In this document: piece after piece, positions 1 to 41,208 of the stretch
How the letters are laid out: the number at the start of each line of letters is the position of its first letter
Position numbering within the stretch: the first letter of the stretch is position 1
Source of the DNA: a virus
Length of the DNA stretch: 41,208 bases
Direction: 5' to 3' (one strand)
UHGV virus genome: UHGV-0041851
Notes under the pieces: generated by a model
Databases searched by the model: none
What the model was told of the DNA's origin: nothing
The model's input: the letters and a program-made list of their open reading frames with translations, nothing else
Position numbers and translations under genes: made by a program

Positions 1-55
1 TACGGTAAGCTGAATATGGAGTTCTGAGCCTTCCCACCATGATCGGGGAAGACCC
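1..55. repeat. Terminal inverted repeat, left copy (exact reverse complement of 41154-41208)
   Basis: Reverse complement of the last 55 nt of the window equals the first 55 nt exactly; identity stops at nt 56. Confidence 0.9.
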
Positions 56-88
56 ATAAATGAACAGTATTATTGAGGTGGAAACGCT

Positions 89-478
89 ATGGGCTTCCCT
101 TCTCCTGCGGCGGATTATGTTGAAAGCCGAATTTCTCTTGATCAGCAACTAATCAGGCATCCATCAGCAACCTACTTCATGCGGGCAGCTGATAGCCATC
201 ACCGTGAGGGAATATTGCAGGGTGCTTTGCTGGTGGTTGATTCCTCGCTTACTCCGGTTGATGGTTCTCTGCTTGTGTGCGCTATGGAGGGTGAATATCG
301 CATAAAGAGATACAGGAAGTATCCGCGCCAGCACCTGGAGGATTTAAGCACCGGGAAGAAAGAGGCGTTACCAGTAGATGACGATGGATGCACGGGCAGT
401 AATGCTGTTTTTGGTGTGATCACTCATGTCATCAATGATGCCCGAAGTGGGGAGTTTGATGATTGTCCGGTGATTTAA
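89..478 (+). CDS. humD: HumD, UmuD'-like SOS mutagenesis protein homolog
   Basis: 129-aa ORF; translation aligns by eye with the UmuD C-terminal domain (GFPSPAADYVE, HPSATYF, FGVV/ITHV); sits directly upstream of phd-doc. Confidence 0.8.
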   Translation: MGFPSPAADYVESRISLDQQLIRHPSATYFMRAADSHHREGILQGALLVVDSSLTPVDGSLLVCAMEGEYRIKRYRKYPRQHLEDLSTGKKEALPVDDDGCTGSNAVFGVITHVINDARSGEFDDCPVI

Positions 479-550
479 GCTGCAAAGTGCTGGTGCTTTA
501 TGCCTGTGAAGTTTATAATTGTGTACACATAACGAGTACACGAGGTGTTT

Positions 551-772
551 ATGCAATCCATTAACTTCCGTACCGCGCGCGGCAACCTTTCTGAAGTGCT
601 CAACAATGTTGAAGCCGGGGAAGAGGTTGAAATCACCCGCAGAGGCCGTGAGCCAGCAGTAATTGTCAGCAAGGCTACTTTCGAAGCCTACAAAAAAGCG
701 GCGCTGGATGCTGAATTTGCATCCCTGTTTGACACTCTGGACTCCACCAACAAGGAACTGGTTAACCGATAA
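551..772 (+). CDS. phd: Phd antitoxin (prevent host death)
   Basis: 73-aa product [32 protein letters not shown]... recognised as P1 Phd; ATG at 551 is two codons inside the GTG-started track ORF; stop overlaps doc start (TAATG). Confidence 0.95.
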
Positions 773-1152
773 TGAGGCATATATCACCGGAAGAACTTAT
801 TGCGCTTCATGATGCGAATATAAGCCGCTACGGCGGCCTGCCGGGAATGTCAGATCCGGGTAGGGCAGAGGCCATTATCGGGAGAGTTCAGGCCAGAGTT
901 GCCTACGAAGAGATCACCGACCTTTTCGAAGTCTCCGCCACCTACCTGGTGGCTACAGCGAGAGGGCATATATTCAATGATGCCAATAAGCGTACCGCGC
1001 TAAACAGTGCGCTGCTATTTCTACGCCGTAACGGGGTGCAGGTATTTGATTCACCTGAACTGGCAGACCTTACCGTAGGCGCTGCGACTGGCGAGATATC
1101 TGTATCTTCTGTCGCCGACACGTTACGTAGATTGTATGGTTCTGCGGAGTAG
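772..1152 (+). CDS. doc: Doc toxin (Fic-fold kinase, death on curing)
   Basis: 126-aa product [22 protein letters not shown]... recognised as P1 Doc; coupled to phd. Confidence 0.95.
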
Positions 1153-1156
1153 ATTA

Positions 1157-1336
1157 ATGGCACGTAAATACAACAAGTTGTCCCGTGAAGCGTTAAAGAT
1201 GCTTCTTGATGGCGTGAGTCGCCGCGAGGTAAAGCAATACCTGGTTGGTAGGCAAATTGGTGCCAGGACCGCTATTGCTGTGTTATGCCGTCAGGAAATG
1301 GCTGTGCTTAAACAGAGAATGCCGGGCAGCAGATAA
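1157..1336 (+). CDS. pdcA: Small basic protein downstream of doc (pdcA-like)
   Basis: 59-aa ORF from the ATG at 1157 (MARKYNKLSREALKMLL...); name is by position after doc as I recall the P1 map; function unknown. Confidence 0.4.
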   Translation: MARKYNKLSREALKMLLDGVSRREVKQYLVGRQIGARTAIAVLCRQEMAVLKQRMPGSR

Positions 1337-1363
1337 AGCCCAATCAGTGATTAAAGGTGTGAT

Positions 1364-2407
1364 GTGAAAGCCGTAATTACTCCCTTTGTACAGAAAGAGC
1401 TTGGCCTCGCCACGTTCAAAGTGGATCAGGAGGTCAGAAAGCTGGTGGAGGCTGGCCGTAAATTTATTATGGAGCCGGTGCCGCGTGAGTTAATCGAGCA
1501 CATGGAAGACGGCCTCGTTGTTACCGAGCAAACCATGGCAACAAATGAGGCGTTGCAGCCGTTTTTTAACAGCGATGAACTGTTTCGCCGTATTGGTGGA
1601 ATTGACGCGCTGGTTGCGTGGTTGCGTAGGAAAGAGGGTCAATGCCAGGCCGCAGATCGTAGTTGGTGTGACAACCATATTGTCCACGCTGAACGAGACA
1701 ATAGCGCGGTGTTGTTGTGCTGGCATCACGATAACCATTACCGGATGCGTGGTTTTAATGAGCTGAAAGAAACGCTGCACAATAATCGCGTTAACTGGAT
1801 ACTGGATGTCGCCCGTCAGGAAATGGGCCTTTCAAATAGCCATGATTTAAGTATTCAGGAGCTGTGCTGGTGGGCTTTCATGCGCAACATGATGCACCTG
1901 ATGCCGGAAGAAGTCTGCCGCATATCAATAAATAAGATGAAGGCTACTCCGCAGGATAGTGGACCTCTGAAAGAGGCGGATATTCGCCCGTATGACGATC
2001 GCGCTACAGCATATGTTCAGATGATGGAAGAACGCGCCGCGCCGATGCGTGCAAAAGTATGCCCTGTGGATGTTGACTCCGACCCTAGCATGGCGCATTT
2101 CAAAATACCAAAACTTCAATCGCTAAAATTGCCCGAGTACATGGATTTTGTGGCTTCCCGTCCATGCTGTGGCTGTGGAGCTGCGGGAGCTGGCGCTCAC
2201 ATTACGCCTTATATCGTTCGTCATAGTCGATTATGCGCGCATGACATTTATGCTATTCCTCTGTGCCAGTCATGCCAGCGTGATATTGAGCGTGACCGCG
2301 ATAATTGGGAGAAGACGCACGGTAGGCTGGCGATGCATCAACGATTGTTCTTTGATTACGCGCTTGGAGTCGGCGCTATCACAAGTCATTCGTCGAGCGT
2401 TAGATGA
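1364..2407 (+). CDS. pdcB: Cysteine/histidine-rich hypothetical protein (pdcB-like)
   Basis: 347-aa ORF with GTG start after a GGTG Shine-Dalgarno; C-terminal cluster PCCGCG..H..C.H..CQSCQ suggests metal binding; name by position only. Confidence 0.45.
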
Positions 2408-2408
2408 A

Positions 2409-2425
2409 ATTGCTCTAATGCATTG
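2409..2425 (+). promoter_or_regulatory. C1 repressor operator-like site upstream of lpa
   Basis: ATTGCTCTAATGCATTG matches the asymmetric 17-bp C1 operator consensus ATTGCTCTAATAAATTT at 13/17 positions; about 70 bp upstream of lpa. Confidence 0.5.
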
Positions 2426-2495
2426 CTATTTCTTTAATCGATGGTATTATATTCGACGTTGATTAGTTGACATGGGCTAATCAGTAGGTGACAGG

Positions 2496-2948
2496 ATGTT
2501 ACTTAACTGGCAGGGACGCCACTTCATGGAAATAAATCACTCACGAATAACATCGTACGAGATTGCGGATTACATGATCCGCACTAAATCTCTTCTATCA
2601 GCGAAAGAACTCGCAGCAATTCTTGAAAAGGAATACCCGCATCTGGATGTCGATAAGCGCGATGTTTATCTGCGCTTAAAGGCTATCGCTGTGTCTAAGT
2701 ATTCGTCTGTTTTGATTGATGACAGTACACGCCCACGTAGATTTCAGATCCACTCTCTGAATCCTGAATTCTTTCGCCGCAGCCGCGCTCCGCGCCGGTT
2801 TGATGAAAAACTCCAGAACGAACTCTATATGACGCAGGACGAAAAGGAACGCCGGGAGCACCAGCCTTGGGTAATGGCGCGTCAACTTTTCAATAAGGTG
2901 GCCCGTCAGCACCGTCATTACGGTAATGCCACATCCGCACGTATCTGA
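2496..2948 (+). CDS. lpa: Lpa, late promoter activator (gene 10)
   Basis: 150-aa ORF directly upstream of pacA with a C1 operator in front; true start may be the internal ATG at 2526 (MEINHSRITSY...). Confidence 0.6.
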   Translation: MLLNWQGRHFMEINHSRITSYEIADYMIRTKSLLSAKELAAILEKEYPHLDVDKRDVYLRLKAIAVSKYSSVLIDDSTRPRRFQIHSLNPEFFRRSRAPRRFDEKLQNELYMTQDEKERREHQPWVMARQLFNKVARQHRHYGNATSARI

Positions 2949-2974
2949 TTGATTGCTTGCCCGTTCCGGGCCTT

Positions 2975-2987
2975 TTGACATGTGACT
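2975..2987 (+). promoter_or_regulatory. Candidate late-promoter element upstream of pacA
   Basis: TTGACATGTGACT, one of four copies of the motif T-T/G-A/G-ACA-A/T-GTGA-C/T-T found in the same orientation upstream of late genes (pacA, mat, prt, lyz). Confidence 0.4.
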
Positions 2988-3033
2988 TTCGTTACCCTCG
3001 CGTCAAAAAGAGTTTTTACGAAAGGAAGCATAA

Positions 3034-4227
3034 GTGACCTGGGACGATCACAAGAAGAATTTTGCTCGCCTGGCGCGAGATGGTGGTTACACCATCGCAC
3101 AGTATGCCGCCGAGTTTAATCTTAACCCTAATACCGCACGTCGTTATCTCCGTGCCTTCAAAGAAGACACCAGGACTGCGGACAGCCGCAAGCCAAATAA
3201 GCCAGTCAGGAAGCCACTAAAAGGCATGATCATTGATCACTCTAATGATCAACATGCAGGTGATCATATTGCGGCTGAAATAGCGGAAAAACAGAGAGTT
3301 AATGCCGTTGTCAGTGCCGCAGTCGAGAATGCGAAGCGCCAAAATAAGCGCATAAATGATCGTTCAGATGATCATGACGTGATCACCCGCGCCCACCGGA
3401 CCTTACGTGATCGTCTGGAACGCGACACCCTGGATGATGATGGTGAACGCTTTGAATTCGAAGCTGGCGATTACCTGATAGATAACGTTGAAGCGCGGAA
3501 GGCCGCGCGCGCTATGTTGCGTCGGTCCGGGGCCGATGTTCTGGAAACCACTCTTCTTGAAAAGTCTCTTTCTCATCTCCTTATGCTGGAGAACGCCAGG
3601 GATACGTGTATTCGCCTGGTGCAGGAAATGCGCGATCAGCAAAAAGACGATGATGGAGGTACTCCGCCTGAATACCGTATCGCGAGCATGCTAAACAGCT
3701 GTTCCGCGCAGATAAGCAGTCTGATCAACACCATTTACAGCATCCGGAATAACTATCGAAAAGAAAGCCGGGAGGCGGAAAAGCACGCTTTGTCTATGGG
3801 GCAAGCTGGCATTGTTAAGCTGGCATACGAACGAAAGCGTGAAAATAACTGGTCAGTGCTGGAAGCAGCTGAATTCATCGAGGCGCATGGTGGGAAAGTT
3901 CCGCCCCTGATGCTGGAGCAAATCAAAGCCGATCTGCGTGCTCCTAAGACCAATACCGATGATGAGGAAAGGCAAACAGCCGTCGGTGGCCCTTCTCTTG
4001 AAGATCTGGACAAAGTTGCGCGAGAACGGGCCGCCAACCGCCGCGCCGATGCCGCATTGTGGATTGAGCAGCGTAGGGAAGAAATCGCCGATATCGTTGA
4101 TACAGGCGGTTATGGAGATGTTGATACTGAAGGTGTATCAAACGACCCATGGCTGGAACAAGACCTGGACGAAGACGAGGAGGAAGACGAAGAAGTTACC
4201 CGCAAGCTATACGGGGATGATGATTAA
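3034..4227 (+). CDS. pacA: PacA, terminase pac-recognition subunit
   Basis: 397-aa ORF (GTG start) [28 protein letters not shown]...; acidic C-terminal tail; contains the GATC-rich pac site. Confidence 0.9.
3225..3412 (+). other. pac packaging site (clustered GATC-containing hexamers)
   Basis: Two clusters of TGATCA/G-type elements inside pacA: four at 3226-3268 and three or four at 3357-3412, matching the known architecture of P1 pac. Confidence 0.8.
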
Positions 4228-5711
4228 TGGCCAGAAGTTGCGTAACGGATCCACGTTGGCGCGAGCTGGTGGCGCTATATCGTTATGACTGGATTGCTGC
4301 CGCTGATGTTTTGTTCGGCAAAACACCTACCTGGCAGCAGGATCTGATTATTGAGTCTGTGCAGGAACAGGGTAGCAAGACATCTGTTTCGTCTGGTCAC
4401 GGTACCGGGAAATCAGACATGACTTCTATCATGATCATGTTGTTCATAATCATGTATCCCGGTGCCCGCGCCATTATCGTTGCGAACAAAATTCAGCAGG
4501 TAATGACCGGTATATTCAAGTACATCAAGATAAACTGGGCTACTGCCACCAGCCGTTTTCCATGGCTTGCTGATTATTTTGTTCTGACAGAAACCGCTTT
4601 CTATGAGGTTACTGGTAAAGGTGTATGGACTGTAGTACCGAAGGGCTTTCGTCTGGGAAGTGAAGAAGCTCTCGCCGGTGAACACGCAGATCATCTTCTG
4701 TATATTATCGATGAAGCCTCCGGTGTCAGTGATAGAGCTTTCGGTATCATCACCGGTGCTCTTACCGGACAGGATAACCGCATCTTATTGCTGTCACAGC
4801 CTACACGCCCAAGCGGCTATTTCTACGATACACACCATAAACTGGCCAAGCGTCCTGGTAACCCTGATGGCGTTTATACGGCGATCACGCTTAACAGTGA
4901 GGAATCACCGTTGGTAACGCCAGCATTTATCAAAATGAAGCTGGCGGAGTACGGCGGGCGTGATAACCCTATGTACATGATTAAGGTACGCGGCCTATTC
5001 CCTAAATCACAGGATGGCTTCCTTCTTGGGCGTGATGAGGTTGAACGTGCAACGCGGCGGAAAGTCAAGATTGCAAAAGGATGGGGCTGGCTTGCATGTG
5101 TGGACGTTGCTGGTGGTACGGGACGGGATAAGTCCGTTATCAATATCATGATGGTGTCCGGCCAGCGAAATAAACGCCGTGTAATCAACTATCGAATGCT
5201 GGAATACACAGACGTTACAGAAACGCAGCTTGCCGCCAAAATTTTCGCAGAATGTAATCCTGAGCGATTCCCCAATATCACCATAGCGATAGACGGCGAT
5301 GGCCTGGGTAAAGCAACGGCGGATCTGATGTACGAGTATTATGGTATTACCGTACAGCGTATACGCTGGGGTAAAAAGATGCATAGCCGTGAAGATAAGA
5401 GCCTGTACTTTGATAAACGTGCTTATGCCAACGTTCAAGCCGCAGAGGCCGTAAAATCTGGTCGTATGAGACTGGATAAGGGTAATGAAACTATTGAGGA
5501 AGCGTCGAAAATCCCTGTAGGGATTAACTCCGCAGGTCAATGGAAGGTGATGAGTAAGGAGGATATGAAGAAAAAACTCAACCTGCACTCACCAGACCAT
5601 TGGGATACATATTGTTTCGCTATGCTGGCTGATTATGTTCCCCAGGATGAAGTGCTTAGCGTCGAAGACGAAGCGCAGGTTGATGAAGCTCTGGCATGGC
5701 TTAATGAATGA
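4227..5711 (+). CDS. pacB: PacB, terminase large subunit
   Basis: 494-aa ORF overlapping the pacA stop (ATGA); ATPase/nuclease-like length and operon position. Confidence 0.9.
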
Positions 5712-5714
5712 ATA

Positions 5715-5731
5715 TTTGCTCTAATAAATTG
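5715..5731 (+). promoter_or_regulatory. C1 operator-like site immediately after pacB
   Basis: TTTGCTCTAATAAATTG matches the C1 operator consensus at 15/17; lies at the head of the icd/ant leader region. Confidence 0.55.
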
Positions 5732-5744
5732 TGTTTTTTAACTA

Positions 5745-5885
5745 CCGATGTTACATTGAGCCTGACCTCTTGCGCCTTGAGGCATTTTCGGTTTATGCTT
5801 ATCAGGCACCTCATTAAAACGGGTGCCGGGATTGGCCTCCCGCTTAAGTCTAAGGCGATACAGACGCCGCTCGCGTCTTTTTTTT
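5745..5885 (+). ncRNA. Candidate c4-like antisense RNA / structured leader
   Basis: About 140 nt between the operator and an intrinsic terminator; contains hairpin GGCACC..GGTGCC and a CCUCC element (5836-5840) within ATTGGCCTCCCGCTTAAGTC that is imperfectly complementary to the icd ribosome-binding region (GTCTAAGGAGGCTGCCAAT, 6033-6051). Confidence 0.3.
5863..5885 (+). terminator. Rho-independent terminator-like hairpin plus T8
   Basis: GACGC-CGCTC-GCGTC stem-loop followed by TTTTTTTT. Confidence 0.55.
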
Positions 5886-6050
5886 GTATCGGCGTACACG
5901 CACACCTCTACAATGGTGGGCTGTATGGGGCTACCTTCGGGTAGGCTGGTTACCTTGGACGCCAGTAAGGCCAACTCCGTACAGTCCACCGCCAGCAAGA
6001 TTGGTCTCTTCTGCGGTGGTTACATACCAACGTCTAAGGAGGCTGCCAAT

Positions 6051-6272
6051 ATGGCTACTATCCCTACCCCAACTCATCCTGAATTTATCTGGCGCTTTTA
6101 CTCCTGCCAAAAACGTCACTATCACTTCGTTATTGCACCGACAGAAGATGAGGCCCGCTCTCAGCTTCCTGACGCCCCATGTATTTTCTCTGCCCGTTTT
6201 TCCACTGATTCACGCAATTCTCTCAGTTACTGGTGCCTCCCTGTTAACGCTTCTGCTCAGGAGGGACTATGA
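6051..6272 (+). CDS. icd: Icd-like small protein (73 aa) translationally coupled to ant
   Basis: ATG at 6051 preceded by TAAGGAGG at good spacing; 73 codons; stop overlaps the ant start (ATGA at 6269-6272); size and arrangement match P1 icd as I recall it. Confidence 0.55.
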   Translation: MATIPTPTHPEFIWRFYSCQKRHYHFVIAPTEDEARSQLPDAPCIFSARFSTDSRNSLSYWCLPVNASAQEGL

Positions 6273-7387
6273 GAACGTCATTAGTCACCCGTGAAGAGAT
6301 GATCGAGGCAATTGAACAGCACACTGCCTGTATCAGTACCAGGGATATACCAGGCGTTATTGCCAATTACTTCATGATCACCAAACAACTTTACCGGAGA
6401 AAGGACAAGAACGCGGTTCACCGTATCCTGTTGTCTGATATCCGCGAATACCTGCTCGAACAGGGTCATCTGAATTACGCAACCGCCGCAGCCGAAGCAC
6501 GCAAGGAGGCACACAGAATGAAAGCAACTAACGTTAAATCAGAAAAAATTCATGCACCTTCAGTTCAAGAATCGGAGCTGGTGGTTGTTCAGAATCAGTC
6601 TGATGAAATTCCCGTTCTGGAATGGCAGGGAGTGCGTGTAGTGACAACCGAGACTCTTGCTAGAGGGTATGGGACAGAAACAATCCGTATTCGCCAAAAT
6701 CATCATGAGAACAAAGTACGCTTTGTTGAAGGGAAGCACTTTTTCAAAGTTGAAGGAGAATCATTGCGCGAGTTGAAGCACAGAGTAGCTTTAAACTACT
6801 CTGTAAAAATTGCTCGCAATGTTCGCTCACTCACCCTCTGGACAGAACGCGGCGCAGCCCGCCACGCTAAAATGCTCGAAACCGATCAGGCATGGGCATT
6901 CTTTGAAAAACTGGAAGACAGCTACTTCCGACAAAAAGAACAGCAACCGATCGCAATCCCCCAGACGCTTCCTGAAGCCCTACGCCTGGCTGCCGAACTG
7001 GCTGAACAAAAGCAACTTCTGGAACAGAAAGCCCACCAGCTAAATCAGCAGCTGGTGGCCGCCGCTCCTAAAGTCGATTTTGCCGACCGGGTATCAGTAG
7101 CTAAAGGGATCCTGATTGGGAATTTTGCAAAGGTTGTTGGACTTAAACAAAACGCGCTGTTTGTCTGGTTACGGGAGAACGGCATCCTGATAGCGTCCGG
7201 TGGACGTAAAAATGTGCCGTTCCAGCAGTACATCAACGCGGGGTATTTCACGGTGAAAGAAGTGGTGCTGGATGATGAAGATGGCTACCAGATACGGTTG
7301 ACGCCTCAATTAACGGGTAAAGGCCAGCAGTGGTTGACGCGTAAACTGCTCGATGCTGGCTTGTTAAAACCGGTGGCGGCTGAATAA
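6269..7387 (+). CDS. ant1: Antirepressor Ant1 (ORF6N-like central domain, KilA-C-like C-terminus); nested Ant2 from in-frame ATG at 6518
   Basis: 372 aa (about 42 kDa); in-frame ATG at codon 84 has a strong AAGGAGG Shine-Dalgarno and gives 289 aa (about 32 kDa), matching the reported 42/32-kDa Ant1/Ant2 pair; domain call is from motif recognition only. Confidence 0.7.
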   Translation: MRTSLVTREEMIEAIEQHTACISTRDIPGVIANYFMITKQLYRRKDKNAVHRILLSDIREYLLEQGHLNYATAAAEARKEAHRMKATNVKSEKIHAPSVQESELVVVQNQSDEIPVLEWQGVRVVTTETLARGYGTETIRIRQNHHENKVRFVEGKHFFKVEGESLRELKHRVALNYSVKIARNVRSLTLWTERGAARHAKMLETDQAWAFFEKLEDSYFRQKEQQPIAIPQTLPEALRLAAELAEQKQLLEQKAHQLNQQLVAAAPKVDFADRVSVAKGILIGNFAKVVGLKQNALFVWLRENGILIASGGRKNVPFQQYINAGYFTVKEVVLDDEDGYQIRLTPQLTGKGQQWLTRKLLDAGLLKPVAAE

Positions 7388-7419
7388 TGGAAGAATGCCC
7401 GGTTGATGCCGGGCATAAT

Positions 7420-8271
7420 TTATTGCGCGCTTTCGGGGTTGTCGTTTACTGGCTGCCCCTTCTTGGTTTTACGGCTGCGCGTAACTGATGCGGCTGACTT
7501 AACCTTTTTCTCTTCGCGAGTGATGGCAATTTGTTTTTTTACATTTTCAATATCTGCCAGGCGATATATTTTTGCTTGCGGCCAGCGGTCGCAGATGATC
7601 GGTTCTATGGAGTCATAAAGGCTAAATTTTGCTTTTTCGAATTCACCGTTGATGATAATTCCATCACGGAGAGTTTCATCGCAGATAAACACGCCACACA
7701 GTGGCACATGGTAACTAACTGATTTACCATCATTGTAGTTAGGGCTACTGGAAATGTAGTGGACGCGCAGCATTGTTTCGCTAAAGCCGTGTACGCGCAT
7801 ACGGAATTTTTCATCCTCCGGGTACTGCTTCATTAGCTCTTTTGTTGCTTCTAGGTTCTCTATGTATTTCGCACTGTGCTCATTGATCCCCGCGCTTTTT
7901 TGGATGCGAATGTCCTTATCAATCAGATGAATAATGCGGCCAGCGGTCATGTTGACGCTGTTCACAGCTTCTGTCTGATAAGTTGTAACCTTACGCACAC
8001 CGCGAAGGATGTTAGGCACTGGATATAAAATAGTCTTTGGGATATTGAGGTCTGGGTACTGTTCCAGTTCCCGCGCCATTAAAGTCCATTTATCAATTTC
8101 AGCCTGAATGCTGTCAGTTTCTTTGAACGGTAGAACGACAACCGGGCGTACAGGACGACCGTCGCTGGCTGTATCAACGTGTTGGGCGCGTGCAACAGCT
8201 TTTTTTAGAAAGAGATCCCTGAAGCTGACGAACTCCTGGTACAGTTGTTCGCCGTAGACATAATTTATCAT
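7420..8271 (-). CDS. c1: C1 repressor of lysis
   Basis: 283-aa ORF of the length reported for P1 C1; flanked upstream by coi and operator-like sites; convergent with ant. Confidence 0.9.
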   Translation of the reverse strand: MINYVYGEQLYQEFVSFRDLFLKKAVARAQHVDTASDGRPVRPVVVLPFKETDSIQAEIDKWTLMARELEQYPDLNIPKTILYPVPNILRGVRKVTTYQTEAVNSVNMTAGRIIHLIDKDIRIQKSAGINEHSAKYIENLEATKELMKQYPEDEKFRMRVHGFSETMLRVHYISSSPNYNDGKSVSYHVPLCGVFICDETLRDGIIINGEFEKAKFSLYDSIEPIICDRWPQAKIYRLADIENVKKQIAITREEKKVKSAASVTRSRKTKKGQPVNDNPESAQ

Positions 8272-8365
8272 TGATCCTCCTCCAGAATTGACATGGTCAA
8301 TAACGCCCGGCTGAGAAAACCGGTCATTACTGACCTATATTATAGAGGGATCAAACAAAAATAAT

Positions 8366-8382
8366 AGATTTATTAGTGCATT
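8366..8382 (-). promoter_or_regulatory. C1 operator-like site between coi and c1
   Basis: Minus-strand AATGCACTAATAAATCT, an ATTGCACTAATAAATCT-type operator variant, overlapping the coi stop. Confidence 0.5.
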
Positions 8383-8591
8383 TATTGTGAGTCTAACTGG
8401 TTAGTTGCCATGAGATATTCGATTGTGTCAGTGAGGTCATCCAAGTCGTCTTGGGTGATGCGGTACTCCTGATTGGATATCTTTGAGTAGTGTTCAGCAA
8501 TGGCGCGGGCAGCGTCGGTTTCGGCAGGGTCTACAGATAAAGCGTTAGAGCAATGTCTAACGTCGTCGATGGTTGGTTGAATGAAAGCCAT
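8382..8591 (-). CDS. coi: Coi, C1 inactivator
   Basis: 69-aa ORF immediately upstream of c1 on the same strand, matching P1 coi size and position. Confidence 0.8.
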   Translation of the reverse strand: MAFIQPTIDDVRHCSNALSVDPAETDAARAIAEHYSKISNQEYRITQDDLDDLTDTIEYLMATNQLDSQ

Positions 8592-8829
8592 AATTATGCC
8601 TCACTGTATTGACAACACAGAGCCTGAAGCTCTGACCTACTGTTTCACCCATGATCCATGCTGGGGTAATCTAACAACATTGCGCTGTGTGTAAGATGAG
8701 CAATGCATAGCTGTAATGCCGTTGTATAAGGTTTCCCTGTTTGCTCATTTCCTTCTGAGCCGCTCTACAACGCTGAAGACACATTAAATAGTGAATCCAA
8801 AGTCGTATTACGTAACGGCGGCAAAACTA

Positions 8830-8846
8830 TAATTTATTAGAGCAAT
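8830..8846 (-). promoter_or_regulatory. C1 operator (Op99-type)
   Basis: Minus strand reads ATTGCTCTAATAAATTA, 16/17 to consensus. Confidence 0.6.
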
Positions 8847-8912
8847 TGTCAAACAACTATGAAAAACAATCCAGTTTTTAGCTGGTGGAGTGGGATTTTT
8901 CTCTCAAAATTT

Positions 8913-8929
8913 ATTGCTCTAATAATTCT
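8913..8929 (+). promoter_or_regulatory. C1 operator (Op99-type)
   Basis: ATTGCTCTAATAATTCT, 14/17 to consensus. Confidence 0.55.
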
Positions 8930-8972
8930 TGATTTTTGTGCGCAGCTGGACGTAAACTCCTCTTCGGACCTG

Positions 8973-9006
8973 ATAACTTCGTATAGCATACATTATACGA
9001 AGTTAT
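8973..9006 (+). other. loxP site-specific recombination site
   Basis: Exact 34-bp ATAACTTCGTATA-GCATACAT-TATACGAAGTTAT. Confidence 0.98.
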
Positions 9007-9416
9007 CTTAAGGGTTATTGAACATGATCAATTTACCTGTAAATCCATACAGTTCAATACCTTACCAGGTCAAATAGTGATCATTTGATCAAGGTTGCGC
9101 TACGTAAAATCTGCGAAATGTTGGCAGTGTTAGTGCTCCAGATTTCGCGTAGCGCACTTAGCACCACCAATCAATCAGAGGTGAAAAATGGGATATTCAG
9201 CTGCTAAAGTGTCCACTCATCTTGAGCTTGAGAAAAATCGTGGTTACTGGCGGGCAAAAGGGTTTGATCGTGATAGTTGTCAACTGTCATTATCGCGCGG
9301 TGAAGAAAAGATAGAACGCAGTCGCGGTCGTTGGCGTTTCTATGACGAGAACCATAAACAGGTAAAGGCAGAGCCGATCCTGTACACTTTACTTAAAACC
9401 ATTATCTGAGTGTCAA

Positions 9417-10448
9417 ATGTCCAATTTACTGACCGTACACCAAAATTTGCCTGCATTGCCGGTCGATGCAACGAGTGATGAGGTTCGCAAGAACCTGATG
9501 GACATGTTCAGGGATCGCCAGGCGTTTTCTGAGCATACCTGGAAAATGCTTCTGTCCGTTTGCCGGTCATGGGCGGCATGGTGCAAGTTGAATAACCGGA
9601 AATGGTTTCCCGCAGAACCTGAAGATGTTCGCGATTATCTTCTATATCTTCAGGCGCGCGGTCTGGCAGTAAAAACTATCCAGCAACATTTGGGCCAGCT
9701 AAACATGCTTCATCGTCGGTCCGGGCTGCCGCGACTAAGTGACAGCAATGCTGTTTCACTGGTTATGCGGCGGATCCGAAAAGAAAACGTTGATGCCGGT
9801 GAACGTGCAAAACAGGCACTAGCGTTCGAACGCACTGATTTCGACCAGGTTCGTTCACTCATGGAAAATAGCGATCGCTGCCAGGATATACGTAATCTGG
9901 CATTTCTGGGGATTGCTTATAACACCCTGTTACGTATAGCCGAAATTGCCAGGATCAGGGTTAAAGATATCTCACGTACTGACGGTGGGAGAATGTTAAT
10001 CCATATTGGCAGAACGAAAACGCTGGTTAGCACCGCAGGTGTAGAGAAGGCACTTAGCCTGGGGGTAACTAAACTGGTCGAGCGATGGATTTCTGTCTCT
10101 GGTGTGGCTGATGATCCGAATAACTACTTGTTTTGCCGGGTCAGAAAAAATGGTGTTGCCTCGCCATCACCCACCAGCCAGCTATCAACTCGCGCCCTGG
10201 AAGGGATTTTTGAAGCAACTCACCGATTGATTTACGGGGCTAAGGATGACTCTGGCCAGAGGTACCTGGCCTGGTCTGGACACAGTGCCCGTGTCGGAGC
10301 CGCGCGAGATATGGCCCGTGCCGGAGTTTCAATACCGGAGATCATGCAAGCTGGTGGCTGGACCAACGTAAATATTGTCATGAACTATATCCGTAACCTG
10401 GATAGTGAAACAGGGGCAATGGTGCGCCTGCTGGAAGATGGCGATTAG
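9417..10448 (+). CDS. cre: Cre tyrosine recombinase
   Basis: 343-aa product MSNLLTVHQNLPALPVDATSDEVRKNLMDMFRDRQAFSEHTWKMLLSVCRSWAAWCKLNNRKWFPAEPEDVRDYLLYLQARGLAVKTIQQHLGQLNMLHRRSGLPR... recognised as Cre; about 410 bp downstream of loxP. Confidence 0.98.
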   Translation: MSNLLTVHQNLPALPVDATSDEVRKNLMDMFRDRQAFSEHTWKMLLSVCRSWAAWCKLNNRKWFPAEPEDVRDYLLYLQARGLAVKTIQQHLGQLNMLHRRSGLPRLSDSNAVSLVMRRIRKENVDAGERAKQALAFERTDFDQVRSLMENSDRCQDIRNLAFLGIAYNTLLRIAEIARIRVKDISRTDGGRMLIHIGRTKTLVSTAGVEKALSLGVTKLVERWISVSGVADDPNNYLFCRVRKNGVASPSPTSQLSTRALEGIFEATHRLIYGAKDDSGQRYLAWSGHSARVGAARDMARAGVSIPEIMQAGGWTNVNIVMNYIRNLDSETGAMVRLLEDGD

Positions 10449-10465
10449 CCATTAACGCGTAAATG

Positions 10466-10482
10466 ATTGCTCTAATTCTTTG
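10466..10482 (+). promoter_or_regulatory. C1 operator-like site upstream of cra
   Basis: ATTGCTCTAATTCTTTG. Confidence 0.5.
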
Positions 10483-10498
10483 ATATTTATGGTGACAT

Positions 10499-10810
10499 AT
10501 GAGAAAGGATTTCAACATCGACGGAAAATATGTAGTGCTGTCTGTAAGCACTAATATTCAGTCGCCAGTCGTCATTGTCACTGTAAAGCTGAGCGATAGA
10601 ATGCCTGATATTGATTCAATATCCGTTGCGTTCCCTGTCAAAAGTATGCGTGGTGCTGAACATTTCGTGATGAATGCCACCGAGGAAGAAGCACGGCGCG
10701 GTTTTGCTAAAGTGATGTCTGAGTTTGGCGAATTTTTGGGGCACGTTGACAAAGCCCTCTCAATCAGTTCAGCAAGGTCCAAAGCGTTAACAGCTTCCAT
10801 GATGAAATAA
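10499..10810 (+). CDS. cra: Cra (cre-associated) hypothetical protein
   Basis: 103-aa ORF directly after cre; naming by position. Confidence 0.5.
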   Translation: MRKDFNIDGKYVVLSVSTNIQSPVVIVTVKLSDRMPDIDSISVAFPVKSMRGAEHFVMNATEEEARRGFAKVMSEFGEFLGHVDKALSISSARSKALTASMMK

Positions 10811-10931
10811 AAAAAAGCCTGGCAAGGAGCCAGGCTGCACAAAAGAACGGGTTTGTATTCCGCATCCAATCAATCAAGAAGGAGTATAGCACACAGGTAC
10901 TGAAGTGAAAAAATGTGATTCGCGATAAATA

Positions 10932-10948
10932 AACAACTTTAATTGCTC
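10932..10948 (+). promoter_or_regulatory. C1 operator-like site upstream of ref
   Basis: ATTGCTCTAATTGGTTG; ref is a known C1-controlled gene. Confidence 0.55.
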
Positions 10949-11025
10949 TAATTGGTTGCTATAATTGAGTCGCAGTTTTTGCCAACTACGAAGACGTTGC
11001 CATTACTTCACTCCTTGACATCATA

Positions 11026-11051
11026 GGCGGCCATTAGGCCGCCTTTTTTTT
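11026..11051 (+). terminator. Terminator-like hairpin plus T8 directly abutting the ref start codon
   Basis: GGCGGCC-ATTA-GGCCGCC followed by eight T; the ref ATG at 11058 is only 6 nt downstream. Confidence 0.5.
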
Positions 11052-11057
11052 GACCAT

Positions 11058-11618
11058 ATGAAAACAATCGAACAAAAAATTGAACAGTGCCGCAAGTGGC
11101 AGAAGGCAGCCAGAGAACGAGCGATCGCTCGGCAACGGGAGAAGTTGGCTGATCCGGTCTGGCGAGAATCTCAATATCAGAAAATGCGGGATACTATCGA
11201 CCGCCGTATCGCTAAACAGAAAGAGCGCCCACCAGCCAGCAAAACGCGGAAAAGCGCGGTAAAAATAAAATCTCGTGGCTTGAAGGGGAGAACACCAACG
11301 GCGGAGGAACGGCGCATCGCCAATGCTCTTGGCACTCTCCCCTGCATTGCCTGCTATATGCATGGAGTAATATCTAATGAGGTGTCTCTGCACCATATCG
11401 CCGGTCGTACCGCGCCGGGTTGTCATAAAAAGCAATTGCCACTTTGTAGATGGCACCACCAGCATGCAGCACCGGCTGAAGTAAGAGCAAAATACCCCTG
11501 GCTGGTCCCTGTTCATGCCGATGGTGTGGTTGGAGGCAAGAAAGAATTCACCCTGCTGAACAAGTCAGAGATGGAGTTACTGGCTGACGCCTATGAGATG
11601 GCAAACATCATGCACTAA
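11058..11618 (+). CDS. ref: Ref, recombination enhancement function (HNH-type endonuclease)
   Basis: 186 aa; HNH-like Cys/His cluster CIACYMHG...HHIAGR...CHKKQLPLCRWHH; position after cra. Confidence 0.85.
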   Translation: MKTIEQKIEQCRKWQKAARERAIARQREKLADPVWRESQYQKMRDTIDRRIAKQKERPPASKTRKSAVKIKSRGLKGRTPTAEERRIANALGTLPCIACYMHGVISNEVSLHHIAGRTAPGCHKKQLPLCRWHHQHAAPAEVRAKYPWLVPVHADGVVGGKKEFTLLNKSEMELLADAYEMANIMH

Positions 11619-11653
11619 TAAATATATTATTTTTAATGATAAATGATTGACAA

Positions 11654-11666
11654 CTGACAAGTGACT
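11654..11666 (+). promoter_or_regulatory. Candidate late-promoter element upstream of mat
   Basis: CTGACAAGTGACT, second copy of the recurrent late-gene motif. Confidence 0.4.
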
Positions 11667-11807
11667 TCAGTCAGAATCATCACACGCCCGGTACGGATGG
11701 ATCCCTTTTCAAATATTCCATGGACGGCACAGTCTGAGTACCGGGCGCTACCTTCAGTTGTATTGCTAAGCCGCCGCTGGTGGCTTTTCTTTTTTGTAGG
11801 GGGCGCT

Positions 11808-12449
11808 ATGGATAAGAAAATATGCGTTGTTTCGATGAGCGTCGGCAAACCGGCGTCAATGACTGCTGCATGGATCAATAACGAGCTGATAATGGCTGAG
11901 CGGACCAGCTACCCTGAACGCCGCCGCGATATGGAACTCCAGCTGCTGCGCGAATTGCGAGAAAAAGAGGAAAAGGGTTTTATCGTGCTGGTGGAAGAGG
12001 AAAACAGCTTTATTACTGGTCGAGTTGGCCAGCGTGTAAGGTTGCGCGATCCCTTCATGAACGGCAGGCCGGTACTAATTGAGGCAATGCAGATTTATAA
12101 GGAGCTGGAACGCCAGAAAGCAATCAAGTTACCGCGCAAGGAATCCGGCAAATACATCCTCCACCAAAGCATCTTCGATTCCGAACACGATAAAAAAGGC
12201 GATGAATTTTTCAACATCAACTGGAGCGAAATAACGACAGAGCATGTTCTGACGTTACTATGTTGCTTTGCGACGGAATACAACAACGTTGCCAGCGCCG
12301 ACTACATCAGGGCAATGGCTGGAGAAGTTGAGGCACACCAGGAACCATCGTTACTAAGCCCTCTCATTAACATAATTCGGGGCACACAGAGACTTGCAGA
12401 AAAAAGAATTCCTCATGGAATCTTAACTGGAGAGGGGAACTATTTTTAA
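11808..12449 (+). CDS. mat: Mat, particle maturation protein (putative)
   Basis: Start chosen at the ATG at 11808 with an AGGGGG Shine-Dalgarno (the track's GTG at 11661 has none); position after ref. Confidence 0.5.
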   Translation: MDKKICVVSMSVGKPASMTAAWINNELIMAERTSYPERRRDMELQLLRELREKEEKGFIVLVEEENSFITGRVGQRVRLRDPFMNGRPVLIEAMQIYKELERQKAIKLPRKESGKYILHQSIFDSEHDKKGDEFFNINWSEITTEHVLTLLCCFATEYNNVASADYIRAMAGEVEAHQEPSLLSPLINIIRGTQRLAEKRIPHGILTGEGNYF

Positions 12450-12490
12450 CGGCCTAAACGCCACTTCTTTCAGGTCGTGTAGGATGTCAA

Positions 12491-12514
12491 AAAAGGAGGT
12501 TTTCACCTCCTTTT
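12491..12514. terminator. Bidirectional terminator between convergent mat and res
   Basis: AAAAGGAGG-TTTTCA-CCTCCTTTT hairpin flanked by A-run and T-run. Confidence 0.55.
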
Positions 12515-12523
12515 AAACTAGCA

Positions 12524-15436
12524 TTATGGTAATGCGCTCTTGATTAACTGATAAATATCATCATTAGCAAACTGCGTTCTGAATTCAACTTTAACAGACT
12601 GACTTATTTGATTGAAAAGCGCTTGGGCATGTTCAATTTTCCGTTTTTCTTCAAGCCGTAAACTATCCTTACTATCTACGTTTTTTGTTTCAATGATAAA
12701 ATTAAGATAATCACCTTCCGCTGTTTTTACAACATAAGCAAAATCGGGTGAGTAAGTGTATCCACCAGCTACCGGGATCTTAATAGAATTCTTCGGTATC
12801 TTTGAAAAAACAACAACAGACTGGATCTCTCTATCTGTTATATTACGCCTTTCAAGCTCTGAATCATAAAAAACTTCTTCAAAAAGATAAGTATCTAATG
12901 GTGCTTTTGCATTATCCTGCAATACACCAAGATCACTTGATAATACCTCGCCTAGAGGATTACCATCAGCATTTGTGAACTTTGTAGGATGAATTGAACC
13001 CGAAATCAAATTATATCCGAGGCTGAATTTATTAAACGAATTGTTCAACAAATACTTACTAAAACCAGATTTAATTTTTCTGATTGTTTGAATATTAAGG
13101 TATTCAGTGATATTAATAGTGTCTTTTATATCACAAAAAACTTTATGTAAAGTACCGTGTTTAACAAAAATAGTCTGTGATAAGTTATCGAGAAACTCTC
13201 GATAGCTCATTGTGTTCAGCTTAGCAAAGTCATCGTCATCACTGACAATGCTTTTCGACATTGCCATATCATTGTGGATGTAAATTTTATCAATGCGAGT
13301 ATGAACGCCTGATTTGGTAAATCGTTCTGTTTCTTCGAGCATGAATGACTTGAAAATGGATAAAAATTCACTTTCACTGTTTATTTTGTACTCAATCACC
13401 GCTTTTTGATTGATCAAATCCCATAGTTCTTTCAGCTCACTGAACTTACCAACACGCATTTTAGTGCGTCTTTTTCCATCAGTAGCTTTTTTGATTTTAC
13501 CAGGTTTCACTCCTATAGGGAATGCTGCTGGATATTTGGATTTTAAGCGGCTATAGGCATCTGAATCTTTGAAATTATCATTGTCATCAATGATTTCATC
13601 ATTGAAAAGTTCATTCATTAGTGCTCTGGATGAAAGCTCAGGATACTGAGCCATGATTTGTTCCTTAAGCTCTTGAGTAAACTTACTTGGAACCCTTTCT
13701 TTGAAAGAACTCTCGTTGACCTCTTTAACAAGTGAGTCAACAAAATCCTTTTCTGTAAAATCAACATAATATTTAAGGGTAAAATTGCGGTCTTTCACTC
13801 GACACATGTATTCATTCACAGGAAGACGCAAACCGCGCCCTACCTCTTGAAGCTTAGATGTGGTACTACCGCTCGAACGGAGCTTACAGATCTGAAAAAC
13901 ATTAGGATTATCCCACCCCTCACGCAACGTCCATTTTGAGAAAATAAACCGACGGGGATTATCTAAAGACAGCAAAAGCTCTTTGTCATGAAGGATTTCG
14001 TTGATTTCCTGCTCGATTTTATCATCCTTATCACTGTTATCTTTTGAGAAATAACCACCATGAACGGAAGATATATTTGTGACTGTTTTTTCAAGATAGT
14101 TTTTATAAAACGCATCTTGCTCTGTTTTTAACAGTTCATTAGCTTCTGCCAGAACGTATTCTTCGAATTTGGTCTTCAGGCTTCCGGAAATATCATTACC
14201 GTCACGATAGCCTTCAATATCGTCAATAAAGAAAAGAGTAAGAGGCTTTATGCGTGGCCTTTGTGTCAGAAGTTCTTTTTCTAACTTAAAGTGTTCTTTG
14301 ACAGCCTTACGCATCATGTTATCAGCGAGTGTCTGATCGTAAGAATAGGGATTTATTGAGCTACCAATCTTCAACTCAATACCATTACTCAACACTGCTG
14401 TGCTCTTGTTTAAAGCATCAAGAGTTAAATCATGGATCGCACTATGCGTCTTAGACAGTGATTCACCTTTAGCTAACTTAAACGATTTTTTGTTGTTGTT
14501 TTCATTCAGTTCAAATGTAGCTTCCTTTCCGTCAGATTTGACGAATTTGAGGTTTGCGTTACCATCGCCGACTATATCCTCAATATATGCATCAATACCT
14601 TTAACGAGATCATCGTTAAATGCGTCCACGGCTGTAAGACGATAAACCAGGTTCTTATAGCCTTCGCTAAAGGTTGCGCCATAGCGGATAATATATTGTG
14701 CGTTAAATTTCTCTATGTTTTCCCATGTTTTTTTACCAGTAGGAAATCTATGTGGTTCGTCAATGATGATAAATGGTTTTACAGCTCTGAGCGCGTCAAC
14801 TGGAGTATTAAACTGATTATCAAGCAAGCCAGTATCGTAAGTATCCGTTAAAGACTTAGAGTTGATCATTCCTGAGTTAATAACAAGAACGTGTATATAT
14901 TTTTTATTGAAGTTACTTGCTTCAACAAAATCATGTATAGCCTGAGGCATATACGATTTTGTATTTTTGCCAGCGTTTTTCTGACTTTCAACAACGTAAG
15001 TTCTCAGCTCACGCTTGTAATCATCCCGGAAGTGTTCTTTTAAAGCATCACTTTTTAAAAAGTTAACGGTTCCGGCCTTGATAGATAGAGTCGGAACAAT
15101 GATGATAAACTTGTTAATACCAAATGATTTATTCAGGTCAAAAATAGTTTTGATATAGGTGTACGTCTTGCCTGTACCTGTCTCCATAGAAACATCAATG
15201 ATGTTGCTTTTAGCATTGTGATTATCTTTTGAGTGCGCAATACCATTGAACGCCTGAACATTTTTTATATTGTTGTAGTATTGTTGTTCAGACAGCTTCA
15301 GTTCAGGATTAGCTAAAAGGCGAACAGCAACATTATCCGTCAGGTGAGGTGTTGCGGAAACAAAAACATTCATCACCGCATCGACTCCTGCTTTCTGATG
15401 CGGCAAGTTCTTTTCGAGAGTGAACCCTTTTGACAT
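12524..15436 (-). CDS. res: Type III restriction endonuclease Res subunit
   Basis: 970 aa; helicase motifs including Walker A TGTGKT and DEPH box (IIIDEPHRF); immediately downstream of mod. Confidence 0.9.
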   Translation of the reverse strand: MSKGFTLEKNLPHQKAGVDAVMNVFVSATPHLTDNVAVRLLANPELKLSEQQYYNNIKNVQAFNGIAHSKDNHNAKSNIIDVSMETGTGKTYTYIKTIFDLNKSFGINKFIIIVPTLSIKAGTVNFLKSDALKEHFRDDYKRELRTYVVESQKNAGKNTKSYMPQAIHDFVEASNFNKKYIHVLVINSGMINSKSLTDTYDTGLLDNQFNTPVDALRAVKPFIIIDEPHRFPTGKKTWENIEKFNAQYIIRYGATFSEGYKNLVYRLTAVDAFNDDLVKGIDAYIEDIVGDGNANLKFVKSDGKEATFELNENNNKKSFKLAKGESLSKTHSAIHDLTLDALNKSTAVLSNGIELKIGSSINPYSYDQTLADNMMRKAVKEHFKLEKELLTQRPRIKPLTLFFIDDIEGYRDGNDISGSLKTKFEEYVLAEANELLKTEQDAFYKNYLEKTVTNISSVHGGYFSKDNSDKDDKIEQEINEILHDKELLLSLDNPRRFIFSKWTLREGWDNPNVFQICKLRSSGSTTSKLQEVGRGLRLPVNEYMCRVKDRNFTLKYYVDFTEKDFVDSLVKEVNESSFKERVPSKFTQELKEQIMAQYPELSSRALMNELFNDEIIDDNDNFKDSDAYSRLKSKYPAAFPIGVKPGKIKKATDGKRRTKMRVGKFSELKELWDLINQKAVIEYKINSESEFLSIFKSFMLEETERFTKSGVHTRIDKIYIHNDMAMSKSIVSDDDDFAKLNTMSYREFLDNLSQTIFVKHGTLHKVFCDIKDTINITEYLNIQTIRKIKSGFSKYLLNNSFNKFSLGYNLISGSIHPTKFTNADGNPLGEVLSSDLGVLQDNAKAPLDTYLFEEVFYDSELERRNITDREIQSVVVFSKIPKNSIKIPVAGGYTYSPDFAYVVKTAEGDYLNFIIETKNVDSKDSLRLEEKRKIEHAQALFNQISQSVKVEFRTQFANDDIYQLIKSALP

Positions 15437-15438
15437 GA

Positions 15439-17394
15439 TTAGTTCCTCACCACCAAATCTAACTCAATAGATTTTTTATTAGCATAACTTTTTAGTGCTT
15501 CATTGAGTTCCATTTGCTTTGCGCTTTCAAAGTTGCTGCCATAAAACACGACTTTGTTTGGAGCAAAGTCTTTGTCTGAATCCACCTTTTGAAGTAACGC
15601 TTTCAATGCTTCGCTAGTAAAATTAGGTGCAATCAAATACAGACGACCATCGCACAAATGTGCTTTGTAGCCACCAAGATCAACATCTTCAATAGGTGTT
15701 GTTAGCAAACTGCCATCATACAGGCACCATGTAGTTAATAGAGTGTCATATTGTTCAGGCGTCAAGACAACATCATCAAAGAATGTATGATTAGACAGTG
15801 TAAGTTCTGATTCGTCTTTAGCGCGAAAATCTGGCATTAGTTGATATACCTTAAACCCCTGATCCCTATTTTTTTTAGACGCCCTAATTAAACGCTCCTT
15901 TGTTAAGTCAAATATTGTATTATAGCCATGCTTCATGGCATCAGATTTATCTTTTGTAGGTTCATCTAGTTGAACTGTAATAAACTGATACGACGTTTTA
16001 TTTTTGTTATTCAAATTAAAAACTGTATGCGCTGTAGTTCCTGACCCAGCAAAAAAATCCAAAACAATACCCTCTCCATCACATGCAAAAGATATTAAAT
16101 CTTCTACTAATTTTATAGTTTTAGCATTTGTGAATGGTTGAGTCATTTCTGGGAACAGCTCTTTAAGTTCGTTCGTTGCAACACGCCCATCAAGATGGAT
16201 AACGGAGCTTAATTTCTGTTTGTAATCCTTAGCATAAACTTTTAGTTCTATAATTTTGTTTTCATCATCACCGAAGATGATCTTTTCTTCAGACAGAAGC
16301 CTATCCATTGTATCTAATGGAAAACGATATCCCATAAGAGGTTGTTTGCATGGCTTCTTAGTTTTTGGATGTATAATATCATATCTGTAACCCTCTTTTC
16401 CGGGGTTGTGGACGCTCTGACTACCAGTATAGATGCCGTCTTTGTCTATATATTTGTATCGGTCAAGAGGCCATAATTCAGATCTGTGTTCACGAAACCA
16501 CTGGGTATATTTTTCCTGAAGTTCATTGCCAGTGTATTTTGATGCAAATTCTTCACCTATGTTGACAAGTAAGTTTTTTACATCGGAGATATTAGATTTC
16601 CACTCACTTATAAGCTGCTCTTTGTTTTTTGTGTAAACAATAATATATTCATGCTCTACAGCGATATTTGAAGGGTTGTTATCAGTTGCATTTTTCCATA
16701 CTAGATCCCCAACATGGTTTTGCTCACCAAAGATCTCGTCGCAAACTAGTTTTAATTGACTGAACTCATTATGGTCAATAGAAATAAAAATAGTCCCGTC
16801 TTCTCTCATTAATTCACGAGCAATATAAAGGCGTGGGTAAATGAATGTCAGCCATGCACTATGACTGCTTGACCCCTTGGTGGTAAATTCTAATATGCGT
16901 TTAGCCTCATCGAGGTCGATGCCTGCTAGTTCAGAAAGCTGCTCAGGTGTAAATTTGCGATCATCATTATAAACGAACCCATCCTTACCTGTATTGTATG
17001 GTGGGTCAATGTAAATCATCTTCACCTTTTCAGCGTAAGCATTAACCATATGCTTCAATACTTCGAGATTATCCCCTTTGATTAACAGGTGTTGACTGTT
17101 CTTGTTCTCTTCTTGTTGGTTATGAGTTTTATCTTCTGCCAACAACGTTTTCGGTGGTAGATTGGCCAACAAACGGGCATAAGATTTACCCAGCCAGTTC
17201 AAGCTGTATGATTCTTTAGAGAGTTCAACTTCCGATGCCCTAATAATCTCAAGCAATTTTTCTTGAATGAAGGCTCCGTTTTTATCAAAACACTGAGGGA
17301 AATTAGCTTTCAACACAGCCAGTTGCTTGCTGTTAGCCGTTTCTACTTCGGAAAAAATCGTTTCTTTTTTCATATCCATTTTAAACCAGATCAT
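15439..17394 (-). CDS. mod: Type III N6-adenine DNA methyltransferase Mod subunit
   Basis: 651-aa track ORF; motif IV DPPYN (YIDPPYNTG) and motif I FFAGSGTT; true start probably an internal Met (MDMKKETIF or MKKETIF), giving 646 or 644 aa. Confidence 0.9.
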   Translation of the reverse strand: MIWFKMDMKKETIFSEVETANSKQLAVLKANFPQCFDKNGAFIQEKLLEIIRASEVELSKESYSLNWLGKSYARLLANLPPKTLLAEDKTHNQQEENKNSQHLLIKGDNLEVLKHMVNAYAEKVKMIYIDPPYNTGKDGFVYNDDRKFTPEQLSELAGIDLDEAKRILEFTTKGSSSHSAWLTFIYPRLYIARELMREDGTIFISIDHNEFSQLKLVCDEIFGEQNHVGDLVWKNATDNNPSNIAVEHEYIIVYTKNKEQLISEWKSNISDVKNLLVNIGEEFASKYTGNELQEKYTQWFREHRSELWPLDRYKYIDKDGIYTGSQSVHNPGKEGYRYDIIHPKTKKPCKQPLMGYRFPLDTMDRLLSEEKIIFGDDENKIIELKVYAKDYKQKLSSVIHLDGRVATNELKELFPEMTQPFTNAKTIKLVEDLISFACDGEGIVLDFFAGSGTTAHTVFNLNNKNKTSYQFITVQLDEPTKDKSDAMKHGYNTIFDLTKERLIRASKKNRDQGFKVYQLMPDFRAKDESELTLSNHTFFDDVVLTPEQYDTLLTTWCLYDGSLLTTPIEDVDLGGYKAHLCDGRLYLIAPNFTSEALKALLQKVDSDKDFAPNKVVFYGSNFESAKQMELNEALKSYANKKSIELDLVVRN

Positions 17395-17538
17395 TTAGCA
17401 ACAAAGCGCCGCCTCCCCAGCCCACTAGAGCCAGAAGTTGTCACACTTATACGAGGGCACTATCACTATCTATATGTTTGAATAATCGTGTTTCTTTGAG
17501 CGATGCTCGGCGAGCAAACAGCCATTATTTGGGGAAGT

Positions 17539-17787
17539 TTAATCCGCATTGAGAAGCAATGCATTATCTATGATGATCTGCTCCCATTCTTCGAATGCCC
17601 GATCGCGGACGCCCTGGGGAACGCTGTTAGTTTTGAAATCGACGACCGTACGCCATTTCCCGTCCGGACGGTACATGCGCAGAGCTTTACTTCCCCCCTC
17701 CCTGCGCACCTCAACGTTATGCTTATCAGCAAACTCTTGTAATGCTCGTAGCGTCCCATGCTTTACTGTGTAGTATCGCTTTTTCAA
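17539..17787 (-). CDS. lxc: Lxc/Bof, C1 co-repressor (immT)
   Basis: 82-aa ORF between mod and ulx, matching P1 bof/lxc size and position. Confidence 0.6.
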   Translation of the reverse strand: MKKRYYTVKHGTLRALQEFADKHNVEVRREGGSKALRMYRPDGKWRTVVDFKTNSVPQGVRDRAFEEWEQIIIDNALLLNAD

Positions 17788-18224
17788 GTTTTCTCTCCAG
17801 CCTGTGCTAAGGCTTCAACTTCCAAATCGTAAGACTCAAACTCATAGTCCTGGTCGTCAACCTCTTCAGGTACTGGCAGTAAATGCCAGGCTGAGTATAT
17901 CTGACCATTATCAAAACGCTCCTGGCTGTAGAGCGTCGCGGCTATGAGCGTCAGCGCCGGGCGGTCATAACGGTAAATTTTGCGAACGTCACGGTCAACG
18001 AGACGACCGAAATTACCATAACCGCGCTCCAGTAATAATTTTTTAATTTCCGGCCAGTATGGACCATAGCTGCGGTACAGGCGGGGATTTTTCAGTAATC
18101 GCCCGCGTAGCCCTGACAGGAAGAAATCAACGTATTCGTCTTCTGTCTTTCCTAACAACGCTGTACGGAGTACCGCCTCAAGATATGTTTTATTCGGTTT
18201 TATTGTATCAGATAGTGTGGCCAT
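17784..18224 (-). CDS. ulx: Ulx hypothetical protein
   Basis: 146-aa ORF overlapping the lxc start by 4 nt, downstream of darB. Confidence 0.5.
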   Translation of the reverse strand: MATLSDTIKPNKTYLEAVLRTALLGKTEDEYVDFFLSGLRGRLLKNPRLYRSYGPYWPEIKKLLLERGYGNFGRLVDRDVRKIYRYDRPALTLIAATLYSQERFDNGQIYSAWHLLPVPEEVDDQDYEFESYDLEVEALAQAGEKT

Positions 18225-18257
18225 ATTATGCGACGCCCGGCGAACCGGGCGCTCCTG

Positions 18258-21200
18258 TTATGCGTATTGTTGGATGACGGCCAGAACGTCCGCCACGTTG
18301 TGTTTTGTCTCGATAATCCACCAGTTACCCGGGAAATCGCTGTTCTTCGCCTTCGCTGGCAGCCAGCGAGCGCCGAATTTCGCCTTGATTGCGTCTTTCG
18401 CACGGAAAAGAACGCCTTTCATGCCTGAGGCTTCCTGAAGCCCAAATACCTCGCCAGCGGCGAATTTTGGTGCGTACATCATCTTCAGGTCGGCGGTGGA
18501 TACGCGATAATTCAGACCAAGAGACTGAGCTATGCTGGTGGCATCACCCTGTATTGATGATAACTCTTCTTGTTTCTCGTTTCTGGCGGCAATCTCTTCC
18601 TCCGTGATGTTGCCAAGGGCTAGGTTTATCCGATCAGCGTCGGCCTGTTTCTCTTCATCGGTGCGCCCGGCAAGAACCGTGTTAATTCTCTGCAATATCT
18701 CCACATGATTCTTGCGCATGCTGAGCAATTCCGGCGTAACCTCGTTAAGATCCACCAGCCCAAGGATGGCAAGGTCGGAAAACATTGATACCAGGTTGTA
18801 GGTCATGCGATAGCTGAGTTGACCATAGGCTGATGGCAACTTCACCGCATCCATTTGATAGGCATCCATAAATTTAGAGCCGTCGTTTACGACATCCGCT
18901 ATTGCAGGTGTGATTTTCCCTGTGGTGGCGGCCTCCCTGATTGCTGTTACCCACGATTGAGTCAGCGCGGCGACTGCATGATTCAGATTGGCTTCCCGTT
19001 CTGCTGCGATGCGCGCGCTTGCTGCGTCCATTGCCTGCTTGATCTCGGCTTTATTGCTGTAAATGCCAATGGTGCCAAACTGTGCTGTGGTGATCTCATA
19101 ATCTGACCCCCGGAACTCATTGGTACCGAAAATGGCATTGGTGACTTCAAGTTCAGAATCCCCGTTACGAGTAGCCCCCTGGCTTGTTTTTTCCGGCATT
19201 CTGGCGATCGCATCCGCTATTTTCTCCTGAATTGCTTCAGGGGATAGCGTATCTCCGTATGACGCGATTACATCGCCATAATTGGAGCCAAACAATTCAA
19301 CCAGGAATGTTTCTGCCGAACGGATCTGGCGGTTATTCCCTTCCGACATCATACCAAGCACCCATTTTGCAATTGACGACTTCAGCGCGCCGTCACGGCG
19401 ATCCGGGTAAACCGCATGCTTCAGTGGGTCCGTATAGGTACCAACAAAATCAATGCTATAGCCTGACTCTGTAGTCTGAACGCCGTACGAGTCAGTTATT
19501 TTGATCATGCCGCGCTGCTGGAAACGGTAGAAATCGTCACAGGAAATGATGTCGTTAATCCCGGCGATGGAGACGCCACCACTGATTTTCTGCATAACAG
19601 CATCTTCATCGGGAGTTACATCCACCTGTTTATCCAGCGTCTTCACATCCCAGTTACCCGATTTGGTGCCTTTGAAGGTAAAGATGATCTCCACGTCTGC
19701 GCGCTGGCTGTCGAAGTCCAGCGACTTAATGCGAACGATATCACCGGCACAATCGTAGTATTGGCCTACACGCCATGAGCGATCGCCGATAACAAGGAAC
19801 TCACTCGCATGGTTAACCAGGTCAGGATCAACATCCAGAATGCCTTTATTTATTGCATCCTCCACCAGCGGGCGCAGGCGTTTGATATCCGTCGCGGCCT
19901 TCTGAGTACGGTTCAATAATTTCTCATAGCGGGAGATGGCCTGAGAGATATTAGCCTTGCGCTGAATGGCGCTTTTCAACGACGCGCGATACTGTGCTAA
20001 CAACATACGGTCTGTGTGATGGACGCTACCCCAGCGGGCTTTCCAGTCTGCGTTATCAGCTGCTTTGGCCATTACCGCCTGTTTGAATTTAGCTACCTCG
20101 GCGGTGGTCTTTTCAAGTTCCGCTTTGCTTCGCTCCAATTCAGCGGTAAGTACCTCCACATCCTCACCAGCTGCGTGCTGCGCCTTGATGTAGTTCTGAA
20201 GGTCGATAGTAGCCTGTTCTTTCTGGCGAGCGCGTTTCGCAGCTTTCGCCTTATCCATTTGAACCTGCATCATTGCCAGACGTTCGCCGTCATCCTTCGC
20301 GGTATACATCTGCATTTCGATCATGTCATTGGCGTCGGCGTTCTCCATTTCTGACTTATCTGAACGGAGGATATCGGAGATCCAGCCTGCTTTACGCTTC
20401 AGCGTCTTCAGTCGGTATTCATCGAAAGACCCCTTGCCGCAGTAGTAGTGAACGCGAACGCTTGCACGGTTGGAGCCAACTCGTGCACCGCGACCGTTAC
20501 GTTGTGCGATGCTGGCTGGTGTCCATGGCAACGTCAGATGATGGATGTCAGTCGTTCCTCGATGCAGGTTGATACCCACCTCTGCCTTTTTGTTGCAGAT
20601 GATGATCGGAGTCCGGCCCTCCTGGAAGTCGGCTGCAATCTTTTCCAGACCGCCCAACGACATTTCATTTTGCTGCGCGATATAGGCGTCATACAGAGCC
20701 ATTTGCTCGTTGTATTTCGCTATCTGTGCATCTGTTGGTTCATCCGGTAGCTCTTTCGGCGGTTTAACCGCTTTCAGTTTCTTACCGGTTTTACCTGCCT
20801 CGGCAACCGTCTGAGCATTCAGGATCCCCACCTTTGAAGGTTCAAGGTTTAGAGCATTGCAGATAATGCGCTTGAGCTTCTGGTGCTGCGTTTTTTCATC
20901 GGTGAAGATGATTTGCTTACCTTCCGGGAAAAACTCCTTCAGCGTGGCGATCAGCTTCGCGTATTTCGGCGTAACGGGGTGAGTTACGGTCTGTTCGTCA
21001 ATGCCAAACCTGGCCAGGCGCTTATTCACTTCCTGCTCGAACGCTTCCGGAACCTGCAACTGAATAAACTCGCCCTTATCTATCAGGGAGTATTGCGATT
21101 GCTGCGTGATTGAATCATCACTGTCGTCGTCTTCGCTGGTGGCTTGTTTAGGCAAACTGTCCGCCAGCTGCTGCACCGCATCGGCGTACTCCGGCAGGAA

Positions 21201-24200
21201 ACGATAGGTGATCCGGCGATAGTACAGGTCCATGTCAGTACATACGCGGTCCATATCCCTGATTATTGAGAAGATCGGACGGGCTTTCTCGTGCTCAATC
21301 ACGCCGTCTTCATTGACCGAGGTCGTTACGCCATTGTTGGCTTTGGCCGCCGCTTCCGCCTGCTGACGCAATTCTTCATACGCCGCCAGTTGTTCTTCAG
21401 TAAGTGGTGCATCCTGCTGGTGTTCGTCCAGCTCCGGGATCTCCACGGTATCCTTAACGTCTTCCGCCGTTTTAAGCGTTACCCAGCGATGGAATATACC
21501 GCGCAGCGCATCAAGGTTTTCAAAGCCCACCAGCGCCATTTTTTCTTCAACTTCACCGCTAATTTTCTGTACCGTTTCCAGCCTGGTCTTGCCGAAGAAT
21601 TTAACGAAGTCATCAGGACCGTAGATCCCCATGTTCTGCCAGTATTCCTTCGGCAGAACATGAGAAAGCATGTTGTATGCATCGATCGGGGTGTTAACGA
21701 CTGGCGTTGCAGTCAGGAGAACCGGCCCGCGCCCGCCATTCTTTTTCATCAGGTACGCGTTTTTAATTGCCATATCTCGCGCCGATTGCGCCACCGCGCT
21801 GGTGGGCAGATAGGCCAGTTGTGACGCTTCGCGACCATTTTTATAGCTATTGCGGTAGTTGTGACCTTCGTCGGCGATCACACTATCGAAGCCCATATCC
21901 TCAAAGTACGGATACTTCTCTGCTTTTTCGGTGCCGGTATCTGAATACTCCGACAATACCCGGCGACGCGCGGCCTCTTTGCGGTGGGAGTCGGAGTCCA
22001 TTGCGCTGGCTACGCGCCCGGCTGCAACGAAGTCATAAAGCATATCCTGTGCATGCTCATCTACGGTGTCATCACGTAGCGGAATGCGGGCGTATTGTTC
22101 TTTGGTAAACACGACTGCACGGTAATTTGAGTGCGGGATCGCGTTCATCCGCGCCGTGATAGTGGCTTCATCTGCCAGCTTAAGAGCATCGCGCATAACT
22201 GGAGTGCCATCAGTACCAAGAACAGGTTTACCGTTCTCATTGAGCACCGGCACCTGGCGAATCTGATCGCCATCCATCAGCACATCAAGACCGACGAACA
22301 GGTAGTTACTGAATGCCTCTTCACTCAGGAACTCTTTTGCTTCGTAATACCAGTTTTCCAGCACTGATTTAGGCACTACATACGCAGTACGGGTGGAGCG
22401 ACCGTTCTCATAGTTGAACGCCTCAAGCGCCAGCGCGGTCGTCGTTTTACCCAGCCCGGTGCCGAAGCCCAGGATGCCGCGCCCATCTTCGGACAGTCGT
22501 CTCACCTCGCTATTCTGGTAATCAAATGGCTGGCGCTTACCGCTTAATCCCTTCAACCCAAGCGGATCGCCAGAGTGTTCATACGGGATATTGCTATTGA
22601 ACACATCGTTGTATTTGGCAACCAGTTCATCGTAGCGATCGTGCGTCTTGATCCACTTATTGAACTGGTCCTCAAGCAGTGCCATCTGCTCGCGGTAGCC
22701 GTTCGCCGTCGCGCTATCTTTGCCACCGATACGCGCACCATTGAGATACTTTTCCAGCTGTGCCGGGAACCCGGTCGCGTTTTCACCTGATTTACGGTCC
22801 CACTCGTAGCGGATCTCGCCTGTTTCTTTATCCTTGCGCTGGACGACACCGTATCGGTGCCCGACGAACAGACCATCACCACCGTGATAGGTGTCAGAAA
22901 CCATTTCGTCGCCTTCCAGCTGCACTGACTGCACATAGCGCAGATCCGGATAGCCGTTTTCCTGCAAAAATTCCAGAATGACGGAGCGGTCGAACCAACG
23001 GCTATTGAGCTTAAAGCGGATATTCTCTGCTGGCGTCTTGATGCGCTTCTCTTCGATCGCTGCCAGCTGATTAAGGACGTTGTTCTTTACTGGACCGTCG
23101 GGGAGTGTGGCAAGAAATTCCTGTTTTGGAGCCACTATCTCGTTAATGTCGCCGCTGGTGGCGCGGGCGAACGGAACAATCCCGCCATACGGTGAAACCG
23201 CAATACCAGGGGTGCTGGCCAATAAATTAAGCAACTCTTCATCACTGGCTGGCAGTTCGCCGGTAAACGCAAGGCGGAAATCATCGAGCTGGATTGGATC
23301 GCGGGTAAGATCGCTATAGAGATAACGCAGGGTGTCCTGATAGCTGGTGGAGTCATAACTGGCGCTGGAATCATGCGTAACCAGCTTTCCTGTCAGCTCG
23401 TCAGAAATAGTGCCATCCAGCTTAATCGCACCACGGAAAGCAAACCAGGCGCGCGCACCGCTCCCCGACAATTTCGCTATCGGACCGCGACCGGGGTTAC
23501 CAAAACGGTCAATCTCTGCCTGCAAACGGGATACCAGAGAAAGGCGCTGCTGTTCGATTTGTTCAGCACTATGCCCGGCGGCCTTCATGTCCTGATATTC
23601 AATTAACATCCGGCCAATCATCGCCCCGCGATACAAGCGTTCACGGTATTTTTCAGGCTGGCTGTTAATCCAGTCCACCAGCTGCACCATATCGTCGCTG
23701 ATTGATGTGGTGTACTTATCGCGGACATTTGCCATCTGGGTAAATGTCATGCCGAGACGGCCTTCTGTTGTAGTCAGGTTACGCTGAAGAGCCTCCCAGC
23801 TATCCGCGCCATAACTGGCAGCATCGATCTTAAGTTCCTTCCCGGCATCAGCTTCAATCCAGCGACCACCAGCATATTTTTGCCATACGCCATTAATCAG
23901 GCGCATTTCCCCTTCACCAACAACGTCTGCGGTCGGTGACGGTTCAGCCATATCGAGCAAAGACCAGTCGATACGGCTTTCGAAACGATGAATCAGCTTC
24001 GCTTTAAGAGCCTGGTTATCAATCTGACCGTCGGCACGAACCTCAATACGCCCCTGGAAGCCCTTTTCCTGGGTGCCATGAACAAACCGGCGACCGTCCT
24101 TTTCAAACCACTTGCCAGAAATAAACGTTGGCCAAAGCACATTTGCCGATTCAAGAGTGCTTTCATCCACCAGGGGGATTTTCTCAGCCATCTCTGCCGG

Positions 24201-25025
24201 ATGTTTGCGCATCAGCACCACATCAACGACTGTACTGGTCCCGTTTGCGTCAAAAGTACCGGTAGGCAAGCGGTGAGCGCCAAGAAATTCAGCTTTACGG
24301 GATAAGCGCAGGCGTAACCGCTTCATGTTTGAACCTGAAACAATGGACGGCGGCACAATCACACACATGAATCCGCCAGGTTTTATCTTGTCCAGCATGC
24401 GGAGCATGAAGTAAGACCCCATGTCCGTTTCTTCTGCGTAAGGCTTATCGATGTTGCGTGTGTTATCACGACCGCCGAACGGAACGTTACCCACAACATG
24501 GTCGAATGAATCGTTAGGCGTGTTTATAGCCAGCTGTTCGAACGGGGAAATCTGTACGCTGTCTTCCGGGTGTAACAACTGGTTTATACGACCGGAAACA
24601 CTGCTGATCTCAGTCGCGGTCATCACCGTACCAACCGGTTTTGTCTCATTAAAAACGCCGGTTCCCGCCGATGGTTCCAGAGTGTTACCTACGTCCGCGC
24701 CGTAGAGCTTCATGATCTCCCAGACACCTTCAGCGATAGGCTTTGGTGTGTAATATTCGGAGACGGACCCGCCAATGCCGCCTTCACCAGTGTACCCGGC
24801 CAGGATCTGGCGCTGTTCATCTGTCAGTGTCGCGCCGTCCACCAGCGAATTAAGCAAATCTATCGCCTTCTGATTCGCCTCCCGGCGCAGTCGGTCATAG
24901 CTTTTGCCTTCCACCTTTTCCACGCCGTATTTAATCGGCGCTCGGTGAGATGTTATTGCCCTAATGTATTTCAATATTTCGCTGACACTTGAACAGCGAA
25001 ACACCCCCATAGATAGCTTGTTCAT
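18258..25025 (-). CDS. darB: DarB, defence-against-restriction protein with methyltransferase and helicase domains
   Basis: 2255-aa ORF, the length reported for P1 DarB; methyltransferase-like N-terminal region and helicase motifs (GTGLGKTT, DEGH). Confidence 0.9.
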   Translation of the reverse strand: MNKLSMGVFRCSSVSEILKYIRAITSHRAPIKYGVEKVEGKSYDRLRREANQKAIDLLNSLVDGATLTDEQRQILAGYTGEGGIGGSVSEYYTPKPIAEGVWEIMKLYGADVGNTLEPSAGTGVFNETKPVGTVMTATEISSVSGRINQLLHPEDSVQISPFEQLAINTPNDSFDHVVGNVPFGGRDNTRNIDKPYAEETDMGSYFMLRMLDKIKPGGFMCVIVPPSIVSGSNMKRLRLRLSRKAEFLGAHRLPTGTFDANGTSTVVDVVLMRKHPAEMAEKIPLVDESTLESANVLWPTFISGKWFEKDGRRFVHGTQEKGFQGRIEVRADGQIDNQALKAKLIHRFESRIDWSLLDMAEPSPTADVVGEGEMRLINGVWQKYAGGRWIEADAGKELKIDAASYGADSWEALQRNLTTTEGRLGMTFTQMANVRDKYTTSISDDMVQLVDWINSQPEKYRERLYRGAMIGRMLIEYQDMKAAGHSAEQIEQQRLSLVSRLQAEIDRFGNPGRGPIAKLSGSGARAWFAFRGAIKLDGTISDELTGKLVTHDSSASYDSTSYQDTLRYLYSDLTRDPIQLDDFRLAFTGELPASDEELLNLLASTPGIAVSPYGGIVPFARATSGDINEIVAPKQEFLATLPDGPVKNNVLNQLAAIEEKRIKTPAENIRFKLNSRWFDRSVILEFLQENGYPDLRYVQSVQLEGDEMVSDTYHGGDGLFVGHRYGVVQRKDKETGEIRYEWDRKSGENATGFPAQLEKYLNGARIGGKDSATANGYREQMALLEDQFNKWIKTHDRYDELVAKYNDVFNSNIPYEHSGDPLGLKGLSGKRQPFDYQNSEVRRLSEDGRGILGFGTGLGKTTTALALEAFNYENGRSTRTAYVVPKSVLENWYYEAKEFLSEEAFSNYLFVGLDVLMDGDQIRQVPVLNENGKPVLGTDGTPVMRDALKLADEATITARMNAIPHSNYRAVVFTKEQYARIPLRDDTVDEHAQDMLYDFVAAGRVASAMDSDSHRKEAARRRVLSEYSDTGTEKAEKYPYFEDMGFDSVIADEGHNYRNSYKNGREASQLAYLPTSAVAQSARDMAIKNAYLMKKNGGRGPVLLTATPVVNTPIDAYNMLSHVLPKEYWQNMGIYGPDDFVKFFGKTRLETVQKISGEVEEKMALVGFENLDALRGIFHRWVTLKTAEDVKDTVEIPELDEHQQDAPLTEEQLAAYEELRQQAEAAAKANNGVTTSVNEDGVIEHEKARPIFSIIRDMDRVCTDMDLYYRRITYRFLPEYADAVQQLADSLPKQATSEDDDSDDSITQQSQYSLIDKGEFIQLQVPEAFEQEVNKRLARFGIDEQTVTHPVTPKYAKLIATLKEFFPEGKQIIFTDEKTQHQKLKRIICNALNLEPSKVGILNAQTVAEAGKTGKKLKAVKPPKELPDEPTDAQIAKYNEQMALYDAYIAQQNEMSLGGLEKIAADFQEGRTPIIICNKKAEVGINLHRGTTDIHHLTLPWTPASIAQRNGRGARVGSNRASVRVHYYCGKGSFDEYRLKTLKRKAGWISDILRSDKSEMENADANDMIEMQMYTAKDDGERLAMMQVQMDKAKAAKRARQKEQATIDLQNYIKAQHAAGEDVEVLTAELERSKAELEKTTAEVAKFKQAVMAKAADNADWKARWGSVHHTDRMLLAQYRASLKSAIQRKANISQAISRYEKLLNRTQKAATDIKRLRPLVEDAINKGILDVDPDLVNHASEFLVIGDRSWRVGQYYDCAGDIVRIKSLDFDSQRADVEIIFTFKGTKSGNWDVKTLDKQVDVTPDEDAVMQKISGGVSIAGINDIISCDDFYRFQQRGMIKITDSYGVQTTESGYSIDFVGTYTDPLKHAVYPDRRDGALKSSIAKWVLGMMSEGNNRQIRSAETFLVELFGSNYGDVIASYGDTLSPEAIQEKIADAIARMPEKTSQGATRNGDSELEVTNAIFGTNEFRGSDYEITTAQFGTIGIYSNKAEIKQAMDAASARIAAEREANLNHAVAALTQSWVTAIREAATTGKITPAIADVVNDGSKFMDAYQMDAVKLPSAYGQLSYRMTYNLVSMFSDLAILGLVDLNEVTPELLSMRKNHVEILQRINTVLAGRTDEEKQADADRINLALGNITEEEIAARNEKQEELSSIQGDATSIAQSLGLNYRVSTADLKMMYAPKFAAGEVFGLQEASGMKGVLFRAKDAIKAKFGARWLPAKAKNSDFPGNWWIIETKHNVADVLAVIQQYA

Positions 25026-25033
25026 TGGTAATC

Positions 25034-25046
25034 ATTAACAAGTGAC
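25034..25046 (+). promoter_or_regulatory. Candidate late-promoter element upstream of prt
   Basis: TTAACAAGTGACT within the near-palindrome TTAACAAGTGACTAGTGTTAA, in the darB/prt divergent intergenic region. Confidence 0.4.
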
Positions 25047-25091
25047 TAGTGTTAAATTCCGTTAGAACACGATGCGAATTATTCTAATTAA

Positions 25092-27822
<2,731 letters not shown>

Positions 27823-27834
27823 CCACCAAAAATA

Positions 27835-27862
27835 ACCCCGGCGGATGCCGGGGTTCTCGTTA
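27835..27862 (+). terminator. Terminator-like hairpin after pro
   Basis: AACCCCGGC-GGAT-GCCGGGGTT stem-loop followed by a T-rich stretch. Confidence 0.4.
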
Positions 27863-27866
27863 ACTA

Positions 27867-28121
27867 TTATCGCCTTCGCCTGCGTGCCATATATTTGCGC
27901 ACCGCGCGGCGTGGACAATCTGAAGCGGTTTCTTTCTGCTGCATCAATCTTGCAGCCATGCTCAAAAATGTCAGGCACAGCCGAAGCCCAGCATACAATA
28001 GCGGTTCCAGTGGCCACGTCTCATTGAGCACATATATCGCCATGAAAATCGAGTCGAAAACTATCGCCGCCAGCGATAACTTCATTGTCGAAAGTCGGCG
28101 GAGCTGCCGGAGCTTATTCAT
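27867..28121 (-). CDS. Small membrane protein downstream of lyz (possible lysis accessory protein)
   Basis: 84-aa ORF whose start overlaps the lyz stop; hydrophobic segment plus strongly basic C-terminus (RRRRR). Confidence 0.3.
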   Translation of the reverse strand: MNKLRQLRRLSTMKLSLAAIVFDSIFMAIYVLNETWPLEPLLYAGLRLCLTFLSMAARLMQQKETASDCPRRAVRKYMARRRRR

Positions 28122-28671
28122 TGACCAGTCCCGTCAGGCAAAGCTGGCGTTCTTTTTCACGGCGAATCTTTAAACCTCGCAGGGGCACGCCGTTACTGTT
28201 CACGAAATCAGGGAGATGGTTACACATATTCACCCATTCCCCTTTCTGCGCCCACTTGTGGATGGACGTTTCTACTCGCATGCCTCGCGCTTTGCTGTAG
28301 TAGGTCCGTAAGCTATTGCATCCCATATTGAATGCCGCGCTTGTCATTGCACTGAAGGCATTATCGGGCATGTCTTTGCCCCGGAAGTGCTGATTAATAC
28401 AGCGTTCAACGATCAGGATATTCTTTTCCCAATCAGCGGCGATTTGCTGGTCTGTTTTTCGCACACCCGGCGTTACCCCGTGTGTATTACCGATCCCGTC
28501 AGTCCATACCCCTGCCGGGCACATGTATGGATCACGTCGGCAACCTTCAGCGTTTCCGATAAGCTCAAGCCCCGCCTGGTTGGTTCGCACATTGCCATTA
28601 CCCATCACGATGGTAATCATCACCGCGATAGCGCAAATTGCACCGCCTCCTGCGGCTGTTTTTCCCTTCAT
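28114..28671 (-). CDS. lyz: Lyz, SAR-endolysin (T4 lysozyme-like)
   Basis: 185-aa product from the internal Met (MKGKTAAGGGAICAIAVMITIVMG...): N-terminal signal-anchor-release segment followed by a lysozyme-like catalytic region; the track ORF extends 33 codons upstream. Confidence 0.88.
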   Translation of the reverse strand: MKGKTAAGGGAICAIAVMITIVMGNGNVRTNQAGLELIGNAEGCRRDPYMCPAGVWTDGIGNTHGVTPGVRKTDQQIAADWEKNILIVERCINQHFRGKDMPDNAFSAMTSAAFNMGCNSLRTYYSKARGMRVETSIHKWAQKGEWVNMCNHLPDFVNSNGVPLRGLKIRREKERQLCLTGLVNE

Positions 28672-28769
28672 AAAGACCTCATAAGCGAATTTTTTACGCT
28701 CCAGGACAAACACCCATTCACAGCCAATACCGACTGACTCGATCCCTTTAGAAGGCACAGGATAATGCA

Positions 28770-28782
28770 AATCACTTGTTAG
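28770..28782 (-). promoter_or_regulatory. Candidate late-promoter element upstream of lyz
   Basis: Minus strand reads CTAACAAGTGATT, fourth copy of the recurrent motif, oriented with lyz. Confidence 0.4.
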
Positions 28783-28804
28783 CTACGTTTCAAAGATATA
28801 AATT

Positions 28805-28821
28805 ATTGCTCTAATTAATTT
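28805..28821 (+). promoter_or_regulatory. C1 operator-like site upstream of ssb
   Basis: ATTGCTCTAATTAATTT, 16/17 to consensus, ending 20 bp before the ssb start. Confidence 0.55.
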
Positions 28822-28840
28822 ATTTTGTTGGATAAGAAAA

Positions 28841-29329
28841 GTGGCACAACGCGGTGTAAACAAAGTCATCCTGATTGGTACCCTGGGACAAGACCCAGAT
28901 ATCAGGTATATACCAAATGGCGGAGCAGTCGGAAGACTCAGCATCGCAACGAATGAATCATGGCGCGACAAGCAAACAGGCAAACAGAAAGAGCAAACAG
29001 AATGGCATAAAGTCATTTTGTTCGGAAAAATTGCTGAAATTGCGAGTGAATATTTACGAAAAGGTTCTCAGGTCTACATCGAAGGGAAACTTAAAACCCG
29101 TAAGTGGACAGATGACGCCGGTGTAGAACGTTACACGACGGAAATTATCGTCAGCCAGGGCGGCACCATGCAAATGATCGGCGCTCGCCGCGACGATTCA
29201 CAATTCTCAAATGGCTGGGGGCAGTCAAACCAACCTCAAAACCACCAGCAATACAGCGGTGGCGGTAAACCTCAGAGCAACGCCAATAGCGAACTTCCAA
29301 TGGACTTTGAAGACGATATTCCATTTTGA
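28841..29329 (+). CDS. ssb: Single-stranded DNA-binding protein
   Basis: 162 aa; OB-fold N-terminal region, Gly/Gln-rich linker and canonical acidic C-terminal tail DFEDDIPF. Confidence 0.95.
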
Positions 29330-29381
29330 GAGGGCTGAAAGTTGCTCGATTACTTAAAAATAACTTTACCTAATTGGTGTA

Positions 29382-29407
29382 AAAAAATGGGCGCAACAAA
29401 GCGCCCC
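29382..29407 (-). terminator. Terminator-like hairpin with T-run on the minus strand
   Basis: GGGCGC-AACAAA-GCGCCC flanked by a 7-nt A-run on plus (T-run on minus). Confidence 0.4.
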
Positions 29408-29462
29408 AACAATAGAGTTTCAAATTAATAAAAAGGTAATAAATAACATGAAGTTAAATTGA

Positions 29463-29510
29463 GAAGAGGCAATTTTATTGCCTCTTCAAAGGTGGCATGA
29501 GGGTGCCACC
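29463..29510 (-). terminator. Tandem hairpins downstream of the porin gene
   Basis: GAAGAGGCAA-TTTTA-TTGCCTCTTC and GGTGGCA-TGAGGG-TGCCACC about 50 bp past the porin stop. Confidence 0.5.
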
Positions 29511-29562
29511 TATATGCGGGCAGTGACATCACTCCCTTCCCGCATATTCTTACCTACCAAAA

Positions 29563-30675
29563 TTAGAATTGGTAGGTCATACCAACAGCAACGATGTTGT
29601 CGGTTGCAACGCCAGATTTTTTGGTAAAATCACTTTCATCGATCAGGTTGATCTTATAGTCAACGAAAGTGGACATATTCTTGTTAAAGTAATAAGTCGC
29701 GCCCACGTCGATGTATTCAACCAGATCCTGGTTACCGAACGCACCAATATTTTCACCGCGAGAGTGTAGGTAAGCGATGGACGGACGCAGGCCGAAATCA
29801 AACTGGTATTGAGCAACGGCTTCAAAGTTTTTCGCCTTGTTCGCGATATGGTCATCACCGAAGACTGTCATATTCTGAGTTTCAGAATAAGTTGTAGCCA
29901 GGTAAATGTTGTTTGCATCATATTTCAGGCCCGTAGCCCATACTTCAGCAGTTTTACCAGAGGCATTCAGAGGGCTGGCTTTAGCATAGGATACCTGTCC
30001 ATCAGTACGGTCAGATTTTGCATAGGTTGCAGCAACGCCAAATCCTTCATAATCGTAAGTAGCTGACAGACCAAAGCCATCACCATTAGATTCAACTTCG
30101 TCGCGGCCTTTCCAGTTGTTCACTTTTGCAGCACTATCATTTTTACCTTGATACTGCAAAGCAAAGTTCAGACCATCAACCAAGCCGAAGAAATTATTGT
30201 TACGATAGGTCGCGACGCCAGTAGCACGCTGGGTCATAAATACATCAGTCTGAGTCCAGGTATCTCCACCAAACTCCGGCAGCACGTCAGTCCAAGCGCC
30301 AACATCATAAGCTACACCGTAGTTGCGACCATAGTCGAGCGAACCATAATCGCCAAAGCGAAGCCCTGCAAACGCAAGACGAGTTTTATCTTTATCAGAA
30401 CCTTCAGTTTCAGAACGGTTACCTTTAAATTCGTACTCCCACTGACCAAAACCGGTTAACTGGTCATTAATCTGAGTTTCACCTTTGAAGCCCATACGAG
30501 CATAAGTTTTATCCCCGTCATCACTAGCCGAAGAAGAGAAGTAATGCTCTGCATTAACTTTGCCGTACAGATCCAGTTTGTTACCGTCTTTGTTATAGAT
30601 TTCTGCCGCTTGTGCAGACATTGCCATCAGAACAGATGCTGCAACCGTAGAAAGTGCCACTGTAATTTTTTTCAT
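29563..30675 (-). CDS. General outer-membrane porin, NmpC/Lc/PhoE-like (OmpC/OmpF family)
   Basis: 370 aa; signal peptide [39 protein letters not shown]; porin hallmarks and C-terminal ...[12 protein letters not shown]; closest by memory to prophage-encoded NmpC/Lc. Confidence 0.9.
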
Positions 30676-30961
30676 TTTTTTTCCTTTAGATTGAACTTTT
30701 CAACAGAAAAGAAGTCACTTAGGGAAGATGTTTATCTTTTTTTGATTTACATTTCAAGTTTTTTAAATAAATATCGAGATATTTTCGTGATCAGGATCAC
30801 AAAAAACACCATTGCAAACCAATTAATTATTAGGATGGTATTAATAATATAGAGTAAAAAATAACACTAAGACCAAATCGCAACCAGAAACAACAGCGCA
30901 GTATAAAACACGGGTAGTGCATCCAATTAGTAGAACATGTGTTTTTCGATAAACGCTCCGA

Positions 30962-31314
30962 TCACTTTTTCGTGGATCTCAACTGAGCGTGAGAAGCAGA
31001 TTGTTTTTTACGAGCCAACTGCTTAATGCGGGTGCGTAGCGTCAGATTATTACGCTCAATGCGTTGGGTGAATATTTTGCCGGTCAGATGCTTATTCTTC
31101 GCCCCCCCCCGGCCATAGCTGCCCCAGTCATCGCTGGTGAGCATGCCGATATTGAAGGGTATAAGCAGTGCCAGTAGCTCCCGGCACGTTTGATCGGTTC
31201 GGGGACCAAAAGTGTAGGCCAGTACACCGCCTGTTTTGGTGTTGTACGCGTACCAGAGCCAGTGTTGCCGGCAACGTAGCTCCATTGCTCATCAAGCTCG
31301 CAGATAAGCGCCAC
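30962..31314 (-). pseudogene. insB: insB-like transposase frame, split across two reading frames
   Basis: N-terminal InsB-like segment (..ICELDEQWSYV..) and C-terminal segment (..WLWYAYNTKTGGVLAYTFGPRTD..GKIFTQRIERNNLTLRTRIK..) lie in different frames; a C8/G8 homopolymer at 31098-31105 lies within the frame. Confidence 0.55.
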
Positions 31315-31340
31315 ATCAGCGTGGGCAACAGGCGAAGAAG

Positions 31341-31610
31341 TTATTCGCGTTGGCGCGAGTTTTTTAAAGTCCGGATGACGGTGTTAATACCAATTTTCAG
31401 TGTTTTGGCGGTATCGCGAACCCCGGCACCATTAAAGGCCATTTCAGTGATCAGCTCTTTCATACCCGGCTTACGTGCTTGATAAGTATAAGTGAGCTGA
31501 AACACACGGTGGCAGTCACGGCAGCGAAATCTGTCACGGCCTTTAGGGTTTTGACCATGGCGGTAAACCCGAGCTAACTGACAACGGGGACAATGAATAT
31601 TAACGCTGGT
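31341..31610 (-). pseudogene. insA: insA-like frame lacking a canonical start codon
   Basis: Translation ..IHCPRCQ..RFRCRDCHRVF..GVRDTAKTLKIGINTVIRTLKNSRQRE resembles the IS1 InsA zinc-finger/HTH protein, but no in-frame ATG/GTG/TTG precedes the zinc finger. Confidence 0.4.
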
Positions 31611-31770
31611 TATGAGATAACCTCAAAAGCCCGTATTATACATCAGATTCAACTAATTAGAGGCATCACCAGAAATGGCTTGCTTCCATAGTCTAAAGCA
31701 AGCCACAACACATTTACCTTAAGTACACAATTAACATACCAGAACAGGTTATTTTAACACTATCAGGGAG

Positions 31771-32079
31771 TTAATATACGATCTGGTCTACATGATTACC
31801 AAAATCATCGTCGTCGTCCTCATCGCCACCATCTACAGATGGCCAATCAACAAACCAGCCAGCGTAAAGATGCAGCGTTCGGAGAACATCACTTACGGGA
31901 GCATCAAGGGTGTTAACGAATCCCATATAGCTATTGGGATTTGCCCCAGCTATGGCTTCAGTGATCATGTCCTCGGTAATGTCACCGGAGATAATGCTTA
32001 AACGCCCGGAAACTTCTTCATTATCATCAAATTCGATAATGGCATCTCCGCCTAATGGCGCTGCGATTTTAATCTGCAT
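31771..32079 (-). CDS. Small highly acidic hypothetical protein at the distal end of the dar operon
   Basis: 102 aa; start overlaps the ddrB stop; C-terminus GGDEDDDDDFGNHVD. Confidence 0.5.
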   Translation of the reverse strand: MQIKIAAPLGGDAIIEFDDNEEVSGRLSIISGDITEDMITEAIAGANPNSYMGFVNTLDAPVSDVLRTLHLYAGWFVDWPSVDGGDEDDDDDFGNHVDQIVY

Positions 32080-35056
32080 TATTTAGCTCCTTTGCCACAC
32101 CTAATAACAGTTCCAGCAATCCGTCACCATTCATCAGTGATGCGGCAGCGGCCTCTTTGTCATGATACAACTGAAGAGCCATAGAGAATACTTCCGTTGC
32201 TGACGTTTTGGAAATAGTCGGTGATTTCTGCCGAATTTTCCCGGTGTTACTTACTGAGGCTGGCGGGTATACCTTCGCCATATAAATATTACTCAATCGA
32301 GATCTGAAGCACCATTCAGGCTTGCCACGCCCACCGATATTAACGAAAGATGGCTTATCCCCTTCAACATTGGCCTTCAGGAATGACCGGGCTTTCTCTA
32401 ACAAACCAGGGTTACTGTACTCAAGATGATGACCCAGCTCGTGCCACAGTGCACTTGCATTTTCATCGTTCAAATTGACAGCAACAACACCATTTAGATT
32501 TGCATATGCCCTTCCCTGGTGGTGAACCACCTTTGATAAGGTCGAAATTTTACCGCCGGTCAGGCGATAAATATCAGCAAGTTCCTTGCGCAGGTCTATC
32601 CCACCATTCTGTCCAGCGCGGGCTTCTTCCACTTCTTCCGTGATAAAAGAGTCGGCCCACTCAAGAGCTTTTTCTTCAGATACGGATGAGTTGGCGATCG
32701 CACTGTTCATGGCAGATAACACTTTCTCGTGGACCGAACCCATACTTCGCTGATTCATTTGCCAGCGTGTCTGCGGGTTATATGAGAATCGCTTAAGTAG
32801 TTGGTCAAGATGCTCAAGTTCTTCTTCGCTGACATACTTTTTAGCCTCACAAATAATGCCGGGGAGAATATTGCCGTTAGGATTAAACGCTCGCGAAAGG
32901 AAGAGTTTCAGCGCCCCCATGCCCTCCGATGCTTCAATATCACCAATAACCCGGTTAACAATGGCCGCACTCTTCGGATTAGCATCCGCCAACGCTCTGG
33001 CTACGATTTGCAGGGACGATACGACCTCACGCTGCATATCCGTCCTGATCTCATCAATAAACTCTGGCGTTATGCCGTGCTCTTTAAGGATATCCCTGCC
33101 TTCCGCCGTTACCCCATCGATATCACCGACATGTTTATTAACCCGACTTTGCAATGCCTTAAATGCCTTCAGAATTCCACGGGCATCATCCACTTTACTA
33201 ACGGCCTTCCTGAATGCTGGCAAGAAGTCAGAGTTAACCTCATTTTGTTGATCGGCCCACTGAATGGAGGCTTCTTTCATCTCGTCCAGAGTCAGATCAC
33301 CCAACGCGGTATGGTCTGTGAATATGAGCGACAACCTCTGAACCATTTCTGCCAATGGTGATGCCGAATGCGCCGCGCTAAGGAATGCTTTCACCCTGGT
33401 TGGGCGAATGGAAAACCAGTCAATAGCTGGTGGCATATCTCCGTTTTTTATCGCCTGCGCTATCTCATCAAAGCCGTCGCGCCCAAGGGAGGATGCGTGA
33501 TTTAACAATCCGCGAAGTAACGAATTGCTGATACCGAATAATCGGCACCATTTTTTTACGTCGGCAACAGGCATTCGGACAAAATGCGCAAGCACTTGTA
33601 CAAGCTGCTCATCCTGGGGATCGGTGCGGGATAGCAGCCTGATCAGATGAATAATGTCTTTGATGCCGGATGCCCGATGTAATAGCAAGCTGGTATATGG
33701 AGCAACACCGTTGTAACTACCGCCGGAAACGGACTCGAAAAGACCGCCGGATATCCCTTGCATGCCTTCGTTTTCCAGTTCCTGAGACACCTGGCGAAGG
33801 ATATCCTGTAACGACACATCGCCGCCGCCAAACATATCCCCGAGCGCCTGGCCCTGGTGCTGTAACTCATCATTGATACGTTGCGCCATCAACTTAAAGG
33901 CGGTGGCCATACGCTTCGCGCTACGGTTATTCGCGACGATGAACAACGCGAGTGCTTTCACTTCCGGGGCCGTTTCGCTGAACATATCCCCCTGAGCAAT
34001 AACATCGGTAATATGCTGGCCTGACTCCTTCGATTGCCTTACCAGGTCTACCGCATCTTTCAATGCCGCCAGCGCCTTTTTATCGAGGCTATCCGCTGTC
34101 TCAATGCCATCAACAATAGTTGTCACAGCCTGCTTGTGCGCTTCTCCTGACAAAGCCTGCATCTGGACAAAATCATTGGCTGCCGCATTAAGCGCCGTCA
34201 GAACATTACGCATATCCGGATCAGGTTCTTCTGCAACCATCCTTACCAGGCGCGCATCCTTATATGCCTTGGCAAAGATCGCGTTTTGTATACGGTCTAC
34301 AAGTTGCCGTGTTGGTCGCCCATCTTCAGTTACAAGGCCAGCCGCCTGTGTGGCACCAACTTGCGTCATAAATCCGCGAATAAACGTGTCATTACTGCGG
34401 CTAAGCAGATCTCCGCTTTCTGACGGGTTAAAAAGCGCCATCATCGCCGGTGTTATGCTGTCGGCATCAACAAAAGCCTTTTCACTGGCTGCCATTTCCT
34501 GAAGATCAGAAATATTTGAGTCCTTGGCAAACTGAACGCGGTCAACCTTAGTTAACCGGCGGCGCACCAGTACCGGAGCCGTCATTGATTCAACCTTTTC
34601 AGGTCGTATGCCGAATTCGGTCGCATGATCAATCAGGTACTCACGATACCGATCCGCATTGCCGTCCTGATAGGCTTTAATGATCCCCATGGTCCGTCCA
34701 TTACCTGACTCAACGGCATTGTCCTCACCAATTATCGGCGCGCCATGGCTGGATAGACCGGAATCGGTAAGCTGAGCAGGCCGCAAATCCTTGGATATCT
34801 GGTTAACCTGAAGAAGGCTGGATGCGCGGGTCCGGTCGCGCGGTTGAAGTTCCTGGGGATAGTCAGGATTAATTTTCCCATCCAGAGTATTGGATACCAA
34901 AAGAGCTGAGGCATCGACGATATCAAACGCTGTTTTTACCTCGTCTCCCTTCGCTGTCACCACATACGAAACCCGCCCATAATCGGGCAAGTTCTTTAGC
35001 AGCTCGATCAGCGTTTCTATGCTGGTGGCCATTACCACCTGATCGCTTAAGCTCAT
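32069..35056 (-). CDS. ddrB: DdrB, large Dar-associated head protein (putative)
   Basis: 995-aa ORF immediately downstream of ddrA/darA on the same strand; assignment by size and synteny. Confidence 0.65.
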   Translation of the reverse strand: MSLSDQVVMATSIETLIELLKNLPDYGRVSYVVTAKGDEVKTAFDIVDASALLVSNTLDGKINPDYPQELQPRDRTRASSLLQVNQISKDLRPAQLTDSGLSSHGAPIIGEDNAVESGNGRTMGIIKAYQDGNADRYREYLIDHATEFGIRPEKVESMTAPVLVRRRLTKVDRVQFAKDSNISDLQEMAASEKAFVDADSITPAMMALFNPSESGDLLSRSNDTFIRGFMTQVGATQAAGLVTEDGRPTRQLVDRIQNAIFAKAYKDARLVRMVAEEPDPDMRNVLTALNAAANDFVQMQALSGEAHKQAVTTIVDGIETADSLDKKALAALKDAVDLVRQSKESGQHITDVIAQGDMFSETAPEVKALALFIVANNRSAKRMATAFKLMAQRINDELQHQGQALGDMFGGGDVSLQDILRQVSQELENEGMQGISGGLFESVSGGSYNGVAPYTSLLLHRASGIKDIIHLIRLLSRTDPQDEQLVQVLAHFVRMPVADVKKWCRLFGISNSLLRGLLNHASSLGRDGFDEIAQAIKNGDMPPAIDWFSIRPTRVKAFLSAAHSASPLAEMVQRLSLIFTDHTALGDLTLDEMKEASIQWADQQNEVNSDFLPAFRKAVSKVDDARGILKAFKALQSRVNKHVGDIDGVTAEGRDILKEHGITPEFIDEIRTDMQREVVSSLQIVARALADANPKSAAIVNRVIGDIEASEGMGALKLFLSRAFNPNGNILPGIICEAKKYVSEEELEHLDQLLKRFSYNPQTRWQMNQRSMGSVHEKVLSAMNSAIANSSVSEEKALEWADSFITEEVEEARAGQNGGIDLRKELADIYRLTGGKISTLSKVVHHQGRAYANLNGVVAVNLNDENASALWHELGHHLEYSNPGLLEKARSFLKANVEGDKPSFVNIGGRGKPEWCFRSRLSNIYMAKVYPPASVSNTGKIRQKSPTISKTSATEVFSMALQLYHDKEAAAASLMNGDGLLELLLGVAKELNNAD

Positions 35057-35068
35057 CCCTGTTACGCC

Positions 35069-35434
35069 TTATGCTGCCTCTTTAATGTTGGCGGCTATCC
35101 ATGCCGCCGTGTGCTGTTTAACCTGGTCCAGGTCGATGTATGTGCCAACATATTGACTCAAATCCTGCAAGGTACCGATAAATGCATCGGTGCTCTGATC
35201 GACGAATTTATCAGCCAGGAAATCAGCAACCAGTTTTGGCACACCATCATGTTCCGAAGGTTGTTTTTCCTCGCCACTACCACCTCCGGACGCGCCGTAC
35301 CCCATCTGTTGCATGATCTGGTCGATTTCATCGCTGATATCCAGCAACTCCATGCCACTCGCGGTAGCCGCTTTGGACATCAGAGCATCCAACTTATCGC
35401 TGAGATCCATTAACTCAATAGCTGATAGTGTCAT
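35069..35434 (-). CDS. ddrA: DdrA (putative)
   Basis: 121-aa acidic ORF overlapping the darA stop. Confidence 0.55.
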   Translation of the reverse strand: MTLSAIELMDLSDKLDALMSKAATASGMELLDISDEIDQIMQQMGYGASGGGSGEEKQPSEHDGVPKLVADFLADKFVDQSTDAFIGTLQDLSQYVGTYIDLDQVKQHTAAWIAANIKEAA

Positions 35435-37350
35435 GCCGCTACCCCCGCTTTCTGGATTGCTACCAGCAGATCAGCCAGGTGGCGAGCAGCGCCATTAACC
35501 AGCTCTTCGTTTTCCTCAAAACGCCCGGCAGCCTGAAGGGCTGCAATCGCTTCCCGGACATTGCCCCGGGCGTTACGGATCTCCGCCATGTCAGTGCTTT
35601 GCATATCCATCACGTTATTGAGATATTCAATGGCTTTATTAGCCTCTGCATCTGCTTCGCTAACCGTTTCATCAGGCTGTGCCGGGGCAGGTTCTGGCTG
35701 AGTAATCTCACCGACTTCGGCCTGCAATGCATTGATCATGCTCTGCACCATTTTTTCGGTGCCAGCGCCCCCCGGATACGCAATATTGGGGAAAGTTTTT
35801 TGAAACTGAGTTTTCAGCATTACGCGGAACTCGTCTGGTGAGCTGGTGGCCAGCTCCAGAGCTTTTTGTGCATATTTGCCAAACGGACCATTAGTAAGTG
35901 TCTTCGCCAAGAAGTCGAAAGAATCCTCGCGAGGCAATAACTTCAGGTCGTACTCACTCATTTGCTGATCAGAAAGCGGGGTATCGTAAGTAGCAATGCC
36001 GTAGCGTGCATATTCATAATACGGGTCACCTTCATCAGGGCGCGGCAGAATTGCTTTGTTACCTTCAGGTATTGCGCCAGGGGCCGCCGGACGCATTTGC
36101 AGGGCATATCGATATGCACCTACAGAGACTTCTGGTTCAGGCGAAGAGCTACCGGTATCCTCCGCTGGTTCAGGTTCGACGTTTTCCGGTTTATGTTCTT
36201 CTGGTTGGACCAGGTATTCCGATACATTACCCGCTTTATAGGCTTTAAACAGCTTGCCGATCGCATCTGCCATGTCCACACCCTGTATGGATTTAGCCTT
36301 GATCATGTACACGCTGCCATCCGAATCGGTTAACTGGATATACCCTTCACCGTCCTCAATGAATTGCTTCATTGATGCACCATTACTGAGCGTCACTTCC
36401 CCGTTCATATGCATACGATTTTTGATACTTGCAAGGCGATCCGTCATCGCGCGAGAGTGTCCACCAGTCATCCCCGCAGGAGCAATGGTTTCGCGCCCAC
36501 CAGTTCGATTGAGCTGATCAATCTCCGTCTGCAAACGCTCATTCTCTTCATAAAGAGAATCCGCTTCCGATGCAACAGCGTTAATTTTCTGCTCCAGATC
36601 TACCTTCTGCCCTTCTACCGCTGCCACCTGATCCGCGAGGTCGCTCATGGCATCCTCTTTCTGGTCACTGTCAGCCTGTAGTTGGGTTATTTCATCAACC
36701 AGGGCTTTTTTCTTCTTCTGCGCACGCTGGAATTTTGCCGAGTTTTTCTCTGCAAGGTTGGCAAGTTTCATGGTGACCTGCGCCAGCGTCATATCACGTC
36801 CACTCATCGGAGCAACGGTATGAGTAACGTCTTTTTTATTCAGTAAGAACTGGAAAGCAATCAGCGTATCGCTATTGGTGATCCGGTTTTCCGCTGTCGG
36901 GCTATGAAACAGAATGCTGATAGTCTGACCATCACTGAGCGGAATAATGGCTGGCAGGACCGGCAGCCCGTTAACGTTACGTGCCCGGCCAATTTCAGCC
37001 CCGCCGATCGCGCGTGCACCGTTCTGGGCCACATCCCCCGTTTTATCACTCCCCGCAGAGATTCCGGTACCATTCAGCTTCTGGTTTAATGCCCGGACAA
37101 ATGCCTGCATGGTCCGGTGTAACTGCAAACGAGTAGAACTAATCGCCTCCAGTAAATCCGTAGCACACCAGTGGATCGGCGTGTCATAGAAGAACGTAGC
37201 CTCGATTTCCTCCAGGGTGTTGGATTCCGTCATCAGATAGCGGTCCTCACCGGCCATTAATGCGCGATATTCATCATCAGTCACTGGCGGGGGAAGCACG
37301 TCAAGCCCAGGCTTGATCGTCACCCCTTTATTGATATTGAACTGTTCCAT
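35431..37350 (-). CDS. darA: DarA, defence against restriction / internal head protein
   Basis: 639-aa ORF, the size reported for P1 DarA; central coiled-coil region; follows hdf. Confidence 0.8.
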   Translation of the reverse strand: MEQFNINKGVTIKPGLDVLPPPVTDDEYRALMAGEDRYLMTESNTLEEIEATFFYDTPIHWCATDLLEAISSTRLQLHRTMQAFVRALNQKLNGTGISAGSDKTGDVAQNGARAIGGAEIGRARNVNGLPVLPAIIPLSDGQTISILFHSPTAENRITNSDTLIAFQFLLNKKDVTHTVAPMSGRDMTLAQVTMKLANLAEKNSAKFQRAQKKKKALVDEITQLQADSDQKEDAMSDLADQVAAVEGQKVDLEQKINAVASEADSLYEENERLQTEIDQLNRTGGRETIAPAGMTGGHSRAMTDRLASIKNRMHMNGEVTLSNGASMKQFIEDGEGYIQLTDSDGSVYMIKAKSIQGVDMADAIGKLFKAYKAGNVSEYLVQPEEHKPENVEPEPAEDTGSSSPEPEVSVGAYRYALQMRPAAPGAIPEGNKAILPRPDEGDPYYEYARYGIATYDTPLSDQQMSEYDLKLLPREDSFDFLAKTLTNGPFGKYAQKALELATSSPDEFRVMLKTQFQKTFPNIAYPGGAGTEKMVQSMINALQAEVGEITQPEPAPAQPDETVSEADAEANKAIEYLNNVMDMQSTDMAEIRNARGNVREAIAALQAAGRFEENEELVNGAARHLADLLVAIQKAGVAA

Positions 37351-37351
37351 G

Positions 37352-37963
37352 TTAATTTCCTGCTTTCAGTTGCTTAAGACGGCGTTTGAGTTCGCCATTT
37401 CGGGCCTTTTCGTTATTGAGTCGGCCTGTCTCCTTATCCAGCTTCGCCCGCAAATCAGTGATCTGCTGTTGATTGAAAGACACCGAGTTCTGCGCTGATT
37501 TATAAGCGGCAACCACCTGAGCATTCCGCTGTTTTGCCTCTTGCAGGCGCTGAAAGTTGGATTTTACTGCCGGTTTCTTGTCTACCGGATTGGCAACACG
37601 TTTCGCTTTGGCGATCAGTGATTTCTGGAATTTTGCGGAGTTTTTGCGGGCCGCTTGCCCCATGACGGTACCAAGCGTCTTGATATCCGGCGACTGAGCG
37701 TTAGGAATAGCTTTTCCATTCAGCCTCACAGACGATATATCGCCAGTATCGTTTACCTGTATGGCAAGAATTTGTCCGTCGTTAAGAACCAGCTTTGCGG
37801 TTTTAACTTTAACGCCATCTTTCGTTGTTGCGCGGTTGCTGGAGTCAACCTCAATTACCGTAACACCGGTTTTATTGATCGCCGCGATAAGGGATTTCAG
37901 CCCCTTTTCATTAACCTGGTCAAAATCGACCGTTGCATACTTATTTTTCGTCATCTGACACAT
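37352..37963 (-). CDS. hdf: Hdf (putative)
   Basis: 203-aa basic, coiled-coil ORF directly upstream of darA. Confidence 0.55.
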   Translation of the reverse strand: MCQMTKNKYATVDFDQVNEKGLKSLIAAINKTGVTVIEVDSSNRATTKDGVKVKTAKLVLNDGQILAIQVNDTGDISSVRLNGKAIPNAQSPDIKTLGTVMGQAARKNSAKFQKSLIAKAKRVANPVDKKPAVKSNFQRLQEAKQRNAQVVAAYKSAQNSVSFNQQQITDLRAKLDKETGRLNNEKARNGELKRRLKQLKAGN

Positions 37964-38384
37964 CCTGTGCGAGATTTATTACGTAACTTCTGCGGATTTG
38001 CTGAGTAACAGGGAAAATCCGATACAACGGGTTAATGAACGAGTCGCCATGCGTAACCATGACGTTGAAATGCCACAGTCGCTCTCCTTTACCCATATAT
38101 TCAGTGGGTATGTACAACCATTCACTGTTTTCGCCCTGTTCAGCCGACGTCAAACAACGTTGTTCGCCTTCAATCACTGTCGTCGGCTTCTGAACATCGC
38201 GGATCCAATATCTGACCGTTGCGCCGCGCAAAAACGGGAATTTAGACCGGTATTTGAACGGCACCCGGATGAAACCCGGTTTAATTTCCACATCACCAAG
38301 TTCTAAATGCGTGATGTCCTTGCGTTTTAGCAAATAGCGATCGGCTAAGGCTAACGCAAGAACGCATACACCCCAGCCAATCAT
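37941..38384 (-). CDS. lydB: LydB (putative antiholin)
   Basis: 147-aa ORF overlapping the lydA stop; operon position. Confidence 0.55.
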   Translation of the reverse strand: MIGWGVCVLALALADRYLLKRKDITHLELGDVEIKPGFIRVPFKYRSKFPFLRGATVRYWIRDVQKPTTVIEGEQRCLTSAEQGENSEWLYIPTEYMGKGERLWHFNVMVTHGDSFINPLYRIFPVTQQIRRSYVINLAQDVSDDEK

Positions 38385-38710
38385 TTCCCGCCTCCCTTTT
38401 TCACCAAACTTGTAAGAACATTCAGAATGCTATCGATATTCACTCGTTTCATCCCTGAAATCACCTCATGACCGTTATTGCTGGCTATCGTTACCATTAA
38501 GTACGTAATTGATAACTCCCAGCCCTCGTGTTGCCCCAATAGGTACGCCACCGCGCCAGCTGTCACTGCAACAAAGATCTCCGTAACCAATCCCAACAAA
38601 TTGCCAGACTGGCGACCGTCTCGGACATCCATCAGGAACGTGCCTATCCCACCAATTACTGAAAGCAGGAGCGCAATAGCAACTGGAGCTAATTCCTGTG
38701 TGTCAAGCAC
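38381..38710 (-). CDS. lydA: LydA holin (putative)
   Basis: 109 aa with hydrophobic transmembrane-like segments and a charged C-terminus (KKGGGK). Confidence 0.6.
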   Translation of the reverse strand: MLDTQELAPVAIALLLSVIGGIGTFLMDVRDGRQSGNLLGLVTEIFVAVTAGAVAYLLGQHEGWELSITYLMVTIASNNGHEVISGMKRVNIDSILNVLTSLVKKGGGK

Positions 38711-38784
38711 AAGTTCCCTCCTACGTTGTCAGGAGGTAATGGTATGCAAAGTAACTTCTCAACCGGTTATGTTGCATAAGAGAC

Positions 38785-39048
38785 TTACCTATTCAACCGA
38801 CTTTTGGAACCTTCAATAATAAGCCTGCTATTGGCGCTGAAAATAAGAACCATGCAGCTCTGAAGGCTTTCATTCATGTCCTTATATTCCGCGAGATACA
38901 TGCCAATAAAGCCAGCAAGTACGGCGGAAATACATTCGGCCAGCAATTTCTTGCATGAAGACTCGTAACGGTTTTCACATAGCCCACTCAAATACGAATA
39001 CACCCCACCAAGAAGGGATAACATCACGATATGTACATAAAATGTCAT
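38785..39048 (-). CDS. Small membrane protein (holin-like), first gene of the lyd/dar transcription unit
   Basis: 87-aa ORF with two hydrophobic segments, upstream of lydA. Confidence 0.4.
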   Translation of the reverse strand: MTFYVHIVMLSLLGGVYSYLSGLCENRYESSCKKLLAECISAVLAGFIGMYLAEYKDMNESLQSCMVLIFSANSRLIIEGSKSRLNR

Positions 39049-39175
39049 TTTTTACCTATACAACAGTAAGTTGAACAACATTTGAGAACGGTATGCACTT
39101 TGTGATTTCCACACACACTGGTTTTGTTAATTAAAACCTGTAGCTTGCAATAAATAACGATAGTGGGCAGAAAAT

Positions 39176-39361
39176 ATGCTAATAGGCTATGTACGCATAT
39201 AGACAAATGAACAAAACACAGCTATGCAGTGAAAAGCACTTGAAAGCGCAGGATGTGAGCTAATTTTTGCGAATAAGGCGAGCAGCAAAAAAGCTGGGCA
39301 CCCTGGGTTAAAAAAGGTTCTGCGTATGCTTTCCAGAGGTGATACCCTAGTCTCGGACTAG
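39176..39361 (+). pseudogene. Decayed N-terminal fragment of a second serine DNA invertase gene
   Basis: Translation MLIGYVRI*TNEQNTAMQ*KALESAGCELIFANKASSKKAGHPGLKKVLRMLSRGDTLVSD* parallels the N-terminus of the intact invertase (IGYIRVSTNDQNTDLQRNALNCAGCELIFEDK..PGLKKLLRTLSEGDTLV) but has two in-frame stops and is truncated. Confidence 0.7.
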
Positions 39362-39363
39362 GG
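39345..39363. repeat. Perfect 19-bp palindrome at the truncation point of the invertase pseudogene
   Basis: CCCTAGTC-TCG-GACTAGGG, 8-bp arms with a 3-bp spacer. Confidence 0.8.
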
Positions 39364-39483
39364 ACAACATTTCGAGAACAGTTTTCATTAGCGGTCAGCA
39401 GGCGCTAGATACATCGAATTGATGTGCCGCGCGATAAATGTACCTATTCTATCAAGATAAATTACACCGACGCGGCATTAGAA

Positions 39484-40056
39484 TTACAGCTCAGATTGAG
39501 TTTGGCGCTTCTCTACAGGATGATAACGATAAATCGTCGATACACCGATATCGTAAATAATTGCCAACTGTTTCCTGCTGTAGCCATTTTCGATCAACCT
39601 CGCTATTTGCTCATGTTGTTCTTTTGTCAACTTCGGGCGACGTCCGCCAATGCGTCCCTGTTCGCGTGCAGCTGCCAGTCCGGCCAGTGTTCTCTCAACA
39701 ATTAATTCACGTTCCATTTCTGCTAAAGCACCCATGACATGAAAAAAGAAACGCCCCATGGGTGTTGATGTGTCAATACTGTCTGTCAGACTACGGAAAT
39801 TAACACCTTTTTCCCGCAACTCCTCTATAAGCGTGATAAGGTGTTTCATACTTCTGCCAAGCCTATCCAGCTTCCAGACAACCAGCGTATCTCCTTCTGA
39901 TAACGTTCTGAGCAGCTTTTTCAAGCCTGGTCTGGCTGACTTTGTTCCGCTTATTTTATCTTCAAAAATCAGTTCACATCCTGCGCAGTTCAGTGCATTT
40001 CTTTGTAAATCTGTGTTTTGGTCATTTGTTGACACACGAATGTAGCCAATTTGCAT
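39484..40056 (-). CDS. cin: Serine DNA invertase (Cin/Gin/Hin/Min family)
   Basis: 190 aa from the ATG at 40056 (AGAGG Shine-Dalgarno); catalytic N-terminus IGYIRVSTNDQ, VWKLDRLGRS and C-terminal HTH; adjacent to the tail-fibre cassettes. Confidence 0.85.
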   Translation of the reverse strand: MQIGYIRVSTNDQNTDLQRNALNCAGCELIFEDKISGTKSARPGLKKLLRTLSEGDTLVVWKLDRLGRSMKHLITLIEELREKGVNFRSLTDSIDTSTPMGRFFFHVMGALAEMERELIVERTLAGLAAAREQGRIGGRRPKLTKEQHEQIARLIENGYSRKQLAIIYDIGVSTIYRYHPVEKRQTQSEL

Positions 40057-40116
40057 GAAAAACAACCTCTTTGTTTAGTTAAAAATACATCGTTGGTATA
40101 GGTAGGGATTAAGACT

Positions 40117-40312
40117 AAAACGTTGGTTTGGGGGAAGGCTCAGCATTGCCTGTTGGCGTACCTGTTCCGTGGCCCTCAGCCACTCCGCCAACGGGGTGGC
40201 TGAAATGTAACGGAGCAGCATTTTCTTCTGAAAAGTACCCAAATCTGGCAAAGGCTTACCCTACTAATAAATTGCCGGATTTACGCGGTGAATTTATTCG
40301 TGGCTGGGATGA
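40117..40312 (+). repeat. Conserved 5' block of tail-fibre cassette 1 (candidate crossover region)
   Basis: Near-identical to 40589-40792, including a 67-bp perfect identity (40188-40254 = 40660-40726) encoding TGWLKCNGAAFSSEKYPNLAK; begins with AAAACGTTGGTTT directly after a stop codon. Confidence 0.7.
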
Positions 40313-40589
40313 CGGACGTGGTGTGGATGCCGGGCGACAATTATTATCTTCACAGGGGGATGCAATAAGAAATATTGAGGGGTTCGCAGATGGCGGGATC
40401 GGCATGTCTTTTGATGCAATCAGAGGGGCTTTTTACGATGCAGGAACACGATCAGCGAGAATGCCGAATAACACAACTACTATAGACAAAACCGATGACC
40501 TTGGATTCGACGCCTCTCGTGTCGTGCCAACAGCTAATGAAAACCGTCCTCGTAATATTGCCTTTAATTATATCGTAAGGGCGGCATAA
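40128..40589 (+). CDS. Tail-fibre C-terminal tip cassette 1 (promoterless module)
   Basis: Frame is open from 40119; encodes PVPWPSATPPTGWLKCNGAAFSSEKYPNLAK..., resembling C-termini of lambda Stf / Mu-P1 S-type fibres, and ends with the conserved NIAFNYIVRAA. Confidence 0.7.
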   Translation: MGEGSALPVGVPVPWPSATPPTGWLKCNGAAFSSEKYPNLAKAYPTNKLPDLRGEFIRGWDDGRGVDAGRQLLSSQGDAIRNIEGFADGGIGMSFDAIRGAFYDAGTRSARMPNNTTTIDKTDDLGFDASRVVPTANENRPRNIAFNYIVRAA

Positions 40590-40792
40590 AAACGTTGGTT
40601 TAGGGGAAGGCTCGGCGCTGCCCGTTGGTGTGCCTGTTCCGTGGCCCTCCGCCACACCACCAACGGGGTGGCTGAAATGTAACGGAGCAGCATTTTCTTC
40701 TGAAAAGTACCCAAATCTGGCAAAGGTTTACCCAACGTTAAAATTACCTGATTTACGCGGTGAGTTTATCCGTGGTTGGGATGATTCGAGAG
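40589..40792 (+). repeat. Conserved 5' block of tail-fibre cassette 2
   Basis: Direct repeat of 40117-40312. Confidence 0.7.
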
Positions 40793-41103
40793 GGATTGAT
40801 ACAGGGCGTTCATTGCTAAGTGGTCAGACTGCAACATTTATTCGTACAGCTTTGCAGGATTATTACGGTGTCGATCTGACTACTAATGTCAAAGTAGGTA
40901 TCGCTTATGCTACTGCTGATTCTGTTATAACTGTTGGAAACCCTGCTAATCCTAAAGCAGGAGATAATAGCGATTATGTTCCAGCATCATCAGATAACTC
41001 CATAACAGGCACTCAAAGGACGGCAGAGGATAATTTTACCGGGGCATGGATATCAATGCGCCCCCGCAACGTTGCTTTTAATTACATTGTAAGGGCCACA
41101 TAA
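40630..41103 (+). CDS. Tail-fibre C-terminal tip cassette 2 (promoterless module)
   Basis: Frame is open from 40591; same conserved N-terminal block and C-terminal NVAFNYIVRAT, with a divergent middle region. Confidence 0.7.
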   Translation: MPVPWPSATPPTGWLKCNGAAFSSEKYPNLAKVYPTLKLPDLRGEFIRGWDDSRGIDTGRSLLSGQTATFIRTALQDYYGVDLTTNVKVGIAYATADSVITVGNPANPKAGDNSDYVPASSDNSITGTQRTAEDNFTGAWISMRPRNVAFNYIVRAT

Positions 41104-41153
41104 AAACGTTCCTTAAAAAGCTACGTGCCCAACCGTTGATGCTGTATAAATAA

Positions 41154-41208
41154 GGGTCTTCCCCGATCATGGTGGGAAGGCTCAGAACTCCATATTCAGC
41201 TTACCGTA
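41154..41208. repeat. Terminal inverted repeat, right copy
   Basis: Exact reverse complement of nt 1-55; contains GGGAAGGCTCAG, which also occurs at the start of cassette 1 (GGGAAGGCTCGG in cassette 2). Confidence 0.9.

Follow-up and report, generated by a model that had tools for sequence, protein, structure and literature searches.

The 41,208-nucleotide stretch of DNA analysed here, which we call the window, begins and ends with the same 55-nucleotide sequence in opposite orientations. We consider it highly probable that this arrangement reflects two inverted copies of an ISKox3-type insertion sequence (IS) that were collapsed by the assembler, that each copy splits a LexA operator, and that together they bracket a P1-like segment. 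The inverted repeat as such is ordinary. The placement of the IS copies in LexA operators deserves follow-up, and it may outweigh the repeat in importance.

A script check confirmed that positions 1-55 (TACGGTAAGCTGAATATGGAGTTCTGAGCCTTCCCACCATGATCGGGGAAGACCC) are the exact reverse complement of positions 41154-41208, as had been claimed in a preliminary description of this DNA, and a perfect match of this length cannot have arisen by chance. The same description held that the identity stops abruptly at nucleotide 56. Perfect identity does end at nucleotide 55, but 9 of the next 15 nucleotides still match, and a repeat search extends the arms to 70 nucleotides at 91% identity. Beyond the repeat, the two flanks read ATAAATGA-ACAG-TAT and TTATTTAT-ACAG-CAT when compared with each other. 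The reason for this residual similarity is that each flank is one half of a LexA operator, composed of an AT-rich 8-nucleotide spacer followed by ACAG. The two spacers, ATAAATAA on the right and ATAAATGA on the left, differ at one of their eight nucleotides.

Sequence comparison has shown the repeat to be the right-hand end of an ISKox3-type IS, a member of the ISL3 family. The 55-mer aligns with the annotated transposase gene end and right inverted repeat (IRR) of ISKox3 in pM505-b, and it is identical to the canonical ISKox3 end at 53 of 55 positions (two differences; IRR ending ...GGGGAAGACCC). The exact window 55-mer (55/55) is the terminus of three complete IS copies of 1,316 bp that have 98.4% identity to ISKox3. 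The left copy (copy A, 1-55, plus strand) consists of the last eight codons of the transposase gene and its stop codon (1-27, encoding YGKLNMEF), followed by the IRR (about 28-55, ...GATCGGGGAAGACCC). The right copy (copy B, 41154-41208, minus strand) is the same 3' end in inverted orientation relative to copy A, and each copy is cut at 55 nucleotides by a contig end. Only the last eight transposase codons of each copy are thus present in the window itself, and the domain assignment comes from the full homologous copy in pM505-b, whose transposase carries the Zn_ribbon_ISL3, HTH_Tnp_ISL3 and DDE_Tnp_ISL3 domains (PF14690, PF13542 and PF01610). ISKox3 is common on IncX3 blaNDM plasmids and on the chromosomes of E. 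coli and Klebsiella.

Given this identity, an earlier suggestion that the ends are genuine terminal inverted repeats of a large element is not supported: the repeat derives from the terminus of an IS of 1.3 kb, and nothing points to movement of the 41 kb as a unit. We also rejected a circular 41-kb molecule carrying one IS. Both ends of the window are the IRR end, including the transposase stop codon, and a single intact IS would place its left inverted repeat (IRL) on one side.

At the left junction, the IS ends at position 55 and the ATG of humD lies at position 89, which agrees with the earlier placement of this copy 33 bp upstream of the gene. In between, positions 56-67 (plus strand) form the right-hand part of the LexA operator of humD: the spacer ATAAATGA, which is expected to be the duplicated target, occupies 56-63, and ACAG occupies 64-67. 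The humD gene (89-478, plus strand; PF00717), which encodes a UmuD'-like S24 peptidase, is the first gene of the P1-colinear segment. The HumD protein is widespread. At this place P1 has CTGTATAAATGAACAG, with an annotated LexA binding site at 87545-87564, and homology of the window to P1 starts at nucleotide 56. The LexA box is intact in uninterrupted relatives. The position of the left copy had been regarded as unexpected for P1 synteny, and synteny indeed breaks at nucleotide 56, but the break is an IS inserted into the humD LexA operator. The humD operator is also occupied, independently, by ISKox3 in pM505-b and three other plasmids, and the 1,316-bp copy in pM505-b, which has landed in this LexA box, is flanked by the 8-bp duplication ATGAATAA.

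Comparison with P1 shows that the window is colinear with P1 coordinates 87551-94800 and 1-31836 from position 56 to position 39352. This region carries humD, phd/doc, lpa, pac, c1, lox/cre, res/mod, darB and prt/pro, followed in our gene list by ddrB, darA, lydA/B/C and the start of the cin region. The DdrB-like protein of the window is 995 amino acids long. Overall, the bracketed segment extends from humD to cin and also includes two tail-fibre cassettes.

The right copy had been assigned to the tail-fibre cassette region. It does not lie inside a cassette, and instead is found within a LexA operator of the phi80 dinL type, 43 bp beyond the final cix-like site. The corresponding upstream region (41104-41153, plus strand) ends with the left half of the operator, formed by CTGT at 41142-41145 and the spacer ATAAATAA at 41146-41153. 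These 50 nucleotides are a 100% match to an E. coli prophage in which an intact box, CTGTATAAATAAACAG, precedes a DinI-family gene, and in phi80 the dinL box is annotated as a predicted LexA site. Each IS copy is therefore placed in the 8-bp spacer of an operator, that of humD for copy A and that of the phi80 dinL type for copy B. Both flanks are halves of CTGT-N8-ACAG boxes with AT-rich spacers upstream of SOS genes, at which LexA binding is predicted.

The reason why the contig ends within the IS copies can be sought in the assembly. SPAdes contigs share k-long overlaps with neighbouring graph edges, and 55 is a standard final k of SPAdes and metaSPAdes. The window is recorded as ena:ERZ501872:NODE_369_length_41208_cov_5.604743, a name in SPAdes format. 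The length of the repeat was most likely set by the k-mer overlap of the assembler, where k = 55 is inferred from the SPAdes naming and defaults. Elements of the ISKox3/ISEc53 type occur in 1,644 of 5,426 complete E. coli genomes (ISKox3 in about a quarter), at a median of two and up to nine places per E. coli genome, and such an element is a typical contig-breaking repeat. Furthermore, many other draft contigs begin or finish within one k-mer of this IS end, as exemplified by Providencia NODE contigs, which do so at 124-127 nucleotides. The SPAdes-format name and the multi-copy IS end both support the earlier proposal that the window is an assembly-graph unit with the same repeat on both sides in opposite orientation. 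On this reading, the inner edges of the repeat (55/56 and 41153/41154) represent the true IS terminus, and the outer edge is a contig cut. More generally, a perfect inverted repeat at both ends of a contig whose length equals the assembler k should be read as a collapsed repeat, and it should not be taken to mean that a giant element has terminal repeats or that a 41-kb segment can invert.

We propose that a 41-kb segment of a P1-like phage-plasmid is bordered by two IS copies in opposite orientations, with both transposase genes reading into the window. Both copies are presumably complete, and the operator spacers should be duplicated on their far sides. When faced with a gut-type metagenome, the assembler would represent every IS copy by a single repeat node, and the unique segment between two copies would be emitted with one repeat k-mer on each end. 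The sequences attached to the IRL ends are expected to be ...CTGTATAAATGA from the lxr/hot side and ATAAATAAACAG-dinI. The split operator would free humD of LexA control, and humD might then be read from the transposase side. A search for either exact junction of the window gave no match in PLSDB, the 5,426 complete E. coli genomes, JGI metagenome contigs or IMG/VR.

Another possible history is that of one insertion followed by rearrangement, such that the 41-kb segment would have flipped with respect to the remaining replicon, perhaps with both orientations present side by side. This could occur if an IS residing in one LexA operator attacks a second operator on the same molecule, or if inverted copies recombine. 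Intramolecular transposition in the inversion mode would indeed leave an identical IS end at either edge of the segment. Homologous recombination can also invert DNA lying between inverted 1.3-kb repeats, and the assembly graph cannot distinguish the two orientations. The coverage of the window contig is low (5.6x), and minor structural variants would be missed at this depth. However, two independent hits are plausible because the operator preference of this IS is strong, as detailed below. ISL3-family elements are also generally thought to use circular copy-out-paste-in intermediates and not cointegrates, which we count against rearrangement. On these grounds we regard this history as unlikely.

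Inverted copies of one IS around a segment also match the Tn5/Tn10-type architecture, and one might imagine a composite transposon in which the two copies mobilise the 41-kb P1 segment and the 55 nucleotides are part of its terminal repeats. However, the ends adjacent to the window would be the inner ends of such a transposon, and its outer ends and target duplication would lie beyond the window. The junctions occur in native operator contexts, with humD arranged as in P1 and dinL as in phi80, as is expected for two simple insertions, and no second context of the unit was found in PLSDB, the E. coli genomes, JGI metagenome contigs or IMG/VR. We therefore consider mobilisation of the segment as a composite transposon to be very improbable. 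We also considered the converse arrangement, wherein one LexA box received the rest of the replicon, with its inverted IS flanks, as a composite transposon, given that the spacers differ at only one of eight nucleotides. This arrangement is ruled out by the half-operators, which run into different native contexts, namely the region upstream of phi80 dinL on one side and P1 humD on the other.

The proximity of the right copy to a DNA invertase system makes it necessary to consider whether the repeat belongs to this system, as the preliminary description had supposed by tying the repeat pair to the invertible tail-fibre region. The right end of the window encodes a Cin/Min/Pin-family DNA invertase, a serine recombinase (39484-40065, minus strand; Pfam Resolvase and HTH_7) to which a prophage invertase is 83% identical. 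It is followed by cix-like crossover site 1 (40111-40136, plus strand; ..CTAAAACG TT GGTTTGGGGG..), which we compared with the annotated cixL and crossover point of P1, and by a silent tail-fibre C-terminal cassette with a tail collar domain (cassette 1, 40128-40592, plus strand) that is repeated in cassette 2. Then come cix-like site 2 (40583-40608, plus strand), silent C-terminal cassette 2 (40630-41103, plus strand; Pfam Collar) and cix-like site 3 (41097-41122, plus strand; core TT at 41109-41110). Site 3 is a hybrid, with cassette sequence of the p15B/P1 type to the left of its core TT and phi80 dinL-type sequence to the right; homology to P1-like plasmids ends at 41110, and prophage/phi80 homology begins at 41104.

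If the repeat were part of this Cin/Min system, the invertase would flip the 41-kb segment between inverted crossover or cassette sequences. The right copy is merely 43 bp from a cix-like site, and the repeat has a 12-mer, GGGAAGGCTCAG, that also occurs where cassettes 1 and 2 begin. The sharing of this 12-mer with the start of cassette 1 had been noted earlier and is real, but it is within chance, in that a match of 12 nucleotides or more with the window turns up in 14.6% of shuffled 55-mers. Nor does the 12-mer keep register with the cassettes, being located at +64 rather than +8 after the site. A cix-type site (approximately 26 bp, with imperfect inverted half-sites ..AAACC/G and a 2-bp core, as in P1 cixL) is absent from the 55-mer. 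Moreover, the left copy resides in the humD operator, where P1 is without a cix site. Identification of the 55-mer as an ISKox3 terminus that lacks cix-like half-sites already refutes the involvement of the invertase, to which we now give almost no credence. Equally negligible is the prospect of a spurious inverted end produced by chimeric or fold-back reads. Although the 5.6x coverage is low and fold-back chimeras can generate inverted contig ends, they would not reproduce junctions that coincide, to the base, with the terminus of a known IS and with the middle of a LexA operator.

Two collapsed ISKox3-type copies in LexA operators also conform to a pattern that extends well beyond the window. 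Among 62 independent flanks of this ISKox3-type clade, 43 carry ACAG at exactly +9 to +12, and complete copies of the clade display the arrangement CTGT-N8-[IS]-N8-ACAG upstream of umuD, dinI, tisB and cho. The matching geometry, with an IS terminus at the centre of a LexA operator, recurs in more than 50 independent insertions elsewhere. As judged from these flanking sequences, a general preference of the ISKox3-type clade for LexA operators is strongly supported. We lean modestly towards the broader proposal that IS of this clade target LexA box spacers across Enterobacterales, whether the operator is chromosomal or belongs to a prophage, a P1-like plasmid or an IncX3 resistance plasmid, and thereby uncouple umuD/humD, dinI, tisB, cho and similar genes from LexA control. 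What is recognised could be the DNA motif itself or LexA bound to its operator. No LexA box was found within the IS itself.

Our literature searches found no published report linking ISKox3 or ISL3 elements to LexA or SOS boxes. An existing study lists 8-bp ISKox3 duplications (ATTTGTAA, ATACATAT and TTATAATT) in capsule genes under selection, and does not discuss the target preference of the element (PMC12057282). IncX3 blaNDM plasmids, which have spread worldwide, carry ISKox3, and the element appears to favour the middle of LexA operators as its insertion site. If confirmed, this behaviour would define a new class of target-specific IS and would explain the recurrent 'umuD-ISKox3' context of resistance plasmids. 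It would also mean that the gain of an IS could rewire mutagenesis, toxin and prophage genes that are under SOS control.

As a contig, the window has the same features as other de Bruijn collapsed-repeat contigs, namely a SPAdes-format name, a repeat length equal to a standard final k (inferred in this instance) and a multi-copy IS. It is also reminiscent of chloroplast genomes, in which the single-copy regions between inverted repeats carry one k-mer, in opposite orientations, at both ends. The IS shares with ISKox3 the inverted repeat GGGTCTTCCC..., complete copies elsewhere show the 8-bp target duplication, and the full copy in pM505-b has the ISL3 transposase domains. The window sequence differs from the canonical copy at 2 of the last 55 nucleotides, where 55 nucleotides per copy are visible here. 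The right end of the window resembles the P1 C-segment and the p15B Min shufflon in having an invertase, three cix-like sites with TT cores and silent tail-collar cassettes, and up to position 41110 it is nearly identical to P1-like plasmids of the p15B type. In contrast to those systems, site 3 of the window leads to a phi80 dinL-type region and not to another cassette, and the shufflon is unrelated to the 55-nucleotide repeat. Finally, target-specific IS have been described previously: IS1397/ISKpn1 and IS110-family elements target REP/BIME sequences (PMC1525189, PMC12288879), and IS1202-group elements adjoin XerCD sites (bioRxiv 10.1101/2022.12.17.520857). Like these elements, the ISKox3-type clade occupies a fixed position in a short, palindromic, protein-bound host motif and does so recurrently across genomes, whereas here the motif is the LexA operator and the IS family is ISL3.

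The exact inverted repeat that the preliminary description reported at the ends of the window is borne out by sequence comparison and by a script check, in which nucleotides 1-55 and the reverse complement of the final 55 nucleotides (41154-41208) are identical. A perfect match of this length cannot be due to chance. The feature is real but ordinary: a known insertion sequence (IS) is present at both edges of a SPAdes-named contig, in two copies of opposite orientation. The record, ena:ERZ501872:NODE_369_length_41208_cov_5.604743, carries SPAdes naming and comes from a metagenome assembly at low coverage. A repeat search lengthens the arms to 70 nucleotides at 91% identity, because 9 of the 15 nucleotides beyond the repeat also match (ATAAATGA-ACAG-TAT versus TTATTTAT-ACAG-CAT), and this partial similarity past nucleotide 55 arises because both flanks are LexA operator halves.

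P1 homology begins precisely at nucleotide 56, and the matches to four complete plasmids begin already at nucleotide 1. In one of these, pM505-b, window positions 1-55 align to the 3' end of a gene annotated as ‘ISL3-like element ISKox3 family transposase’ and to the sequence directly after it. Reading this DNA directly reveals a 1,316-bp element that runs from GGGTCTTCCCTTGTTGTGGTGG... to ...CCACCATGATCGGGGAAGACCC, is bracketed by the 8-bp duplication ATGAATAA, and encodes a transposase with all three ISL3 Pfam domains. The corresponding parts of the window are the transposase end YGKLNMEF with its stop codon (1-27) and the right inverted repeat (about 28-55). Three complete copies of 1,316 bp from IMG/VR contigs, 98.4% identical to ISKox3, terminate in exactly the window 55-mer. 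Judged from these alignments, an ISKox3-type IS contributes its right end to both ends of the window, in opposite orientations, which requires at least two IS copies. Either two independent insertions, or one insertion followed by an IS-mediated inversion, could have produced this arrangement, and the 41 kb may be present in both orientations side by side. A 12-mer (GGGAAGGCTCAG) had also been used to connect the right copy to the start of the first tail-fibre cassette, but 14.6% of shuffled 55-mers find such a 12-mer in the window. Relative to the cassettes this 12-mer is in a different register, and its copy in the IS runs across the stop codon of the transposase gene.

The length of 55 nucleotides was most likely set by the assembler, and the actual inverted repeat most likely measures 1.3 kb. 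Of 5,426 complete E. coli genomes, 1,644 carry elements of the ISKox3/ISEc53 type (median 2 and maximum 9 places per genome), and a repeat this frequent collapses into one node in short-read graphs. SPAdes contigs retain k nucleotides of an adjoining repeat, and the last default k of metaSPAdes is 55. The inner boundary of the repeat is a genuine IS terminus, and the outer boundary is a contig cut point. When species-representative genomes were scanned with the terminal 22-mer, 69 loci were recovered, and in many draft assemblies a contig starts or ends at most one k-mer from this IS end (as do Providencia NODE contigs, at 124-127 nucleotides). The contig is unbranched from nucleotide 1 into 56 and from 41153 into 41208, and thus an IS-free version of either junction is absent at the available coverage. 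The earlier proposal was right to see an assembly-graph unit that has a single repeat at its two edges, oppositely oriented and overlapping by a k-sized stretch, but its suggested tie to the invertible tail-fibre region is wrong.

The window interior is colinear with phage P1. Positions 56-3000 match P1 87551-90495 at 98.5% identity (humD, phd, doc, pdcB and lpa), 8990-28000 match P1 1-20211, and 36209-39352 match P1 28682-31836 (darA, hdf, lydB, lydA, lydC and the start of the cin region). A 370-aa porin gene (29563-30675, minus strand; Pfam Porin_1/Porin_4) adjoins an IS1 transposase remnant (30962-31285, minus strand), an arrangement also seen in a second gut-metagenome contig (ERZ913488 k127_14945), and a 262-aa protein together with a Tad2-like gene occupies this position in related P1-like plasmids. 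Scattered copies of ATTGCTCTAAT(A/T)AATT (2408, 5716, 8823 on the minus strand, 8913, 10465, 10941, 24954 and 28806) presumably fit the operator consensus of the P1 C1 repressor. The sole intact CTGT-N8-ACAG in the window (CTGTAAATCCATACAG, 9037-9052) lies about 48 nucleotides into the P1 coordinate origin region and holds no IS.

The left copy interrupts a known regulatory site. P1 carries gtgtaCTGTATAAATGAACAGtattattgagg, the annotated LexA binding site of lxr/humD, and the window counterpart reads [IS]ATAAATGAACAGTATTATTGAGG, which places the IS within the 8-bp spacer of the humD operator. In pM505-b the same operator is interrupted in a different P1 lineage (spacer ATGAATAA) that is also known without the interruption (locus L082), and the IS variant differs from that of the window. 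Thus, the humD operator has been struck at least two times independently.

The right copy likewise lies in the spacer of a LexA operator. Positions 39353-41110 are 99.6% identical to p15B-type P1-like plasmids such as p64EVA-6, and include an invertase gene (39484-40065, minus strand; Resolvase and HTH_7), three cix-like sites with a TT core (40111-40136, 40583-40608 and 41097-41122) and two tail-collar cassettes (40128-40592 and 40630-41103). The cassettes share 220 nucleotides at 85% identity in the conserved tail-collar N-terminal part (40117-40336 versus 40589-40808). Both point the same way and lack a junction with a constant tail-fibre gene, and thus they are silent in this configuration; the lack of branches at the cix-like sites, at 5.6x coverage, is little guide to whether inversion by the shufflon continues. 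For positions 41104-41153 no counterpart was found in P1-like plasmids, and identity to E. coli chromosomal prophages reaches 100%. The prophage counterpart reads ...aaacgttccttaaaaagctacgtgcccaaccgttgatgCTGTATAAATAAACAGtataaatt..., with a DinI-family gene 40 nucleotides downstream, and phage phi80 has the same module, with the box annotated as the predicted LexA site of dinL. The window flank reads ...gatgCTGTATAAATAA[IS].

The third cix-like site (within 41097-41153) is a hybrid. To the left of its core TT lies the p15B/P1-type end of cassette 2, as in p64EVA-6, but another cassette follows there, whereas in the window a phi80 dinL-type flank follows the TT. In prophages this flank adjoins a Pin-type invertase gene. 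The junction was not found in PLSDB or in the 5,426 complete E. coli genomes, and its position exactly at the crossover dinucleotide suggests that an invertase exchanged sequence between a P1-like plasmid and a prophage module of the phi80/P2 type. Either acquisition of the module or an integration event could lie behind it. Separately, a P2-like prophage in the E. coli 23AR0998 chromosome (locus L005, 2872-5820) has two tandem invertase-dinI modules between the tail-fibre assembly gene and the tail sheath gene, and its invertase-proximal crossover-like site is directly joined to the dinI LexA operator, as if cassettes had been deleted.

The other explanation offered initially, genuine terminal repeats of a large element, is not supported. 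Inverted IS copies around 41 kb formally have the architecture of a composite transposon, but the outer ends of such a unit would lie beyond the window, both junctions lie in native operator contexts, and no second occurrence of the 41-kb unit was found in the collections searched.

As a notable by-product, the ISKox3 clade has a strong preference for the centre of LexA operators, which is unreported as far as we found; a full-text literature search returned no paper linking ISKox3 or ISL3 elements to LexA or SOS boxes. The loci concerned are window 1-67 and 41142-41208 together with L007-L075, L078, L079 and L101-L103 from other genomes. The genome scan gave 62 distinct flanks of the right end: ACAG stands at exactly +9 to +12 in 43, at least three of its four bases are present there in 52, and it occurs at any other single offset at most once. 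The flank consensus, ATATATAT-ACAG-T-A, matches the right half of the LexA consensus in E. coli. Wherever the flanks of a complete copy could be read, they have the form CTGT-N8-[IS]-N8-ACAG, and in most cases the 8-bp duplication is perfect. The targeted operators include those of umuD/humD, dinI, tisB and cho, and genes directly downstream include six UmuD-like, two DinI and one Cho-like. Either a transposase that reads the DNA motif or one that recognises operator-bound LexA could explain such targeting. The preference is not absolute, since ISKox3 8-bp duplications have also been reported in capsule genes under selection (PMC12057282). Canonical ISKox3, from which the window 55-mer differs at 2 positions, resides on an IncX3-type plasmid in CTGT-ATGCATAT-ACAG, with a hypothetical-umuD operon downstream, and on E. 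coli chromosomes in CTGT-TTATTTAT-ACAG, with tisB downstream.

Follow-up and report, generated by a model that had tools for sequence, protein, structure and literature searches.

The motif that recurs upstream of late genes in the viral genome UHGV-0041851 most probably (we put the probability at roughly 95%, on sequence comparison) serves as activator box in five late promoters that depend on Lpa and belong to a P1-type phage-plasmid. The window, by which we mean the whole analysed stretch of 41,208 nucleotides, derives from a P1-like phage-plasmid with 94-97% identity to P1 and P1-family phages. Compared with annotated sequences, the motif is the already described P1 Lpa box; the identification is correct but ordinary and already known. 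Promoter architecture, identity to P1 promoters, presence of lpa and of its operator Olpa, intergenic placement, orientation and conservation were computed here, while Lpa binding, SspA dependence and transcription start sites are taken from the literature.

The late promoters of P1 were reportedly described by Lehnherr, Arber and colleagues and are said to be described as well in the P1 genome paper of Lobocka et al. from 2004. Late promoters number 11 in P1, and Lpa binds them at a 9-bp inverted repeat that all of them conserve (PMC10695390). As an activator, Lpa binds DNA in a sequence-specific manner and works together with E. coli SspA (PMC1891329), and lyz is among the late genes that depend on Lpa (PMC8198154). 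Transcription from promoters of this type starts about 7 nt past the -10 hexamer and needs Lpa and host SspA (PMC10695390, PMC1891329, PMC8198154 and the P1 annotation).

Concerning the motif itself, a sequence-only reading of the window had described a 13-bp consensus upstream of pacA, mat, prt and lyz and had proposed an Lpa-dependent late-promoter element near -22. The four copies are real: the pattern YTRACAWGTGAYT has exactly four matches in the window, at 2975-2987 (+), 11654-11666 (+), 25035-25047 (+) and 28770-28782 (-), and only the prt copy had been placed one position off, at 25034. Every copy points to its adjacent late gene, as had been claimed. In the P1 reference (GenBank AF234172 / NC_005856), the late promoters carry a '-22 region' and a -10 signal; the sites homologous to the four copies are annotated there as LPpac, LPmat, LPpro and LPlyz, each marked with a '-22 region', and each copy is identical to its annotated counterpart over 24 of 24 nt. 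The proposed type of element and its position are thereby borne out. The boundaries had been drawn with a shift: the 13-mer opens with three poorly conserved bases, continues with the conserved AC and stops one base short of the end of the canonical 9-mer AAGTGACTT, of which it takes in eight bases but not the final T. A fifth site of the same kind, LPdar upstream of lydA (38739-38762, minus strand), was absent from that reading because it departs from the 13-mer consensus at two positions (TTGAGAAGTTACT).

In the late-promoter element, which has no -35, the 9-bp inverted repeat AAGTGACTT centred near -22 is followed by 4 bp and a sigma-70 -10 hexamer. The quasi-palindromic box (AAGTNACTT-like) is present at all five sites and identical to the P1 '-22 regions', and each box is followed by a 4-nt spacer and a -10 hexamer (Table 1). 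LPdar is flanked by AG, not AC. The -10 hexamers of LPmat and LPpac match TATAAT weakly, as expected for activator-dependent promoters, and they give no positive support. LPmat and the sigma-70 promoter Pmat (-35 TTGACA at 11647-11652, 19-nt spacer) use one common -10, as in P1, and Pmat of the window is identical to the annotated P1 Pmat. No rightward -35/-10 pair was found upstream of prt at LPpro.

Table 1. Late promoters, activator gene and operator in the window. Scores are from the late-promoter matrix.
Feature	Genes or role	Position	Strand	Upstream AC	Box	Spacer	-10 hexamer	First downstream start	Score or comparison
Olpa	C1 repressor operator	2409..2425	+		ATTGCTCTAATGCATTG				3 mismatches to C1 operator consensus
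lpa	late promoter activator gene, 150 aa	2496..2948	+						100% identical to P1 Lpa over 150 aa
LPpac	late promoter of pacA-pacB	2978..2998	+	2978-2979	ATGTGACTT 2980-2988	TCGT	TACCCT 2993-2998	pacA GTG 3034	26.3 bits; identical to P1 LPpac
LPmat	late promoter of mat	11657..11677	+	11657-11658	AAGTGACTT 11659-11667	CAGT	CAGAAT 11672-11677	mat ATG 11697	25.6 bits; identical to P1 LPmat
LPpro	late promoter of prt-pro	25038..25058	+	25038-25039	AAGTGACTA 25040-25048	GTGT	TAAATT 25053-25058	prt TTG 25101	29.1 bits, top of window; identical to P1 LPpro
LPlyz	late promoter of lyz-lydD-lydE	28759..28779	-	28779-28778	AAGTGATTT 28777-28769	GCAT	TATCCT 28764-28759	lyz start ~28671	24.9 bits; identical to P1 LPlyz
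LPdar	late promoter of lydA-lydB-hdf-darA-ddrA-ddrB-hxr	38739..38757	-		AAGTTACTT 38757-38749	TGCA	TACCAT 38744-38739	lydA GTG 38710	22.6 bits; identical to P1 LPdar

Ten late promoters from the P1 annotation were used for a matrix of 24 columns. A scan of the window with this matrix yields five matches of 22.6-29.1 bits, all upstream of late genes, and the next best match in the window reaches 12.4 bits. In 200 shuffled controls the mean best score was 12.7 bits and scores above 13 were rare. These enrichment tests are not independent of the homology to P1. For YTRACAWGTGAYT, 0.03 matches are expected from dinucleotide-preserving shuffles, a test that is circular since the degenerate pattern was written from the same four sites. 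All five matrix sites are located in the non-coding 10% of the window, facing pacA, mat, prt, lyz and lydA; equal frequency inside coding regions, which had been named as an outcome that would speak against a promoter element, is not observed, as none of the five falls into the coding 90%. A full-text literature search with the box sequence returned unrelated primer matches only.

Nine orthologous promoters were compared in P1, Cronobacter phage JK004, whose Lpa is 67% identical, and a Salmonella arizonae plasmid. Among these three lineages, agreement amounts to 81% of the box cells, 80% of the -10 cells and 18 of 18 AC cells, as against 24-37% in the flanks. Box and -10 of LPpac are kept in JK004 and Salmonella plasmids, where orthologous sites of LPdar are present as well, and LPpro is kept in three other lineages. 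LPmat forms a conserved island in the alignment, and so does LPlyz, which adjoins the conserved C1 operator Ossb (28805-28821). The first three bases of the 13-mer, in which only 37% of the cells agree across the three lineages, appear unconstrained. Conservation peaks in the AC upstream of the box and in AC(TT), its right half-site; variation within the box is greatest in the left half, AAGT. The AC upstream of the box is kept across the three lineages, and the element therefore looks like an asymmetric 11-mer. That Lpa in fact acts through an asymmetric site, AC-AAGTGACTT with a length of 11 bp or more and a single reading direction, and not through the symmetric 9-bp inverted repeat of the literature, we rate at slightly below even odds. 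If true, it would explain how unidirectional promoters arise from a palindromic box. The conserved AC and the asymmetric nature of the box may be of use for the engineering of P1 late expression and for work on DNA recognition by Lpa and SspA.

The activator Lpa is encoded in the window, upstream of LPpac. The gene product matches the Pfam family BPP1_LPA (PF25716, E 3e-57). Olpa lies just upstream of the lpa early promoter; P1 has an annotated Olpa at the corresponding place, with a single nucleotide different. A PDB sequence search with Lpa found no relative, and a single-sequence AlphaFold prediction reached a pLDDT of 50; its predicted helices (residues 20-30, 36-46 and 54-66), followed by short strands, are compatible with a winged helix, a pattern too uncertain to use. 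A hairpin after lpa was considered as a terminator and rejected; the scan did not accept its T-run, and its folding z-score is only -1.1. There is a small possibility that a stretch in the 5' end of darB (24955-24971) represents an unannotated C1 operator; in that case prt-pro would be under dual early and late control, like mat. The version of this stretch in JK004 is the better match.

Together with the literature, a late-gene cascade can be proposed. In the prophage, the repressor C1 would keep lpa off via Olpa. Upon induction Lpa would be made and would bind the box near -22, and Lpa and the SspA associated with host RNA polymerase would then allow the sigma-70 holoenzyme to initiate transcription some 21-22 bp past the centre of the box. 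The genes turned on in this way would be pacAB (packaging), mat (maturation), prt and pro (portal and head processing), lyz and lydA/B (lysis), and those of the Dar head proteins.

The sequence-only reading had further suggested possible bidirectional use of the prt copy, in which the same box would also drive darB leftward. There is a precedent, as the P1 record assigns one box (78495-78503) to two divergent late promoters, LP26 and LPpmgL. Moreover, the near-palindrome claimed around the prt box exists: it spans 21 bp, with arms TTAACA and TGTTAA separated by 9 nt, plus ACTAGT. Reverse-strand use was scored, and rejected, for each of the five boxes (-11.8 to 6.0 bits), and prt is the sole site scoring above 0, with AC on both sides. 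Late expression would also make sense for DarB, since its annotation, like that of the internal head protein DarA, is defence against restriction. However, the 6.0 bits in reverse compare with 29.8 bits forward and with 9.6 bits for the weak LPpmgL. The reverse -10 hexamer, ATGATT, is without the A at position 2 and is not conserved, reading AGGATT in P1 and AGGATC in JK004. From its position (25035-25030), transcription would begin within the darB ATG (25025-25023), at about 25023, and no leader or ribosome site would be left. The P1 record has a separate sigma-70 promoter, PdarB, further right. A usable -10 on both strands together with room for a leader, by which a bidirectional pair is recognised, is thus not found at prt/darB, and we regard a bidirectional late promoter at this place as improbable.

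Still less credible is a reading of the motif as a sigma-70 -35 or as the operator of another regulator such as C1. In its favour, the first six bases resemble a -35 in the pacA copy (TTGACA) and in the mat copy (CTGACA), and C1 operators are common in the window. Yet the TTGACA at 2975-2980 is only 12 nt away from the -10, a promoter scan found no sigma-70 -35/-10 pair at LPpac, and the first bases of the 13-mer vary between lineages (e.g. TTGAC, TTAAC, TTCAC). Nor is the motif related to the C1 operator consensus ATTGCTCTAATAAATTT, which has seven matches in the window, all at other places. It might finally be argued that the recurrence is due to chance, or is a functionless relic of short duplications, as the consensus is a post hoc summary of four sites and isolated perfect boxes do arise by chance. 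Two of these occur in the window, one inside res (14910-14918) and one in the correct orientation 45 nt upstream of the porin ATG (30712-30720), a number consistent with the chance expectation of 0.58; both were rejected as promoters, having no acceptable -10 at 4 or 9 nt. Against this stand five sites of full architecture with at least 22.6 bits, all intergenic and correctly oriented, in which box and -10 form conserved islands inside intergenic DNA that has diverged among three lineages. Conservation and placement effectively refute chance or relic as an explanation.

Recognition of the late promoters as Lpa-dependent allows the promoters of a P1-like phage-plasmid to be annotated correctly; phage-plasmids of this family carry resistance genes in Enterobacteriaceae. 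It also indicates that a genuine class of regulatory motifs can be recovered by reading raw sequence, with little consequence for new biology. As compared to P1, the downstream genes, the gene order and the architecture of 9-bp box, 4 bp and -10 are all alike, and no difference exists within LPpac, LPmat, LPpro, LPlyz and LPdar, the fifth site being included in the identity of 24 of 24 nt. Nevertheless, the window is a relative of P1 and not P1 itself: it has an extra antirepressor module, a different mod segment, a porin gene where P1 has isaA-IS1-isaB, and a different invertase and tail-fibre end.

In phage D6 and D6-like plasmids, an activator box is likewise found at a fixed short distance upstream of a -10, with no -35 and with similar late operons. 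The Lpa of D6 is only 31% identical and D6 has one P1-type site, while the D6 box AAATCACA with 7 nt and a -10 precedes 12 late operons as against 1.5 expected. In the form AAATCACAA the D6 box matches the P1 box at seven of nine positions; it is, however, non-palindromic and differs at the T8 invariant in P1, its distance to the -10 is 2 bp longer, and its flank shows no conserved AC. We count the divergence of box and Lpa in D6 as co-variation that would speak for recognition of the box by Lpa, and the different box may help the engineering of P1 late expression or studies of recognition by Lpa and SspA.

Middle promoters of phage T4 combine a MotA box near -30 with a sigma-70 -10 and work with AsiA. 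In both phages the -35 has given way to a box for a phage-encoded activator, and promoters of a later temporal class still rely on the -10 of host sigma-70. T4 employs MotA and the sigma-remodelling AsiA, whereas P1 employs Lpa and host SspA, and sequence and position of the box differ; no homology is known between the proteins of the two systems. The Francisella system of MglA-SspA with PigR differs in serving a bacterial virulence regulon instead of a phage late class and in its DNA sites and activator, but there, too, a polymerase-bound protein of the SspA family contacts a DNA-bound activator, and P1 Lpa and SspA have been cited as the precedent for this mode of activation (PMC1891329).

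The recurrent 13-bp motif upstream of pacA, mat, prt and lyz is the textbook late-promoter class of phage P1, found in a close P1 relative, and is as such already known. In the annotated P1 record (AF234172) there are eleven late promoters (LPmat, LPpro, LPlyz, LPdar, LPs, LPsit, LP23, LP26, LPpmgL, LPhot and LPpac), and each of them combines a 9-bp '-22 region', here called the box, with a -10 signal. At the four homologous places the record carries LPpac, LPmat, LPpro and LPlyz, and their box, spacer and -10 are identical in the window. The observation holds, and its interpretation by the sequence-only reading as late promoters dependent on the activator Lpa is right. Added here are a missed fifth promoter, corrected motif boundaries, a conserved AC directly 5' of the box and some side observations.

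The degenerate 13-mer YTRACAWGTGAYT matches the window 4 times versus 0.03 times in dinucleotide-preserving shuffles, an enrichment that is circular because the pattern was derived from these same four sites; independent support was therefore sought. The copies have the sequences and surroundings described for them, except that the third starts at 25035 and not at 25034. A matrix scan, as had been proposed, was run with 24 columns from ten annotated P1 promoters; LPhot was left out because its spacer is 9 nt; it lies outside the window. Five matches of 22.6-29.1 bits stand clear of the next best (12.4 bits), and the mean best score of 200 shuffles was 12.7 bits. The fifth match is LPdar, which was not among the original four. 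Each promoter faces its adjacent late gene (pacA, mat, prt, lyz, lydA). On a gene map built from ORFs and homology to P1, 90% of the window is coding, yet 0 of the 5 promoter 24-mers touch coding sequence, so that copies are not equally frequent inside coding regions. Across the whole of P1, the nine standard annotated sites rank first. An unannotated P1 site inside gene 7 (ACAAC AAGTGACTG gtga TAACCT; outside the window) reaches 20.5 bits, a value within the range of genuine late promoters, and may serve the tail operon as an internal late promoter. Isolated perfect boxes in the window, both lacking a usable -10, agree in number with chance expectation.

The box annotated in P1, AAGTGACTT, is palindromic (AAGT-N-ACTT), and 4 nt separate it from the -10. 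The 13-mer therefore consists of the five bases 5' of the box and box bases 1-8. For comparison we used Cronobacter phage JK004, two Salmonella phage-plasmids and phage D6 (MF356679). Lpa identity is 67% for JK004, 79-85% between the Salmonella plasmids and JK004, and 31% between D6 and P1. With the P1 matrix, orthologues of the late promoters are recovered from JK004 and both Salmonella plasmids, and when the five window promoters are aligned with these relatives, box and -10 are conserved islands amid diverged intergenic DNA. Nine orthologous promoters were compared cell by cell in three lineages, and a cell was counted when all three agree: the AC does so at 18/18, the box at 81% and the -10 at 80%, against 44% in the spacer, 37% at 13-mer positions 1-3 and 24-33% in more distant flanks. 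A6 and C7 of the box are invariant, and its left half AAGT is least conserved. With the upstream columns removed from the scan, every site at >=15.5 bits still carries AC (JK004, 6/6; S. arizonae plasmid, 5/5). Since AC is fully conserved and present in sites found without those columns, the element appears better described as the asymmetric 11-mer AC-AAGTGACTT. The 'yT' opening the earlier consensus is incidental; at the pacA copy these bases are the T-run of a hairpin 3' of lpa.

This hairpin (GCCCG-TTC-CGGGC, then CTTTT) lies between the stop codon of lpa, which it directly follows, and LPpac, which it abuts; it explains the 'TT' of the pacA motif. The relatives have a longer stem of different sequence and a T-run; in the window the hairpin is not called by the terminator scan and has a weak folding z-score. 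JK004 and the S. arizonae and S. Newport plasmids each have a further site resembling a late promoter (CTCAC AAGTGATCT gttt TACGAT), which points at ssb and is about 90 bp away from LPlyz; window and P1 have no counterpart of it.

The prt copy had been suggested to serve as a late promoter leftward into darB as well. The near-palindrome there is real, and P1 offers a precedent in LP26 and LPpmgL, two divergent late promoters sharing one box. Against this, the prt box scores 6.0 bits in reverse versus 29.8 forward, and the reverse -10 would be ATGATT where P1 has AGGATT and JK004 AGGATC, so that this hexamer is not conserved. Moreover, a leftward transcript is predicted to start at about 25023, within the start codon of darB. 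We regard bidirectional use as very improbable and read the prt site as the rightward promoter LPpro. Two further readings were set aside. In the pacA copy 12 nt separate TTGACA from the -10, a spacing unsuited to a -35, and no sigma-70 pair was called at this site in a promoter scan. The operator consensus of the prophage repressor C1 is unrelated to the motif, and C1 operators are situated elsewhere. A C1-operator-like 17-mer, ATTGCCCTAATGTATTT, with 3 mismatches to the consensus, lies inside the darB 5' end, 69-85 nt upstream of the LPpro box, and is absent from the P1 annotation. JK004 and the Salmonella Newport plasmid have ATTGCTCTAATAAATCT (1 mismatch) at the same position, in spite of divergence in the surrounding part of the darB gene. 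The 17-mer may be a genuine operator that adds early control of prt-pro to the late promoter.

The gene immediately upstream of LPpac encodes Lpa with 100% identity to the P1 protein, and the product matches Pfam PF25716 ('Late promoter-activating protein'). In P1 the 11 late promoters share a conserved 9-bp inverted repeat to which Lpa binds (PMC10695390). Lpa is a sequence-specific DNA-binding activator and acts together with SspA, a host protein that associates with RNA polymerase but does not bind the DNA of late promoters (PMC1891329). Late genes, lyz among them, are Lpa-dependent (PMC8198154). Together with lpa and the C1 operator Olpa in the window, this literature points to a cascade: upon loss of C1 repression Lpa would be made, would bind the box near -22 and, with SspA, would let sigma-70 holoenzyme start at promoters without a -35. 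Lpa binding, SspA dependence and start sites are taken here from literature and P1 annotation. Lpa has no relative by sequence in the PDB, and its single-sequence AlphaFold model (pLDDT 50) is too poor for use.

The first 20 kb of the window are 94-98% identical to P1-family phages and phage-plasmids (P1, P7, SJ46, RCS47 and others). Local BLAST against the P1 record gave the layout below, with three segments replaced or inserted. In place of the P1 isaA-IS1-isaB segment stand a porin gene (OmpC-type; Pfam Porin_1, E 4e-148) and the remnant of an IS1 transposase; most of this stretch is present in only six plasmids of the collection searched. Between pacB and c1, where P1 has no such module, lie a small ORF, an Ash-family protein and an ORF6N/KilAC antirepressor, in parts 70-81% identical to P1 icd-ant, with their own C1 operator. 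Part of mod does not align to P1 and may confer a different type III specificity. The invertase lies on the strand opposite to P1 cin, is only 69% identical at the DNA level; two short ORFs coding for phage tail-collar domains come after it.

Features and their positions (window coordinates unless another genome is named)
Feature	Position	Strand	Remark
13-mer, LPpac	2975-2987	+	
13-mer, LPmat	11654-11666	+	
13-mer, LPpro	25035-25047	+	
13-mer, LPlyz	28770-28782	-	
LPdar 24-mer	38739-38762	-	upstream of lydA
lpa	2496-2948		
Olpa	2409-2425		1 base different from P1 Olpa
Hairpin after lpa	2959-2978	+	
C1-operator-like 17-mer	24955-24971	+	
darB start codon	25025-25023		
Isolated box	14910		inside res
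Isolated box, AAGTGACTT	30720-30712		45 nt 5' of porin ATG
P1 gene 7 site	P1 76780-76803	-	
Second ssb-facing site	JK004 83280-83303	+	
Second ssb-facing site	S. arizonae plasmid 48050-48073	+	
Second ssb-facing site	S. Newport plasmid 80830-80853	-	
D6-type pattern	39088-39108	-	P1 31571-31591; lydC-cin intergenic
lydC ATG	39048		40 nt from the pattern
P1-type site	D6 71091	+	
D6 box examples	D6 25221, 27727, 31511, 38115, 45491, 54124, 67393, 71013, 72100	-	
Aligned to P1	56-5709		P1 87.5-93.2 kb, humD to pacB
pacB-c1 module	5708-7387	+	
C1 operator of module	5715-5731		
Aligned to P1	7421-15831		c1, lox, cre, ref, mat, res, part of mod
Unaligned part of mod	15831-16766		
Aligned to P1	16766-29329		remainder of mod through lxc, ulx, darB, prt, pro, lyz to ssb
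Porin gene	29563-30675	-	
IS1 remnant	30962-31285	-	
Aligned to P1	31672-39352		hxr through dar operon and lydA to lydC
Invertase	39484-40065		
Tail-collar ORFs	within 39484-41208		after invertase

A pattern of the D6 type, AAATCACA aagtgca TACCGT, faces lydC, for which P1 has no annotated promoter. Its spacer and -10 resemble those of LPdar (TGCA TACCAT), as though its box had lost the right half; about 0.7 such patterns per window are expected by chance. In phage D6 itself, the P1 matrix finds only one P1-type site, while AAATCACA followed by 7 nt and a -10 precedes 12 late operons versus 1.5 expected in shuffles. The D6 box, A[AT][AT]T[CA]ACA + 7 nt + -10, is distinct from that of P1. With a diverged Lpa and a different box in D6, activator and box co-vary between the two phages, which supports the box as the recognition site of the activator.

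Follow-up and report, generated by a model that had tools for sequence, protein, structure and literature searches.

Described circuits and the pacB-c1 interval

In phage P1, the proteins Ant1 and Ant2 antagonise the C1 repressor, and their synthesis is repressed by the c4 RNA (PMC8546580; P1 RefSeq notes). The corresponding locus, immI, lies between sim and kilA-repL in P1 and P7, two phages reported to be heteroimmune (PMC6906374). Comparable RNA-based arrangements include isrK-orf45-anrP of Gifsy-1 in Salmonella, in which the short isrK RNA was shown to activate, in trans, translation of the small ORF and of the antirepressor from a read-through mRNA (PMC4825925), and the P4 CI RNA (seqA/seqC), SeqA being a structural homolog of IsrK (PMC4825925). 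At the protein level, ORF6N-KilAC proteins of the Roi/Ant type are found in lambdoid and Stx-converting phages.

We analyzed a stretch of 41,208 nucleotides of the virus genome UHGV-0041851, referred to as the window. The pacB stop codon is at 5709-5711 and c1, encoded on the minus strand, ends at 7420, leaving 1,708 bp (5712-7419) between the two genes. The corresponding gap in P1 is 24 bp, in agreement with an earlier note on this DNA, according to which pacB and c1 are immediate neighbors in P1. The same note had proposed that the interval holds an immI-type antirepressor module that is convergent with c1. Both statements were confirmed, as 5712-7419 is colinear with P1 immI (operator, leader, C4 RNA, a2/b2, icd, nested ant1/ant2) and matched its annotation element by element, and the stops of ant (plus strand) and c1 (minus strand) face each other. 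The layout elements named in the note were all found, at most 1 to 2 bases from where they had been placed. The features are as follows.

5715-5731, plus strand: predicted operator for the C1 repressor, corresponding to Oc4/Op51 of P1, 3 nt 3' of the pacB stop
5729-5757, plus strand: candidate operator-controlled promoter (TTGTGT-17-TACATT), equivalent to P1 P2c4/P51a
5770-5799, plus strand: candidate second promoter (TTGCGC-18-TATGCT), outside the operator, equivalent to P1 P1c4/P51b
5806-5885, plus strand: isrK-type leader RNA (Rfam RF01394), carrying a1 and b1 and ending in an intrinsic terminator
5909-5996, plus strand: C4 antisense RNA (Rfam RF01695), 3' of the leader terminator and 5' of icd
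6001-6042, plus strand: mRNA target sites a2 and b2, complementary to a' and b' of C4
6051-6272, plus strand: icd, 73 aa, its stop overlapping the ant1 start
6269-7387, plus strand: ant1, 372 aa, with a P1-like N-terminal extension, a central ORF6N and a C-terminal KilAC domain
6518-7387, plus strand: ant2, 289 aa, starting at an in-frame internal ATG at ant1 codon 84
7395-7416, no strand assigned: likely two-way terminator, a hairpin rich in G+C that separates the stops of the convergent genes ant and c1

The module has the same components as P1/P7 immI, arranged in the same order and almost identically spaced, and the succession of operator, promoters, a1, b1, terminator-like hairpin, c4, a2, b2/Shine-Dalgarno (SD), icd, ant1 and ant2 is that annotated for P1. 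Shared details include a C1 operator that overlaps the first -35 element, a b2 site over the icd SD, a C4-family RNA, an icd stop that overlaps the ant1 start as ATGA and the ant2 start at codon 84. The two differ in map position, the module being located between pacB and c1, and in the leader, which belongs to the Rfam family isrK in the module and to c4-a1b1 in P1/P7 immI. Their pairing codes are also different (a = TTGGYCT and b = GTCTAAGG in the module; a = TTGACAG and b = GTTAGTGA in P1), the centre of Ant contains an ORF6N domain in place of the P1 sequence, and megablast detected DNA identity to P1 only in the 3'-terminal ~330 bp of ant. Judging from its anatomy and homology, we consider it likely that 5712-7419 is a second self-contained immI-type circuit of a P1-like phage-plasmid, additional to the canonical immI. 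It forms a complete second copy of the RNA-controlled antirepressor switch of P1 that is probably functional.

Gifsy-1 isrK-orf45-anrP resembles the module in its isrK-family leader, its intrinsic terminator with read-through, the processed stable RNA downstream (STnc1160 in Gifsy-1, complementary to IsrK; PMC4825925) and a small upstream ORF translationally coupled to an antirepressor-like gene; for the module, both the RNA processing and the coupling are proposed. However, the small ORF of the module is icd-like (73 aa) and not orf45, and the module has a C1 operator and nested ant1/ant2 and lacks antQ. Since the leader is of the isrK type, a trans-activator in Gifsy-1, the regulatory logic of the module may differ in detail from that of P1. 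The P4 CI RNA is likewise a small immunity RNA derived from the transcript that it controls, with complementary sites up- and downstream, but it prematurely terminates the transcription of replication genes (PMC4825925), and the P4 system has neither icd/ant cargo nor an operator for a protein repressor.

Operator, promoters and RNA elements

The predicted operator at 5715-5731 (TTTGCTCTAATAAATTG) matches the C1 consensus at 15 of 17 positions. The window contains seven C1-type sites with up to three mismatches, as compared with 0.31 expected by chance, and none of 100 shuffles gave seven. An operator-like sequence was present in every one of the 55 related loci with a complete left flank; its 14-nt core was exact in 45 of them and carried one change in the other 10. 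The C1 protein encoded in the window differs from P1 c1.100 in 2 of 283 residues. The last bases of the putative operator overlap the -35 element of the first candidate promoter with the offsets seen for P1 Oc4, and P1 P2c4 (TTGTAT-17-TATCTT) has the same operator offsets as the promoter at 5729-5757. At the sequence level, the operon promoter would thus be under the control of a C1 operator. The -35 element of the second candidate promoter is at +55 from the operator, as in the annotated P1c4, and its predicted start (~5806) falls on the first position of the isrK model. This second promoter is a weak match to the consensus, and the first is below the threshold of the scan; a consensus promoter scan of the plus strand at 5712-5810 made no call, so both were assigned solely by positional homology to the promoters annotated in P1.

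The leader matched the Rfam isrK model (RF01394) at 5806-5883 over model positions 1 to 77 of 77, with 60.8 bits, above the gathering score of 50. The pacB-c1 module leader gave no match to c4-a1b1 (RF03163), the family matched by the canonical immI leaders of P1, P7 and phage 673R5. Folding of the leader placed a1 (TTGGCCT, 5832-5838) in the loop of a hairpin and left b1 (GTCTAAGG, 5848-5855) unpaired in a linker, and a terminator scan detected a stem at 5862-5878 followed by a T8 tract at 5878-5885. The C4 RNA matched its Rfam model (RF01695) over the full length of the model, scoring 75.9 bits (gathering score, 45; E 3e-13), and folds with a minimum free energy of -41.6 kcal/mol (z = -3.76). 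In this fold, a hairpin loop contains b' (CCTTGGAC, 5953-5960), and a' (AGGCCAA, 5968-5974) occupies an unpaired joint. The earlier note had described a structured leader of roughly 150 nt that ends in a terminator. Such a leader, containing a1 and b1, is present, but it is not the whole RNA part of the locus, and c4, which the note had not located, lies outside the leader, 3' of the terminator.

The mRNA sites a2 (TTGGTCT, 6001-6007) and b2 (GTCTAAGG, 6032-6039) precede icd, and b2 overlaps the icd SD (TAAGGAGG, 6035-6042). The a' and b' sequences complement their targets over 7 and 8 nt, respectively; the pairings with a2, b1 and b2 each include a single G-U pair, and that with a1 includes no G-U pair. 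At the other end of the module, the terminator scan found the hairpin at 7395-7416 to have a 9-bp stem with six G-C pairs, and its likely function is that of a two-way terminator.

Antirepressor proteins and their proposed target

Family searches in Pfam and NCBIfam returned all three families that the earlier note had named, namely, ORF6N, KilAC and Icd. Icd shares 80% identity with its P1 counterpart (E 3e-41) and matched NCBIfam NF033153 (phage_ICD_like) with 48.1 bits against a cut-off of 25. The icd TGA and the ant1 ATG overlap as ATGA at 6269-6272. Ant1 matched the Pfam families ORF6N (E 2e-19) and ANT/KilAC (E 4e-31) and is 56% identical to P1 Ant1 overall. Ant2 has a predicted SD (AAGGAGG, 6503-6509); its start codon is the same as that of P1 ant2, and the SD context is almost the same. 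Two products, Ant1 and Ant2, are thus predicted from nested frames with a KilAC domain homologous to that of P1.

The identity to P1 Ant1 is unevenly distributed, amounting to 58% in residues 1-100, 20% in residues 101-230 and 87% in residues 231-372. The central segment was closest (~57-64%, tblastn) to Roi/antirepressor proteins of Stx-converting, HK620 and mEp phages, and the Pfam ORF6N domain was not found in P1 Ant1. Roi/Ant-type ORF6N-KilAC proteins align with the centre and C terminus of the module Ant at 57-64%; as these tblastn alignments began at about residue 101-122, no counterpart of the P1-type Ant1 N terminus was seen in them. Because the 130 central residues are so distant from P1 and the ORF6N domain is nearest to Roi/antirepressor proteins, the target of Ant might not be C1. 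The RNA switch would then work as described, and Ant would act on another repressor, for instance that of a co-resident lambdoid prophage, or on DNA, as proposed for Roi-like proteins, making the module a device for cross-talk or a helper. We regard this as unlikely, considering that a predicted C1 operator on the module's own promoter is kept in all related loci, that the N terminus and KilAC domain of Ant1 are P1-like and the Ant1/Ant2 nesting is retained, and that the exact leader was found solely in P1-like contexts after pacB.

The preferred reading, a circuit directed at C1, leads to the following scheme. We infer that leader, c4, icd and ant are transcribed from one C1-repressible and one operator-free promoter and that c4 is cut from the transcript, with an expected size of ~77-80 nt (~5915-5991) for c4 and of ~80 nt (5806-5885) for the leader RNA. 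Its exposed a' and b' would pair with a2 and b2 of the mRNA, and pairing at b2 would cover the icd ribosome-binding site and leave icd untranslated. Since ant1 appears to be coupled to icd through the ATGA overlap, we propose that such coupling or polarity would also leave Ant1 and Ant2 unmade. When c4 is scarce or absent, Icd, Ant1 and Ant2 would be made, and Ant would bind and antagonise the C1 repressor. Derepression would occur upon entry into a cell without a matching c4, and the short a1/b1 leader RNA may contribute to it by titrating c4.

Pairing codes, distribution and origin

To define the variation of the RNA sites, we used the 55 IMG/VR loci that contain this leader, all of them directly after pacB, which comprise 19 distinct sequences. 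Across the 55 loci, a1/a'/a2 and b1/b'/b2 formed five internally complementary classes and one recombinant. Among the 19 distinct sequences, 99.6% of the cells were paired between the leader sites a1/b1 and the c4 loops and 100% between a2/b2 and c4, whereas slid controls were only 22-55% paired (22-54% for a2/b2); compensatory changes, on both sides, occurred in 7 of 15 pairs. The covariation scores (0.484 and 0.490) were reached in none of 500 shuffles. This coordinated change of the c4 loops and their four target sites argues for a working RNA switch.

The predicted duplex energies of cognate pairs range from -21 to -24 kcal/mol. Pairing of the module c4 with canonical immI targets was predicted at -6.9 to -8.2 kcal/mol, less stable than the cross pair between P1 and P7 (-11.5 and -13.0 kcal/mol), the two phages reported to be heteroimmune. 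Between classes of the module, an asymmetric cross-reaction was predicted for class B c4 with class C targets (-20.2 kcal/mol). The specificity of the module is thus predicted not to overlap with that of P1-type or P7-type canonical immI, and with its own pairing code and no predicted cross-reaction, the module is predicted to be a second, independent lock on superinfection immunity.

The closest relatives, namely, vB_EcoM-673R5, RCS47 and JL22, have the same insertion between pacB and c1 and, in addition, a canonical immI next to sim/kilA at the following positions.

80694-82355 of 673R5: canonical immI
43320-44932 of JL22: canonical immI
52685-54293 of RCS47: canonical immI

Of the options raised in the earlier note, that of an additional circuit in a P1 relative is therefore favored, and a relocated immI is ruled out for these relatives, which have kept the canonical copy. 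No second C4/icd/ant copy was found within the window, which ends ~32 kb past cre and thus stops ~16 kb before the canonical position (~48 kb in P1); for the present source, the word additional is consequently inferred from its relatives. That the module is the only immI of this source, either relocated or left after loss of the canonical copy, would fit the single copy in the window, some plasmid records with one place for the query and the P1-like elements with lost or modified immI that have been described (PMC6906374). We consider this very unlikely, as 673R5, which is 99.6% identical, has both copies, as do JL22 and RCS47, and most of the 99.9%-identical plasmids have two or more places.

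The module was found in 290 plasmids of PLSDB, a database with more than 600 closed P1-like plasmids, as compared with 314 contiguous pacB-c1 junctions there that lack it, and in 279 of 5,426 complete E. coli genomes. Some copies are interrupted by IS elements, e.g., in NC_013370 and NZ_CP060066, as would be expected if the module were an inert remnant of a past insertion, devoid of present function. However, its reading frames are intact in nearly all 55 loci, the RNA-RNA sites covary strictly at three separate places, and the operator and the ribosome-binding sites are conserved, which, along with the abundance of the module in plasmids and complete genomes, makes an inert remnant highly improbable.

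The arrangement is already known and common, occurring in nearly half of the sequenced P1-like plasmids. Venturini et al. 2019 (PMC6906374) mention "ant ... inserted between pacB and c1, as in RCS47", and beyond this single sentence we found no functional study of the pacB-c1 module in the searchable literature. Given its frequency and its mention in print, the insertion itself is ordinary. The textbook map of P1 is thereby corrected for wild relatives, P1 and P7 standing with about half of the P1-like plasmids of PLSDB, which are without the insertion. The module is a common polymorphism in phage-plasmids of E. coli and Salmonella, which often carry resistance genes, and it probably helps to decide which P1-like elements superinfect, induce or exclude one another.

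More tentatively, and with somewhat more doubt than confidence, we suggest that P1-like phage-plasmids run up to three c4-icd-ant circuits (canonical immI, pacB-c1 and beyond cre), each with a pairing code of its own, and that the pacB-c1 copy occurs in five or more co-varying codes, which are exchanged as cassettes by recombination. We found no paper in the searchable literature that describes such a multi-circuit, pairing-code immunity of P1-like elements. If the circuits are independent, immunity would resemble a combination lock, in which a resident stops an incoming phage only by matching all of its c4 codes, and diversifying, frequency-dependent selection would then act on the codes. The loci also provide a natural set of matched RNA/target variants that can be used to study the specificity of RNA-based immunity.

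An origin of the exact leader in lambdoid prophages was not supported, as all 55 IMG/VR matches lie after pacB; for the leader, c4 and the first part of icd, matches in E. coli chromosomes reached only 84-87%. The genes of the module are already annotated in RefSeq. In a recurrent misannotation, the c4 RNA is recorded as a pseudogene of an 'ash family protein'.

Genomic setting and parts of the module

The window belongs to a P1-like phage-plasmid (Punavirus). Of the 283 C1 residues, 2 are unlike those of P1 c1.100, and PacB shares 89% identity with P1 PacB. With pacB ending at 93206 and c1 at 93231 in the P1 reference, only 24 bp separate the two genes there, in agreement with the earlier note, which had placed c1 directly after pacB in P1. 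The corresponding interval of the window comprises 1,708 bp; this region, termed the module, is therefore extra DNA that exactly replaces the spacer.

Features of the pacB-c1 region (window positions)
3034-4227, pacA
4227-5711, pacB
5712-7419, module (1,708 bp)
5715-5731, predicted C1 operator TTTGCTCTAATAAATTG, matching 15/17 consensus positions
5806-5883, isrK-type element (Rfam, 60.8 bits), last hairpin is the terminator
5862-5878, terminator-like stem-loop, followed by T8
5909-5996, C4 antisense RNA past the terminator (Rfam, 75.9 bits, E 3e-13)
6051-6272, icd, 73 codons, TAAGGAGG eight bases upstream
6269-7387, ant1, 372 aa, ATG overlapped by the icd TGA
6518, in-frame ATG of ant2, 289 aa, preceded by AAGGAGG
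7420-8271, minus strand, c1
8382-8591, coi
9417-10448, cre

Among the related loci L008-L062, two PacB alleles are linked to the module (~100% and ~88.7% identity with window PacB), and C1 identity is at least 97% throughout and at least 99% in all loci except L019. The P1 spacer (NC_005856 93207-93230) and the hairpin at the module 3' end (7395-7416) have the heptamer ATGCCGG in common; P1 could have arisen by deletion and not be ancestral.

The C1-operator-like site noted earlier straight after pacB was recovered; the window contains 7 such sites at ≤3 mismatches, versus 0.31 expected. The other six are at 2409, 8366, 8830, 8913, 24955 and 28805. From their positions, the site upstream of lpa (2409) corresponds to the known P1 operator Olpa and those around c1/coi/cre (8366-8913) to Oc1a-e. 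The operator overlaps the -35 box of the first module promoter (TTGTGT-17-TACATT; P1 counterpart, TTGTAT-17-TATCTT), and a second promoter has its -35 box 55 nt past the start of the operator.

The layout of P1 immI, the c4-icd-ant immunity operon, had been proposed for this region, and a part-by-part comparison with annotated P1 immI, together with the Icd and Ant identities, bears this out. Both contain the same parts at nearly equal offsets: an operator over the first -35 box, a second promoter, the leader sites a1/b1, a terminator-like hairpin, c4, the mRNA target a2 a few bases past c4, b2 over the icd Shine-Dalgarno sequence, and icd; in both, ant1 overlaps icd by ATGA, and ant2 begins at codon 84. 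The reading frames also stood as first described, namely, a 73-codon frame with a ribosome-binding site whose stop overlaps the start of a 372-aa frame, and an internal AAGGAGG-preceded start giving 289 aa. The intrinsic terminator ending the leader is likewise present, whereas c4, left unplaced in the earlier note, lies past it.

Profile searches matched all three families sought, ORF6N and KilAC (Pfam) and Icd (NCBIfam phage_ICD_like). Icd shares 80% identity with P1 Icd (E 3e-41). Ant1 is related to P1 Ant1 in a mosaic fashion, with 58% identity over residues 1-100, 20% over residues 101-230, where it carries an ORF6N domain absent from P1 Ant, and 87% in the C-terminal KilAC part. Its central segment is nearest to Roi/antirepressor-annotated proteins from lambdoid phages, Stx-converting ones among them.

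The Rfam search of the whole window returned no RNA family outside the isrK-type and C4 RNAs of the module. The predicted c4 fold has the three-way shape expected of it (-41.6 kcal/mol, z -3.76); site b' occupies a hairpin loop, and a' an unpaired joint. RefSeq/PGAP places a partial pseudogene labelled "ash family protein" directly on c4 (window 5913-6026; 2702-2815 in the related locus L063). This label recurs in many E. coli records and seems to be an RNA gene wrongly annotated as part of a protein. In its RNA regulators, the leader resembles the Gifsy-1 isrK locus (PMC4825925). A small ORF and the antirepressor-like gene coupled to it are controlled there by a short terminated RNA together with its read-through version, and a processed RNA downstream shows complementarity to IsrK.

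Pairing codes and covariation

The a code of the module consists of a1 TTGGCCT, a2 TTGGTCT and a' AGGCCAA, and the b code of GTCTAAGG at b1 and b2 and CCTTGGAC at b'; the code of P1 immI is different (TTGACAG and GTTAGTGA). A scan of IMG/VR for exact matches to a 23-nt leader piece yielded 55 loci, all with pacB directly upstream. Their six short sites sort into five classes, each complementary within itself and composed from three a codes and three b codes; one further locus is a recombinant mismatched at a1 only. This recombinant (L039, 2828-5309) has a1 TTGAGAC against its own a'/a2 GTTCCAA/TTGGAAC; its Ant shares only 55% identity with window Ant, and there is a sok antitoxin RNA close by (1461-1634).

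Across 19 distinct sequences, 99.6% of the a1:a' and b1:b' pairs and 100% of the a':a2 and b':b2 pairs are standard, with changes on both sides in 7 of 15 pairs. Sliding the partner by 1-3 columns lowered pairing to 22-55%. The observed covariation score was reached by 0/500 shuffles, a count that is not a probability since the sequences are related. Even so, identical compensatory changes recur at three separated places, and the a and b codes are combined in five of nine possible ways. This is difficult to account for unless pairing is under selection, and it is evidence that the RNA switch is maintained.

Cognate duplexes have predicted energies of -21 to -24 kcal/mol, and module c4 on canonical immI targets of P1, P7 or phage vB_EcoM-673R5 (673R5) reaches -6.9 to -8.2 kcal/mol. 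The P1/P7 cross pair is predicted to be stronger than the latter (-11.5 and -13.0 kcal/mol); heteroimmunity of these two phages has been reported (PMC6906374). Among the pairing-code classes, B and C (e.g., loci L009 and L012) are predicted to cross-react asymmetrically: c4 of class B reaches -20.2 kcal/mol on targets of class C via G-U pairs, and the opposite combination only -14.7 kcal/mol.

Module variants are nearly invariant over the first ~126 nt (window 5709-5834; alignment A1, columns 1-126), which contain the operator, the promoters and the first isrK hairpin, and only 87-92% identical elsewhere. The sharp onset of divergence at a1 suggests that cassettes were exchanged, the breakpoint lying in the leader.

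Proposed working

In P1 immI, Ant1/Ant2 antagonise C1, and c4 RNA represses their synthesis (PMC8546580); the P1 RefSeq notes describe icd as "apparently required for expression of ant". By analogy, the module most likely works in the same way. C1 in a lysogen would dampen transcription from the first promoter, and the ribosome-binding site of icd would be covered by c4 produced from the operon. Icd would stay off, as would Ant owing to its coupling to icd. On entry into a cell that lacks a matching c4, a genome would produce Ant and so counteract C1. That a1/b1 covary strictly with c4 suggests binding of c4 by the ~80-nt leader RNA, which could act as a decoy. We infer this decoy step, c4 processing, polarity and Ant-C1 binding.

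Distribution and additional circuits

The module lies between pacB and c1 in 673R5 (99.6% identity over the whole module) and in two other relatives, RCS47 (92%) and JL22 (87%), all of which also carry the canonical c4-a1b1/C4/icd/ant beside sim and kilA. Of the three readings first offered, a relocated circuit, an additional one or a P1 relative with different synteny, these relatives support an additional circuit in a P1 relative. A second c4-icd-ant locus was sought, and the window contains a single copy; as it ends ~16 kb before the canonical immI position, we infer coexistence in this source from the relatives.

At least 80% of the module was found in 290 plasmid records of PLSDB, and 314 have a contiguous P1-type pacB-c1 junction. 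It is present in 279 of 5,426 complete E. coli genomes, mostly plasmid-borne. The genes appear in RefSeq as "host cell division inhibitor Icd-like protein" and "phage antirepressor KilAC domain-containing protein"; the RCS47 record (FO818745) annotates "ant" at the pacB-c1 site, and Venturini et al. already mentioned ant between pacB and c1, as in RCS47 (PMC6906374). The searchable literature yielded no recognition of the module as a full operator-c4-icd-ant circuit, no description of its separate pairing codes and no functional test. Taken together, the module is a real, well-formed and probably functional second immI-type circuit; as a polymorphism of P1-like elements it is widespread and already known, and not a discovery. 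The idea that these elements may have multi-circuit, multi-code immunity is the one testable angle beyond it.

Some P1-like contigs with the pacB-c1 module carry a further complete C4/icd/ant module shortly beyond cre, which fits the description of the pSvP1 RD-1 region (PMC6906374):

L010, 6-1466, locus begins inside c4, so the leader falls outside
L024, 1830-3411, P1-type c4-a1b1 leader
L044, 1299-2883, P1-type c4-a1b1 leader

With the pacB-c1 module and canonical immI, this would give three circuits per element. The plasmid and E. coli genome searches returned 3-5 places per record, fitting extra modules. Another contig (L025, 1-2709) has a tandem pair of pacB-c1-type modules behind pacB. 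Both members have an isrK-type leader and a C4 of their own, and the leader anchors are 1,566 bp apart. In some plasmids, IS elements (IS1203, ISSen4) lie between icd and ant (L058 7415-8728, equal to NC_013370; NZ_CP060066 96384-99316), and these copies are probably inactivated.

Follow-up and report, generated by a model that had tools for sequence, protein, structure and literature searches.

The window analysed here is a 41,208-nt stretch of the virus genome UHGV-0041851. Between pacB and icd lies a non-coding gap of 340 nt, and from there the genes icd and ant read toward the convergent repressor gene c1 (Table 1). The stop codon of icd overlaps the start codon of ant in an ATGA at 6269–6272, as expected of translational coupling. 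The Icd protein is 80% identical to P1 Icd and 100% identical to that of phage vB_EcoM-673R5, and the region as a whole is 99.3% identical to 673R5 and about 88% identical to RCS47. The icd Shine-Dalgarno sequence, AAGGAGG, occupies 6036–6042. Two icd copies are present in the relatives RCS47, JL22, and 673R5. A second icd/ant/C4 module like that of RCS47 was sought across the window, and none is present there.

Table 1. Genes, RNA elements, and predicted pairing sites between pacB and c1, in window coordinates.
Feature	Position	Strand	Basis or remark
pacB	4227–5711		ORF context
C1-operator-like site, TTTGCTCTAATAAATTG	5715–5731	+	directly after the pacB stop codon, upstream of the module
IsrK-family small RNA / leader	5806–5883	+	Rfam RF01394 isrK
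a1, UUGGCCU	5832–5838	+	complementary to C4 a'
b1, GUCUAAGG	5848–5855	+	complementary to C4 b'; direct repeat of b2
Intrinsic terminator, AGACGC-CGCUC-GCGUCU then U run	5862–5883	+	terminator scan and Rfam structure line
C4 antisense RNA gene	5909–5996	+	Rfam RF01695
b' loop of C4, CCUUGGAC	5953–5960	+	pairs with b1 and b2
a' single-stranded segment of C4, AGGCCAA	5968–5974	+	pairs with a1 and a2
a2 target site, UUGGUCU	6001–6007	+	one G-U pair with a'
b2 target site, GUCUAAGG	6032–6039	+	overlaps the icd Shine-Dalgarno, 11 nt before ATG
icd, 73 aa	6051–6272	+	ATG at 6051
Antirepressor gene ant, 372 aa	6269–7387	+	Pfam ORF6N and ANT/KilAC domains; annotated ant in RCS47
c1 repressor gene	7420–8271	-	RCS47 annotation of homologous ORF; convergent with the module

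The first RNA element in the gap matches the Rfam isrK model over its full length (model positions 1–77 of 77) at 60.8 bits, against a gathering threshold of 50, and this score places the RNA of about 78 nt in the IsrK family. A second trait of the family, a Rho-independent terminator ahead of an antirepressor operon, is found here as well, with read-through past it presumed; the terminator scan called 5862–5878 plus the T run. In the predicted fold, hairpin 1 spans 5806–5826 and hairpin 2 (CGGGA-UUGGCC-UCCCG) spans 5827–5842 and presents a1 in its loop, b1 is single-stranded, and the intrinsic terminator closes the RNA. The c4-a1b1 model (RF03163) gives a sub-threshold match at 5793–5846 (20.5 bits against a gathering threshold of 46.7, E = 0.006), whereas P1-type loci score 52–57 bits with it. 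The element in the window works like c4-a1b1, yet it is not a member by score.

The second RNA element matches the Rfam C4 model at 75.9 bits (gathering threshold 45), again over its full length (model positions 1–87 of 87), and alignment with the annotated 77-nt c4 of P1 places the mature RNA at about 5915–5993. The C4 match, the a2 and b2 sites with b2 on the ribosome-binding site, the upstream a1 and b1 sites, and the icd-ant overlap, which are among the features of a C4 system, are all present. The b1 site is identical to b2, and a1 differs from a2 by one base. The minimum-energy fold of the read-through RNA 5806–6075 forms exactly a1:a' and b1:b', and cognate duplexes of C4 with a1/b1 have energies of -28.5 to -33.3 kcal/mol, compared with a mean of -17.9 kcal/mol for non-cognate ones. 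It is probable that 5715–7387 is an RNA immunity module of the P1 immI type, where the probability concerns what the parts are and the role of C4 as the antisense effector.

Upstream of these RNAs, the site at 5715–5731 has two mismatches to the P1 C1 operator consensus, which we take to be ATTGCTCTAATAAATTT; with this consensus there are 7 C1-operator-like matches in the window, against 0.31 expected. The distance from the site to a1 is 117 nt, and in P1 the distance from Oc4 to a1 is about 115 nt. The site thus appears positionally equivalent to P1 Oc4/Op51 and may function as an operator. A candidate promoter for the IsrK-like RNA, TTGCGC-18-TATGCT, is weak (8/12 consensus positions), and the promoter scanner called no consensus promoter for this RNA and none between the IsrK terminator and C4. 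The proposed promoters are weak matches that were aligned by eye to stronger promoters of lambdoid relatives. With a gap of only 25 nt between the terminator and C4, C4 and icd-ant would have to come from read-through; the layout and the example of Gifsy-1 (PMC4825925) both point to read-through past 5883.

Relatives of the locus were retrieved from viral contigs by the Icd protein together with the conserved initiation region AGGAGGCTGCCAWTRTGGCTAC, which yielded 164 loci with 51 unique leader sequences and 13 a/b combinations, here called specificity types. Nine sequences were skipped by the automated parsing of C4 loops; seven of these were read by eye and contributed 4 further types. A scan of genome contigs with the 14-mer GGTGCCGGGATTGG returned random matches only, in unrelated phyla. 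In Rfam terms the upstream element is c4-a1b1 in P1-type loci and isrK in loci like that of the window, and the strong terminator with its U run is kept in all IsrK-type loci of the alignment. Covariation was assessed in 22 representative loci that cover the 13 specificity types.

In this alignment the predicted pairing of C4 with both sets of sites is nearly invariant while the sequences themselves change. C4 and a1/b1 are paired in 99.7% of cells, with compensatory changes at 9 of the 15 pairs, and the covariation score of 0.657 compares with a shuffle mean of 0.185 (reached by 0 of 500 shuffles) and with at most 0.124 when the partners are slid against each other. For C4 and a2/b2 the corresponding figures are 100% of cells, 9 of 15 pairs compensatory, and a score of 0.631 against a shuffle mean of 0.159 (0/500). 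Taken site by site, a1:a' has 7 pairs (99.4% of cells paired, 5 compensatory), b1:b' has 8 (100%, 4 compensatory), a2:a' has 7 (100%, 5 compensatory), and b2:b' has 8 (100%, 4 compensatory). The a and b specificities recombine independently, in that TTGGAAC or TTGAGAC occurs with either GTCAAAGG or GCAAAAGG. Two further complementarities were seen: an alternative helix between the 3' arm of C4 (5986–5992) and 6013–6019, paired in 100% of cells with 2 compensatory pairs, and a complementarity flanking the terminator (5856–5862 with 5885–5891), paired in 83% of cells.

The sequence-only reading of this locus had rightly recognized a P1 C4-type circuit before icd-ant, but it mistook both the antisense element and its polarity, proposing that a leader segment, ATTGGCCTCCCGCTTAAGTC, is imperfectly complementary to the icd initiation region, GTCTAAGGAGGCTGCCAAT. 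Both segments exist, at 5831–5850 and 6032–6050 rather than at 5829–5848 and 6033–6051; the first is the middle of the IsrK-like RNA, and the C4 gene sits between the two. Their complementarity is also real, consisting of ungapped 16-nt arms at 5831–5846 and 6035–6050 (12/16, or 75%), but it lies within chance. The best duplex of the two segments has an energy of -13.8 kcal/mol and consists of the GGCCUCC:GGAGGCU core alone, and 4.6% of the window's 82,376 20-mers (both strands) do no worse against the same target, which amounts to about 14 overlapping windows in every 300 nt; 7.3% of the segment's shuffles do so too. When the segments are lengthened to 35 nt and 27 nt, the energy is -16.6 kcal/mol, a value reached by 26% of shuffles. 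Nor was the expected conservation seen among the 22 loci: the pairing of AUUGGC and CCUCC with GCCAAU and GGAGG occurs in 58.7% of cells, compared with 58.9% in shuffles, and the covariation score is 0.009 against a shuffle mean of 0.010 (reached by 372 of 500), with 1 of 13 pairs compensatory. In most types CCUCC is replaced by ACCCC, which in the RCS47 type goes with a compensating change of the hairpin's 5' arm from GGGA to GGGG, and the choice between GCCAAU and GCCAUU varies independently of a1; the close relative L025, for example, has GCCAUU with a1 unchanged. The CCUCC (5836–5840) is not an exposed loop, as had been suggested, because it falls mostly in the 3' arm of the predicted hairpin CGGGA/UCCCG. 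Complementarity of the kind expected of a direct cis-antisense element, that is, beyond chance, exposed, and conserved, was not found. A pairing of IsrK with its own initiation region in another register was considered for the other types and set aside; no consistent site emerged, and the energies range from -7.2 to -18.4 kcal/mol across types, with an initiation region that is nearly invariant.

The segment is moreover of the same sense as its supposed target and so cannot mask b2. The direct repeat that had been noticed, GTCTAAGG at 5848–5855 and 6032–6039, is 100% identical and is the b1/b2 pair of C4 targets. A second direct repeat had been missed, GATTGGCCTC at 5830–5839 and GATTGGTCTC at 5999–6008, and corresponds to a1/a2. 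Both repeats are conserved and covary with the C4 loops. A small RNA of about 80 nt had been expected here, and the IsrK-family RNA is predicted at this place. Antisense control of ant, likewise proposed, is most likely, only through C4 at 5909–5996 rather than through the flagged segment.

In phage P1, C4 is processed from the operon transcript, binds a2/b2, and blocks the translation of icd, which prevents ant expression; its 5' end is made by RNase P, and the untranslated icd mRNA is terminated by Rho. Work on C4, a1-b1, a2-b2, and icd-ant in the immI regions of P1 and P7 was reportedly carried out by Citron and Schuster in 1990 and 1992, Biere and colleagues in 1992, and Hartmann and colleagues in 1995. 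The P1 record (GenBank AF234172) lists, in order, Oc4, the promoters P2c4 and P1c4, a "putative a1 / b1 target site for C4 RNA", c4 (77 nt), a2, b2, icd, and ant1/ant2. The window has the same succession of C1 operator (here a C1-operator-like site), promoter(s) (here weak candidates), a1 (7 nt), b1 (8 nt), C4, a2 (7 nt), b2 (8 nt) on the icd ribosome-binding site, and icd overlapping ant, with similar spacings (between b2 and the ATG, P1 has 10 nt and the window 11 nt). It differs in that the leader scores as isrK rather than c4-a1b1 and ends in a clear intrinsic terminator, in that its a/b sequences are distinct from those of P1 and P7 and so represent a different specificity type, and in that the module is found between pacB and c1 instead of next to sim. 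Two of these traits are specific to the lineage, namely the module's placement and the possession of an IsrK-type leader instead of a P1-type one. The antirepressor compared with that of P1 has, in the window, ORF6N and ANT/KilAC domains.

The closest parallel for the leader is the isrK-orf45(STnc1160)-anrP locus of the Salmonella prophage Gifsy-1, where the IsrK promoter gives rise to a short terminated RNA as well as to a read-through mRNA (Hershko-Shalev et al., 2016; PMC4825925). IsrK provided in trans raised anrP translation 139-fold, and the middle of IsrK pairs with a downstream region that is itself a processed RNA, STnc1160 (PMC4825925). The window shares the full-length isrK match above the gathering threshold, the three hairpins including the terminator, the presumed read-through toward an antirepressor gene by way of a C4-like processed RNA, and the complementarity of the middle of IsrK to a downstream region; it differs by the icd gene that separates C4 from the antirepressor. 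Also present in the window, in the 5' arm of C4 at 5913 and 5925, are the two AUGs 12 nt apart that were called the starts of orf45. This frame gives no impression of being conserved as coding sequence, because it runs without a stop into icd in the window, whereas in the RCS47 type (L001) a TAG within b2 terminates it. The comparison suggests that "orf45" of Gifsy-1 is a C4 gene read as a protein frame. A search of the phage collection for Gifsy-1 isrK, by way of a related locus, found phage 118970_sal3 only.

Pairs of isrK and C4 have already been annotated in Stx2 phage F039 (GenBank LC710660) and noted in APSE phages (PMC7313666). In both, as in the window, isrK directly precedes C4, and the next gene is of a regulatory or antirepressor type and has the same initiation region, AGGAGGCUGCCAUUAUGGCUAC, while the downstream genes and the a/b specificities are others. 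Both sources list the two RNAs without stating that IsrK carries a1/b1.

On these comparisons a mechanism can be proposed for the window. Transcription would start upstream of 5806, probably under the control of C1, and most transcripts would stop at the terminator at 5862–5883 to give the 78-nt IsrK-family RNA, while read-through transcripts would carry C4, icd, and ant. C4 would be cut from the read-through transcript, and its b' loop and single-stranded a' segment would base-pair to the b2 and a2 sites that the icd-ant mRNA carries. Because b2 overlaps the icd Shine-Dalgarno, C4 would block icd translation, and because ant is coupled to icd and Rho ends untranslated icd mRNA in P1, antirepressor synthesis would be blocked as well. 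As same-sense copies of a2/b2, a1 and b1 would compete with them for the same C4 loops, pairing with a' and b' in cis in the read-through precursor, and pairing in trans, as part of the short terminated RNA, either with C4 itself or with the long transcript where it contains C4. If the short RNA behaves like IsrK of Gifsy-1, its overall effect in trans would be to activate downstream translation. The flagged segment would then be a same-sense mimic of the C4 target, with an expected trans effect opposite to the repression first envisaged for it. In this scheme the 3' end of the IsrK-like RNA, C4 processing, and Rho-dependent polarity are modelled on P1 and Gifsy-1, as are, directly or by deduction, the translational block and the sign of the IsrK effect. 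The chance that the short RNA is a trans-acting activator or decoy is about even or slightly lower.

The principal alternative, which seems rather unlikely, is that a1 and b1 work in cis only, either by locking the C4 loops in the unprocessed read-through RNA, as in structure A of Hershko-Shalev et al., or by guiding the folding or processing of C4, the short RNA being a by-product with no trans function. The minimum-energy fold described above, in which a1 and b1 pair with a' and b' in cis, is in favor of such a role, and the conserved helix between 5986–5992 and 6013–6019 suggests alternative folds of the precursor. The Gifsy-1 authors themselves explained activation as a structural switch within the long mRNA rather than as titration of C4 in trans, and found that the cis mutations G28A and G31A raised basal translation instead of lowering it (PMC4825925). 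From Rfam model positions, and not from the Gifsy-1 sequence, we infer that G28 and G31 fall in a1 and C162 and C159 in a'; on this mapping a simple decoy model is at odds with the Gifsy-1 data, since changes equivalent to a1 raise basal translation, and an altered basal expression in cis mutants speaks for a role in cis. Against an exclusive role of this kind, the short RNA of Gifsy-1 is stable and abundant and activates 100-fold or more in trans, it binds Hfq, going by the name of its Rfam family, and the terminator is kept in every IsrK-type locus.

A different role for the leader sites is offered by control of transcription as in phage P4. In P4, the CI RNA acts with seqA and seqC to bring about premature transcription termination of the replication genes. 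The module in the window resembles P4, by analogy, in having a presumably processed antisense RNA that lies between two sites complementary to it, both of the same sense and both carried by its own transcript, and differs in that the downstream site covers the icd-ant ribosome-binding site, the outcome in P4 being premature termination. C4 pairing with nascent a1/b1 might accordingly set the efficiency of termination at 5862–5883 and so autoregulate read-through into c4-icd-ant. The end of b1 only 6 nt before the terminator stem, the conserved complementarity that flanks the terminator, and the likening of the IsrK locus to P4 seqA/CI/seqC by the Gifsy-1 authors (PMC4825925) would favor this; it is nonetheless improbable, as the flanking helix can form in no more than 83% of cells and constitutive STnc1160 strengthened, rather than weakened, the growth arrest mediated by IsrK in Gifsy-1 (PMC4825925). 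The original proposal, that 5831–5850 is itself a cis-encoded antisense element whose AUUGGC and CCUCC, by pairing to GCCAAU and GGAGG in the icd initiation region, would repress icd, is close to refuted by the missing conservation and has hardly any likelihood left, even though a cofold of IsrK with 5997–6075 gains 8.6 kcal/mol over the separate folds in the window type.

In summary, the module fits into known families without standing out among their members, and the picture of control by C4 is already known and is left unchanged. That IsrK carries a1/b1, together with the three-way covariation in 13 types, goes slightly beyond the sources consulted and follows directly from them. The records of the closest phages, 673R5, RCS47, and JL22, list proteins only in the region of the module, so the RNA elements are a gain in annotation, and the 13 specificity types constitute a ready set of natural compensatory variants with which the a1/b1 copy can be tested. 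A broader interpretation may tentatively be offered, its parts being considered jointly: IsrK-family RNAs in general may be a1/b1 target mimics of C4 antisense RNAs; the short terminated RNA may be an anti-antisense that acts in trans by titrating C4 or opening the precursor; mimic, antisense, and target may make up a three-RNA switch; the two-site a/b code, with at least 13 independently recombining combinations, may define RNA-based immunity groups among P1-like and Stx/lambdoid phages; and P1-like phages with two modules may carry orthogonal codes. For the phage itself, the window carries a complete RNA-level antirepressor control module, of the kind that decides whether a P1-like prophage stays repressed, and the comparison ties the separately named elements IsrK of Salmonella, c4-a1b1 of P1, and seqA of P4 into one module family.

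The IsrK-C4-icd-ant module, comprising an IsrK-like RNA, the C4 antisense RNA and the icd and ant genes, lies in the region 5700-8271, flanked by pacB on one side and by the 3' end of c1 on the other, whereas in P1 immI adjoins sim. Only a single module is present in the window; RCS47, JL22 and 673R5 have two icd matches apiece. In some viral contigs, such as those carrying loci L013 and L070, a window-type and a P1-type module lie on one contig with differing a/b codes, that is, different combinations of the a and b sequences that are complementary to the C4 loops a' and b'. Locus L083 carries IsrK-C4 modules as a tandem pair (4570-4822 and about 5233-5500), roughly 400 nt apart, with unlike a/b codes and with an ORF of its own behind each.

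In a large group of IsrK-C4 modules (L307-L383), the a1 site within IsrK reads UUGGCGU, while more than ten different b1 sequences occur; some of the initiation regions differ from that of the window (for example, GACUACCGGGGCUGUCACCAUG), and several of the modules have more G-U pairs in b1:b' than in b2:b', b2 being the site that, in the window, overlaps the Shine-Dalgarno sequence of icd. In the b2 region of L135 (upstream of 6126), a tandem array of about ten 7-nt units, CACCAAT, separates a2 from the Shine-Dalgarno sequence, creating multiple copies of CAAUCA, a partial target of C4 b'. In L052 (around 1100-1210), an interior part of pacB is fused directly to ...CCAACGTCTAAGGAGGCTGCCAATATG, such that IsrK, C4 and a2 are deleted and icd is retained together with its initiation region and b2. 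This could be either a natural deletion releasing icd-ant from control by C4 or an artefact of assembly.

A scan of the window with the P1 C1 operator consensus, allowing at most three mismatches, returned seven matches against 0.31 expected. The putative site at 5715-5731 is placed like Oc4 of P1.

Putative C1-operator-like sites in the window
Position	Placement	Basis
2409		consensus match
5715-5731	immediately 3' of the pacB stop, about 117 nt upstream of a1	consensus match
8366		consensus match
8830	just past the c1 start	consensus match
8913	just past the c1 start	consensus match
24955		consensus match
28805		consensus match

The segments CGAUACA (5856-5862) and UGUAUCG (5885-5891) are complementary and lie on either side of the IsrK terminator and its U run. 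Relatives show joint changes in the two segments (GACAC/GUGUC), with 83% of pair-by-locus cells paired and compensatory changes at three pairs; this pairing may form a longer terminator stem in the read-through RNA, or may have a role in termination control. Downstream, CCACCGC (5986-5992), which forms the 3' arm of the stem that closes C4, is complementary to GCGGUGG (6013-6019), shortly 3' of a2. Across the 22 aligned representative loci, 100% of cells are paired in this helix, with two compensatory and two one-sided changes, and it is included in the predicted minimum-energy fold of the read-through RNA. It may represent a precursor conformation competing with the mature C4 fold, or may mark the 3' processing site.

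The 5' arm of C4 contains two AUGs, at 5913 and 5925, 12 nt apart, which agree in spacing and position with the start codons of 'orf45' in the Salmonella prophage Gifsy-1, at A107 and 119-121 (PMC4825925). In the window, the AUG frame runs stop-free into icd and would yield a 119-aa fusion, while in the RCS47 type (L001 sequence, read by eye) it is ended by a TAG inside b2; the frame is therefore not conserved. What was called 'orf45' in Gifsy-1 may be no more than the C4 gene.

Follow-up and report, generated by a model that had tools for sequence, protein, structure and literature searches.

An outer-membrane porin gene that lies beside an insertion sequence, between two backbone genes of a P1-like phage-plasmid, raises the question of how it came there and what it does for its carrier. 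Did the IS element bring the porin as new cargo, or is the porin a regular occupant of this slot, and do the hairpins behind its stop codon do more than end transcription? We addressed these questions in a window of 41,208 nucleotides (UHGV virus genome UHGV-0041851; the window denotes this whole stretch), in which the locus extends from ssb to hxr/odaA (Table 1). In our main reading, to which we assign a probability of roughly 0.8, the segment 29330-31671 is the P7-type filling of a known variable slot between ssb and hxr.

Table 1. Features of the ssb-hxr interval and its flanks, in positions of the window.
Feature	Position	Strand	Basis
ssb, left backbone flank	28841..29329	+	Pfam SSB match; P1 homology ends at ssb stop codon
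IpeX-like 3'UTR RNA, 185 nt, porin stop codon to terminator U-run	29381..29565	-	Homology to region after nmpC/lc in DLP12/PA-2
3'UTR terminator	Hairpin 29389-29406, U-run 29381-29388	-	Canonical intrinsic terminator
3'UTR single-stranded stretch	~29408-29462	-	Fold
12-nt motif UUAUUUAUUACC	29435..29446	-	Same sequence as MicF nt 17-28; full complement of ompF -11..+1
3'UTR hairpin 3	29463-29487	-	Fold
3'UTR hairpin 2	29490-29511	-	Fold
3'UTR hairpin 1	29512-29547	-	Fold
nmpC-type general porin, 370 aa	29563..30675	-	ORF, Pfam, NCBIfam and solved-porin matches
Porin signal peptide, 23 aa	30607-30675 (coding)	-	Mature chains align from residue 24
TTGAAA, -35-like hexamer	30752-30757	-	Conserved in P7
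CRP-like site TGTGATCCTGATCACG, near-consensus, -111..-126 from ATG	30786..30801	-	Kept in P7; aligns with annotated PA-2 lc CRP site
Diverged upstream spacer	30834..30912	-	Collinear with P7 nmpC upstream region
Decayed IS1-family element, 758 bp	30913..31670	-	Pfam matches, inverted repeats
IS inverted repeats, 23 nt, imperfect	30913-30935 and 31648-31670		Inverted-repeat search
insB' remnants	30962-31285	-	Pfam
insA remnant	31341-31613	-	Pfam
Terminator hairpin downstream of hxr/odaA, end of dar operon	31676..31705	-	Perfect 10-bp inverted repeat
hxr/odaA, right backbone flank	31771..32079	-	ORF call and P1/P7 annotation

The slot and its porin gene

From left to right, the locus comprises ssb, a 233-nt spacer, the porin ORF, 237 bp of AT-rich DNA between the porin ATG and the IS edge, the IS, a 10-bp hairpin and hxr/odaA, with ssb (+) and the porin (-) transcribed convergently. 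The preliminary description had rightly placed an IS1-family element upstream of the start codon, at a distance of 238 bp that our count corrects by one. P7 is collinear with the entire window (92-98% identity), P7 position 1, at loxP, falling on window position 8990; P7's Tn3 is absent from the window. The match to P1 spans 28802-29329 and the match to P7 runs on beyond 29329, and backbone homology to both phages restarts at 31672-31674, where the P1 match AJ000741 carries an annotated “terminator” at the hxr-side hairpin. The variable region is bordered by conserved backbone, on one side up to the ssb stop codon and on the other from the terminator after hxr. The same interval has been published as hotspot RD-2 (P1 21,540-24,243; Venturini et al, PMC6906374) and as variable “region 2” (Zhao et al, PMC9603915).

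In reference P7 (AF503408 / NC_050152), megablast located “nmpC, NmpC precursor” between ssb and odaA. The slot of P1 holds isaA-IS1-isaB; the IS5 that had been named for P1 in the preliminary description is in fact an IS1. Among PLSDB records, ~113 contain the porin region as compared with ~483 that contain the adjacent hxr-ddrB backbone, that is, about one in four. The view of the locus as a variable hotspot is borne out by these data; the suggestion that the porin was newly captured has to be given up, because P7 has it at exactly this place and ~113 PLSDB plasmids carry it.

The porin ORF is undisrupted and, as had been described, follows directly on ssb and begins with a signal peptide. 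Pfam Porin_1 was matched over the full model (1-337/337, 493.7 bits, E 4e-148), the NCBIfam model “porin OmpC” (NF007841) scored 532 bits against a cutoff of 484, and solved OmpK37/OmpC structures (PDB) matched at E 1e-134 to 1e-136, which makes the protein a full-length general porin above the curated cutoff. Its scores for the PhoE and OmpF equivalogs of NCBIfam lie under the respective cutoffs. Cleavage after AQA yields a mature porin starting with AEIYNK, a 69-nt signal peptide is annotated in both the P7 and the PA-2 porin genes, and the C-terminus (...TYQF) ends in the aromatic residue Phe. Amino acid identity amounts to 96.5% with P7 NmpC, 79% with PA-2 Lc and 79-82% with lambdoid porins as compared with at most 73% with chromosomal porins of other genera; the nearest relatives are phage-borne NmpC/Lc/“OmpD” proteins and not chromosomal OmpC, OmpF or PhoE. 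The previously noted affinity to NmpC and Lc is thereby confirmed. Going by its sequence identity to solved porins, the protein would form a trimeric 16-strand outer-membrane channel. We regard the identity of the porin and its assignment to the slot as virtually certain.

Whether such a gene is used is a separate matter. In E. coli K-12, nmpC is interrupted by IS5, and some P1-like plasmids carry an nmpC broken by IS10/ISVsa5, as in pSvP1 with its “P7 nmpC interrupted by IS10” (Venturini et al, PMC6906374). Together with the diverged promoter region and the upstream IS of the window, these cases would fit a porin that is carried as a silent passenger. We consider this improbable, because the window gene retains its whole reading frame with signal peptide and terminal Phe, because the conserved elements upstream of it include the CRP site and the -35-like hexamer, because most of the 113 PLSDB plasmids carry an unbroken copy and because dN/dS is 0.12-0.26 in comparison with other P1-like alleles; in comparison with lambdoid alleles, dN/dS is 0.05. 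An intact orthologue of P7 NmpC that evolves under purifying selection, the porin is, judged by its sequence, a live gene.

Identity to P7 is ~80% in the promoter-proximal 158 bp and, as estimated by eye, roughly 60-65% in the spacer further upstream. From the CRP-like site and the hexamer retained next to the gene, we infer that this region contains the porin promoter. As the IS is located 111 bp upstream of the CRP site, the core promoter is probably intact; the IS may nevertheless alter the regulation of the porin.

The IS1-family element

The element matches the Pfam families InsA Zn-ribbon, HTH_Tnp_IS1 and DDE_Tnp_IS1, is also assigned to the IS1 family by NCBIfam, and shows the structure of this family, with InsA and DDE domains between terminal repeats and a length of 758 bp against the ~770 bp expected. 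An A6C frameshift motif can be recognised in the alignment. Set against an intact copy of 766 bp, the insA start codon has changed from ATG to ATA, insB' has suffered a 10-bp deletion and there is a +2-bp insertion, so that the intact insA-insB' frames of an autonomous element are missing; the RefSeq annotation of TOK-001 splits the IS into fragments. A target duplication of 8-9 bp was not found around the IS, whose flanks read TAAAACACG and AGAAATGGC. In blastn, there was no similarity between the IS and the IS1 of P1, and the InsA proteins of the two are 43% identical. By these sequence comparisons, the IS belongs to the distant members of the IS1 family and differs from the classical IS1 of P1.

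The same lesions occur in the copies that pECTOK-001_2 and the ATCC 98082 plasmid carry at the same site, which indicates that the insertion is old and has been inherited. The IS is shared by only six PLSDB records and only two complete RefSeq E. coli genomes. Collinearity with P7 holds up to the edge of the IS, where ~400 bp of P7 spacer are missing and replaced by the IS, an arrangement that points to an insertion followed by adjacent deletion or recombination and not to delivery of the porin.

The preliminary description had interpreted the locus as an IS-associated hotspot with the porin as captured cargo; in a reading of this kind, the IS would have taken up the porin or brought it in. 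Such an origin would account for the IS1-family element adjoining the porin, and it draws on the variability of the slot and on the IS1 that P1 also carries there. However, P7 and ~100 plasmids have the same porin in the same place without an IS, and the same cassette is found in lambdoid phages without the IS of the window. The IS is moreover decayed, is present as a single copy on one side of the porin without target duplication, and is unrelated at the DNA level to the IS1 of P1. Capture by the IS is accordingly very unlikely and largely refuted. With little remaining doubt we regard the IS as secondary and dead; it would have been inserted later in one sub-lineage, with the ~400 bp of spacer lost upon its arrival, and would now be inactive.

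The predicted RNA behind the porin stop codon

The DNA between the porin and ssb folds, on the strand of the porin, into four strong hairpins. Minimum free energies are -75.2 kcal/mol (z -6.05) for 29330-29565 and -66.9 kcal/mol (z -6.0) for 29381-29565. The preliminary description had called these structures “tandem terminators”, a term that suits the last hairpin, the only one of the four that fits a canonical intrinsic terminator; the whole is better read as an IpeX-type 3'UTR RNA, for the reasons that follow.

With permissive thresholds, no Rfam family reached its gathering score on the 3' region. A full-model match to GcvB (30.5 bits, E 4.5e-5 in a search of 401 nt) led us to compare the region with those after DLP12 nmpC and PA-2 lc. 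That the RNA itself belongs to the GcvB-like small RNAs or mimics GcvB is hardly credible: the match stays below the gathering score of 42 bits, the R1 region is missing from the alignment, the likeness consists mostly of hairpins and terminator, and the homologous K-12 IpeX locus has no GcvB match. Since this K-12 locus in fact yields no Rfam match of any kind, we conclude that Rfam contains no IpeX model.

The 3'UTR of the window aligns with the regions downstream of DLP12 nmpC and PA-2 lc from the stop codon to the terminator. The P7-type and the DLP12/PA-2 RNA are 63% identical (78% ungapped) and form the same four hairpins when folded separately; nine base pairs show compensatory changes between the two types, a covariation that stems from essentially two clades plus E. 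albertii and hence from few independent events. The single-stranded motif TGTTATWTATTACC is conserved in both types. When we searched 80 porin loci of other species with an nhmmer profile of the RNA, matches were obtained at the phage-type loci of E. coli and E. albertii only; the IpeX-type RNA was found only beside phage-type porins.

IpeX is reported to be a 167-nt RNA that is produced as part of the porin transcript and represses OmpC and OmpF in trans. The stop-to-terminator length is 185 nt in the window versus 165 nt in K-12, and the agreement of the latter with the 167 nt of IpeX fits a location of IpeX directly 3' of nmpC/lc, for which secondary sources also speak. In the 2006 work of Castillo-Keller and colleagues, ipeX is said to lie between the nmpC/lc stop codon and its terminator. 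The RNA of the window has this very location, running from a phage porin's stop codon to an intrinsic terminator, as well as the sequence and structure homology to the DLP12/PA-2 RNA. On the strength of these alignments and folds, it is very probably an IpeX homologue. Literature searches for a link of ipeX or nmpC with P1 or P7 yielded none.

In a set consisting of P7 and 15 P1-like IMG/VR loci, the 3'UTR is 99.5-100% identical, with 0-1 substitutions in the 236 nt after the stop codon. The same 16 loci show 93-97% identity in the porin CDS (dS 0.07-0.24), up to seven base differences per 100 nt in ssb and 80% identity in the promoter. No other part of the porin module is as conserved as the 3'UTR, in which the single-stranded stretch is invariant as well as the stems. 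Such perfect conservation could stem from a recent recombination sweep instead of selection.

Full-length duplex folding gave uninformative whole-molecule duplexes, after which we scored the single-stranded stretch against windows of start regions, using a small background of 50 start regions and shuffled sequences for comparison. The predicted core duplex with ompF -14..+8 comprises 22 bp with one bulge (-23.4 kcal/mol); a natural C variant of this duplex reaches -26.1 kcal/mol and the MicF control -27.4 kcal/mol. The whole single-stranded stretch pairs with ompF at -31.0 kcal/mol, an energy reached by none of 500 dinucleotide shuffles; against the 50 background start regions, z is -5.1 and ompF ranks 1/51. 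The ompC start region also obtains rank 1/51, with an 11-nt perfect match across the start codon. The start region of the window's own porin ranks 45/51. MicF behaves like the window RNA in these tests, and K-12 IpeX favours the ompC Shine-Dalgarno region (z -4.3); neither the P7-type RNA nor K-12 IpeX has its own porin mRNA as a predicted partner. The original IpeX paper reportedly found no simple complementarity to ompC.

In the predicted minimum free energy fold, part of the seed (UUACCU) is paired with a GGUAAG sequence close to where the 3'UTR begins, and access to the seed may therefore require processing. This partly paired seed is among the observations that would agree with a simpler function, in which the four hairpins are mere terminators or mRNA stabilisers without a role in trans: the last hairpin is a canonical terminator, convergent genes such as ssb and the porin need insulation, and no Rfam family reaches its threshold here. 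We consider this function the less likely one, although it has a real share of the probability, because terminators alone would account neither for the invariance of the single-stranded stretch besides the stems nor for the 12-nt identity with the MicF seed together with the top-ranked pairing to ompF and ompC, and because the RNA is homologous to the IpeX locus, for which trans repression of OmpC and OmpF is reported. On balance we lean slightly towards the reading that the 3'UTR RNA represses OmpF and OmpC in vivo, as the modelled duplexes suggest.

Proposed function and comparison with known systems

The core of the P7-type filling is a self-contained ~1.4-kb moron that also occurs in lambdoid phages, in the interval from Q to the lysis genes, and consists of a putative promoter with CRP site, an NmpC/Lc-type porin with signal peptide, and a structured 3'UTR with intrinsic terminator. 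In lysogens, the porin mRNA would be transcribed under the control of cAMP-CRP, and its 3'UTR would act as an IpeX-like small RNA whose MicF-like seed pairs with the translation start region of ompF and, less strongly, with the one of ompC, but not with the mRNA it belongs to. Host porins would then give way to the phage porin, a replacement that would change the phage and colicin receptors as well as the permeability of the outer membrane. The odds appear evenly balanced that about a quarter of the P1-like phage-plasmids carry such a complete “porin-swap” cassette, in which one transcript would provide a phage porin while silencing OmpF (and OmpC) of the host through an invariant 3'UTR with an acquired MicF-identical seed.

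In E. coli, resistance genes are often carried by P1-like phage-plasmids, and OmpF and OmpC are the main entry routes of beta-lactams and the receptors for many phages and colicins. If the 3'UTR works like IpeX or MicF, P1-like phage-plasmids would reprogram the major porins of their hosts post-transcriptionally, which would matter for both of these roles of OmpF and OmpC. Clinical and livestock E. coli carriers would then differ in phage and colicin susceptibility and in antibiotic permeability, and a phage 3'UTR small RNA would thereby be known in a second seed variant that evolved independently. As to novelty, the porin is already annotated in P7, its hotspot has been published, and the IS adds a dead element to this known arrangement; the P7-type IpeX variant with its MicF-like seed is unannotated and a modestly novel addition.

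The closest known system is P7 itself, in which nmpC occupies the same slot and is oriented alike. Identity is 100% over the 3' region and 96-98% over the flanking backbone, and the porins differ by 12 amino acid changes and one indel; the window departs from P7 in the promoter-proximal 158 bp and in the ~400 bp of spacer replaced by the IS. P1 uses the same slot, with the same left limit (ssb stop) and right limit (terminator after hxr), but the content of its RD-2, isaA-IS1-isaB, is wholly different and includes a classical IS1 instead of the distant member found here.

The lc-ipeX locus of PA-2 and the nmpC-ipeX locus of DLP12 share the layout of the window, with CRP site, porin, structured 3'UTR and terminator, as well as the four hairpins and the single-stranded motif; their porin is 79% identical. 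For the two types of RNA alike, pairing is predicted with ompC/ompF but not with the porin encoded beside them. The backbones differ, a phage-plasmid slot here as opposed to the lambdoid Q-lysis region of PA-2 and DLP12, and the window RNA is 18 nt longer. The seed is shifted, the preference lying with the ompC Shine-Dalgarno region in the K-12 type and, by way of the 12-mer identical to MicF, with ompF in the P7 type.

With MicF, the RNA shares this 12-mer (nt 17-28) and a predicted duplex of similar energy on the same Shine-Dalgarno-to-start region of ompF. A homologue of MicF it is not, as the Rfam MicF model scores 16.1 bits against a gathering score of 79 and the shared part is the 12-nt seed only. 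Whereas MicF is a stand-alone, divergently transcribed gene, the RNA of the window is the 3'UTR of a porin mRNA.

Promoter and 3′ region of the porin

The promoter region of the porin (window 30676–30833) is only ~80% identical to the corresponding P7 sequence (L001, 4878–5037), and the same ~80% was obtained against almost all other P1-like plasmids, whereas the porin coding region reaches 93–97%. On sequence comparison, this contrast suggests that the porin may be under the control of a distinct regulatory allele, or that a recombination breakpoint may lie near its start codon.

At the other end of the gene, the Rfam model of GcvB matched positions 29381–29567 (minus strand) over its full length with 30.5 bits, which is below the gathering score of 42, and the homologous IpeX locus of K-12 did not give this match in Rfam. 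The match probably represents a structural resemblance. Part of the alignment, UUAACUUCAUGU, is nevertheless akin to the R2 region of GcvB.

Variants of the porin slot in relatives

In pECTOK-001_2 (L005/L007) and the ATCC 98082 plasmid (L006), the block of porin, IS1-like element and hxr has gained further insertions and is housed in large multi-replicon plasmids, not in an intact P1-like genome. IS5 is located directly downstream of the porin, within or beside its 3′ region, and the interval that separates the porin from the IS1-like element holds either a classical IS1A or a member of the IS3 family. Separately, a P1-like contig (IMGVR_UViG_2534681604_000014) contains, at 6813–6964, ~150 bp more than the window between ssb and the IpeX-like terminator.

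Differences from P7

In P7, ref is interrupted by Tn3 (bla). At window positions 11594–11596, P7 positions 2616 and 7569 are directly abutted, and Tn3 (bla) is therefore absent from the window. Within the mod gene of the type III restriction-modification system, ~1 kb (15807–16813) had no P7 match by megablast, and the res-mod sequence on either side shows an identity of only 92%; the unmatched segment probably encodes a different target-recognition domain.

Collinearity with P7 is lost at 38779–41208. Here, a holin-like ORF and an invertase precede a tandem array of tail-fibre tip cassettes, two at minimum and perhaps three; the 220-nt heads of the first two are 85% identical.

Features of the tail-fibre end of the window
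Feature	Position	Strand	Remark
LydA-family holin-like ORF	38785–39048	−	
Serine invertase	39484–40065	−	
Tail-fibre tip cassette with Collar domain	40128–40589		next after serine invertase
Second tail-fibre tip cassette with Collar domain	40630–41103		tandem
Start of third repeat of tail-fibre tip cassettes	41174		

In its arrangement, this part of the window resembles an invertible host-range region with multiple cassettes, in contrast to the C segment of P7.

Follow-up and report, generated by a model that had tools for sequence, protein, structure and literature searches.

The IS1-family element between the porin gene and hxr raised the question of how it came to stand without a target-site duplication (TSD), and whether it is still able to make its transposase. 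The window, i.e., the whole stretch of DNA that was analysed, is 41,208 nt of the UHGV virus genome UHGV-0041851.

The host of the window was assigned as a P1/P7-like phage-plasmid by nucleotide comparison. The 14 kb around the site showed 97.7-98.1% identity to phage P7, phage JL22 and hundreds of IncY plasmids, and the ORF sizes fit Res/Mod, DarB (2,255 aa), DdrB (995 aa) and DarA. The genes are ordered as ssb, a P7-type porin gene (nmpC/ompC, 29563-30675, minus strand), the IS, hxr/odaA (31771-32079, minus strand) and ddrB. On the P1-type backbone, the interval between ssb and hxr/ddrB in which the element lies is RD-2. RD-2 was described by Venturini et al. (PMC6906374) as a hot spot that is different in every P1-like plasmid examined. 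P1 has isaA-IS1-isaB in the equivalent ssb-hxr interval. P7 and most relatives, e.g., pLAO48, have no IS here and show a 739-bp spacer instead, of which the right-hand 125 bp is an isaB 3' remnant common to P1 and P7.

The porin gene of the window is of the P7 nmpC type, encodes 370 aa and is a cargo gene of RD-2. For the most part it is 98-100% identical to P7, but identity drops to 92-93% in patches (29600-29699 and 29900-30099). The gene has the look of a mosaic allele, and the divergent patches possibly lie in regions encoding surface loops.

The sequence-only reading had placed an IS1-family element here, and its limits proved exact:

30913..31670, minus strand: whole defective ISEc30-type element, 758 bp, 96.1% full-length identity to intact 766-bp copies

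The element is a degenerate copy of a 766-bp IS1-family element of the ISEc30 type. The intact copies used for comparison, i.e., those of pO177B2 (NZ_CP023675 9654-10419) and Rac-SA53 (KU052037 14749-15514), are annotated as IS1 family transposase. They are like the window copy in inverted repeats, in the insA, A6C and insB' layout and in domain content. The window copy differs from them by an ATA in place of the insA start, a 10-bp deletion, a 2-bp insertion, 18 substitutions in 756 aligned bases (2.4%) and the lack of an 8-bp duplication.

Family membership was examined by domain search. The window's own frames gave Zn_ribbon_InsA, HTH_Tnp_IS1 and DDE_Tnp_IS1 in Pfam (PF03811, PF12759 and PF03400). 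The InsAB' of intact relatives is 231 aa, and the reconstructed transposase of one of them scored 261 bits with the NCBIfam model NF033558 (IS1 family transposase), against a cut-off of 100. The IS1-type layout, i.e., InsA with zinc ribbon and HTH followed by InsB' with an IS1-type DDE domain, is present in the element. The length of about 0.75-0.8 kb and the imperfect terminal inverted repeats starting with GGT, by which the IS1 family is recognized, were found as well. ISEc30 is placed in the IS1 family in PMC12077207. The name is used here after that paper and after the GenBank annotation of the phage Rac-SA53 copy (KU052037). The Rac-SA53 copy is labelled IsEc30, and its annotation gives an 8-bp duplication and a programmed frameshift of -1.

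The classic IS1 of P1 (AF234172 22626-23393) is like the window element in family, orientation, RD-2 interval (ssb-hxr) and A6C motif, but its InsAB' is only 44.5% identical to that of the ISEc30 type. Direct DNA homology to classic IS1 was also looked for, and none was found beyond the 12-bp slippery region, so the kinship is visible only in protein. Matches to the ISEc30-type element were present in 1,272 of 5,426 complete E. coli genomes, in some of them at 40 or more places. The intact form is common and active in E. coli.

The ends of the element and its frameshift motif are preserved:

31648..31670, minus strand: left inverted repeat (IRL), same as in the intact copies; IS positions 1-57 have no differences from the reference
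30913..30935, minus strand: right inverted repeat (IRR), same as in the intact copies; 18 of the first 23 positions match IRL
31359..31367, minus strand: A6C programmed -1 frameshift motif TTAAAAAAC, intact, same as in classic IS1 and the intact relative

In its own orientation, the element has GGTGATGCCTCTAATTAGT at its start and the reverse complement of GGTAGTGCATCCAATTAGT at its end, and both repeats begin with GGT. Neither the repeats nor the A6C slippery site is altered in the window copy. At its IS1-equivalent position, the A6C motif is the predicted site of the -1 frameshift between insA and insB'.

The transposase genes between these ends carry three lesions, and one further stretch of insB' is listed with them:

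31341..31613, minus strand: insA-like frame, 90 sense codons and a stop, with ATA as first codon; Zn_ribbon_InsA (6e-18) and HTH_Tnp_IS1 (2.9e-29) in Pfam
31611..31613, minus strand: lost insA start codon, ATG to ATA, from alignment to the intact copies
31271..31272, minus strand: junction of a 10-bp deletion in insB' (GCAGTAAAGC missing), which parts the first catalytic D from the second D and the E
31004..31009, minus strand: A4 to A6 (+2) insertion (T6 on the plus strand), second frameshift of insB'
30927..31003, minus strand: C-terminal segment of insB', KTICFSRSVEIHEKVIGAFIEKHMFY followed by a stop, in the third frame, from frame translation

As had been proposed, the frameshifts and the ends were located by alignment, with sister copies and the pair of intact 766-bp elements as references; the frame is broken at 31271/31272 and 31004-31009, and the ends are intact. 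The lack of a canonical start in the InsA-like frame was confirmed, since ATGGCC of the intact copies reads ATAACC in the window copy, where the second codon is also changed, from GCC to ACC. The ATA is present in all aligned same-site copies and in the small-plasmid copies described below. A Shine-Dalgarno GAGG is kept 7 nt 5' of the ATA. The next canonical in-frame start of insA is a GTG 36 codons downstream, from which the zinc ribbon would be dropped.

The InsB-like frame had been described as split between two reading frames. The split is real, but the frames are three, because the transposase is divided by both the 10-bp deletion and the +2 insertion. The deletion removes GSKA and part of the following codon inside the DDE domain, and it leaves the first D (ELDEQW) in another frame than the second D (SDDW) and the E (QRIERNN). 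The +AA insertion shifts the last 26 codons to the third frame. A continuous InsAB' frame with the full DDE triad is absent, as the start is lost, the triad is split and the C-terminus stands in the third frame. Judged by these frames, the window copy cannot make InsAB' transposase and is dead as an autonomous element. The ratio of nonsynonymous to synonymous substitutions is 6:3 in insA and 6:4 in insB', and both genes look unconstrained by this count. The lesions were seen again in independent public assemblies and in metagenome and viral contigs, and are therefore not sequencing artefacts of the window.

A domesticated InsA repressor was considered as a candidate and rejected, since the 6:3 of insA resembles the 6:4 of the dead insB' and gives no sign of constraint. 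As a separate observation, the +AA insertion makes a second A6C run at 31003-31012 (minus strand: CGTAAAAAACAA), in which the bases of the IS1 slippery motif stand in another codon phase. The C-terminal frame would be restored by a -1 slip at this run, and the upstream 10-bp deletion would still not be bypassed.

A C8 homopolymer had been reported in the insB region at 31098-31105. A homopolymer is present, but it is a C9 with other limits:

31102..31110, minus strand: G9 run (C9 on the plus strand), in frame, of variable length among same-site copies

The run originated by three substitutions, GGGAGGTGC to GGGGGGGGG, which left the length unchanged, and therefore it causes no frameshift in the window copy. 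Its length at the same site is 9 in the window, 10 in the metagenome contig L016 and 11 in CP057733 (L007), and the run-creating substitutions are common to all three. This variation comes either from true slippage in a run free of constraint or from errors of assembly. The suspected length instability of the homopolymer is reasonable in view of the variation among same-site copies.

About 9-10 further records have junctions identical to those of the window, i.e., four CP057733-type records, NZ_CP034659, NZ_AP018397, two metagenome contigs, and two viral contigs (L017 and L018) placed by blastn and the 10-bp-deletion junction only. The flanking genes are also identical in NZ_CP034659, NZ_AP018397, CP057733 and the contigs L015-L018. 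All of the same-site copies that were aligned (6-7) have the ATA start and the +AA insertion, and the flanks of the sister copies are identical to those of the window. The copies fall into two groups. Group A, i.e., the window, CP034659, AP018397 and L015, is 758 bp long with the 10-bp deletion and ATAACC. Group B, i.e., CP057733 and L016, is 769-770 bp long with ATAGCC and a longer G run, and differs from the window in having no 10-bp deletion. These undeleted sister copies bear other frame-breaking indels. The window copy is a mosaic, in which a group A 5' part (the deletion haplotype) is joined to a group B-like 3' part (the G-run haplotype).

As judged from these alignments, the element is shown to predate the diversification of its carriers. 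The earlier view of an old, decayed copy agrees with the three inactivating lesions, with the 18/756 substitutions and with their occurrence in common among carriers with identical junctions. In NZ_CP034659 and NZ_AP018397, RefSeq already has IS1-family transposase features at the place of the same-site copies, and an explicit frameshift flag stands on the related 756-bp copies.

Compared as 8-mers, the flanks of the element (TAAAACACG and AGAAATGGC) agree at 4 of 8 positions, and as 9-mers they agree at 3 of 9. A TSD with shifted ends was also tried and rejected; when each end was moved by as many as 4 bases in either direction, 8- and 9-mers reached no more than 5/9. The claim that the 9-bp flanks are not a direct repeat was correct. 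Intact insA and insAB' frames together with an 8-9-bp duplication, i.e., the outcome contrary to the sequence-only reading, were not seen, as the lesions are present and the TSD is not.

Simple insertions of the IS1 family do keep their duplications, as three kinds of control showed. Intact ISEc30 copies have the 8-bp TSDs TGTGGCTA and AAACATTT. P1's own IS1 (L006 2127-2894, AF234172), which differs from the window element in being a simple insertion between isaA and isaB and not beside the porin gene, has the 9-bp duplication TGCCCTCTG; P7 (L005, about 2640-2670) shows the uninterrupted CCCTCTGAATATGCAATGA, which is the empty site of this insertion. In AP018397, a classic IS1 lies 100 bp from the dead ISEc30 with a clean 9-bp TSD, TGGTTTACA. 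The absence of a TSD is to be read as a property of the insertion event and not of IS1-family membership. The lack of a TSD here, against the 8-bp TSDs of intact ISEc30, is in line with the earlier proposal that the flanks were reshaped by IS-mediated deletion or recombination.

The two flanks were then compared with P1 and P7:

30834..30912, plus strand: IRR-side flank, diverged and collinear homolog of the P7 porin-upstream region, 64-79% to P7, only seen with the IS
31671..31706, minus strand: IRL-side flank, restart of the P1/P7 backbone, marked by homology start and fold

P1/P7 homology restarts at 31672-31674, right at the IRL end, and the porin-upstream region is collinear with P7 as far as the IRR end. 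Approximately 400 bp of P7 (L005, roughly 2387-2789), a length measured against P7 and not against the true ancestor, has no counterpart in the window; it is also found in pLAO48 and includes the isaB 3' remnant. The proposal that ancestral sequence was replaced here is supported by this missing stretch, by the restart of homology at the IRL end and by the position in RD-2.

Identity to P7 decreases toward the IS, with 94%, 79% and 64% in the last three 100-bp windows on the left, and on the right it rises through 86%, 91% and 98% moving away. Because identity drops from both sides, the IS stands at the centre of an RD-2 allele of a separate kind and not in otherwise P7-identical DNA. The IS-adjacent flanks are far more diverged than the backbone, and for this reason the ancestor was not simply P7-like.

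A hairpin was predicted at 31675-31706, downstream of hxr, with a 12-bp stem and the core GGCTTGCTT...AAGCAAGCC (-18.2 kcal/mol, z -2.45). It is kept in P1 and P7, and the IS junction is 4 nt from its base. The hairpin is a probable terminator of the backbone, and the rearrangement probably ended just short of it. Consensus promoters and terminators were also scanned for in 30600-31900, but their numbers were near those in shuffled sequence and therefore uninformative.

The surroundings of the element are a hot spot for IS elements in the relatives, both over the approximately 300 bp that lie upstream of the porin gene (window 30780-30830 and equivalents) and in the porin gene itself. A classic IS1 is found in AP018397 (L003 3859-4625) and an IS3-family element in CP034659 (L002), and in CP060066 (L012) remnants of IS5 and IS3 come after an IS26-type element. 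The metagenome contig OGJH01000143 (L016) has an insert of approximately 1.3 kb within the porin gene, at window-equivalent 30545-30553.

An IS-free form of the locus was searched for in several ways. When 30676-30912 was compared by megablast with complete E. coli genomes, no IS-free carrier of the IRR-side flank appeared; the only matches were carriers that hold the IS or are truncated by other IS elements. An exact 22-mer of this flank had no match in genome contigs and two in metagenome contigs, both with the IS. Dispersal of the deleted variant was looked for with the 25-mer of the deletion junction, which had no match in genome contigs and two in viral contigs, both at the same P1-type site.

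The identical 10-bp deletion was found outside RD-2, in 756-bp ISEc30 copies without a TSD. Some of them lie on small ColE1-like plasmids of 3.7-5.1 kb (L008-L010 and L014), with the flanks ...ATCTCACTG, IS, AGATTCTGA.... Another is chromosomal (NZ_CP145714; L013 3001-3756), between eutA and murI/gadC-like genes, with the flanks ...GCTGGATG, IS, CAGTATGT.... The marker patterns of the small-plasmid and chromosomal deleted copies are mosaic, and the chromosomal copy keeps the ATG (ATGACC) in a reference-like 5' part. Repeated origin of the deletion by slipped mispairing was considered and set aside. The deletion has no flanking microhomology, so that its recurrence is unlikely. Exchange between IS copies would be the simplest account of one deletion in unrelated contexts, and the mosaic copies mean that recombination within the element does happen. 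Simple vertical decay does not fit this distribution, as the deletion occurs in unrelated contexts and yet is absent from two same-site copies; gene conversion or recombination between copies is therefore required.

Taken as a whole, the element is very probably a non-autonomous relic of ISEc30 in RD-2, left by a single insertion whose junction was remade and which then decayed. ISEc30 would have inserted once, in the ancestor of a minor P1/P7-like sublineage. At least one junction would then have been remade, with loss of the adjacent isaB remnant and of one of the two duplicated repeats. The transposase genes would have decayed afterwards. In this sublineage, the element is fixed in RD-2, the variable region between ssb and hxr. 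This order of events accords with the lack of a TSD, with the junctions common to all known carriers, and with the approximately 400 bp of P7-type relatives that is missing exactly at the IS. Neither a pre-deletion intermediate nor an IS-free version of the RD-2 allele was found in complete E. coli genomes or in genome and metagenome contigs.

For the junction, somewhat under half of the weight within this explanation goes to the preferred route, an adjacent deletion of the IS1 type. Such deletions, which IS1 mediates through intramolecular replicative transposition, were described for it in the gal region. They are like the window in that a single IS is kept, no duplication is present, a contiguous stretch beside one end is missing and the flanks are collinear with an IS-free relative. 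The likeness is in the resulting sequence and not in an observed process, and the flanks of the window element are strongly diverged near the IS. Adjacent deletion is favoured because both flanks are collinear with P7 and no foreign DNA adjoins the element.

The same collinearity speaks against the main competing account, in which the TSD was lost by homologous recombination between two ISEc30 copies and not by transposase-mediated deletion. Such recombination could have been a deletion between nearby copies in the same orientation, or the resolution of a cointegrate that brought in the IS together with a diverged porin-upstream allele. The IRR-side flank, at 64-79% to P7 against 98-100% for the backbone, suits such an import, and it was never found without the IS, which fits its having arrived with it. 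Exchange of this kind does occur, as the copies are mosaics, and the site is busy in relatives, where classic IS1, IS3, IS26 and the 1.3-kb insert lie within 300 bp. A TSD is also missing from two further copies with the 10-bp deletion, which lie in other contexts. However, patchy divergence is typical of porin alleles, so that the diverged upstream region need not have come with the IS, and a two-copy or cointegrate intermediate was not found. Recombination between IS copies is a serious possibility, at roughly one chance in three, and explains the locus nearly as well as adjacent deletion does. The alignments do not tell deletion and IS-IS recombination apart, and the direction given for the rearrangement is presumptive.

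Two further accounts were weighed. A normal TSD might have been erased later by point mutations in an old insertion. The 2.4% divergence from active copies and the AT-rich intergenic flanks lend it some plausibility, but 8-9 bp would be expected to have changed less than once at approximately 2-3% divergence, and the flanks match at only 4/8 or 3/9. Moreover, in P1 and P7 the IRL-side flank is preceded by the isaB tail, which is lacking on the other side of the element, and no partly matching repeats were seen, the aligned sister copies having the same flanks as the window. By the flank comparison with P1 and P7, erosion of the TSD appears effectively refuted and is hardly credible. It is likewise extremely unlikely that the element still functions, with a weak ATA start and with frameshifts that are bypassed by ribosomal or transcriptional slippage or are homopolymer sequencing errors. 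The GAGG is correctly spaced from the ATA, a -1 slip at the A6C run made by +AA restores the C-terminal frame, and the G run differs in length between assemblies. Nevertheless, the 10-bp deletion is not in a homopolymer, has no slippery context and recurs in independent assemblies. The undeleted sister copies, moreover, have frame-breaking indels of their own, and the substitution patterns of insA (6:3) and insB' (6:4) are unconstrained.

The finding is an ordinary one. The element (ISEc30, IS1 family), the hot spot (RD-2) and the type of replicon are all known, and defective IS copies without duplications are commonplace. Its value is mainly for annotation, as a pseudogenised ISEc30 in a P1-like phage-plasmid that should be annotated as a defective mobile element. 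For genome curation, the G/C homopolymer is to be treated as length-unstable or error-prone.

Mildly unusual is only the recurrence of the 10-bp-deleted variant, always without a duplication and on mosaic backgrounds, at the P1-type RD-2 site, on small ColE1-like plasmids and at a chromosomal rearrangement junction, which hints at recombination and not transposition as its means of spread. A more far-reaching reading is improbable, namely that the 10-bp-deleted ISEc30 may spread by IS-to-IS gene conversion or recombination and not by transposition, with the related idea that the open insA frame serves as a low-level repressor. If it were true, dead IS copies in phage-plasmids would be active hubs of exchange with host replicons, and a low level of InsA repressor would shield the phage-plasmid from further ISEc30 activity.

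For the phage-plasmid itself, the RD-2 hot spot of this sublineage is shown to have been remodelled around an IS. At present, the element would act only as a passive homology patch, and in principle it could also be acted on in trans by the transposase of intact ISEc30 copies, which are common in E. coli. As a patch of 758 bp, it could serve for recombination with E. coli genomes carrying active ISEc30, of which there are many.

Follow-up and report, generated by a model that had tools for sequence, protein, structure and literature searches.

A cin remnant and a junction inverted repeat beside a Min-type invertase in a P1-like phage-plasmid genome

When a broken invertase reading frame lies next to an intact one, it may be asked whether the fragment was copied from its neighbour or has another origin. 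This question is raised by the virus genome UHGV-0041851 (41,208 nt, referred to here in its entirety as the window), in which the fragment also ends at an inverted repeat whose nature calls for explanation. The initial annotation had described the fragment as the decayed N-terminal part of an invertase with two in-frame stops, and this was borne out by the translation of 39176-39363 on the plus strand, MLIGYVRI*TNEQNTAMQ*KALESAGCELIFANKASSKKAGHPGLKKVLRMLSRGDTLVSD* (asterisks are stops), together with a match of residues 3-59 to the Pfam Resolvase N-terminal domain (profile positions 2-68/145, E = 2.8e-9). The first stop (TAG, 39200-39202) stands in place of the codon for the catalytic Ser9, the second (TGA, 39230-39232) is codon 19, and the HTH_7 domain was absent from the remnant in the Pfam search. 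With TAG at Ser9, half a Resolvase domain and no HTH, the fragment is not a functional serine recombinase. The neighbouring frame, on which the fragment converges as had been stated, has the catalytic serine, the full Resolvase domain and the C-terminal HTH (Table 1).

The origin of the fragment was approached by comparison with phage genomes using megablast. P1 31289-31836, which comprises lydC, the intergenic region and the 5' part of cin, matched window positions 38803-39352, and the match ended at 39352. This end lies directly after GGT GAT ACC CTA GTC, in agreement with the reported truncation after GDTLV, and in pairwise alignment to cin the break follows GGTGATACCCT(A/G)GTC. Over its 177 nt the remnant was 88.7% identical to P1 cin, and equally so to the intact cin of an IncY plasmid, while its identity to the adjacent invertase gene was 66.7%; the corresponding BLASTP counts were 49/59 identities with P1 Cin and 37/59 with the intact neighbour. 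Some 300 PLSDB plasmids that carry an intact cin match up to query position 177 exactly, which is position 39352. In P1 and in other P1-like plasmids an intact cin occupies the same place after lydC in the same orientation, and in the P1 annotation (NC_005856) it spans 31660-32220 and is followed by cixL and the C segment. The order darA-hdf-lydB-lydA-lydC-remnant-invertase(-)-crossover sites is that of P1-like phage-plasmids and agrees with what the p15B coordinates in the P1 GenBank notes imply, and the lydC frame is annotated as LydC in phage vB_EcoM-813R1 and is homologous to the P1 lydC region. The identity values and the syntenic position of cin together argue that the fragment is what is left of the resident gene, and it is best regarded as a syntenic cin remnant displaced by a Min/Pin-type module of invertase and tail-fibre cassettes. 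It shares with its P1 orthologue the ATG, the ribosome-binding-site region and the first 59 codons, but lacks everything past codon 59, including the C-terminal two-thirds with the HTH, and cixL.

Table 1. Positions of the features discussed, in coordinates of the window
Feature	Position	Strand	Description
darA	35431-37350	-	P1-like gene order
hdf, lydB	between darA and lydA	-	P1-like gene order
lydA	38381-38710	-	P1-like gene order
lydC	38785-39048	-	holin-like, 87 aa; left syntenic anchor
Direct repeat, upstream copy ACAACATTTGAGAAC	39077-39091	+	
P1-homologous block	39087-39352	+	cin promoter/leader region and cin codons 1-59
cin remnant (pseudo-cin)	39176-39352	+	ATG, 59 codons, two in-frame stops
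Homologue of the P1 cin recombinational enhancer (P1 31678-31749)	39194-39265		ungapped, 61/72 identical (our count)
Inverted repeat CCCTAGTC-TCG-GACTAGGG	39345-39363		left arm cin, right arm non-cin
Junction filler TCGGACTAGGG(A)	39353-39364		11-12 nt, specific to the p15B-type lineage
Direct repeat, downstream copy ACAACATTTCGAGAAC	39364-39379		
Shared flank	39365-39419		55 nt, only in two Min-carrying P1-like lineages (p15B and pEc-050 types)
Invertase 3' flank	39420-39483	-	long hairpin GCCGCG...CGCGGC, ~38 nt between
Intact Min-type serine invertase	39484-40056	-	190 aa and stop; Resolvase and HTH_7 domains
First Din-type crossover site AAGACTAAAACG-TT-GGTTTGGGGGAA	40111-40136		
Second crossover site	~40583-40608		
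Third crossover site	~41097-41122		
Tail-fibre C-terminal cassettes	40128-40589 and 40630-41103	same orientation	flanked by crossover sites

The initial annotation had taken the fragment for a second copy that arose by duplication or inversion of the neighbouring invertase. The two do belong to one protein family and are convergent, but a fragment that is closer to P1 cin than to its neighbour and that sits where P1 has its intact cin leaves this reading with virtually no credence. The wider suggestion that the locus carries the scar of a rearrangement was supported, as the remnant lies at the syntenic place of cin and its homology is broken off at 39352. An assembly artefact can be set aside to the same degree, and a sequencing error is ruled out, because both stops and the junction were invariant in 27 of 27 aligned copies and recurred in hundreds of independent assemblies. 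Comparison of the remnant with intact cin gave 20 differences, distributed 5/4/11 over the three codon positions, whereas two intact cin alleles differed from each other at four sites, all of them at third positions (0/0/4). That nine of the 20 differences fall at positions 1 and 2 points to relaxed constraint on the remnant. The predicted -10 box of cin, TAAAAT, reads TAAAAC here, and the spacer is 1 nt shorter.

The feature appears to be the known cin remnant of plasmid p15B, recorded decades ago. A note in the P1 GenBank record describes P1 31570-31832 as '89 pct identical (1 gap)' to p15B nt 7147-7408 (262 nt); when window positions 39087-39348 were compared with the same P1 interval, the lengths were 262 and 263 nt, with one gap and 89.7% identity, and 39349-39352 (an A/G mismatch, then GTC) extended the cin homology beyond this point. 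A further note in that record gives the cin enhancer region as 83% identical to p15B nt 6463-6533, and in the window 614 nt separate the end of the block from the segment of the intact invertase that is equivalent to the enhancer, as they do in the p15B coordinates. Plasmid MF510496 matched window positions 39176-39483 at 100%, and its authors put the identity between its invertible segment and the min region of p15B at 99% (PMC5786510). The exact sequence of the intact invertase was found in UniRef cluster Q05517_ECOLX ('DNA-invertase'). As expected of a truncated cin of the p15B type, the remnant lies in a P1-related replicon, with the lysis genes lydA-lydC on one side and a min-type invertase on the other, and consists of the cin leader and only the 5' 173-177 nt of the gene. 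Sandmeier and co-workers (1991, Nucleic Acids Res 19:5831) reportedly described a truncated 5' part of an invertase gene, homologous to cin, beside min in p15B. We take the remnant in the window to be this truncated cin ('psi-cin') of p15B from E. coli 15T- (EMBL X62121). The likenesses comprise the location between lydC and min, the 262-nt block with one gap and ~89% identity, the adjoining Min-type invertase, the multi-site invertible tail-fibre region and the 614-nt spacing; no difference was detectable in a comparison made through the coordinates and figures of the P1 notes. The identification draws on the P1 GenBank notes and one secondary paper, and text searches of the literature for a named cin pseudogene gave nothing relevant.

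The intact invertase and its crossover sites are part of a Min/Pin-type inversion module, that of plasmid p15B. A Din-family crossover site was defined as 26 bp with two 12-bp inverted half-sites, an AAACC/GGTTT core and a 2-bp spacer, and the consensus of the Mu, P1, e14 and p15B sites is quoted in PMC4134206. The three sites in the window are centred on 40123/4, 40595/6 and 41109/10, and the arrangement from 40111 to 41122 indicates a probable multi-site Min-type shuffling region that runs off the end of the window. The min gene has an enhancer homologue of its own, according to the P1 GenBank notes on p15B. On its downstream side, ~65 nt (39420-39483) are common to pin-like prophage loci, chromosomal ones among them, with 67-82% identity, and the homology ends there; the hairpin in this interval may be what really signals the 3' end of the invertase cassette, and a weak terminator-like site was located at 39478-39464. 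In phage vB_EcoM-813R1 (ON470617.2, L002 6705-7276), which is otherwise 99% identical, the Min-type invertase is annotated as two CDS, 'Hin2' and 'Hin1', so that the gene there is either frameshifted or mis-assembled.

The inverted repeat at the end of the remnant had been described as a perfect 19-bp palindrome. The 8-bp arms do pair throughout, but the structure is strictly 8-3-8, as the 3-nt spacer is not self-complementary. The claim that the truncation coincides with the repeat held, since cin homology ends at 39352, inside it. The left arm, the last 8 nt of the cin homology, is simply part of the cin coding sequence: CP099233, which has an intact cin, reads CCCTAGTC-GTATGG at this place. 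The right arm consists of 8 nt of the filler that repeat the final 8 nt of cin in inverted, complementary form, and for this reason the repeat is best read as a by-product of joining. Stems of 8 bp with loops of 0-6 nt are not rare, there being ~15 distinct ones in 41 kb; the coincidence of such a repeat with the break in homology is unlikely by chance, at roughly 1% by our own estimate. The palindrome occurred only once in the window, and a search of 185,579 genomes for the 19-mer returned an Escherichia P1-like contig and one unrelated Shewanella site, with ~4 chance hits expected. A REP-like element and an IS200/IS605-type end hairpin were rejected as candidates because the 19-mer is essentially unique to the junction.

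Fifty-one copies of the repeat were read, 34 of which were perfect. Sixteen read GGCTAGGG, which gives a T/G mismatch, and one was compensated (CCCTAGCC/GGCTAGGG), this last form being confined to a single strain when 160 E. coli records were compared. With about one copy in three mismatched, constraint on the repeat is weak. In a 41-nt context the hairpin folded at -17 kcal/mol on the plus strand (z = -3.6) and at -13.7 on the minus strand, and the common variant has a G-U pair on the plus strand and a C-A mismatch on the minus strand. The proposal that the palindrome is a conserved protein-binding or recombination site found no support, given the mismatch in 16 of 51 copies, the dissimilarity to the crossover sites and the absence of the repeat from the homologous junction of a sister lineage, an absence that the initial annotation had itself named as counting against its reading. 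The repeat is thus most probably a lineage-specific scar of the junction and not a conserved site.

No source of the filler was detected within the window or beyond it, save for the inverted left arm. Wherever the right arm and its downstream flank (CTAGGGACAACATTTCGAG) were found together, the cin remnant lay to their left, in 22 of 22 IMG/VR contigs and in 24 of 24 metagenome contigs, which argues that the junction arose once; two additional IMG/VR hits were chance matches. No donor context that carries the right arm and flank without the stub was seen in the metagenomes or in IMG/VR. Should TCGGACTAGGGACAACATT occur in some donor beside a min-like gene that has no cin stub, the right arm would be imported sequence and not filler. 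The idea that the right flank is a decayed continuation of cin, in either orientation, was discarded, as local alignments were no better than those of shuffled sequences. Within the shared flank, the distance of CAACATT from GTTTTCATTAG is 9 nt in the p15B-type lineage and in the pEc-050-type lineage alike.

A direct repeat of 15/16 nt brackets the P1-homologous block, and its local alignment score of 27 was reached by none of 500 shuffles, the best of which scored 25. The upstream copy is confined to p15B-type loci and is located where P1 homology resumes past a ~70-nt divergent patch over the 5' end of lydC. This repeat is left unexplained by the model of a displaced cin. In IMGVR_UViG_2541047595_000008 (L016, minus strand, ~65-90) the sequence to the left of the upstream copy is replaced by AAAAGTTCGATTTATTCAACAAAGCC, which resembles a terminal repeat of the IS903 type and suggests an IS insertion directly beside the cin leader.

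The junction was found at 95-100% identity in ~160 complete E. coli genomes, nearly always on plasmids of 90-120 kb, and in 148 PLSDB plasmids from E. coli, Klebsiella, Shigella and Salmonella. It was also present in 22 IMG/VR contigs, 24 metagenome contigs and two phage records. A sister lineage that lacks lydC is represented by pEc-050-T5-ESBL_3, a Salmonella Mbandaka plasmid and 18 E. coli records. Here too, a Min-type invertase faces a convergent cin remnant; its Min protein, WP_001165547.1, also occurs unchanged in a p15B-type plasmid, although the flanks of the two lineages are only 77-86% identical. The remnant of the sister lineage is more decayed as well as longer; it comprises cin nt 1-307 with deletions of 2 nt and 9 nt (NZ_CP086493.1, L005 2188-2484; also L009, L039 and L140), and is joined through an unrelated 19-nt filler, without an inverted repeat, to a point at CAACATT (39366) where homology with the window resumes. 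Homology between the 12-nt and 19-nt fillers was considered and dismissed, as a match at 7/20 positions is not meaningful.

Other cin stubs arose independently of these. One type ends near nt 217 and is followed by unrelated DNA with no invertase alongside (L136 1501-1707, L138 1501-1705); another ends near nt 297 and is followed by a different invertase of 582 nt on the opposite strand (L137 1501-1786). For pSvP1 and pTZ20_1P, too, a truncated cin is described in the literature (PMC6906374). The stubs of the pEc-050-T5-ESBL_3 type, of pDETEC1/pEC12-3, of an E. marmotae plasmid and of pSvP1/pTZ20_1P resemble that in the window in being 5' pieces of cin that border a replaced or rearranged tail-fibre/invertase region, but differ in their end points, which are ~nt 217, 297 or 307 or are IS-mediated, and in their partner DNA. 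None of the other stub junctions that were read had an inverted repeat. The occurrence of stubs with several end points across P1-like plasmids suggests that breakpoints within cin are a recurrent outcome of module exchange. In IMGVR_UViG_2778261277_000016 (L044 ~2650-2760), an intact pin-like invertase is followed by a tandem 3' fragment of a second invertase, which starts in the vicinity of the conserved TPMGRFFF codons and not far from the nt 297-307 breakpoints of two cin stubs. On the strength of this proximity, diverged invertase genes may cross over preferentially in this region.

The remnant contains a homologue of the P1 cin recombinational enhancer, and a residual function of the stub was considered in this light. 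By definition, a Fis-dependent enhancer (sis) stimulates inversion in cis through a pair of Fis sites whose helical spacing is fixed. The homologue retains two presumed Fis-site regions at a spacing unchanged from P1, and the segment of the distal site is 100% identical in P1, the window and the sister lineage, the latter having lost 2 nt from the interval that separates the sites. Selection on this homologue was rejected, since substitutions are not depleted there and are in fact denser (11/72) than in the rest of the stub (9/105). That the stub and its terminal hairpin persist by acting in cis, the stub providing Min inversion with a further enhancer or with a Fis sink and the hairpin insulating min from antisense transcription out of the cin leader, is accordingly very unlikely, and any retained function of stub or hairpin seems decidedly improbable.

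One interpretation of these data, to which we assign a probability of about 80%, is that the fragment is the dead stub of a P1-type cin displaced by a Min-type module, with the hairpin as a by-product of the junction. The order of events and the formation of the filler we infer as follows. The window comes from a P1-like phage-plasmid of the p15B type, whose ancestor would have had a P1-type cin just after lydC, reading toward the invertible tail-fibre segment. A Min/Pin-type module would then have replaced the Cin-type module, with the left breakpoint within cin. The incoming module would have consisted of several tail-fibre C-terminal cassettes, Din-type crossover sites and an oppositely oriented invertase gene that came with its own enhancer and 3' flank. 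What remained of cin, namely its leader and 5' codons, would have been non-functional, and two nonsense codons and eight amino-acid replacements would have followed. The stub extends to nt 177 in the lineage of the window, where it is joined by 11-12 nt of filler, and to nt 307 in the sister lineage. The filler could derive from illegitimate joining, for example by fold-back or template-switch synthesis, or from chance, and the joining could date from the original event or from a later deletion of ~140 nt. The data fit one substitution with a later deletion as well as two independent acquisitions onto the same flank end.

In the latter case, two P1-like lineages would each have gained the Min cassette, with a fixed end near CAACATT (39366) and insertions at cin nt 177 and 307. 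It could be argued for this that different lengths of cin meet the same flank position through unrelated fillers of 12 and 19 nt, that the 16-nt direct repeat around the P1-homologous block resembles an insertion-site duplication, and that an identical Min protein is set between flanks of such modest identity. We nevertheless hold independent gain to be unlikely, as no copy of 39365-39419 was found outside the two lineages in E. coli genomes, IMG/VR or metagenomes, so that no donor or free cassette is known, the cassette has no associated transposase or integrase, and one event followed by an internal deletion needs fewer assumptions. It is more doubtful still that the junction was made by Cin or Min at a quasi-crossover site inside cin. 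Din-family invertases use quasi-sites at low frequency, and the breakpoint does lie within an invertase locus, but a crossover or quasi-site at the junction was rejected: there is no AAACC-NN-GGTTT core, the spacer is 3 nt and not 2, and the best match to the 28-nt window holding the first crossover site was 13/28. This origin is extremely improbable.

The remaining alternative is that the hairpin is functional, either as an RNA stem-loop that stops or stabilizes transcripts between the convergent units, namely transcripts running on from the former cin promoter antisense to min, or the min mRNA at its 3' end, or as a DNA site for a dimeric protein. The stable fold on the plus strand and the position between convergent genes are consistent with this, as is the finding that all internal polymorphisms keep plus-strand pairing (T-G in 16 copies, C-G in one strain); a G-U variant and a compensating double change would also fit weak selection. 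Note, however, that the compensated form is known from one strain and that template-switching in a near-palindrome could yield it without selection, that the common variant is mismatched on the minus strand and that the cin -10 box is altered. The 8-bp GC-containing stem with its 3-nt loop between convergent genes is reminiscent of a Rho-independent terminator, but the repeat is followed by no T-run, and hence no U-run, on either strand, the terminator consensus scan was silent and folding gave no support either, so that an intrinsic terminator was rejected, as the initial annotation had already held; nor was there an Rfam match at E <= 1 across 38700-40200. The hairpin is moreover missing from the sister lineage despite the same gene arrangement, and the 19-mer has no related copies in the genomes searched. 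A function of the hairpin is therefore improbable, and the displaced cin with a joining by-product remains the reading that we prefer.

The finding is real and had been accurately described, but it is ordinary, being a mosaic-junction scar at a locus of textbook phage mosaicism, and its relevance is mainly one of annotation. If the stub is recognized as such, neither an additional recombinase nor a duplication will be annotated in error in p15B-type plasmids, which are common in clinical Enterobacteriaceae, including carriers of mcr-1 such as MF510496. A small new detail is that the p15B-type junction consists of an 8-bp fold-back with 11-12 nt of filler, while the stub of the sister lineage is 130 nt longer, and this difference between the lineages is a marker for tracing the history of the substitution. 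Modules that switch host range, made up of an invertase and tail-fibre cassettes, are exchanged between P1-like plasmids and pin-type prophages; the breakpoints fall within the invertase gene, and the displaced gene leaves a stub.

Follow-up and report, generated by a model that had tools for sequence, protein, structure and literature searches.

The window, by which we mean the whole stretch of 41,208 nucleotides that was analysed, ends in a cluster of recombination-related features consisting of a serine DNA invertase gene, two tandem cassettes for tail-fibre 3' ends, a third and hybrid crossover site, and the terminus of an insertion sequence (IS) that recurs at the opposite end of the contig (Table 1). 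A match to the P1-like backbone begins at window position 56, and the source element is, on sequence grounds, a P1-like IncY phage-plasmid.

Table 1. Features of the invertase locus and of the two contig ends
Feature	Coordinates	Strand	Remarks
Terminus of ISL3-family IS (as at the right end)	1..55	-	exact reverse complement of 41154-41208; in humD LexA box
Pseudo-cin, 5'-end remnant of a cin-type invertase gene	39087..39352	+	in-frame stop at codon 9
Short inverted remnant of a cassette 3' end	39365..39400	-	left boundary of the Min-type substitution
Min-type serine DNA invertase gene	39484..40056	-	190 aa; transcribed away from the cassettes
Putative recombinational (Fis-dependent) enhancer homologue	39967..40038	-	nt 19-90 of the invertase gene
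Crossover site 1, invertase-proximal	40111..40136	+	AAGACTAAAACG TT GGTTTGGGGGAA
Cassette 1	40119..40589	+	156 codons + TAA; Collar domain, variable middle, RNIAFNYIVRAA end
Crossover site 2	40583..40608	+	GGCATAAAAACG TT GGTTTAGGGGAA; cassette 1 stop codon inside the left half
Cassette 2	40591..41103	+	170 codons + TAA; ends RNVAFNYIVRAT
Hybrid crossover site 3	41097..41122	+	CACATAAAAACG TT / CCTTAAAAAGCT
Upstream region of a dinI-like prophage gene	41111..41153	+	left part of LexA box, CTGT ATAAATAA, at 41142-41153
ISL3-family (ISKox3-like) IS terminus	41154..41208	+	inside the dinI-like LexA box; contig end

The invertase gene and its left flank

Invertases of the Din family are proteins of about 190 aa with an N-terminal resolvase domain, a nucleophilic serine at about residue 9-10 and a C-terminal HTH_7 domain. 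The gene adjoining the cassettes, already taken for a serine invertase in a sequence-only reading of the region, encodes a protein with Resolvase (2.1e-51) and HTH_7 (3.4e-15) domains in Pfam, whose N-terminus, MQIGYIRVSTNDQ, has Ser9 aligned with Gin. The protein shares 74% identity with P1 Cin over 186 aa and matches the Gin structures 4m6f and 3uj3 (E=3.9e-92 for 4m6f), and we assign it to the Din-family serine DNA invertases (Hin/Gin/Cin/Pin/Min). Exactly the same sequence is held in UniRef as Q05517_ECOLX ('DNA-invertase') and is present on at least 1000 contigs, and the identical protein, WP_001165547.1, was found in all relatives whose invertase gene was examined. The putative enhancer, its function assigned from homology, is identical at 58 of 72 nucleotides to the enhancer annotated in P1 cin.

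Beyond the invertase lies the pseudo-cin remnant, with 89.5% identity to P1 31570-31836, and the short inverted remnant of 36 nt, which is 81% complementary to 40525-40560. The P1 GenBank record places a cin remnant of p15B at nt 7147-7408 and the enhancer at 6463-6533. The window counterparts lie at 39087-39352 and about 39962-40032, with an offset constant within ~2 nt, so that order and spacing from cin remnant to invertase enhancer run collinear with p15B as given in that record. The window thereby holds a min gene reversed relative to cin together with a retained cin remnant on a P1-like backbone.

Cassettes and crossover sites

Crossover sites of the Din family are 26 bp long and consist of two imperfect 12-bp half-sites around a 2-bp centre. 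Both cassettes start at such a site, of the form [12 nt] TT GGTTT(G/A)GGGGAA, and the 41-kb window has two occurrences of the site motif ACSTTGGTTTRGGRGAA where chance would give 0.01. The sites at 40111-40136 and 40583-40608 fit both the published consensus quoted for Mu, P1, e14, p15B and S. boydii and the crossover sites of the EC958 prophage Phi2, TCCTCAATTACC TT GGTTTAGGAGAA and GAGAGATAAACG TT GGTTTGGGGGAA (PMC4134206), the second of which closely matches site 1. The outer half of site 1 is identical in every relative. Both complete sites of the 41-kb window and the hybrid site share one orientation.

The cassettes open directly after stop codons with the same block, as had been noticed from the letters alone: before cassette 1 the TAA at 40116-40118 is followed by AAC GTT GGT TTG, and before cassette 2 the TAA at 40587-40589 is followed by one base and then by AAC GTT GGT TTA. 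The block belongs to a 220-nt direct repeat with 85% identity (40117-40336 and 40589-40808), and the 67 bp of perfect identity claimed for it run exactly from 40188 to 40254 and from 40660 to 40726. The cassettes have C-termini of the described NIAFNYIVRA type (RNIAFNYIVRAA and RNVAFNYIVRAT), while their middles are unrelated. Tandem Repeats Finder gave no report, the middles of the cassettes being too diverged. The earlier count of about 155 codons per cassette has to be replaced by 156 and 170. Collar domains are detected in both (Pfam, 3e-15 in cassette 1 and 4e-15 in cassette 2), and the tail-fibre gene of phage SKA5 has a 3' end with 91.7% identity to cassette 1. No chaperone gene lies between these tandem units of ~0.5 kb.

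Open reading frames with TTG or GTG starts do occur here, and RefSeq annotates products of 153 aa and similar sizes in relatives, so the two frames could be taken for independent small 'phage tail protein' genes. However, the TTG and GTG 'starts' fall within the conserved block, with the TTG inside the crossover site and lacking an upstream ribosome-binding site or promoter-like element; no promoter-like site exceeded the shuffle expectation and none lay upstream of either cassette, in line with the earlier claim that the cassettes have no promoter or start of their own. Moreover, the plasmid pMTY1586_IncY reads the same sequence in frame from a constant fibre segment, and the EC958 paper warns of mis-annotation of such 3' fragments (PMC4134206). 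Independent genes are thus most improbable. Both window cassettes stand in silent orientation. Neither an inverted partner site nor a constant fibre segment was found anywhere on the 41-kb contig.

Complete loci and natural isomers in related plasmids

Five complete plasmids with an identical invertase and readable cassette maps were compared, and copies in the expressed position were identified by mapping sites directly on the loci. A sixth plasmid, pHeN100_02, is frameshift-ridden and has its invertase outside the examined stretch, and only the DNA behind its constant-segment site was used. The five relatives carry 6-9 cassettes on both strands and a constant fibre gene ending in TTCTTGATTACC TT, the junction with the following cassette encoding ...VLDYLGLGEGSALPV...; the number of crossover sites per close relative is 6-10. 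A tail-fibre assembly gene, itself within an invertible segment, is common to all cassettes. One of them, p64EVA-6, is 99.7% identical to window positions 39000-41110 and has five cassettes on one strand, the tail-fibre assembly gene and four cassettes on the other strand, the last of which is fused to a fibre gene of 2.4 kb. Its nine sites divide by strand into five and four, the four including the constant-segment junction, and the core AAACGTTGGTTT is present eight times, where chance would give 0.10. In this plasmid cassette 2 has a 1-nt deletion.

The same cassette types recur in the five relatives in differing order and orientation, and all breakpoints fall at sites. Copies of both window cassettes have been found behind the constant segment in other plasmids: the cassette 1 type is fused to it in frame in pMTY1586_IncY (450/465 nt), and cassette 2, which occurs on either strand among other plasmids, comes immediately after the constant-segment site of pHeN100_02 (498/507 nt), in a record whose frameshifts leave the frame unconfirmed. 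These natural isomers bear out the earlier view of silent, exchangeable fibre ends in a Min/p15B-like system, which is further matched by the collinearity with p15B; they come from the comparison of different plasmids, the window itself being one assembled sequence.

The conserved 5' blocks are 220-300 nt long, 78-93% identical and present in both orientations, and the G/A variant of the right half-site is not always linked to its cassette. RecA-dependent recombination between these blocks could therefore be imagined to have built the array and its various orders with no role for the invertase. However, the boundary of every cassette is a 26-bp site with a left half that forms part of the unit before it, and an intact Din-family invertase with a conserved putative enhancer always adjoins the array. 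Near-identical sites in E. coli EC958 prophage Phi2 invert at high frequency in culture, as inferred from alternative PacBio contigs (PMC4134206), and local conversion at crossover sites has been described for Cin, to go by a reference listed in the same paper. An origin through RecA alone is thus very unlikely, although RecA-dependent recombination between the conserved blocks could account for part of the relatives' rearrangements.

A hybrid site joined to prophage DNA

Two further expectations of the sequence-only reading, a third repeat start at the window edge and a constant S segment beyond the window end, did not survive. Of a third site only ...CACATAAAAACG TT is present, up to 41110, where the array match ends with AAAACGTT and all relatives cease matching; exactly at the central TT, CCTTAAAAAGCT and foreign DNA take the place of the expected right half GGTTTAGGGGAA. 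This hybrid site has its left half and its TT centre from the Min array, and its right half matches prophage DNA. In place of the S segment there follow a dinI-like promoter and an IS, and the array is therefore cut off from any inverted partner site on the contig. A copy of GGGAAGGCTCAG at 41174 was considered as the start of a third cassette and rejected as a chance match inside the end of the ISL3-family IS.

Window positions 41104-41153 (query positions 5-54) are 100% identical to a P2-like prophage of strain 23AR0998, in which the LexA box is intact (CTGTATAAATAAACAG) and is followed by a gene of the DinI family. At one and the same dinucleotide, the right half TT CCTTAAAAAGCT... adjoins three different left halves, namely in the window, in the P2-like prophage and in phi80-like prophages, and in the P2-like form the junction lies 62 nt from the start of that prophage's invertase. 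A dinI-like gene is not usual in P1-like plasmids, with only five Enterobacter plasmids matching at 81-86% identity. The junction between cassette 2 and the dinI-like sequence was not found by BLAST in PLSDB and the RefSeq complete E. coli genomes, nor by exact pattern in IMG/VR and GTDB representatives.

The most likely cause of the hybrid junction would be an exchange catalysed by an invertase at a secondary site, and we tentatively suggest, with somewhat less than even confidence, that the site was left by a Din-invertase reaction in which a Min site on a P1-like plasmid recombined with a secondary site before a prophage dinI-like gene. The junction could instead be an assembly chimera or an illegitimate join mediated by microhomology, with no site-specific recombination at 41110/41111. 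It is unique in the collections searched, the assembly is of the short-read style, with breaks in repeats, and the window and P2-like prophage forms of the junction have 7 bp (AAACGTT) in common. However, an overlap of 7-8 bases is much too short to lead a k-mer assembler astray (the repeats of the contig itself overlap by 55 nt), the switch to foreign DNA comes immediately behind the 2-bp centre of a crossover site, and in an independent closed chromosome the same foreign half meets an invertase-proximal half-site at the same dinucleotide. We consider a chimera or illegitimate join unlikely. The candidate forms of the secondary site are GCCCCAAAAACC TT CCTTAAAAAGCT and TTTTCTTAAACG TT CCTTAAAAAGCT, and the reciprocal junction of a hybrid-site exchange would read TTTTCTTAAACG TT GGTTTAGGGGAA.

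An insertion sequence in LexA operators

Elements of the ISL3 family are recognised by terminal inverted repeats, an ISL3 transposase and 8-bp target duplications. The 55-nt stretch found at both window ends, a probable ISL3-family terminus, matches the ends of annotated ISKox3-family elements, and one terminus only is present in the window. The limits of this terminus, GGGTCTTCCCC, follow from 8-bp target duplications at four loci that hold full copies. On the right the IS begins 43 nt beyond the hybrid junction and splits the dinI-like LexA box; on the left the remainder of the humD LexA box, ATAAATGA ACAG, occupies positions 56-67, with the humD ATG at 89. The same humD box is interrupted in five complete plasmids, and in every case examined the target is a CTGT-N8-ACAG (SOS-box) palindrome. 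A literature search of a limited collection returned no report that links ISKox3 with LexA boxes.

Comparison with known inversion systems

In p15B, reportedly with six crossover sites, the Min system resembles the window in its P1-related backbone, its Pin/Min-type invertase pointing away from the invertible DNA, and the cin remnant that lies past the invertase at the same spacing (by coordinates from the P1 record). Like the loci of the relatives, it has many short fibre 3' cassettes, each beginning at a crossover site, and more than two sites, in both orientations, that define overlapping invertible segments. It differs in that close relatives of the window have 6-10 sites and up to nine cassettes, whereas this contig holds the first two cassettes only and a third site hybrid with non-fibre DNA. 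Identity with p15B (X62121) is presumed on the strength of entries in the P1 record and of one publication. A reverse-oriented invertase of a P1-like plasmid is reported to be 98.5% identical to Min of p15B (PMC6906374).

P1 Cin and Mu Gin share with this system the recombinase family, 26-bp sites with a 2-bp centre, an enhancer (here putative) inside the recombinase gene and the purpose of swapping the 3' end of a fibre gene. However, P1 and Mu have two sites, one segment of 3-4 kb, two states and a chaperone gene per variable part, whereas here there are numerous cassettes of ~0.5 kb and one common tail-fibre assembly gene; P1 cin also reads towards its segment, while the window invertase reads away from the cassettes. 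A two-state C/G-segment switch was rejected for the tandem ~0.5-kb units without a chaperone gene and the 6-10 sites of the relatives. Similarly, e14 Pin with its P-segment and EC958 Phi2 have near-identical crossover sites and Collar-domain cassettes, but e14 and P2-like prophages such as EC958 Phi2 are chromosomal, single-segment, two-state switches. The R64 shufflon (Rci/sfx/pilV) follows the same logic of multiple inversions that swap the 3' ends of one constant gene, but uses the tyrosine recombinase Rci, asymmetric sfx sites and a pilus adhesin as target. Since the recombinase here is of the serine (Resolvase) type, an R64-type shufflon was rejected, and the two systems are analogous, not homologous.

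A probable Min-type multiple-inversion switch

Positions 39484-41110 very probably represent the invertase-proximal end of a Min-type multiple DNA-inversion system on a P1-like (IncY) phage-plasmid. How the complete locus would work is drawn from the relatives and from the established Hin/Gin/Cin mechanism. The constant 5' part of the tail-fibre gene S would end in the crossover site TTCTTGATTACC TT GGTTT(A/G)GGGGAA, behind which one in-frame cassette of 145-170 codons would supply the Collar, a variable and presumably receptor-facing middle and the RPRN(I/V)AFNYIVRA end. Further cassettes would lie downstream on the same strand and, on the opposite strand, beside the invertase gene, each opening with the same right half-site and closing with a stop codon that falls in the left half of the site that follows. 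The invertase, aided by Fis at the enhancer in its own 5' coding region, would pair two inverted sites, cleave at the central TT, rotate the strands and religate them. An inversion between two sites would place a different cassette behind the constant part, and successive overlapping inversions would shuffle the entire array. Catalytic activity, Fis dependence and an effect on host range are presumed for the locus.

This copy of the array is damaged or rearranged. Its two complete sites share one orientation and a constant segment is lacking, so the window copy may be unable to switch. The locus could even be a dead remnant in which the invertase and two cassettes were severed from the array and the constant fibre gene. 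This is consistent with the hybrid third site, with a 41-kb contig devoid of an inverted site or constant segment, with the IS copies at both contig ends, and with the degraded fibre or invertase regions documented in P1-like plasmids (PMC6906374). However, the window has an intact invertase gene that does not differ from the one in complete plasmids, both cassettes are open, unlike the p64EVA-6 copy of cassette 2, and the remaining locus could be on another contig of the same replicon, past the dinI-like gene. A dead remnant is a real possibility, though a doubtful one.

Significance

The finding changes little, since a Min-type system is already known, having been described in 1990-92 (Sandmeier, Iida, Meyer, Hiestand-Nauer, Arber 1990; Iida et al. 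1990; Sandmeier, Iida, Arber 1992). It is the textbook-era Min of p15B, common in P1-like E. coli phage-plasmids, and the invertase and both cassettes are already in many database records, letter for letter or nearly. By-products of modest interest are a crossover site joined to non-fibre DNA and an ISL3-family element inside LexA operators. An IS in SOS (LexA) operators would take genes such as humD and dinI out of SOS control. If the hybrid site does record an invertase reaction, serine invertases would occasionally splice unrelated replicons or modules at crossover sites, beyond flipping fibre cassettes, which would offer a concrete route for the horizontal exchange or loss of fibre modules among P1-like, P2-like and lambdoid phages. 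In these plasmids, what is annotated as short 'phage tail protein' genes is a set of silent cassettes rather than genes, and contig breaks and differences in order in this region are expected biology. The up to nine interchangeable tips of the relatives are relevant to host-range prediction for resistance-carrying phage-plasmids.

A multi-cassette tail-fibre switch of the Min type

The tail-fibre locus of the window is a member of the Min system, the multiple DNA-inversion system of plasmid p15B that was described more than 30 years ago and is already known. Its two cassettes begin directly after a stop codon with the same N-terminal block (NVGLGEGSALPV...), match the Phage Tail Collar domain (E about 4e-15) and share C-termini of the form RN(I/V)AFNYIVRA(A/T), with unrelated middles. 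As a direct repeat, their conserved 5′ block spans 220 nt at 85% identity, 40188-40254 and 40660-40726 share 67 bp of perfect identity, and the motif ACSTTGGTTTRGGRGAA occurs twice in the 41-kb window against 0.01 copies by chance. The shared start after a stop codon, the 67 bp of perfect identity, the similar C-termini and the differing middles had been named in the sequence-only reading, which is mostly correct, and are seen in the sequence. The reading also had the cassettes without promoters of their own, which agrees with promoter-like matches at or below shuffle expectation and none ahead of either cassette. The fibre gene of phage SKA5 has a 3′ end that is 91.7% identical to cassette 1.

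Features of the fibre locus in the window
Feature	Position	Strand	Description
cin 5′ remnant	39087-39352		in-frame stop at codon 9; 89.5% identity to P1
Serine invertase gene	39484-40056	-	190 aa; Resolvase E=2e-51, HTH_7 E=3e-15
Enhancer homologue	39967-40038		within the invertase gene (nt 19-90); 58/72 nt as in the annotated P1 enhancer
Cassette 1	40119-40589	+	156 codons plus TAA
Cassette 2	40591-41103	+	170 codons plus TAA

The view of the cassettes as silent, exchangeable fibre ends is supported by their occurrence behind the constant segment (the fixed 5′ part of the fibre gene) in other plasmids. Cassette 1 belongs to a 156-codon type that in pMTY1586_IncY continues the constant segment in frame, as part of an annotated full-length fibre protein (450/465 nt identical). 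Cassette 2, of the type designated 170T, lies directly behind the constant-segment site in pHeN100_02 (498/507 nt identical), a record with frameshifts resembling sequencing errors. These positions counter the database annotation of such fragments as independent 153-aa 'phage tail proteins', and the EC958 paper cautions against exactly this annotation of fibre 3′ fragments (PMC4134206).

Crossover sites and proposed mechanism

In every case the cassette start is a 26-bp site made up of 12 nt, TT and GGTTT(G/A)GGGGAA. The left half-site is AAGACTAAAACG beside the invertase gene and GGCATAAAAACG or CACATAAAAACG between cassettes, where it holds the stop codon of the preceding cassette, while at the end of the constant segment it is TTCTTGATTACC and is read in frame as ...VLDYLGLGEGSALPV.... 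The core AAACGTTGGTTT is found 8 times in a 14-kb stretch of p64EVA-6 against 0.10 expected by chance. The window sites conform to the published consensus for Mu, P1, e14, p15B and Shigella boydii, and the two sites of E. coli EC958 prophage Phi2, alternative orientations of which are separate PacBio contigs in the assembly, are almost identical to those of the window type (PMC4134206). Two complete sites are all that the window contains, and they point the same way; no inversion can take place within this contig.

In a complete locus, translation would most likely be limited to the cassette that immediately follows the constant segment, as each cassette ends in a stop codon of its own. The invertase would pair two inverted sites on supercoiled DNA, in a synapse that depends on Fis and the enhancer, a model taken from the established mechanism of Hin, Gin and Cin. 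It would then cut at the central TT, exchange strands and religate, so that the DNA between the paired sites flips and the fibre gene gains a new 3′ end in the form of a cassette from the opposite strand. The same topology would disfavour directly repeated sites, and therefore cassettes would be shuffled rather than deleted. Catalysis by the invertase, its Fis dependence and an effect on host range are inferred.

Cassette shuffling in related plasmids

The complete IncY plasmid p64EVA-6 is 99.7% identical to window positions 39000-41110. Its locus comprises the invertase gene followed by five cassettes on one strand and, on the opposite strand, a tail-fibre assembly gene (tfa) and three silent cassettes, then a tail-fibre gene of 2.4 kb that has the fourth cassette of that strand as its 3′ end. 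Cassette maps could be read in five complete plasmids with an identical invertase (WP_001165547.1). From the sixth, pHeN100_02, which has many frameshifts and an invertase gene outside the stretch analysed, only the DNA behind the constant-segment site was used. The five plasmids have in common cassette types of 145, 155, 156, 158, 161 and 168 codons and two of 170; order and orientation vary, with all junctions at sites. Anatomy, homologies and natural isomers are directly observed, and the earlier proposal of a switch of the Min/p15B type was right in kind, as relatives carry permuted and inverted cassette orders.

Cassette order from the invertase gene to the constant segment (+, silent orientation)
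Plasmid	Order
p64EVA-6	156+ 170T+ 145+ 170A+ 168+ / tfa- 155- 161- 158- 145-(expressed)
p2-S1-IND-02-A	145+ 170T+ 170A+ 155+ tfa+ / 168- 158- 156- 161-(expressed)
pYZMc17-1	170T+ 156+ 168+ / tfa- 155- 158- 145- 161- 170A-(expressed)

The single tfa gene is always attached to the 155-codon cassette (L001, the p64EVA-6 locus, 6278-7866; locus L009 11588-13176; L014, that of pMTY1586_IncY, 6864-8452) and lies tail-to-tail with the 168-codon cassette, which ends VRAD. This three-part module is inverted as a unit in some plasmids, and therefore the chaperone gene is not always co-oriented with the expressed fibre gene. Within the constant fibre part of p64EVA-6 there are four tandem 300-nt repeats of 72-90% identity (L001 9428-10627). 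Fibre gene length differs among plasmids (annotated CDSs of 1857 to 2898 nt), so shaft length varies and not the tip alone.

Some relatives' cassettes have a right half-site short of one G in its G-run (GGTTTAGGGAAG), resulting in a frameshift after a few codons (p64EVA-6, L001 4810-4835; locus L008 13600-13625 and 14585-14609). The p64EVA-6 copy of cassette 2, 506/507 nt identical to the window, has this loss, which could be a sequencing error or genuine inactivation.

The invertase gene and the P1/p15B setting

The original Min papers reportedly described six crossover sites and several fibre 3′ variants, with Pin/e14-type DNA said to be substituted into a P1-like backbone. The sole visible difference between Min of p15B and the present-day plasmids is the larger cassette set of the latter. 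From position 56 on, the window is a P1-like phage-plasmid backbone with humD, phd/doc, pac, cre, res/mod, darB, lyd and further genes. The invertase shares 74% identity with Cin of phage P1 and matches Gin, a protein of solved structure, at E=4e-92. It has exactly the sequence of UniRef entry Q05517_ECOLX ('DNA-invertase'), present on at least 1000 contigs.

Positions 39087-39400 hold the cin remnant, in which there is a second copy of the enhancer-like sequence, and then 36 nt left over from the 3′ end of an inverted cassette. The edge of a Pin/Min-type substitution in the P1 backbone is marked by these two remnants. According to notes in the P1 GenBank record, p15B has the equivalent cin remnant at nt 7147-7408 and a second enhancer-region copy at nt 6463-6533. 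The remnant-to-enhancer distance in the window agrees with these coordinates to about 2 nt, an agreement that requires an invertase reversed relative to cin, as it is in the window. A reverse-oriented invertase of the same kind, 98.5% identical to Min of p15B, has been reported from a P1-like plasmid (PMC6906374).

A hybrid crossover site at the window edge

A third repeat start and a constant fibre segment beyond the window end had also been expected, and neither is there. All relatives lose their match at 41110, after ...CACATAAAAACG TT, and the window has CCTTAAAAAGCT in place of the expected right half GGTTTAGGGGAA. The foreign segment is 41111-41153. It lies wholly within 41104-41153, a stretch with 100% identity to DNA upstream of a DinI-family gene in a P2-like prophage (strain 23AR0998), and it ends with the first 12 nt of the LexA box CTGTATAAATAA[ACAG] of that gene. 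From 41154 follows the terminus of an ISL3-family, ISKox3-like insertion sequence (IS), inside which a copy of GGGAAGGCTCAG at 41174, considered as a third cassette start, is a chance match.

Three contexts share the half-site CCTTAAAAAGCT together with the sequence downstream of it, and diverge only on the left of the central TT. The left half and centre are GCCCCAAAAACC TT in phi80-like prophages (9 loci), TTTTCTTAAACG TT in a P2-like prophage (whose own invertase gene starts 62 nt away), and CACATAAAAACG TT in the window (junctions at window 41097-41153; L004, the P2-like form, 3996-4054; locus L005 3998-4056). In the phi80-like form likeness to a crossover site is confined to the left half, and in the P2-like prophage the left half is its invertase-proximal half-site. 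In two independent derived contexts the break falls exactly at the exchange dinucleotide, which fits, but does not prove, an invertase reaction with a secondary site, and TT CCTTAAAAAGCT is possibly such a secondary (quasi) crossover site for TT-type invertases. Secondary-site events are described for Cin in works among the references listed in PMC4134206. The hybrid could also be a microhomology-driven join, as the partners have AAACGTT in common, or possibly an assembly chimera. The dinI-like gene is not a normal part of P1-like plasmids, and searches of PLSDB, complete RefSeq E. coli genomes, IMG/VR and GTDB representatives gave no match to the junction of cassette 2 with it.

The phi80-like prophages beside the same dinI-like gene come with an invertase and fibre segments of their own (L012, one such locus, 6030, 7491 and 8423). 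Their sites have TC/GA rather than TT as central dinucleotides, which would prevent cross-reaction of the two systems at the exchange step.

An insertion sequence in SOS-box-like targets

Positions 1-55 are the exact reverse complement of 41154-41208, with identity ending at 56. Both contig ends are therefore the same IS terminus, so the assembly broke in a repeat and at least two inverted IS copies flank the 41-kb segment. CTGT precedes the terminus by exactly 8 nt in all flanks examined, a position with a chance of 1 in 256 per flank. The sample comprised 8 flanks from one terminus and 5 from the other (loci with readable flanks from a one-genome-per-species scan, with L002 and L003 added from plasmids), together with the two ends of the window and the two sides of the pYJ4-b copy (window 1-67 and 41142-41208; L002, L003, L016-L025 and L031). 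Where both sides are present, the target is CTGT-N8-ACAG, the LexA/SOS-box motif, with N8 duplicated, as in ACTGT ATGCATAT - IS - ATGCATAT ACAGT.

The window copies split the operators of humD and the dinI-like gene, the left-hand one lying inside the humD LexA box (ATAAATGA ACAG at 56-67). This box is occupied by the ISKox3-like family in five complete P1-like plasmids. In the one of these that was examined, pYJ4-b (L031 1325-2660), the humD-box spacer is ATGAATAA as against ATAAATGA in the window, an allele difference that suggests independent insertions into the humD operator. Judged from these flanks, the ISKox3-like element appears to target palindromes resembling SOS operators, of which no report was found in the literature searched, with incomplete coverage. 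This apparently SOS-box-seeking IS and the hybrid crossover site are the only points of the locus that go beyond the textbook picture.
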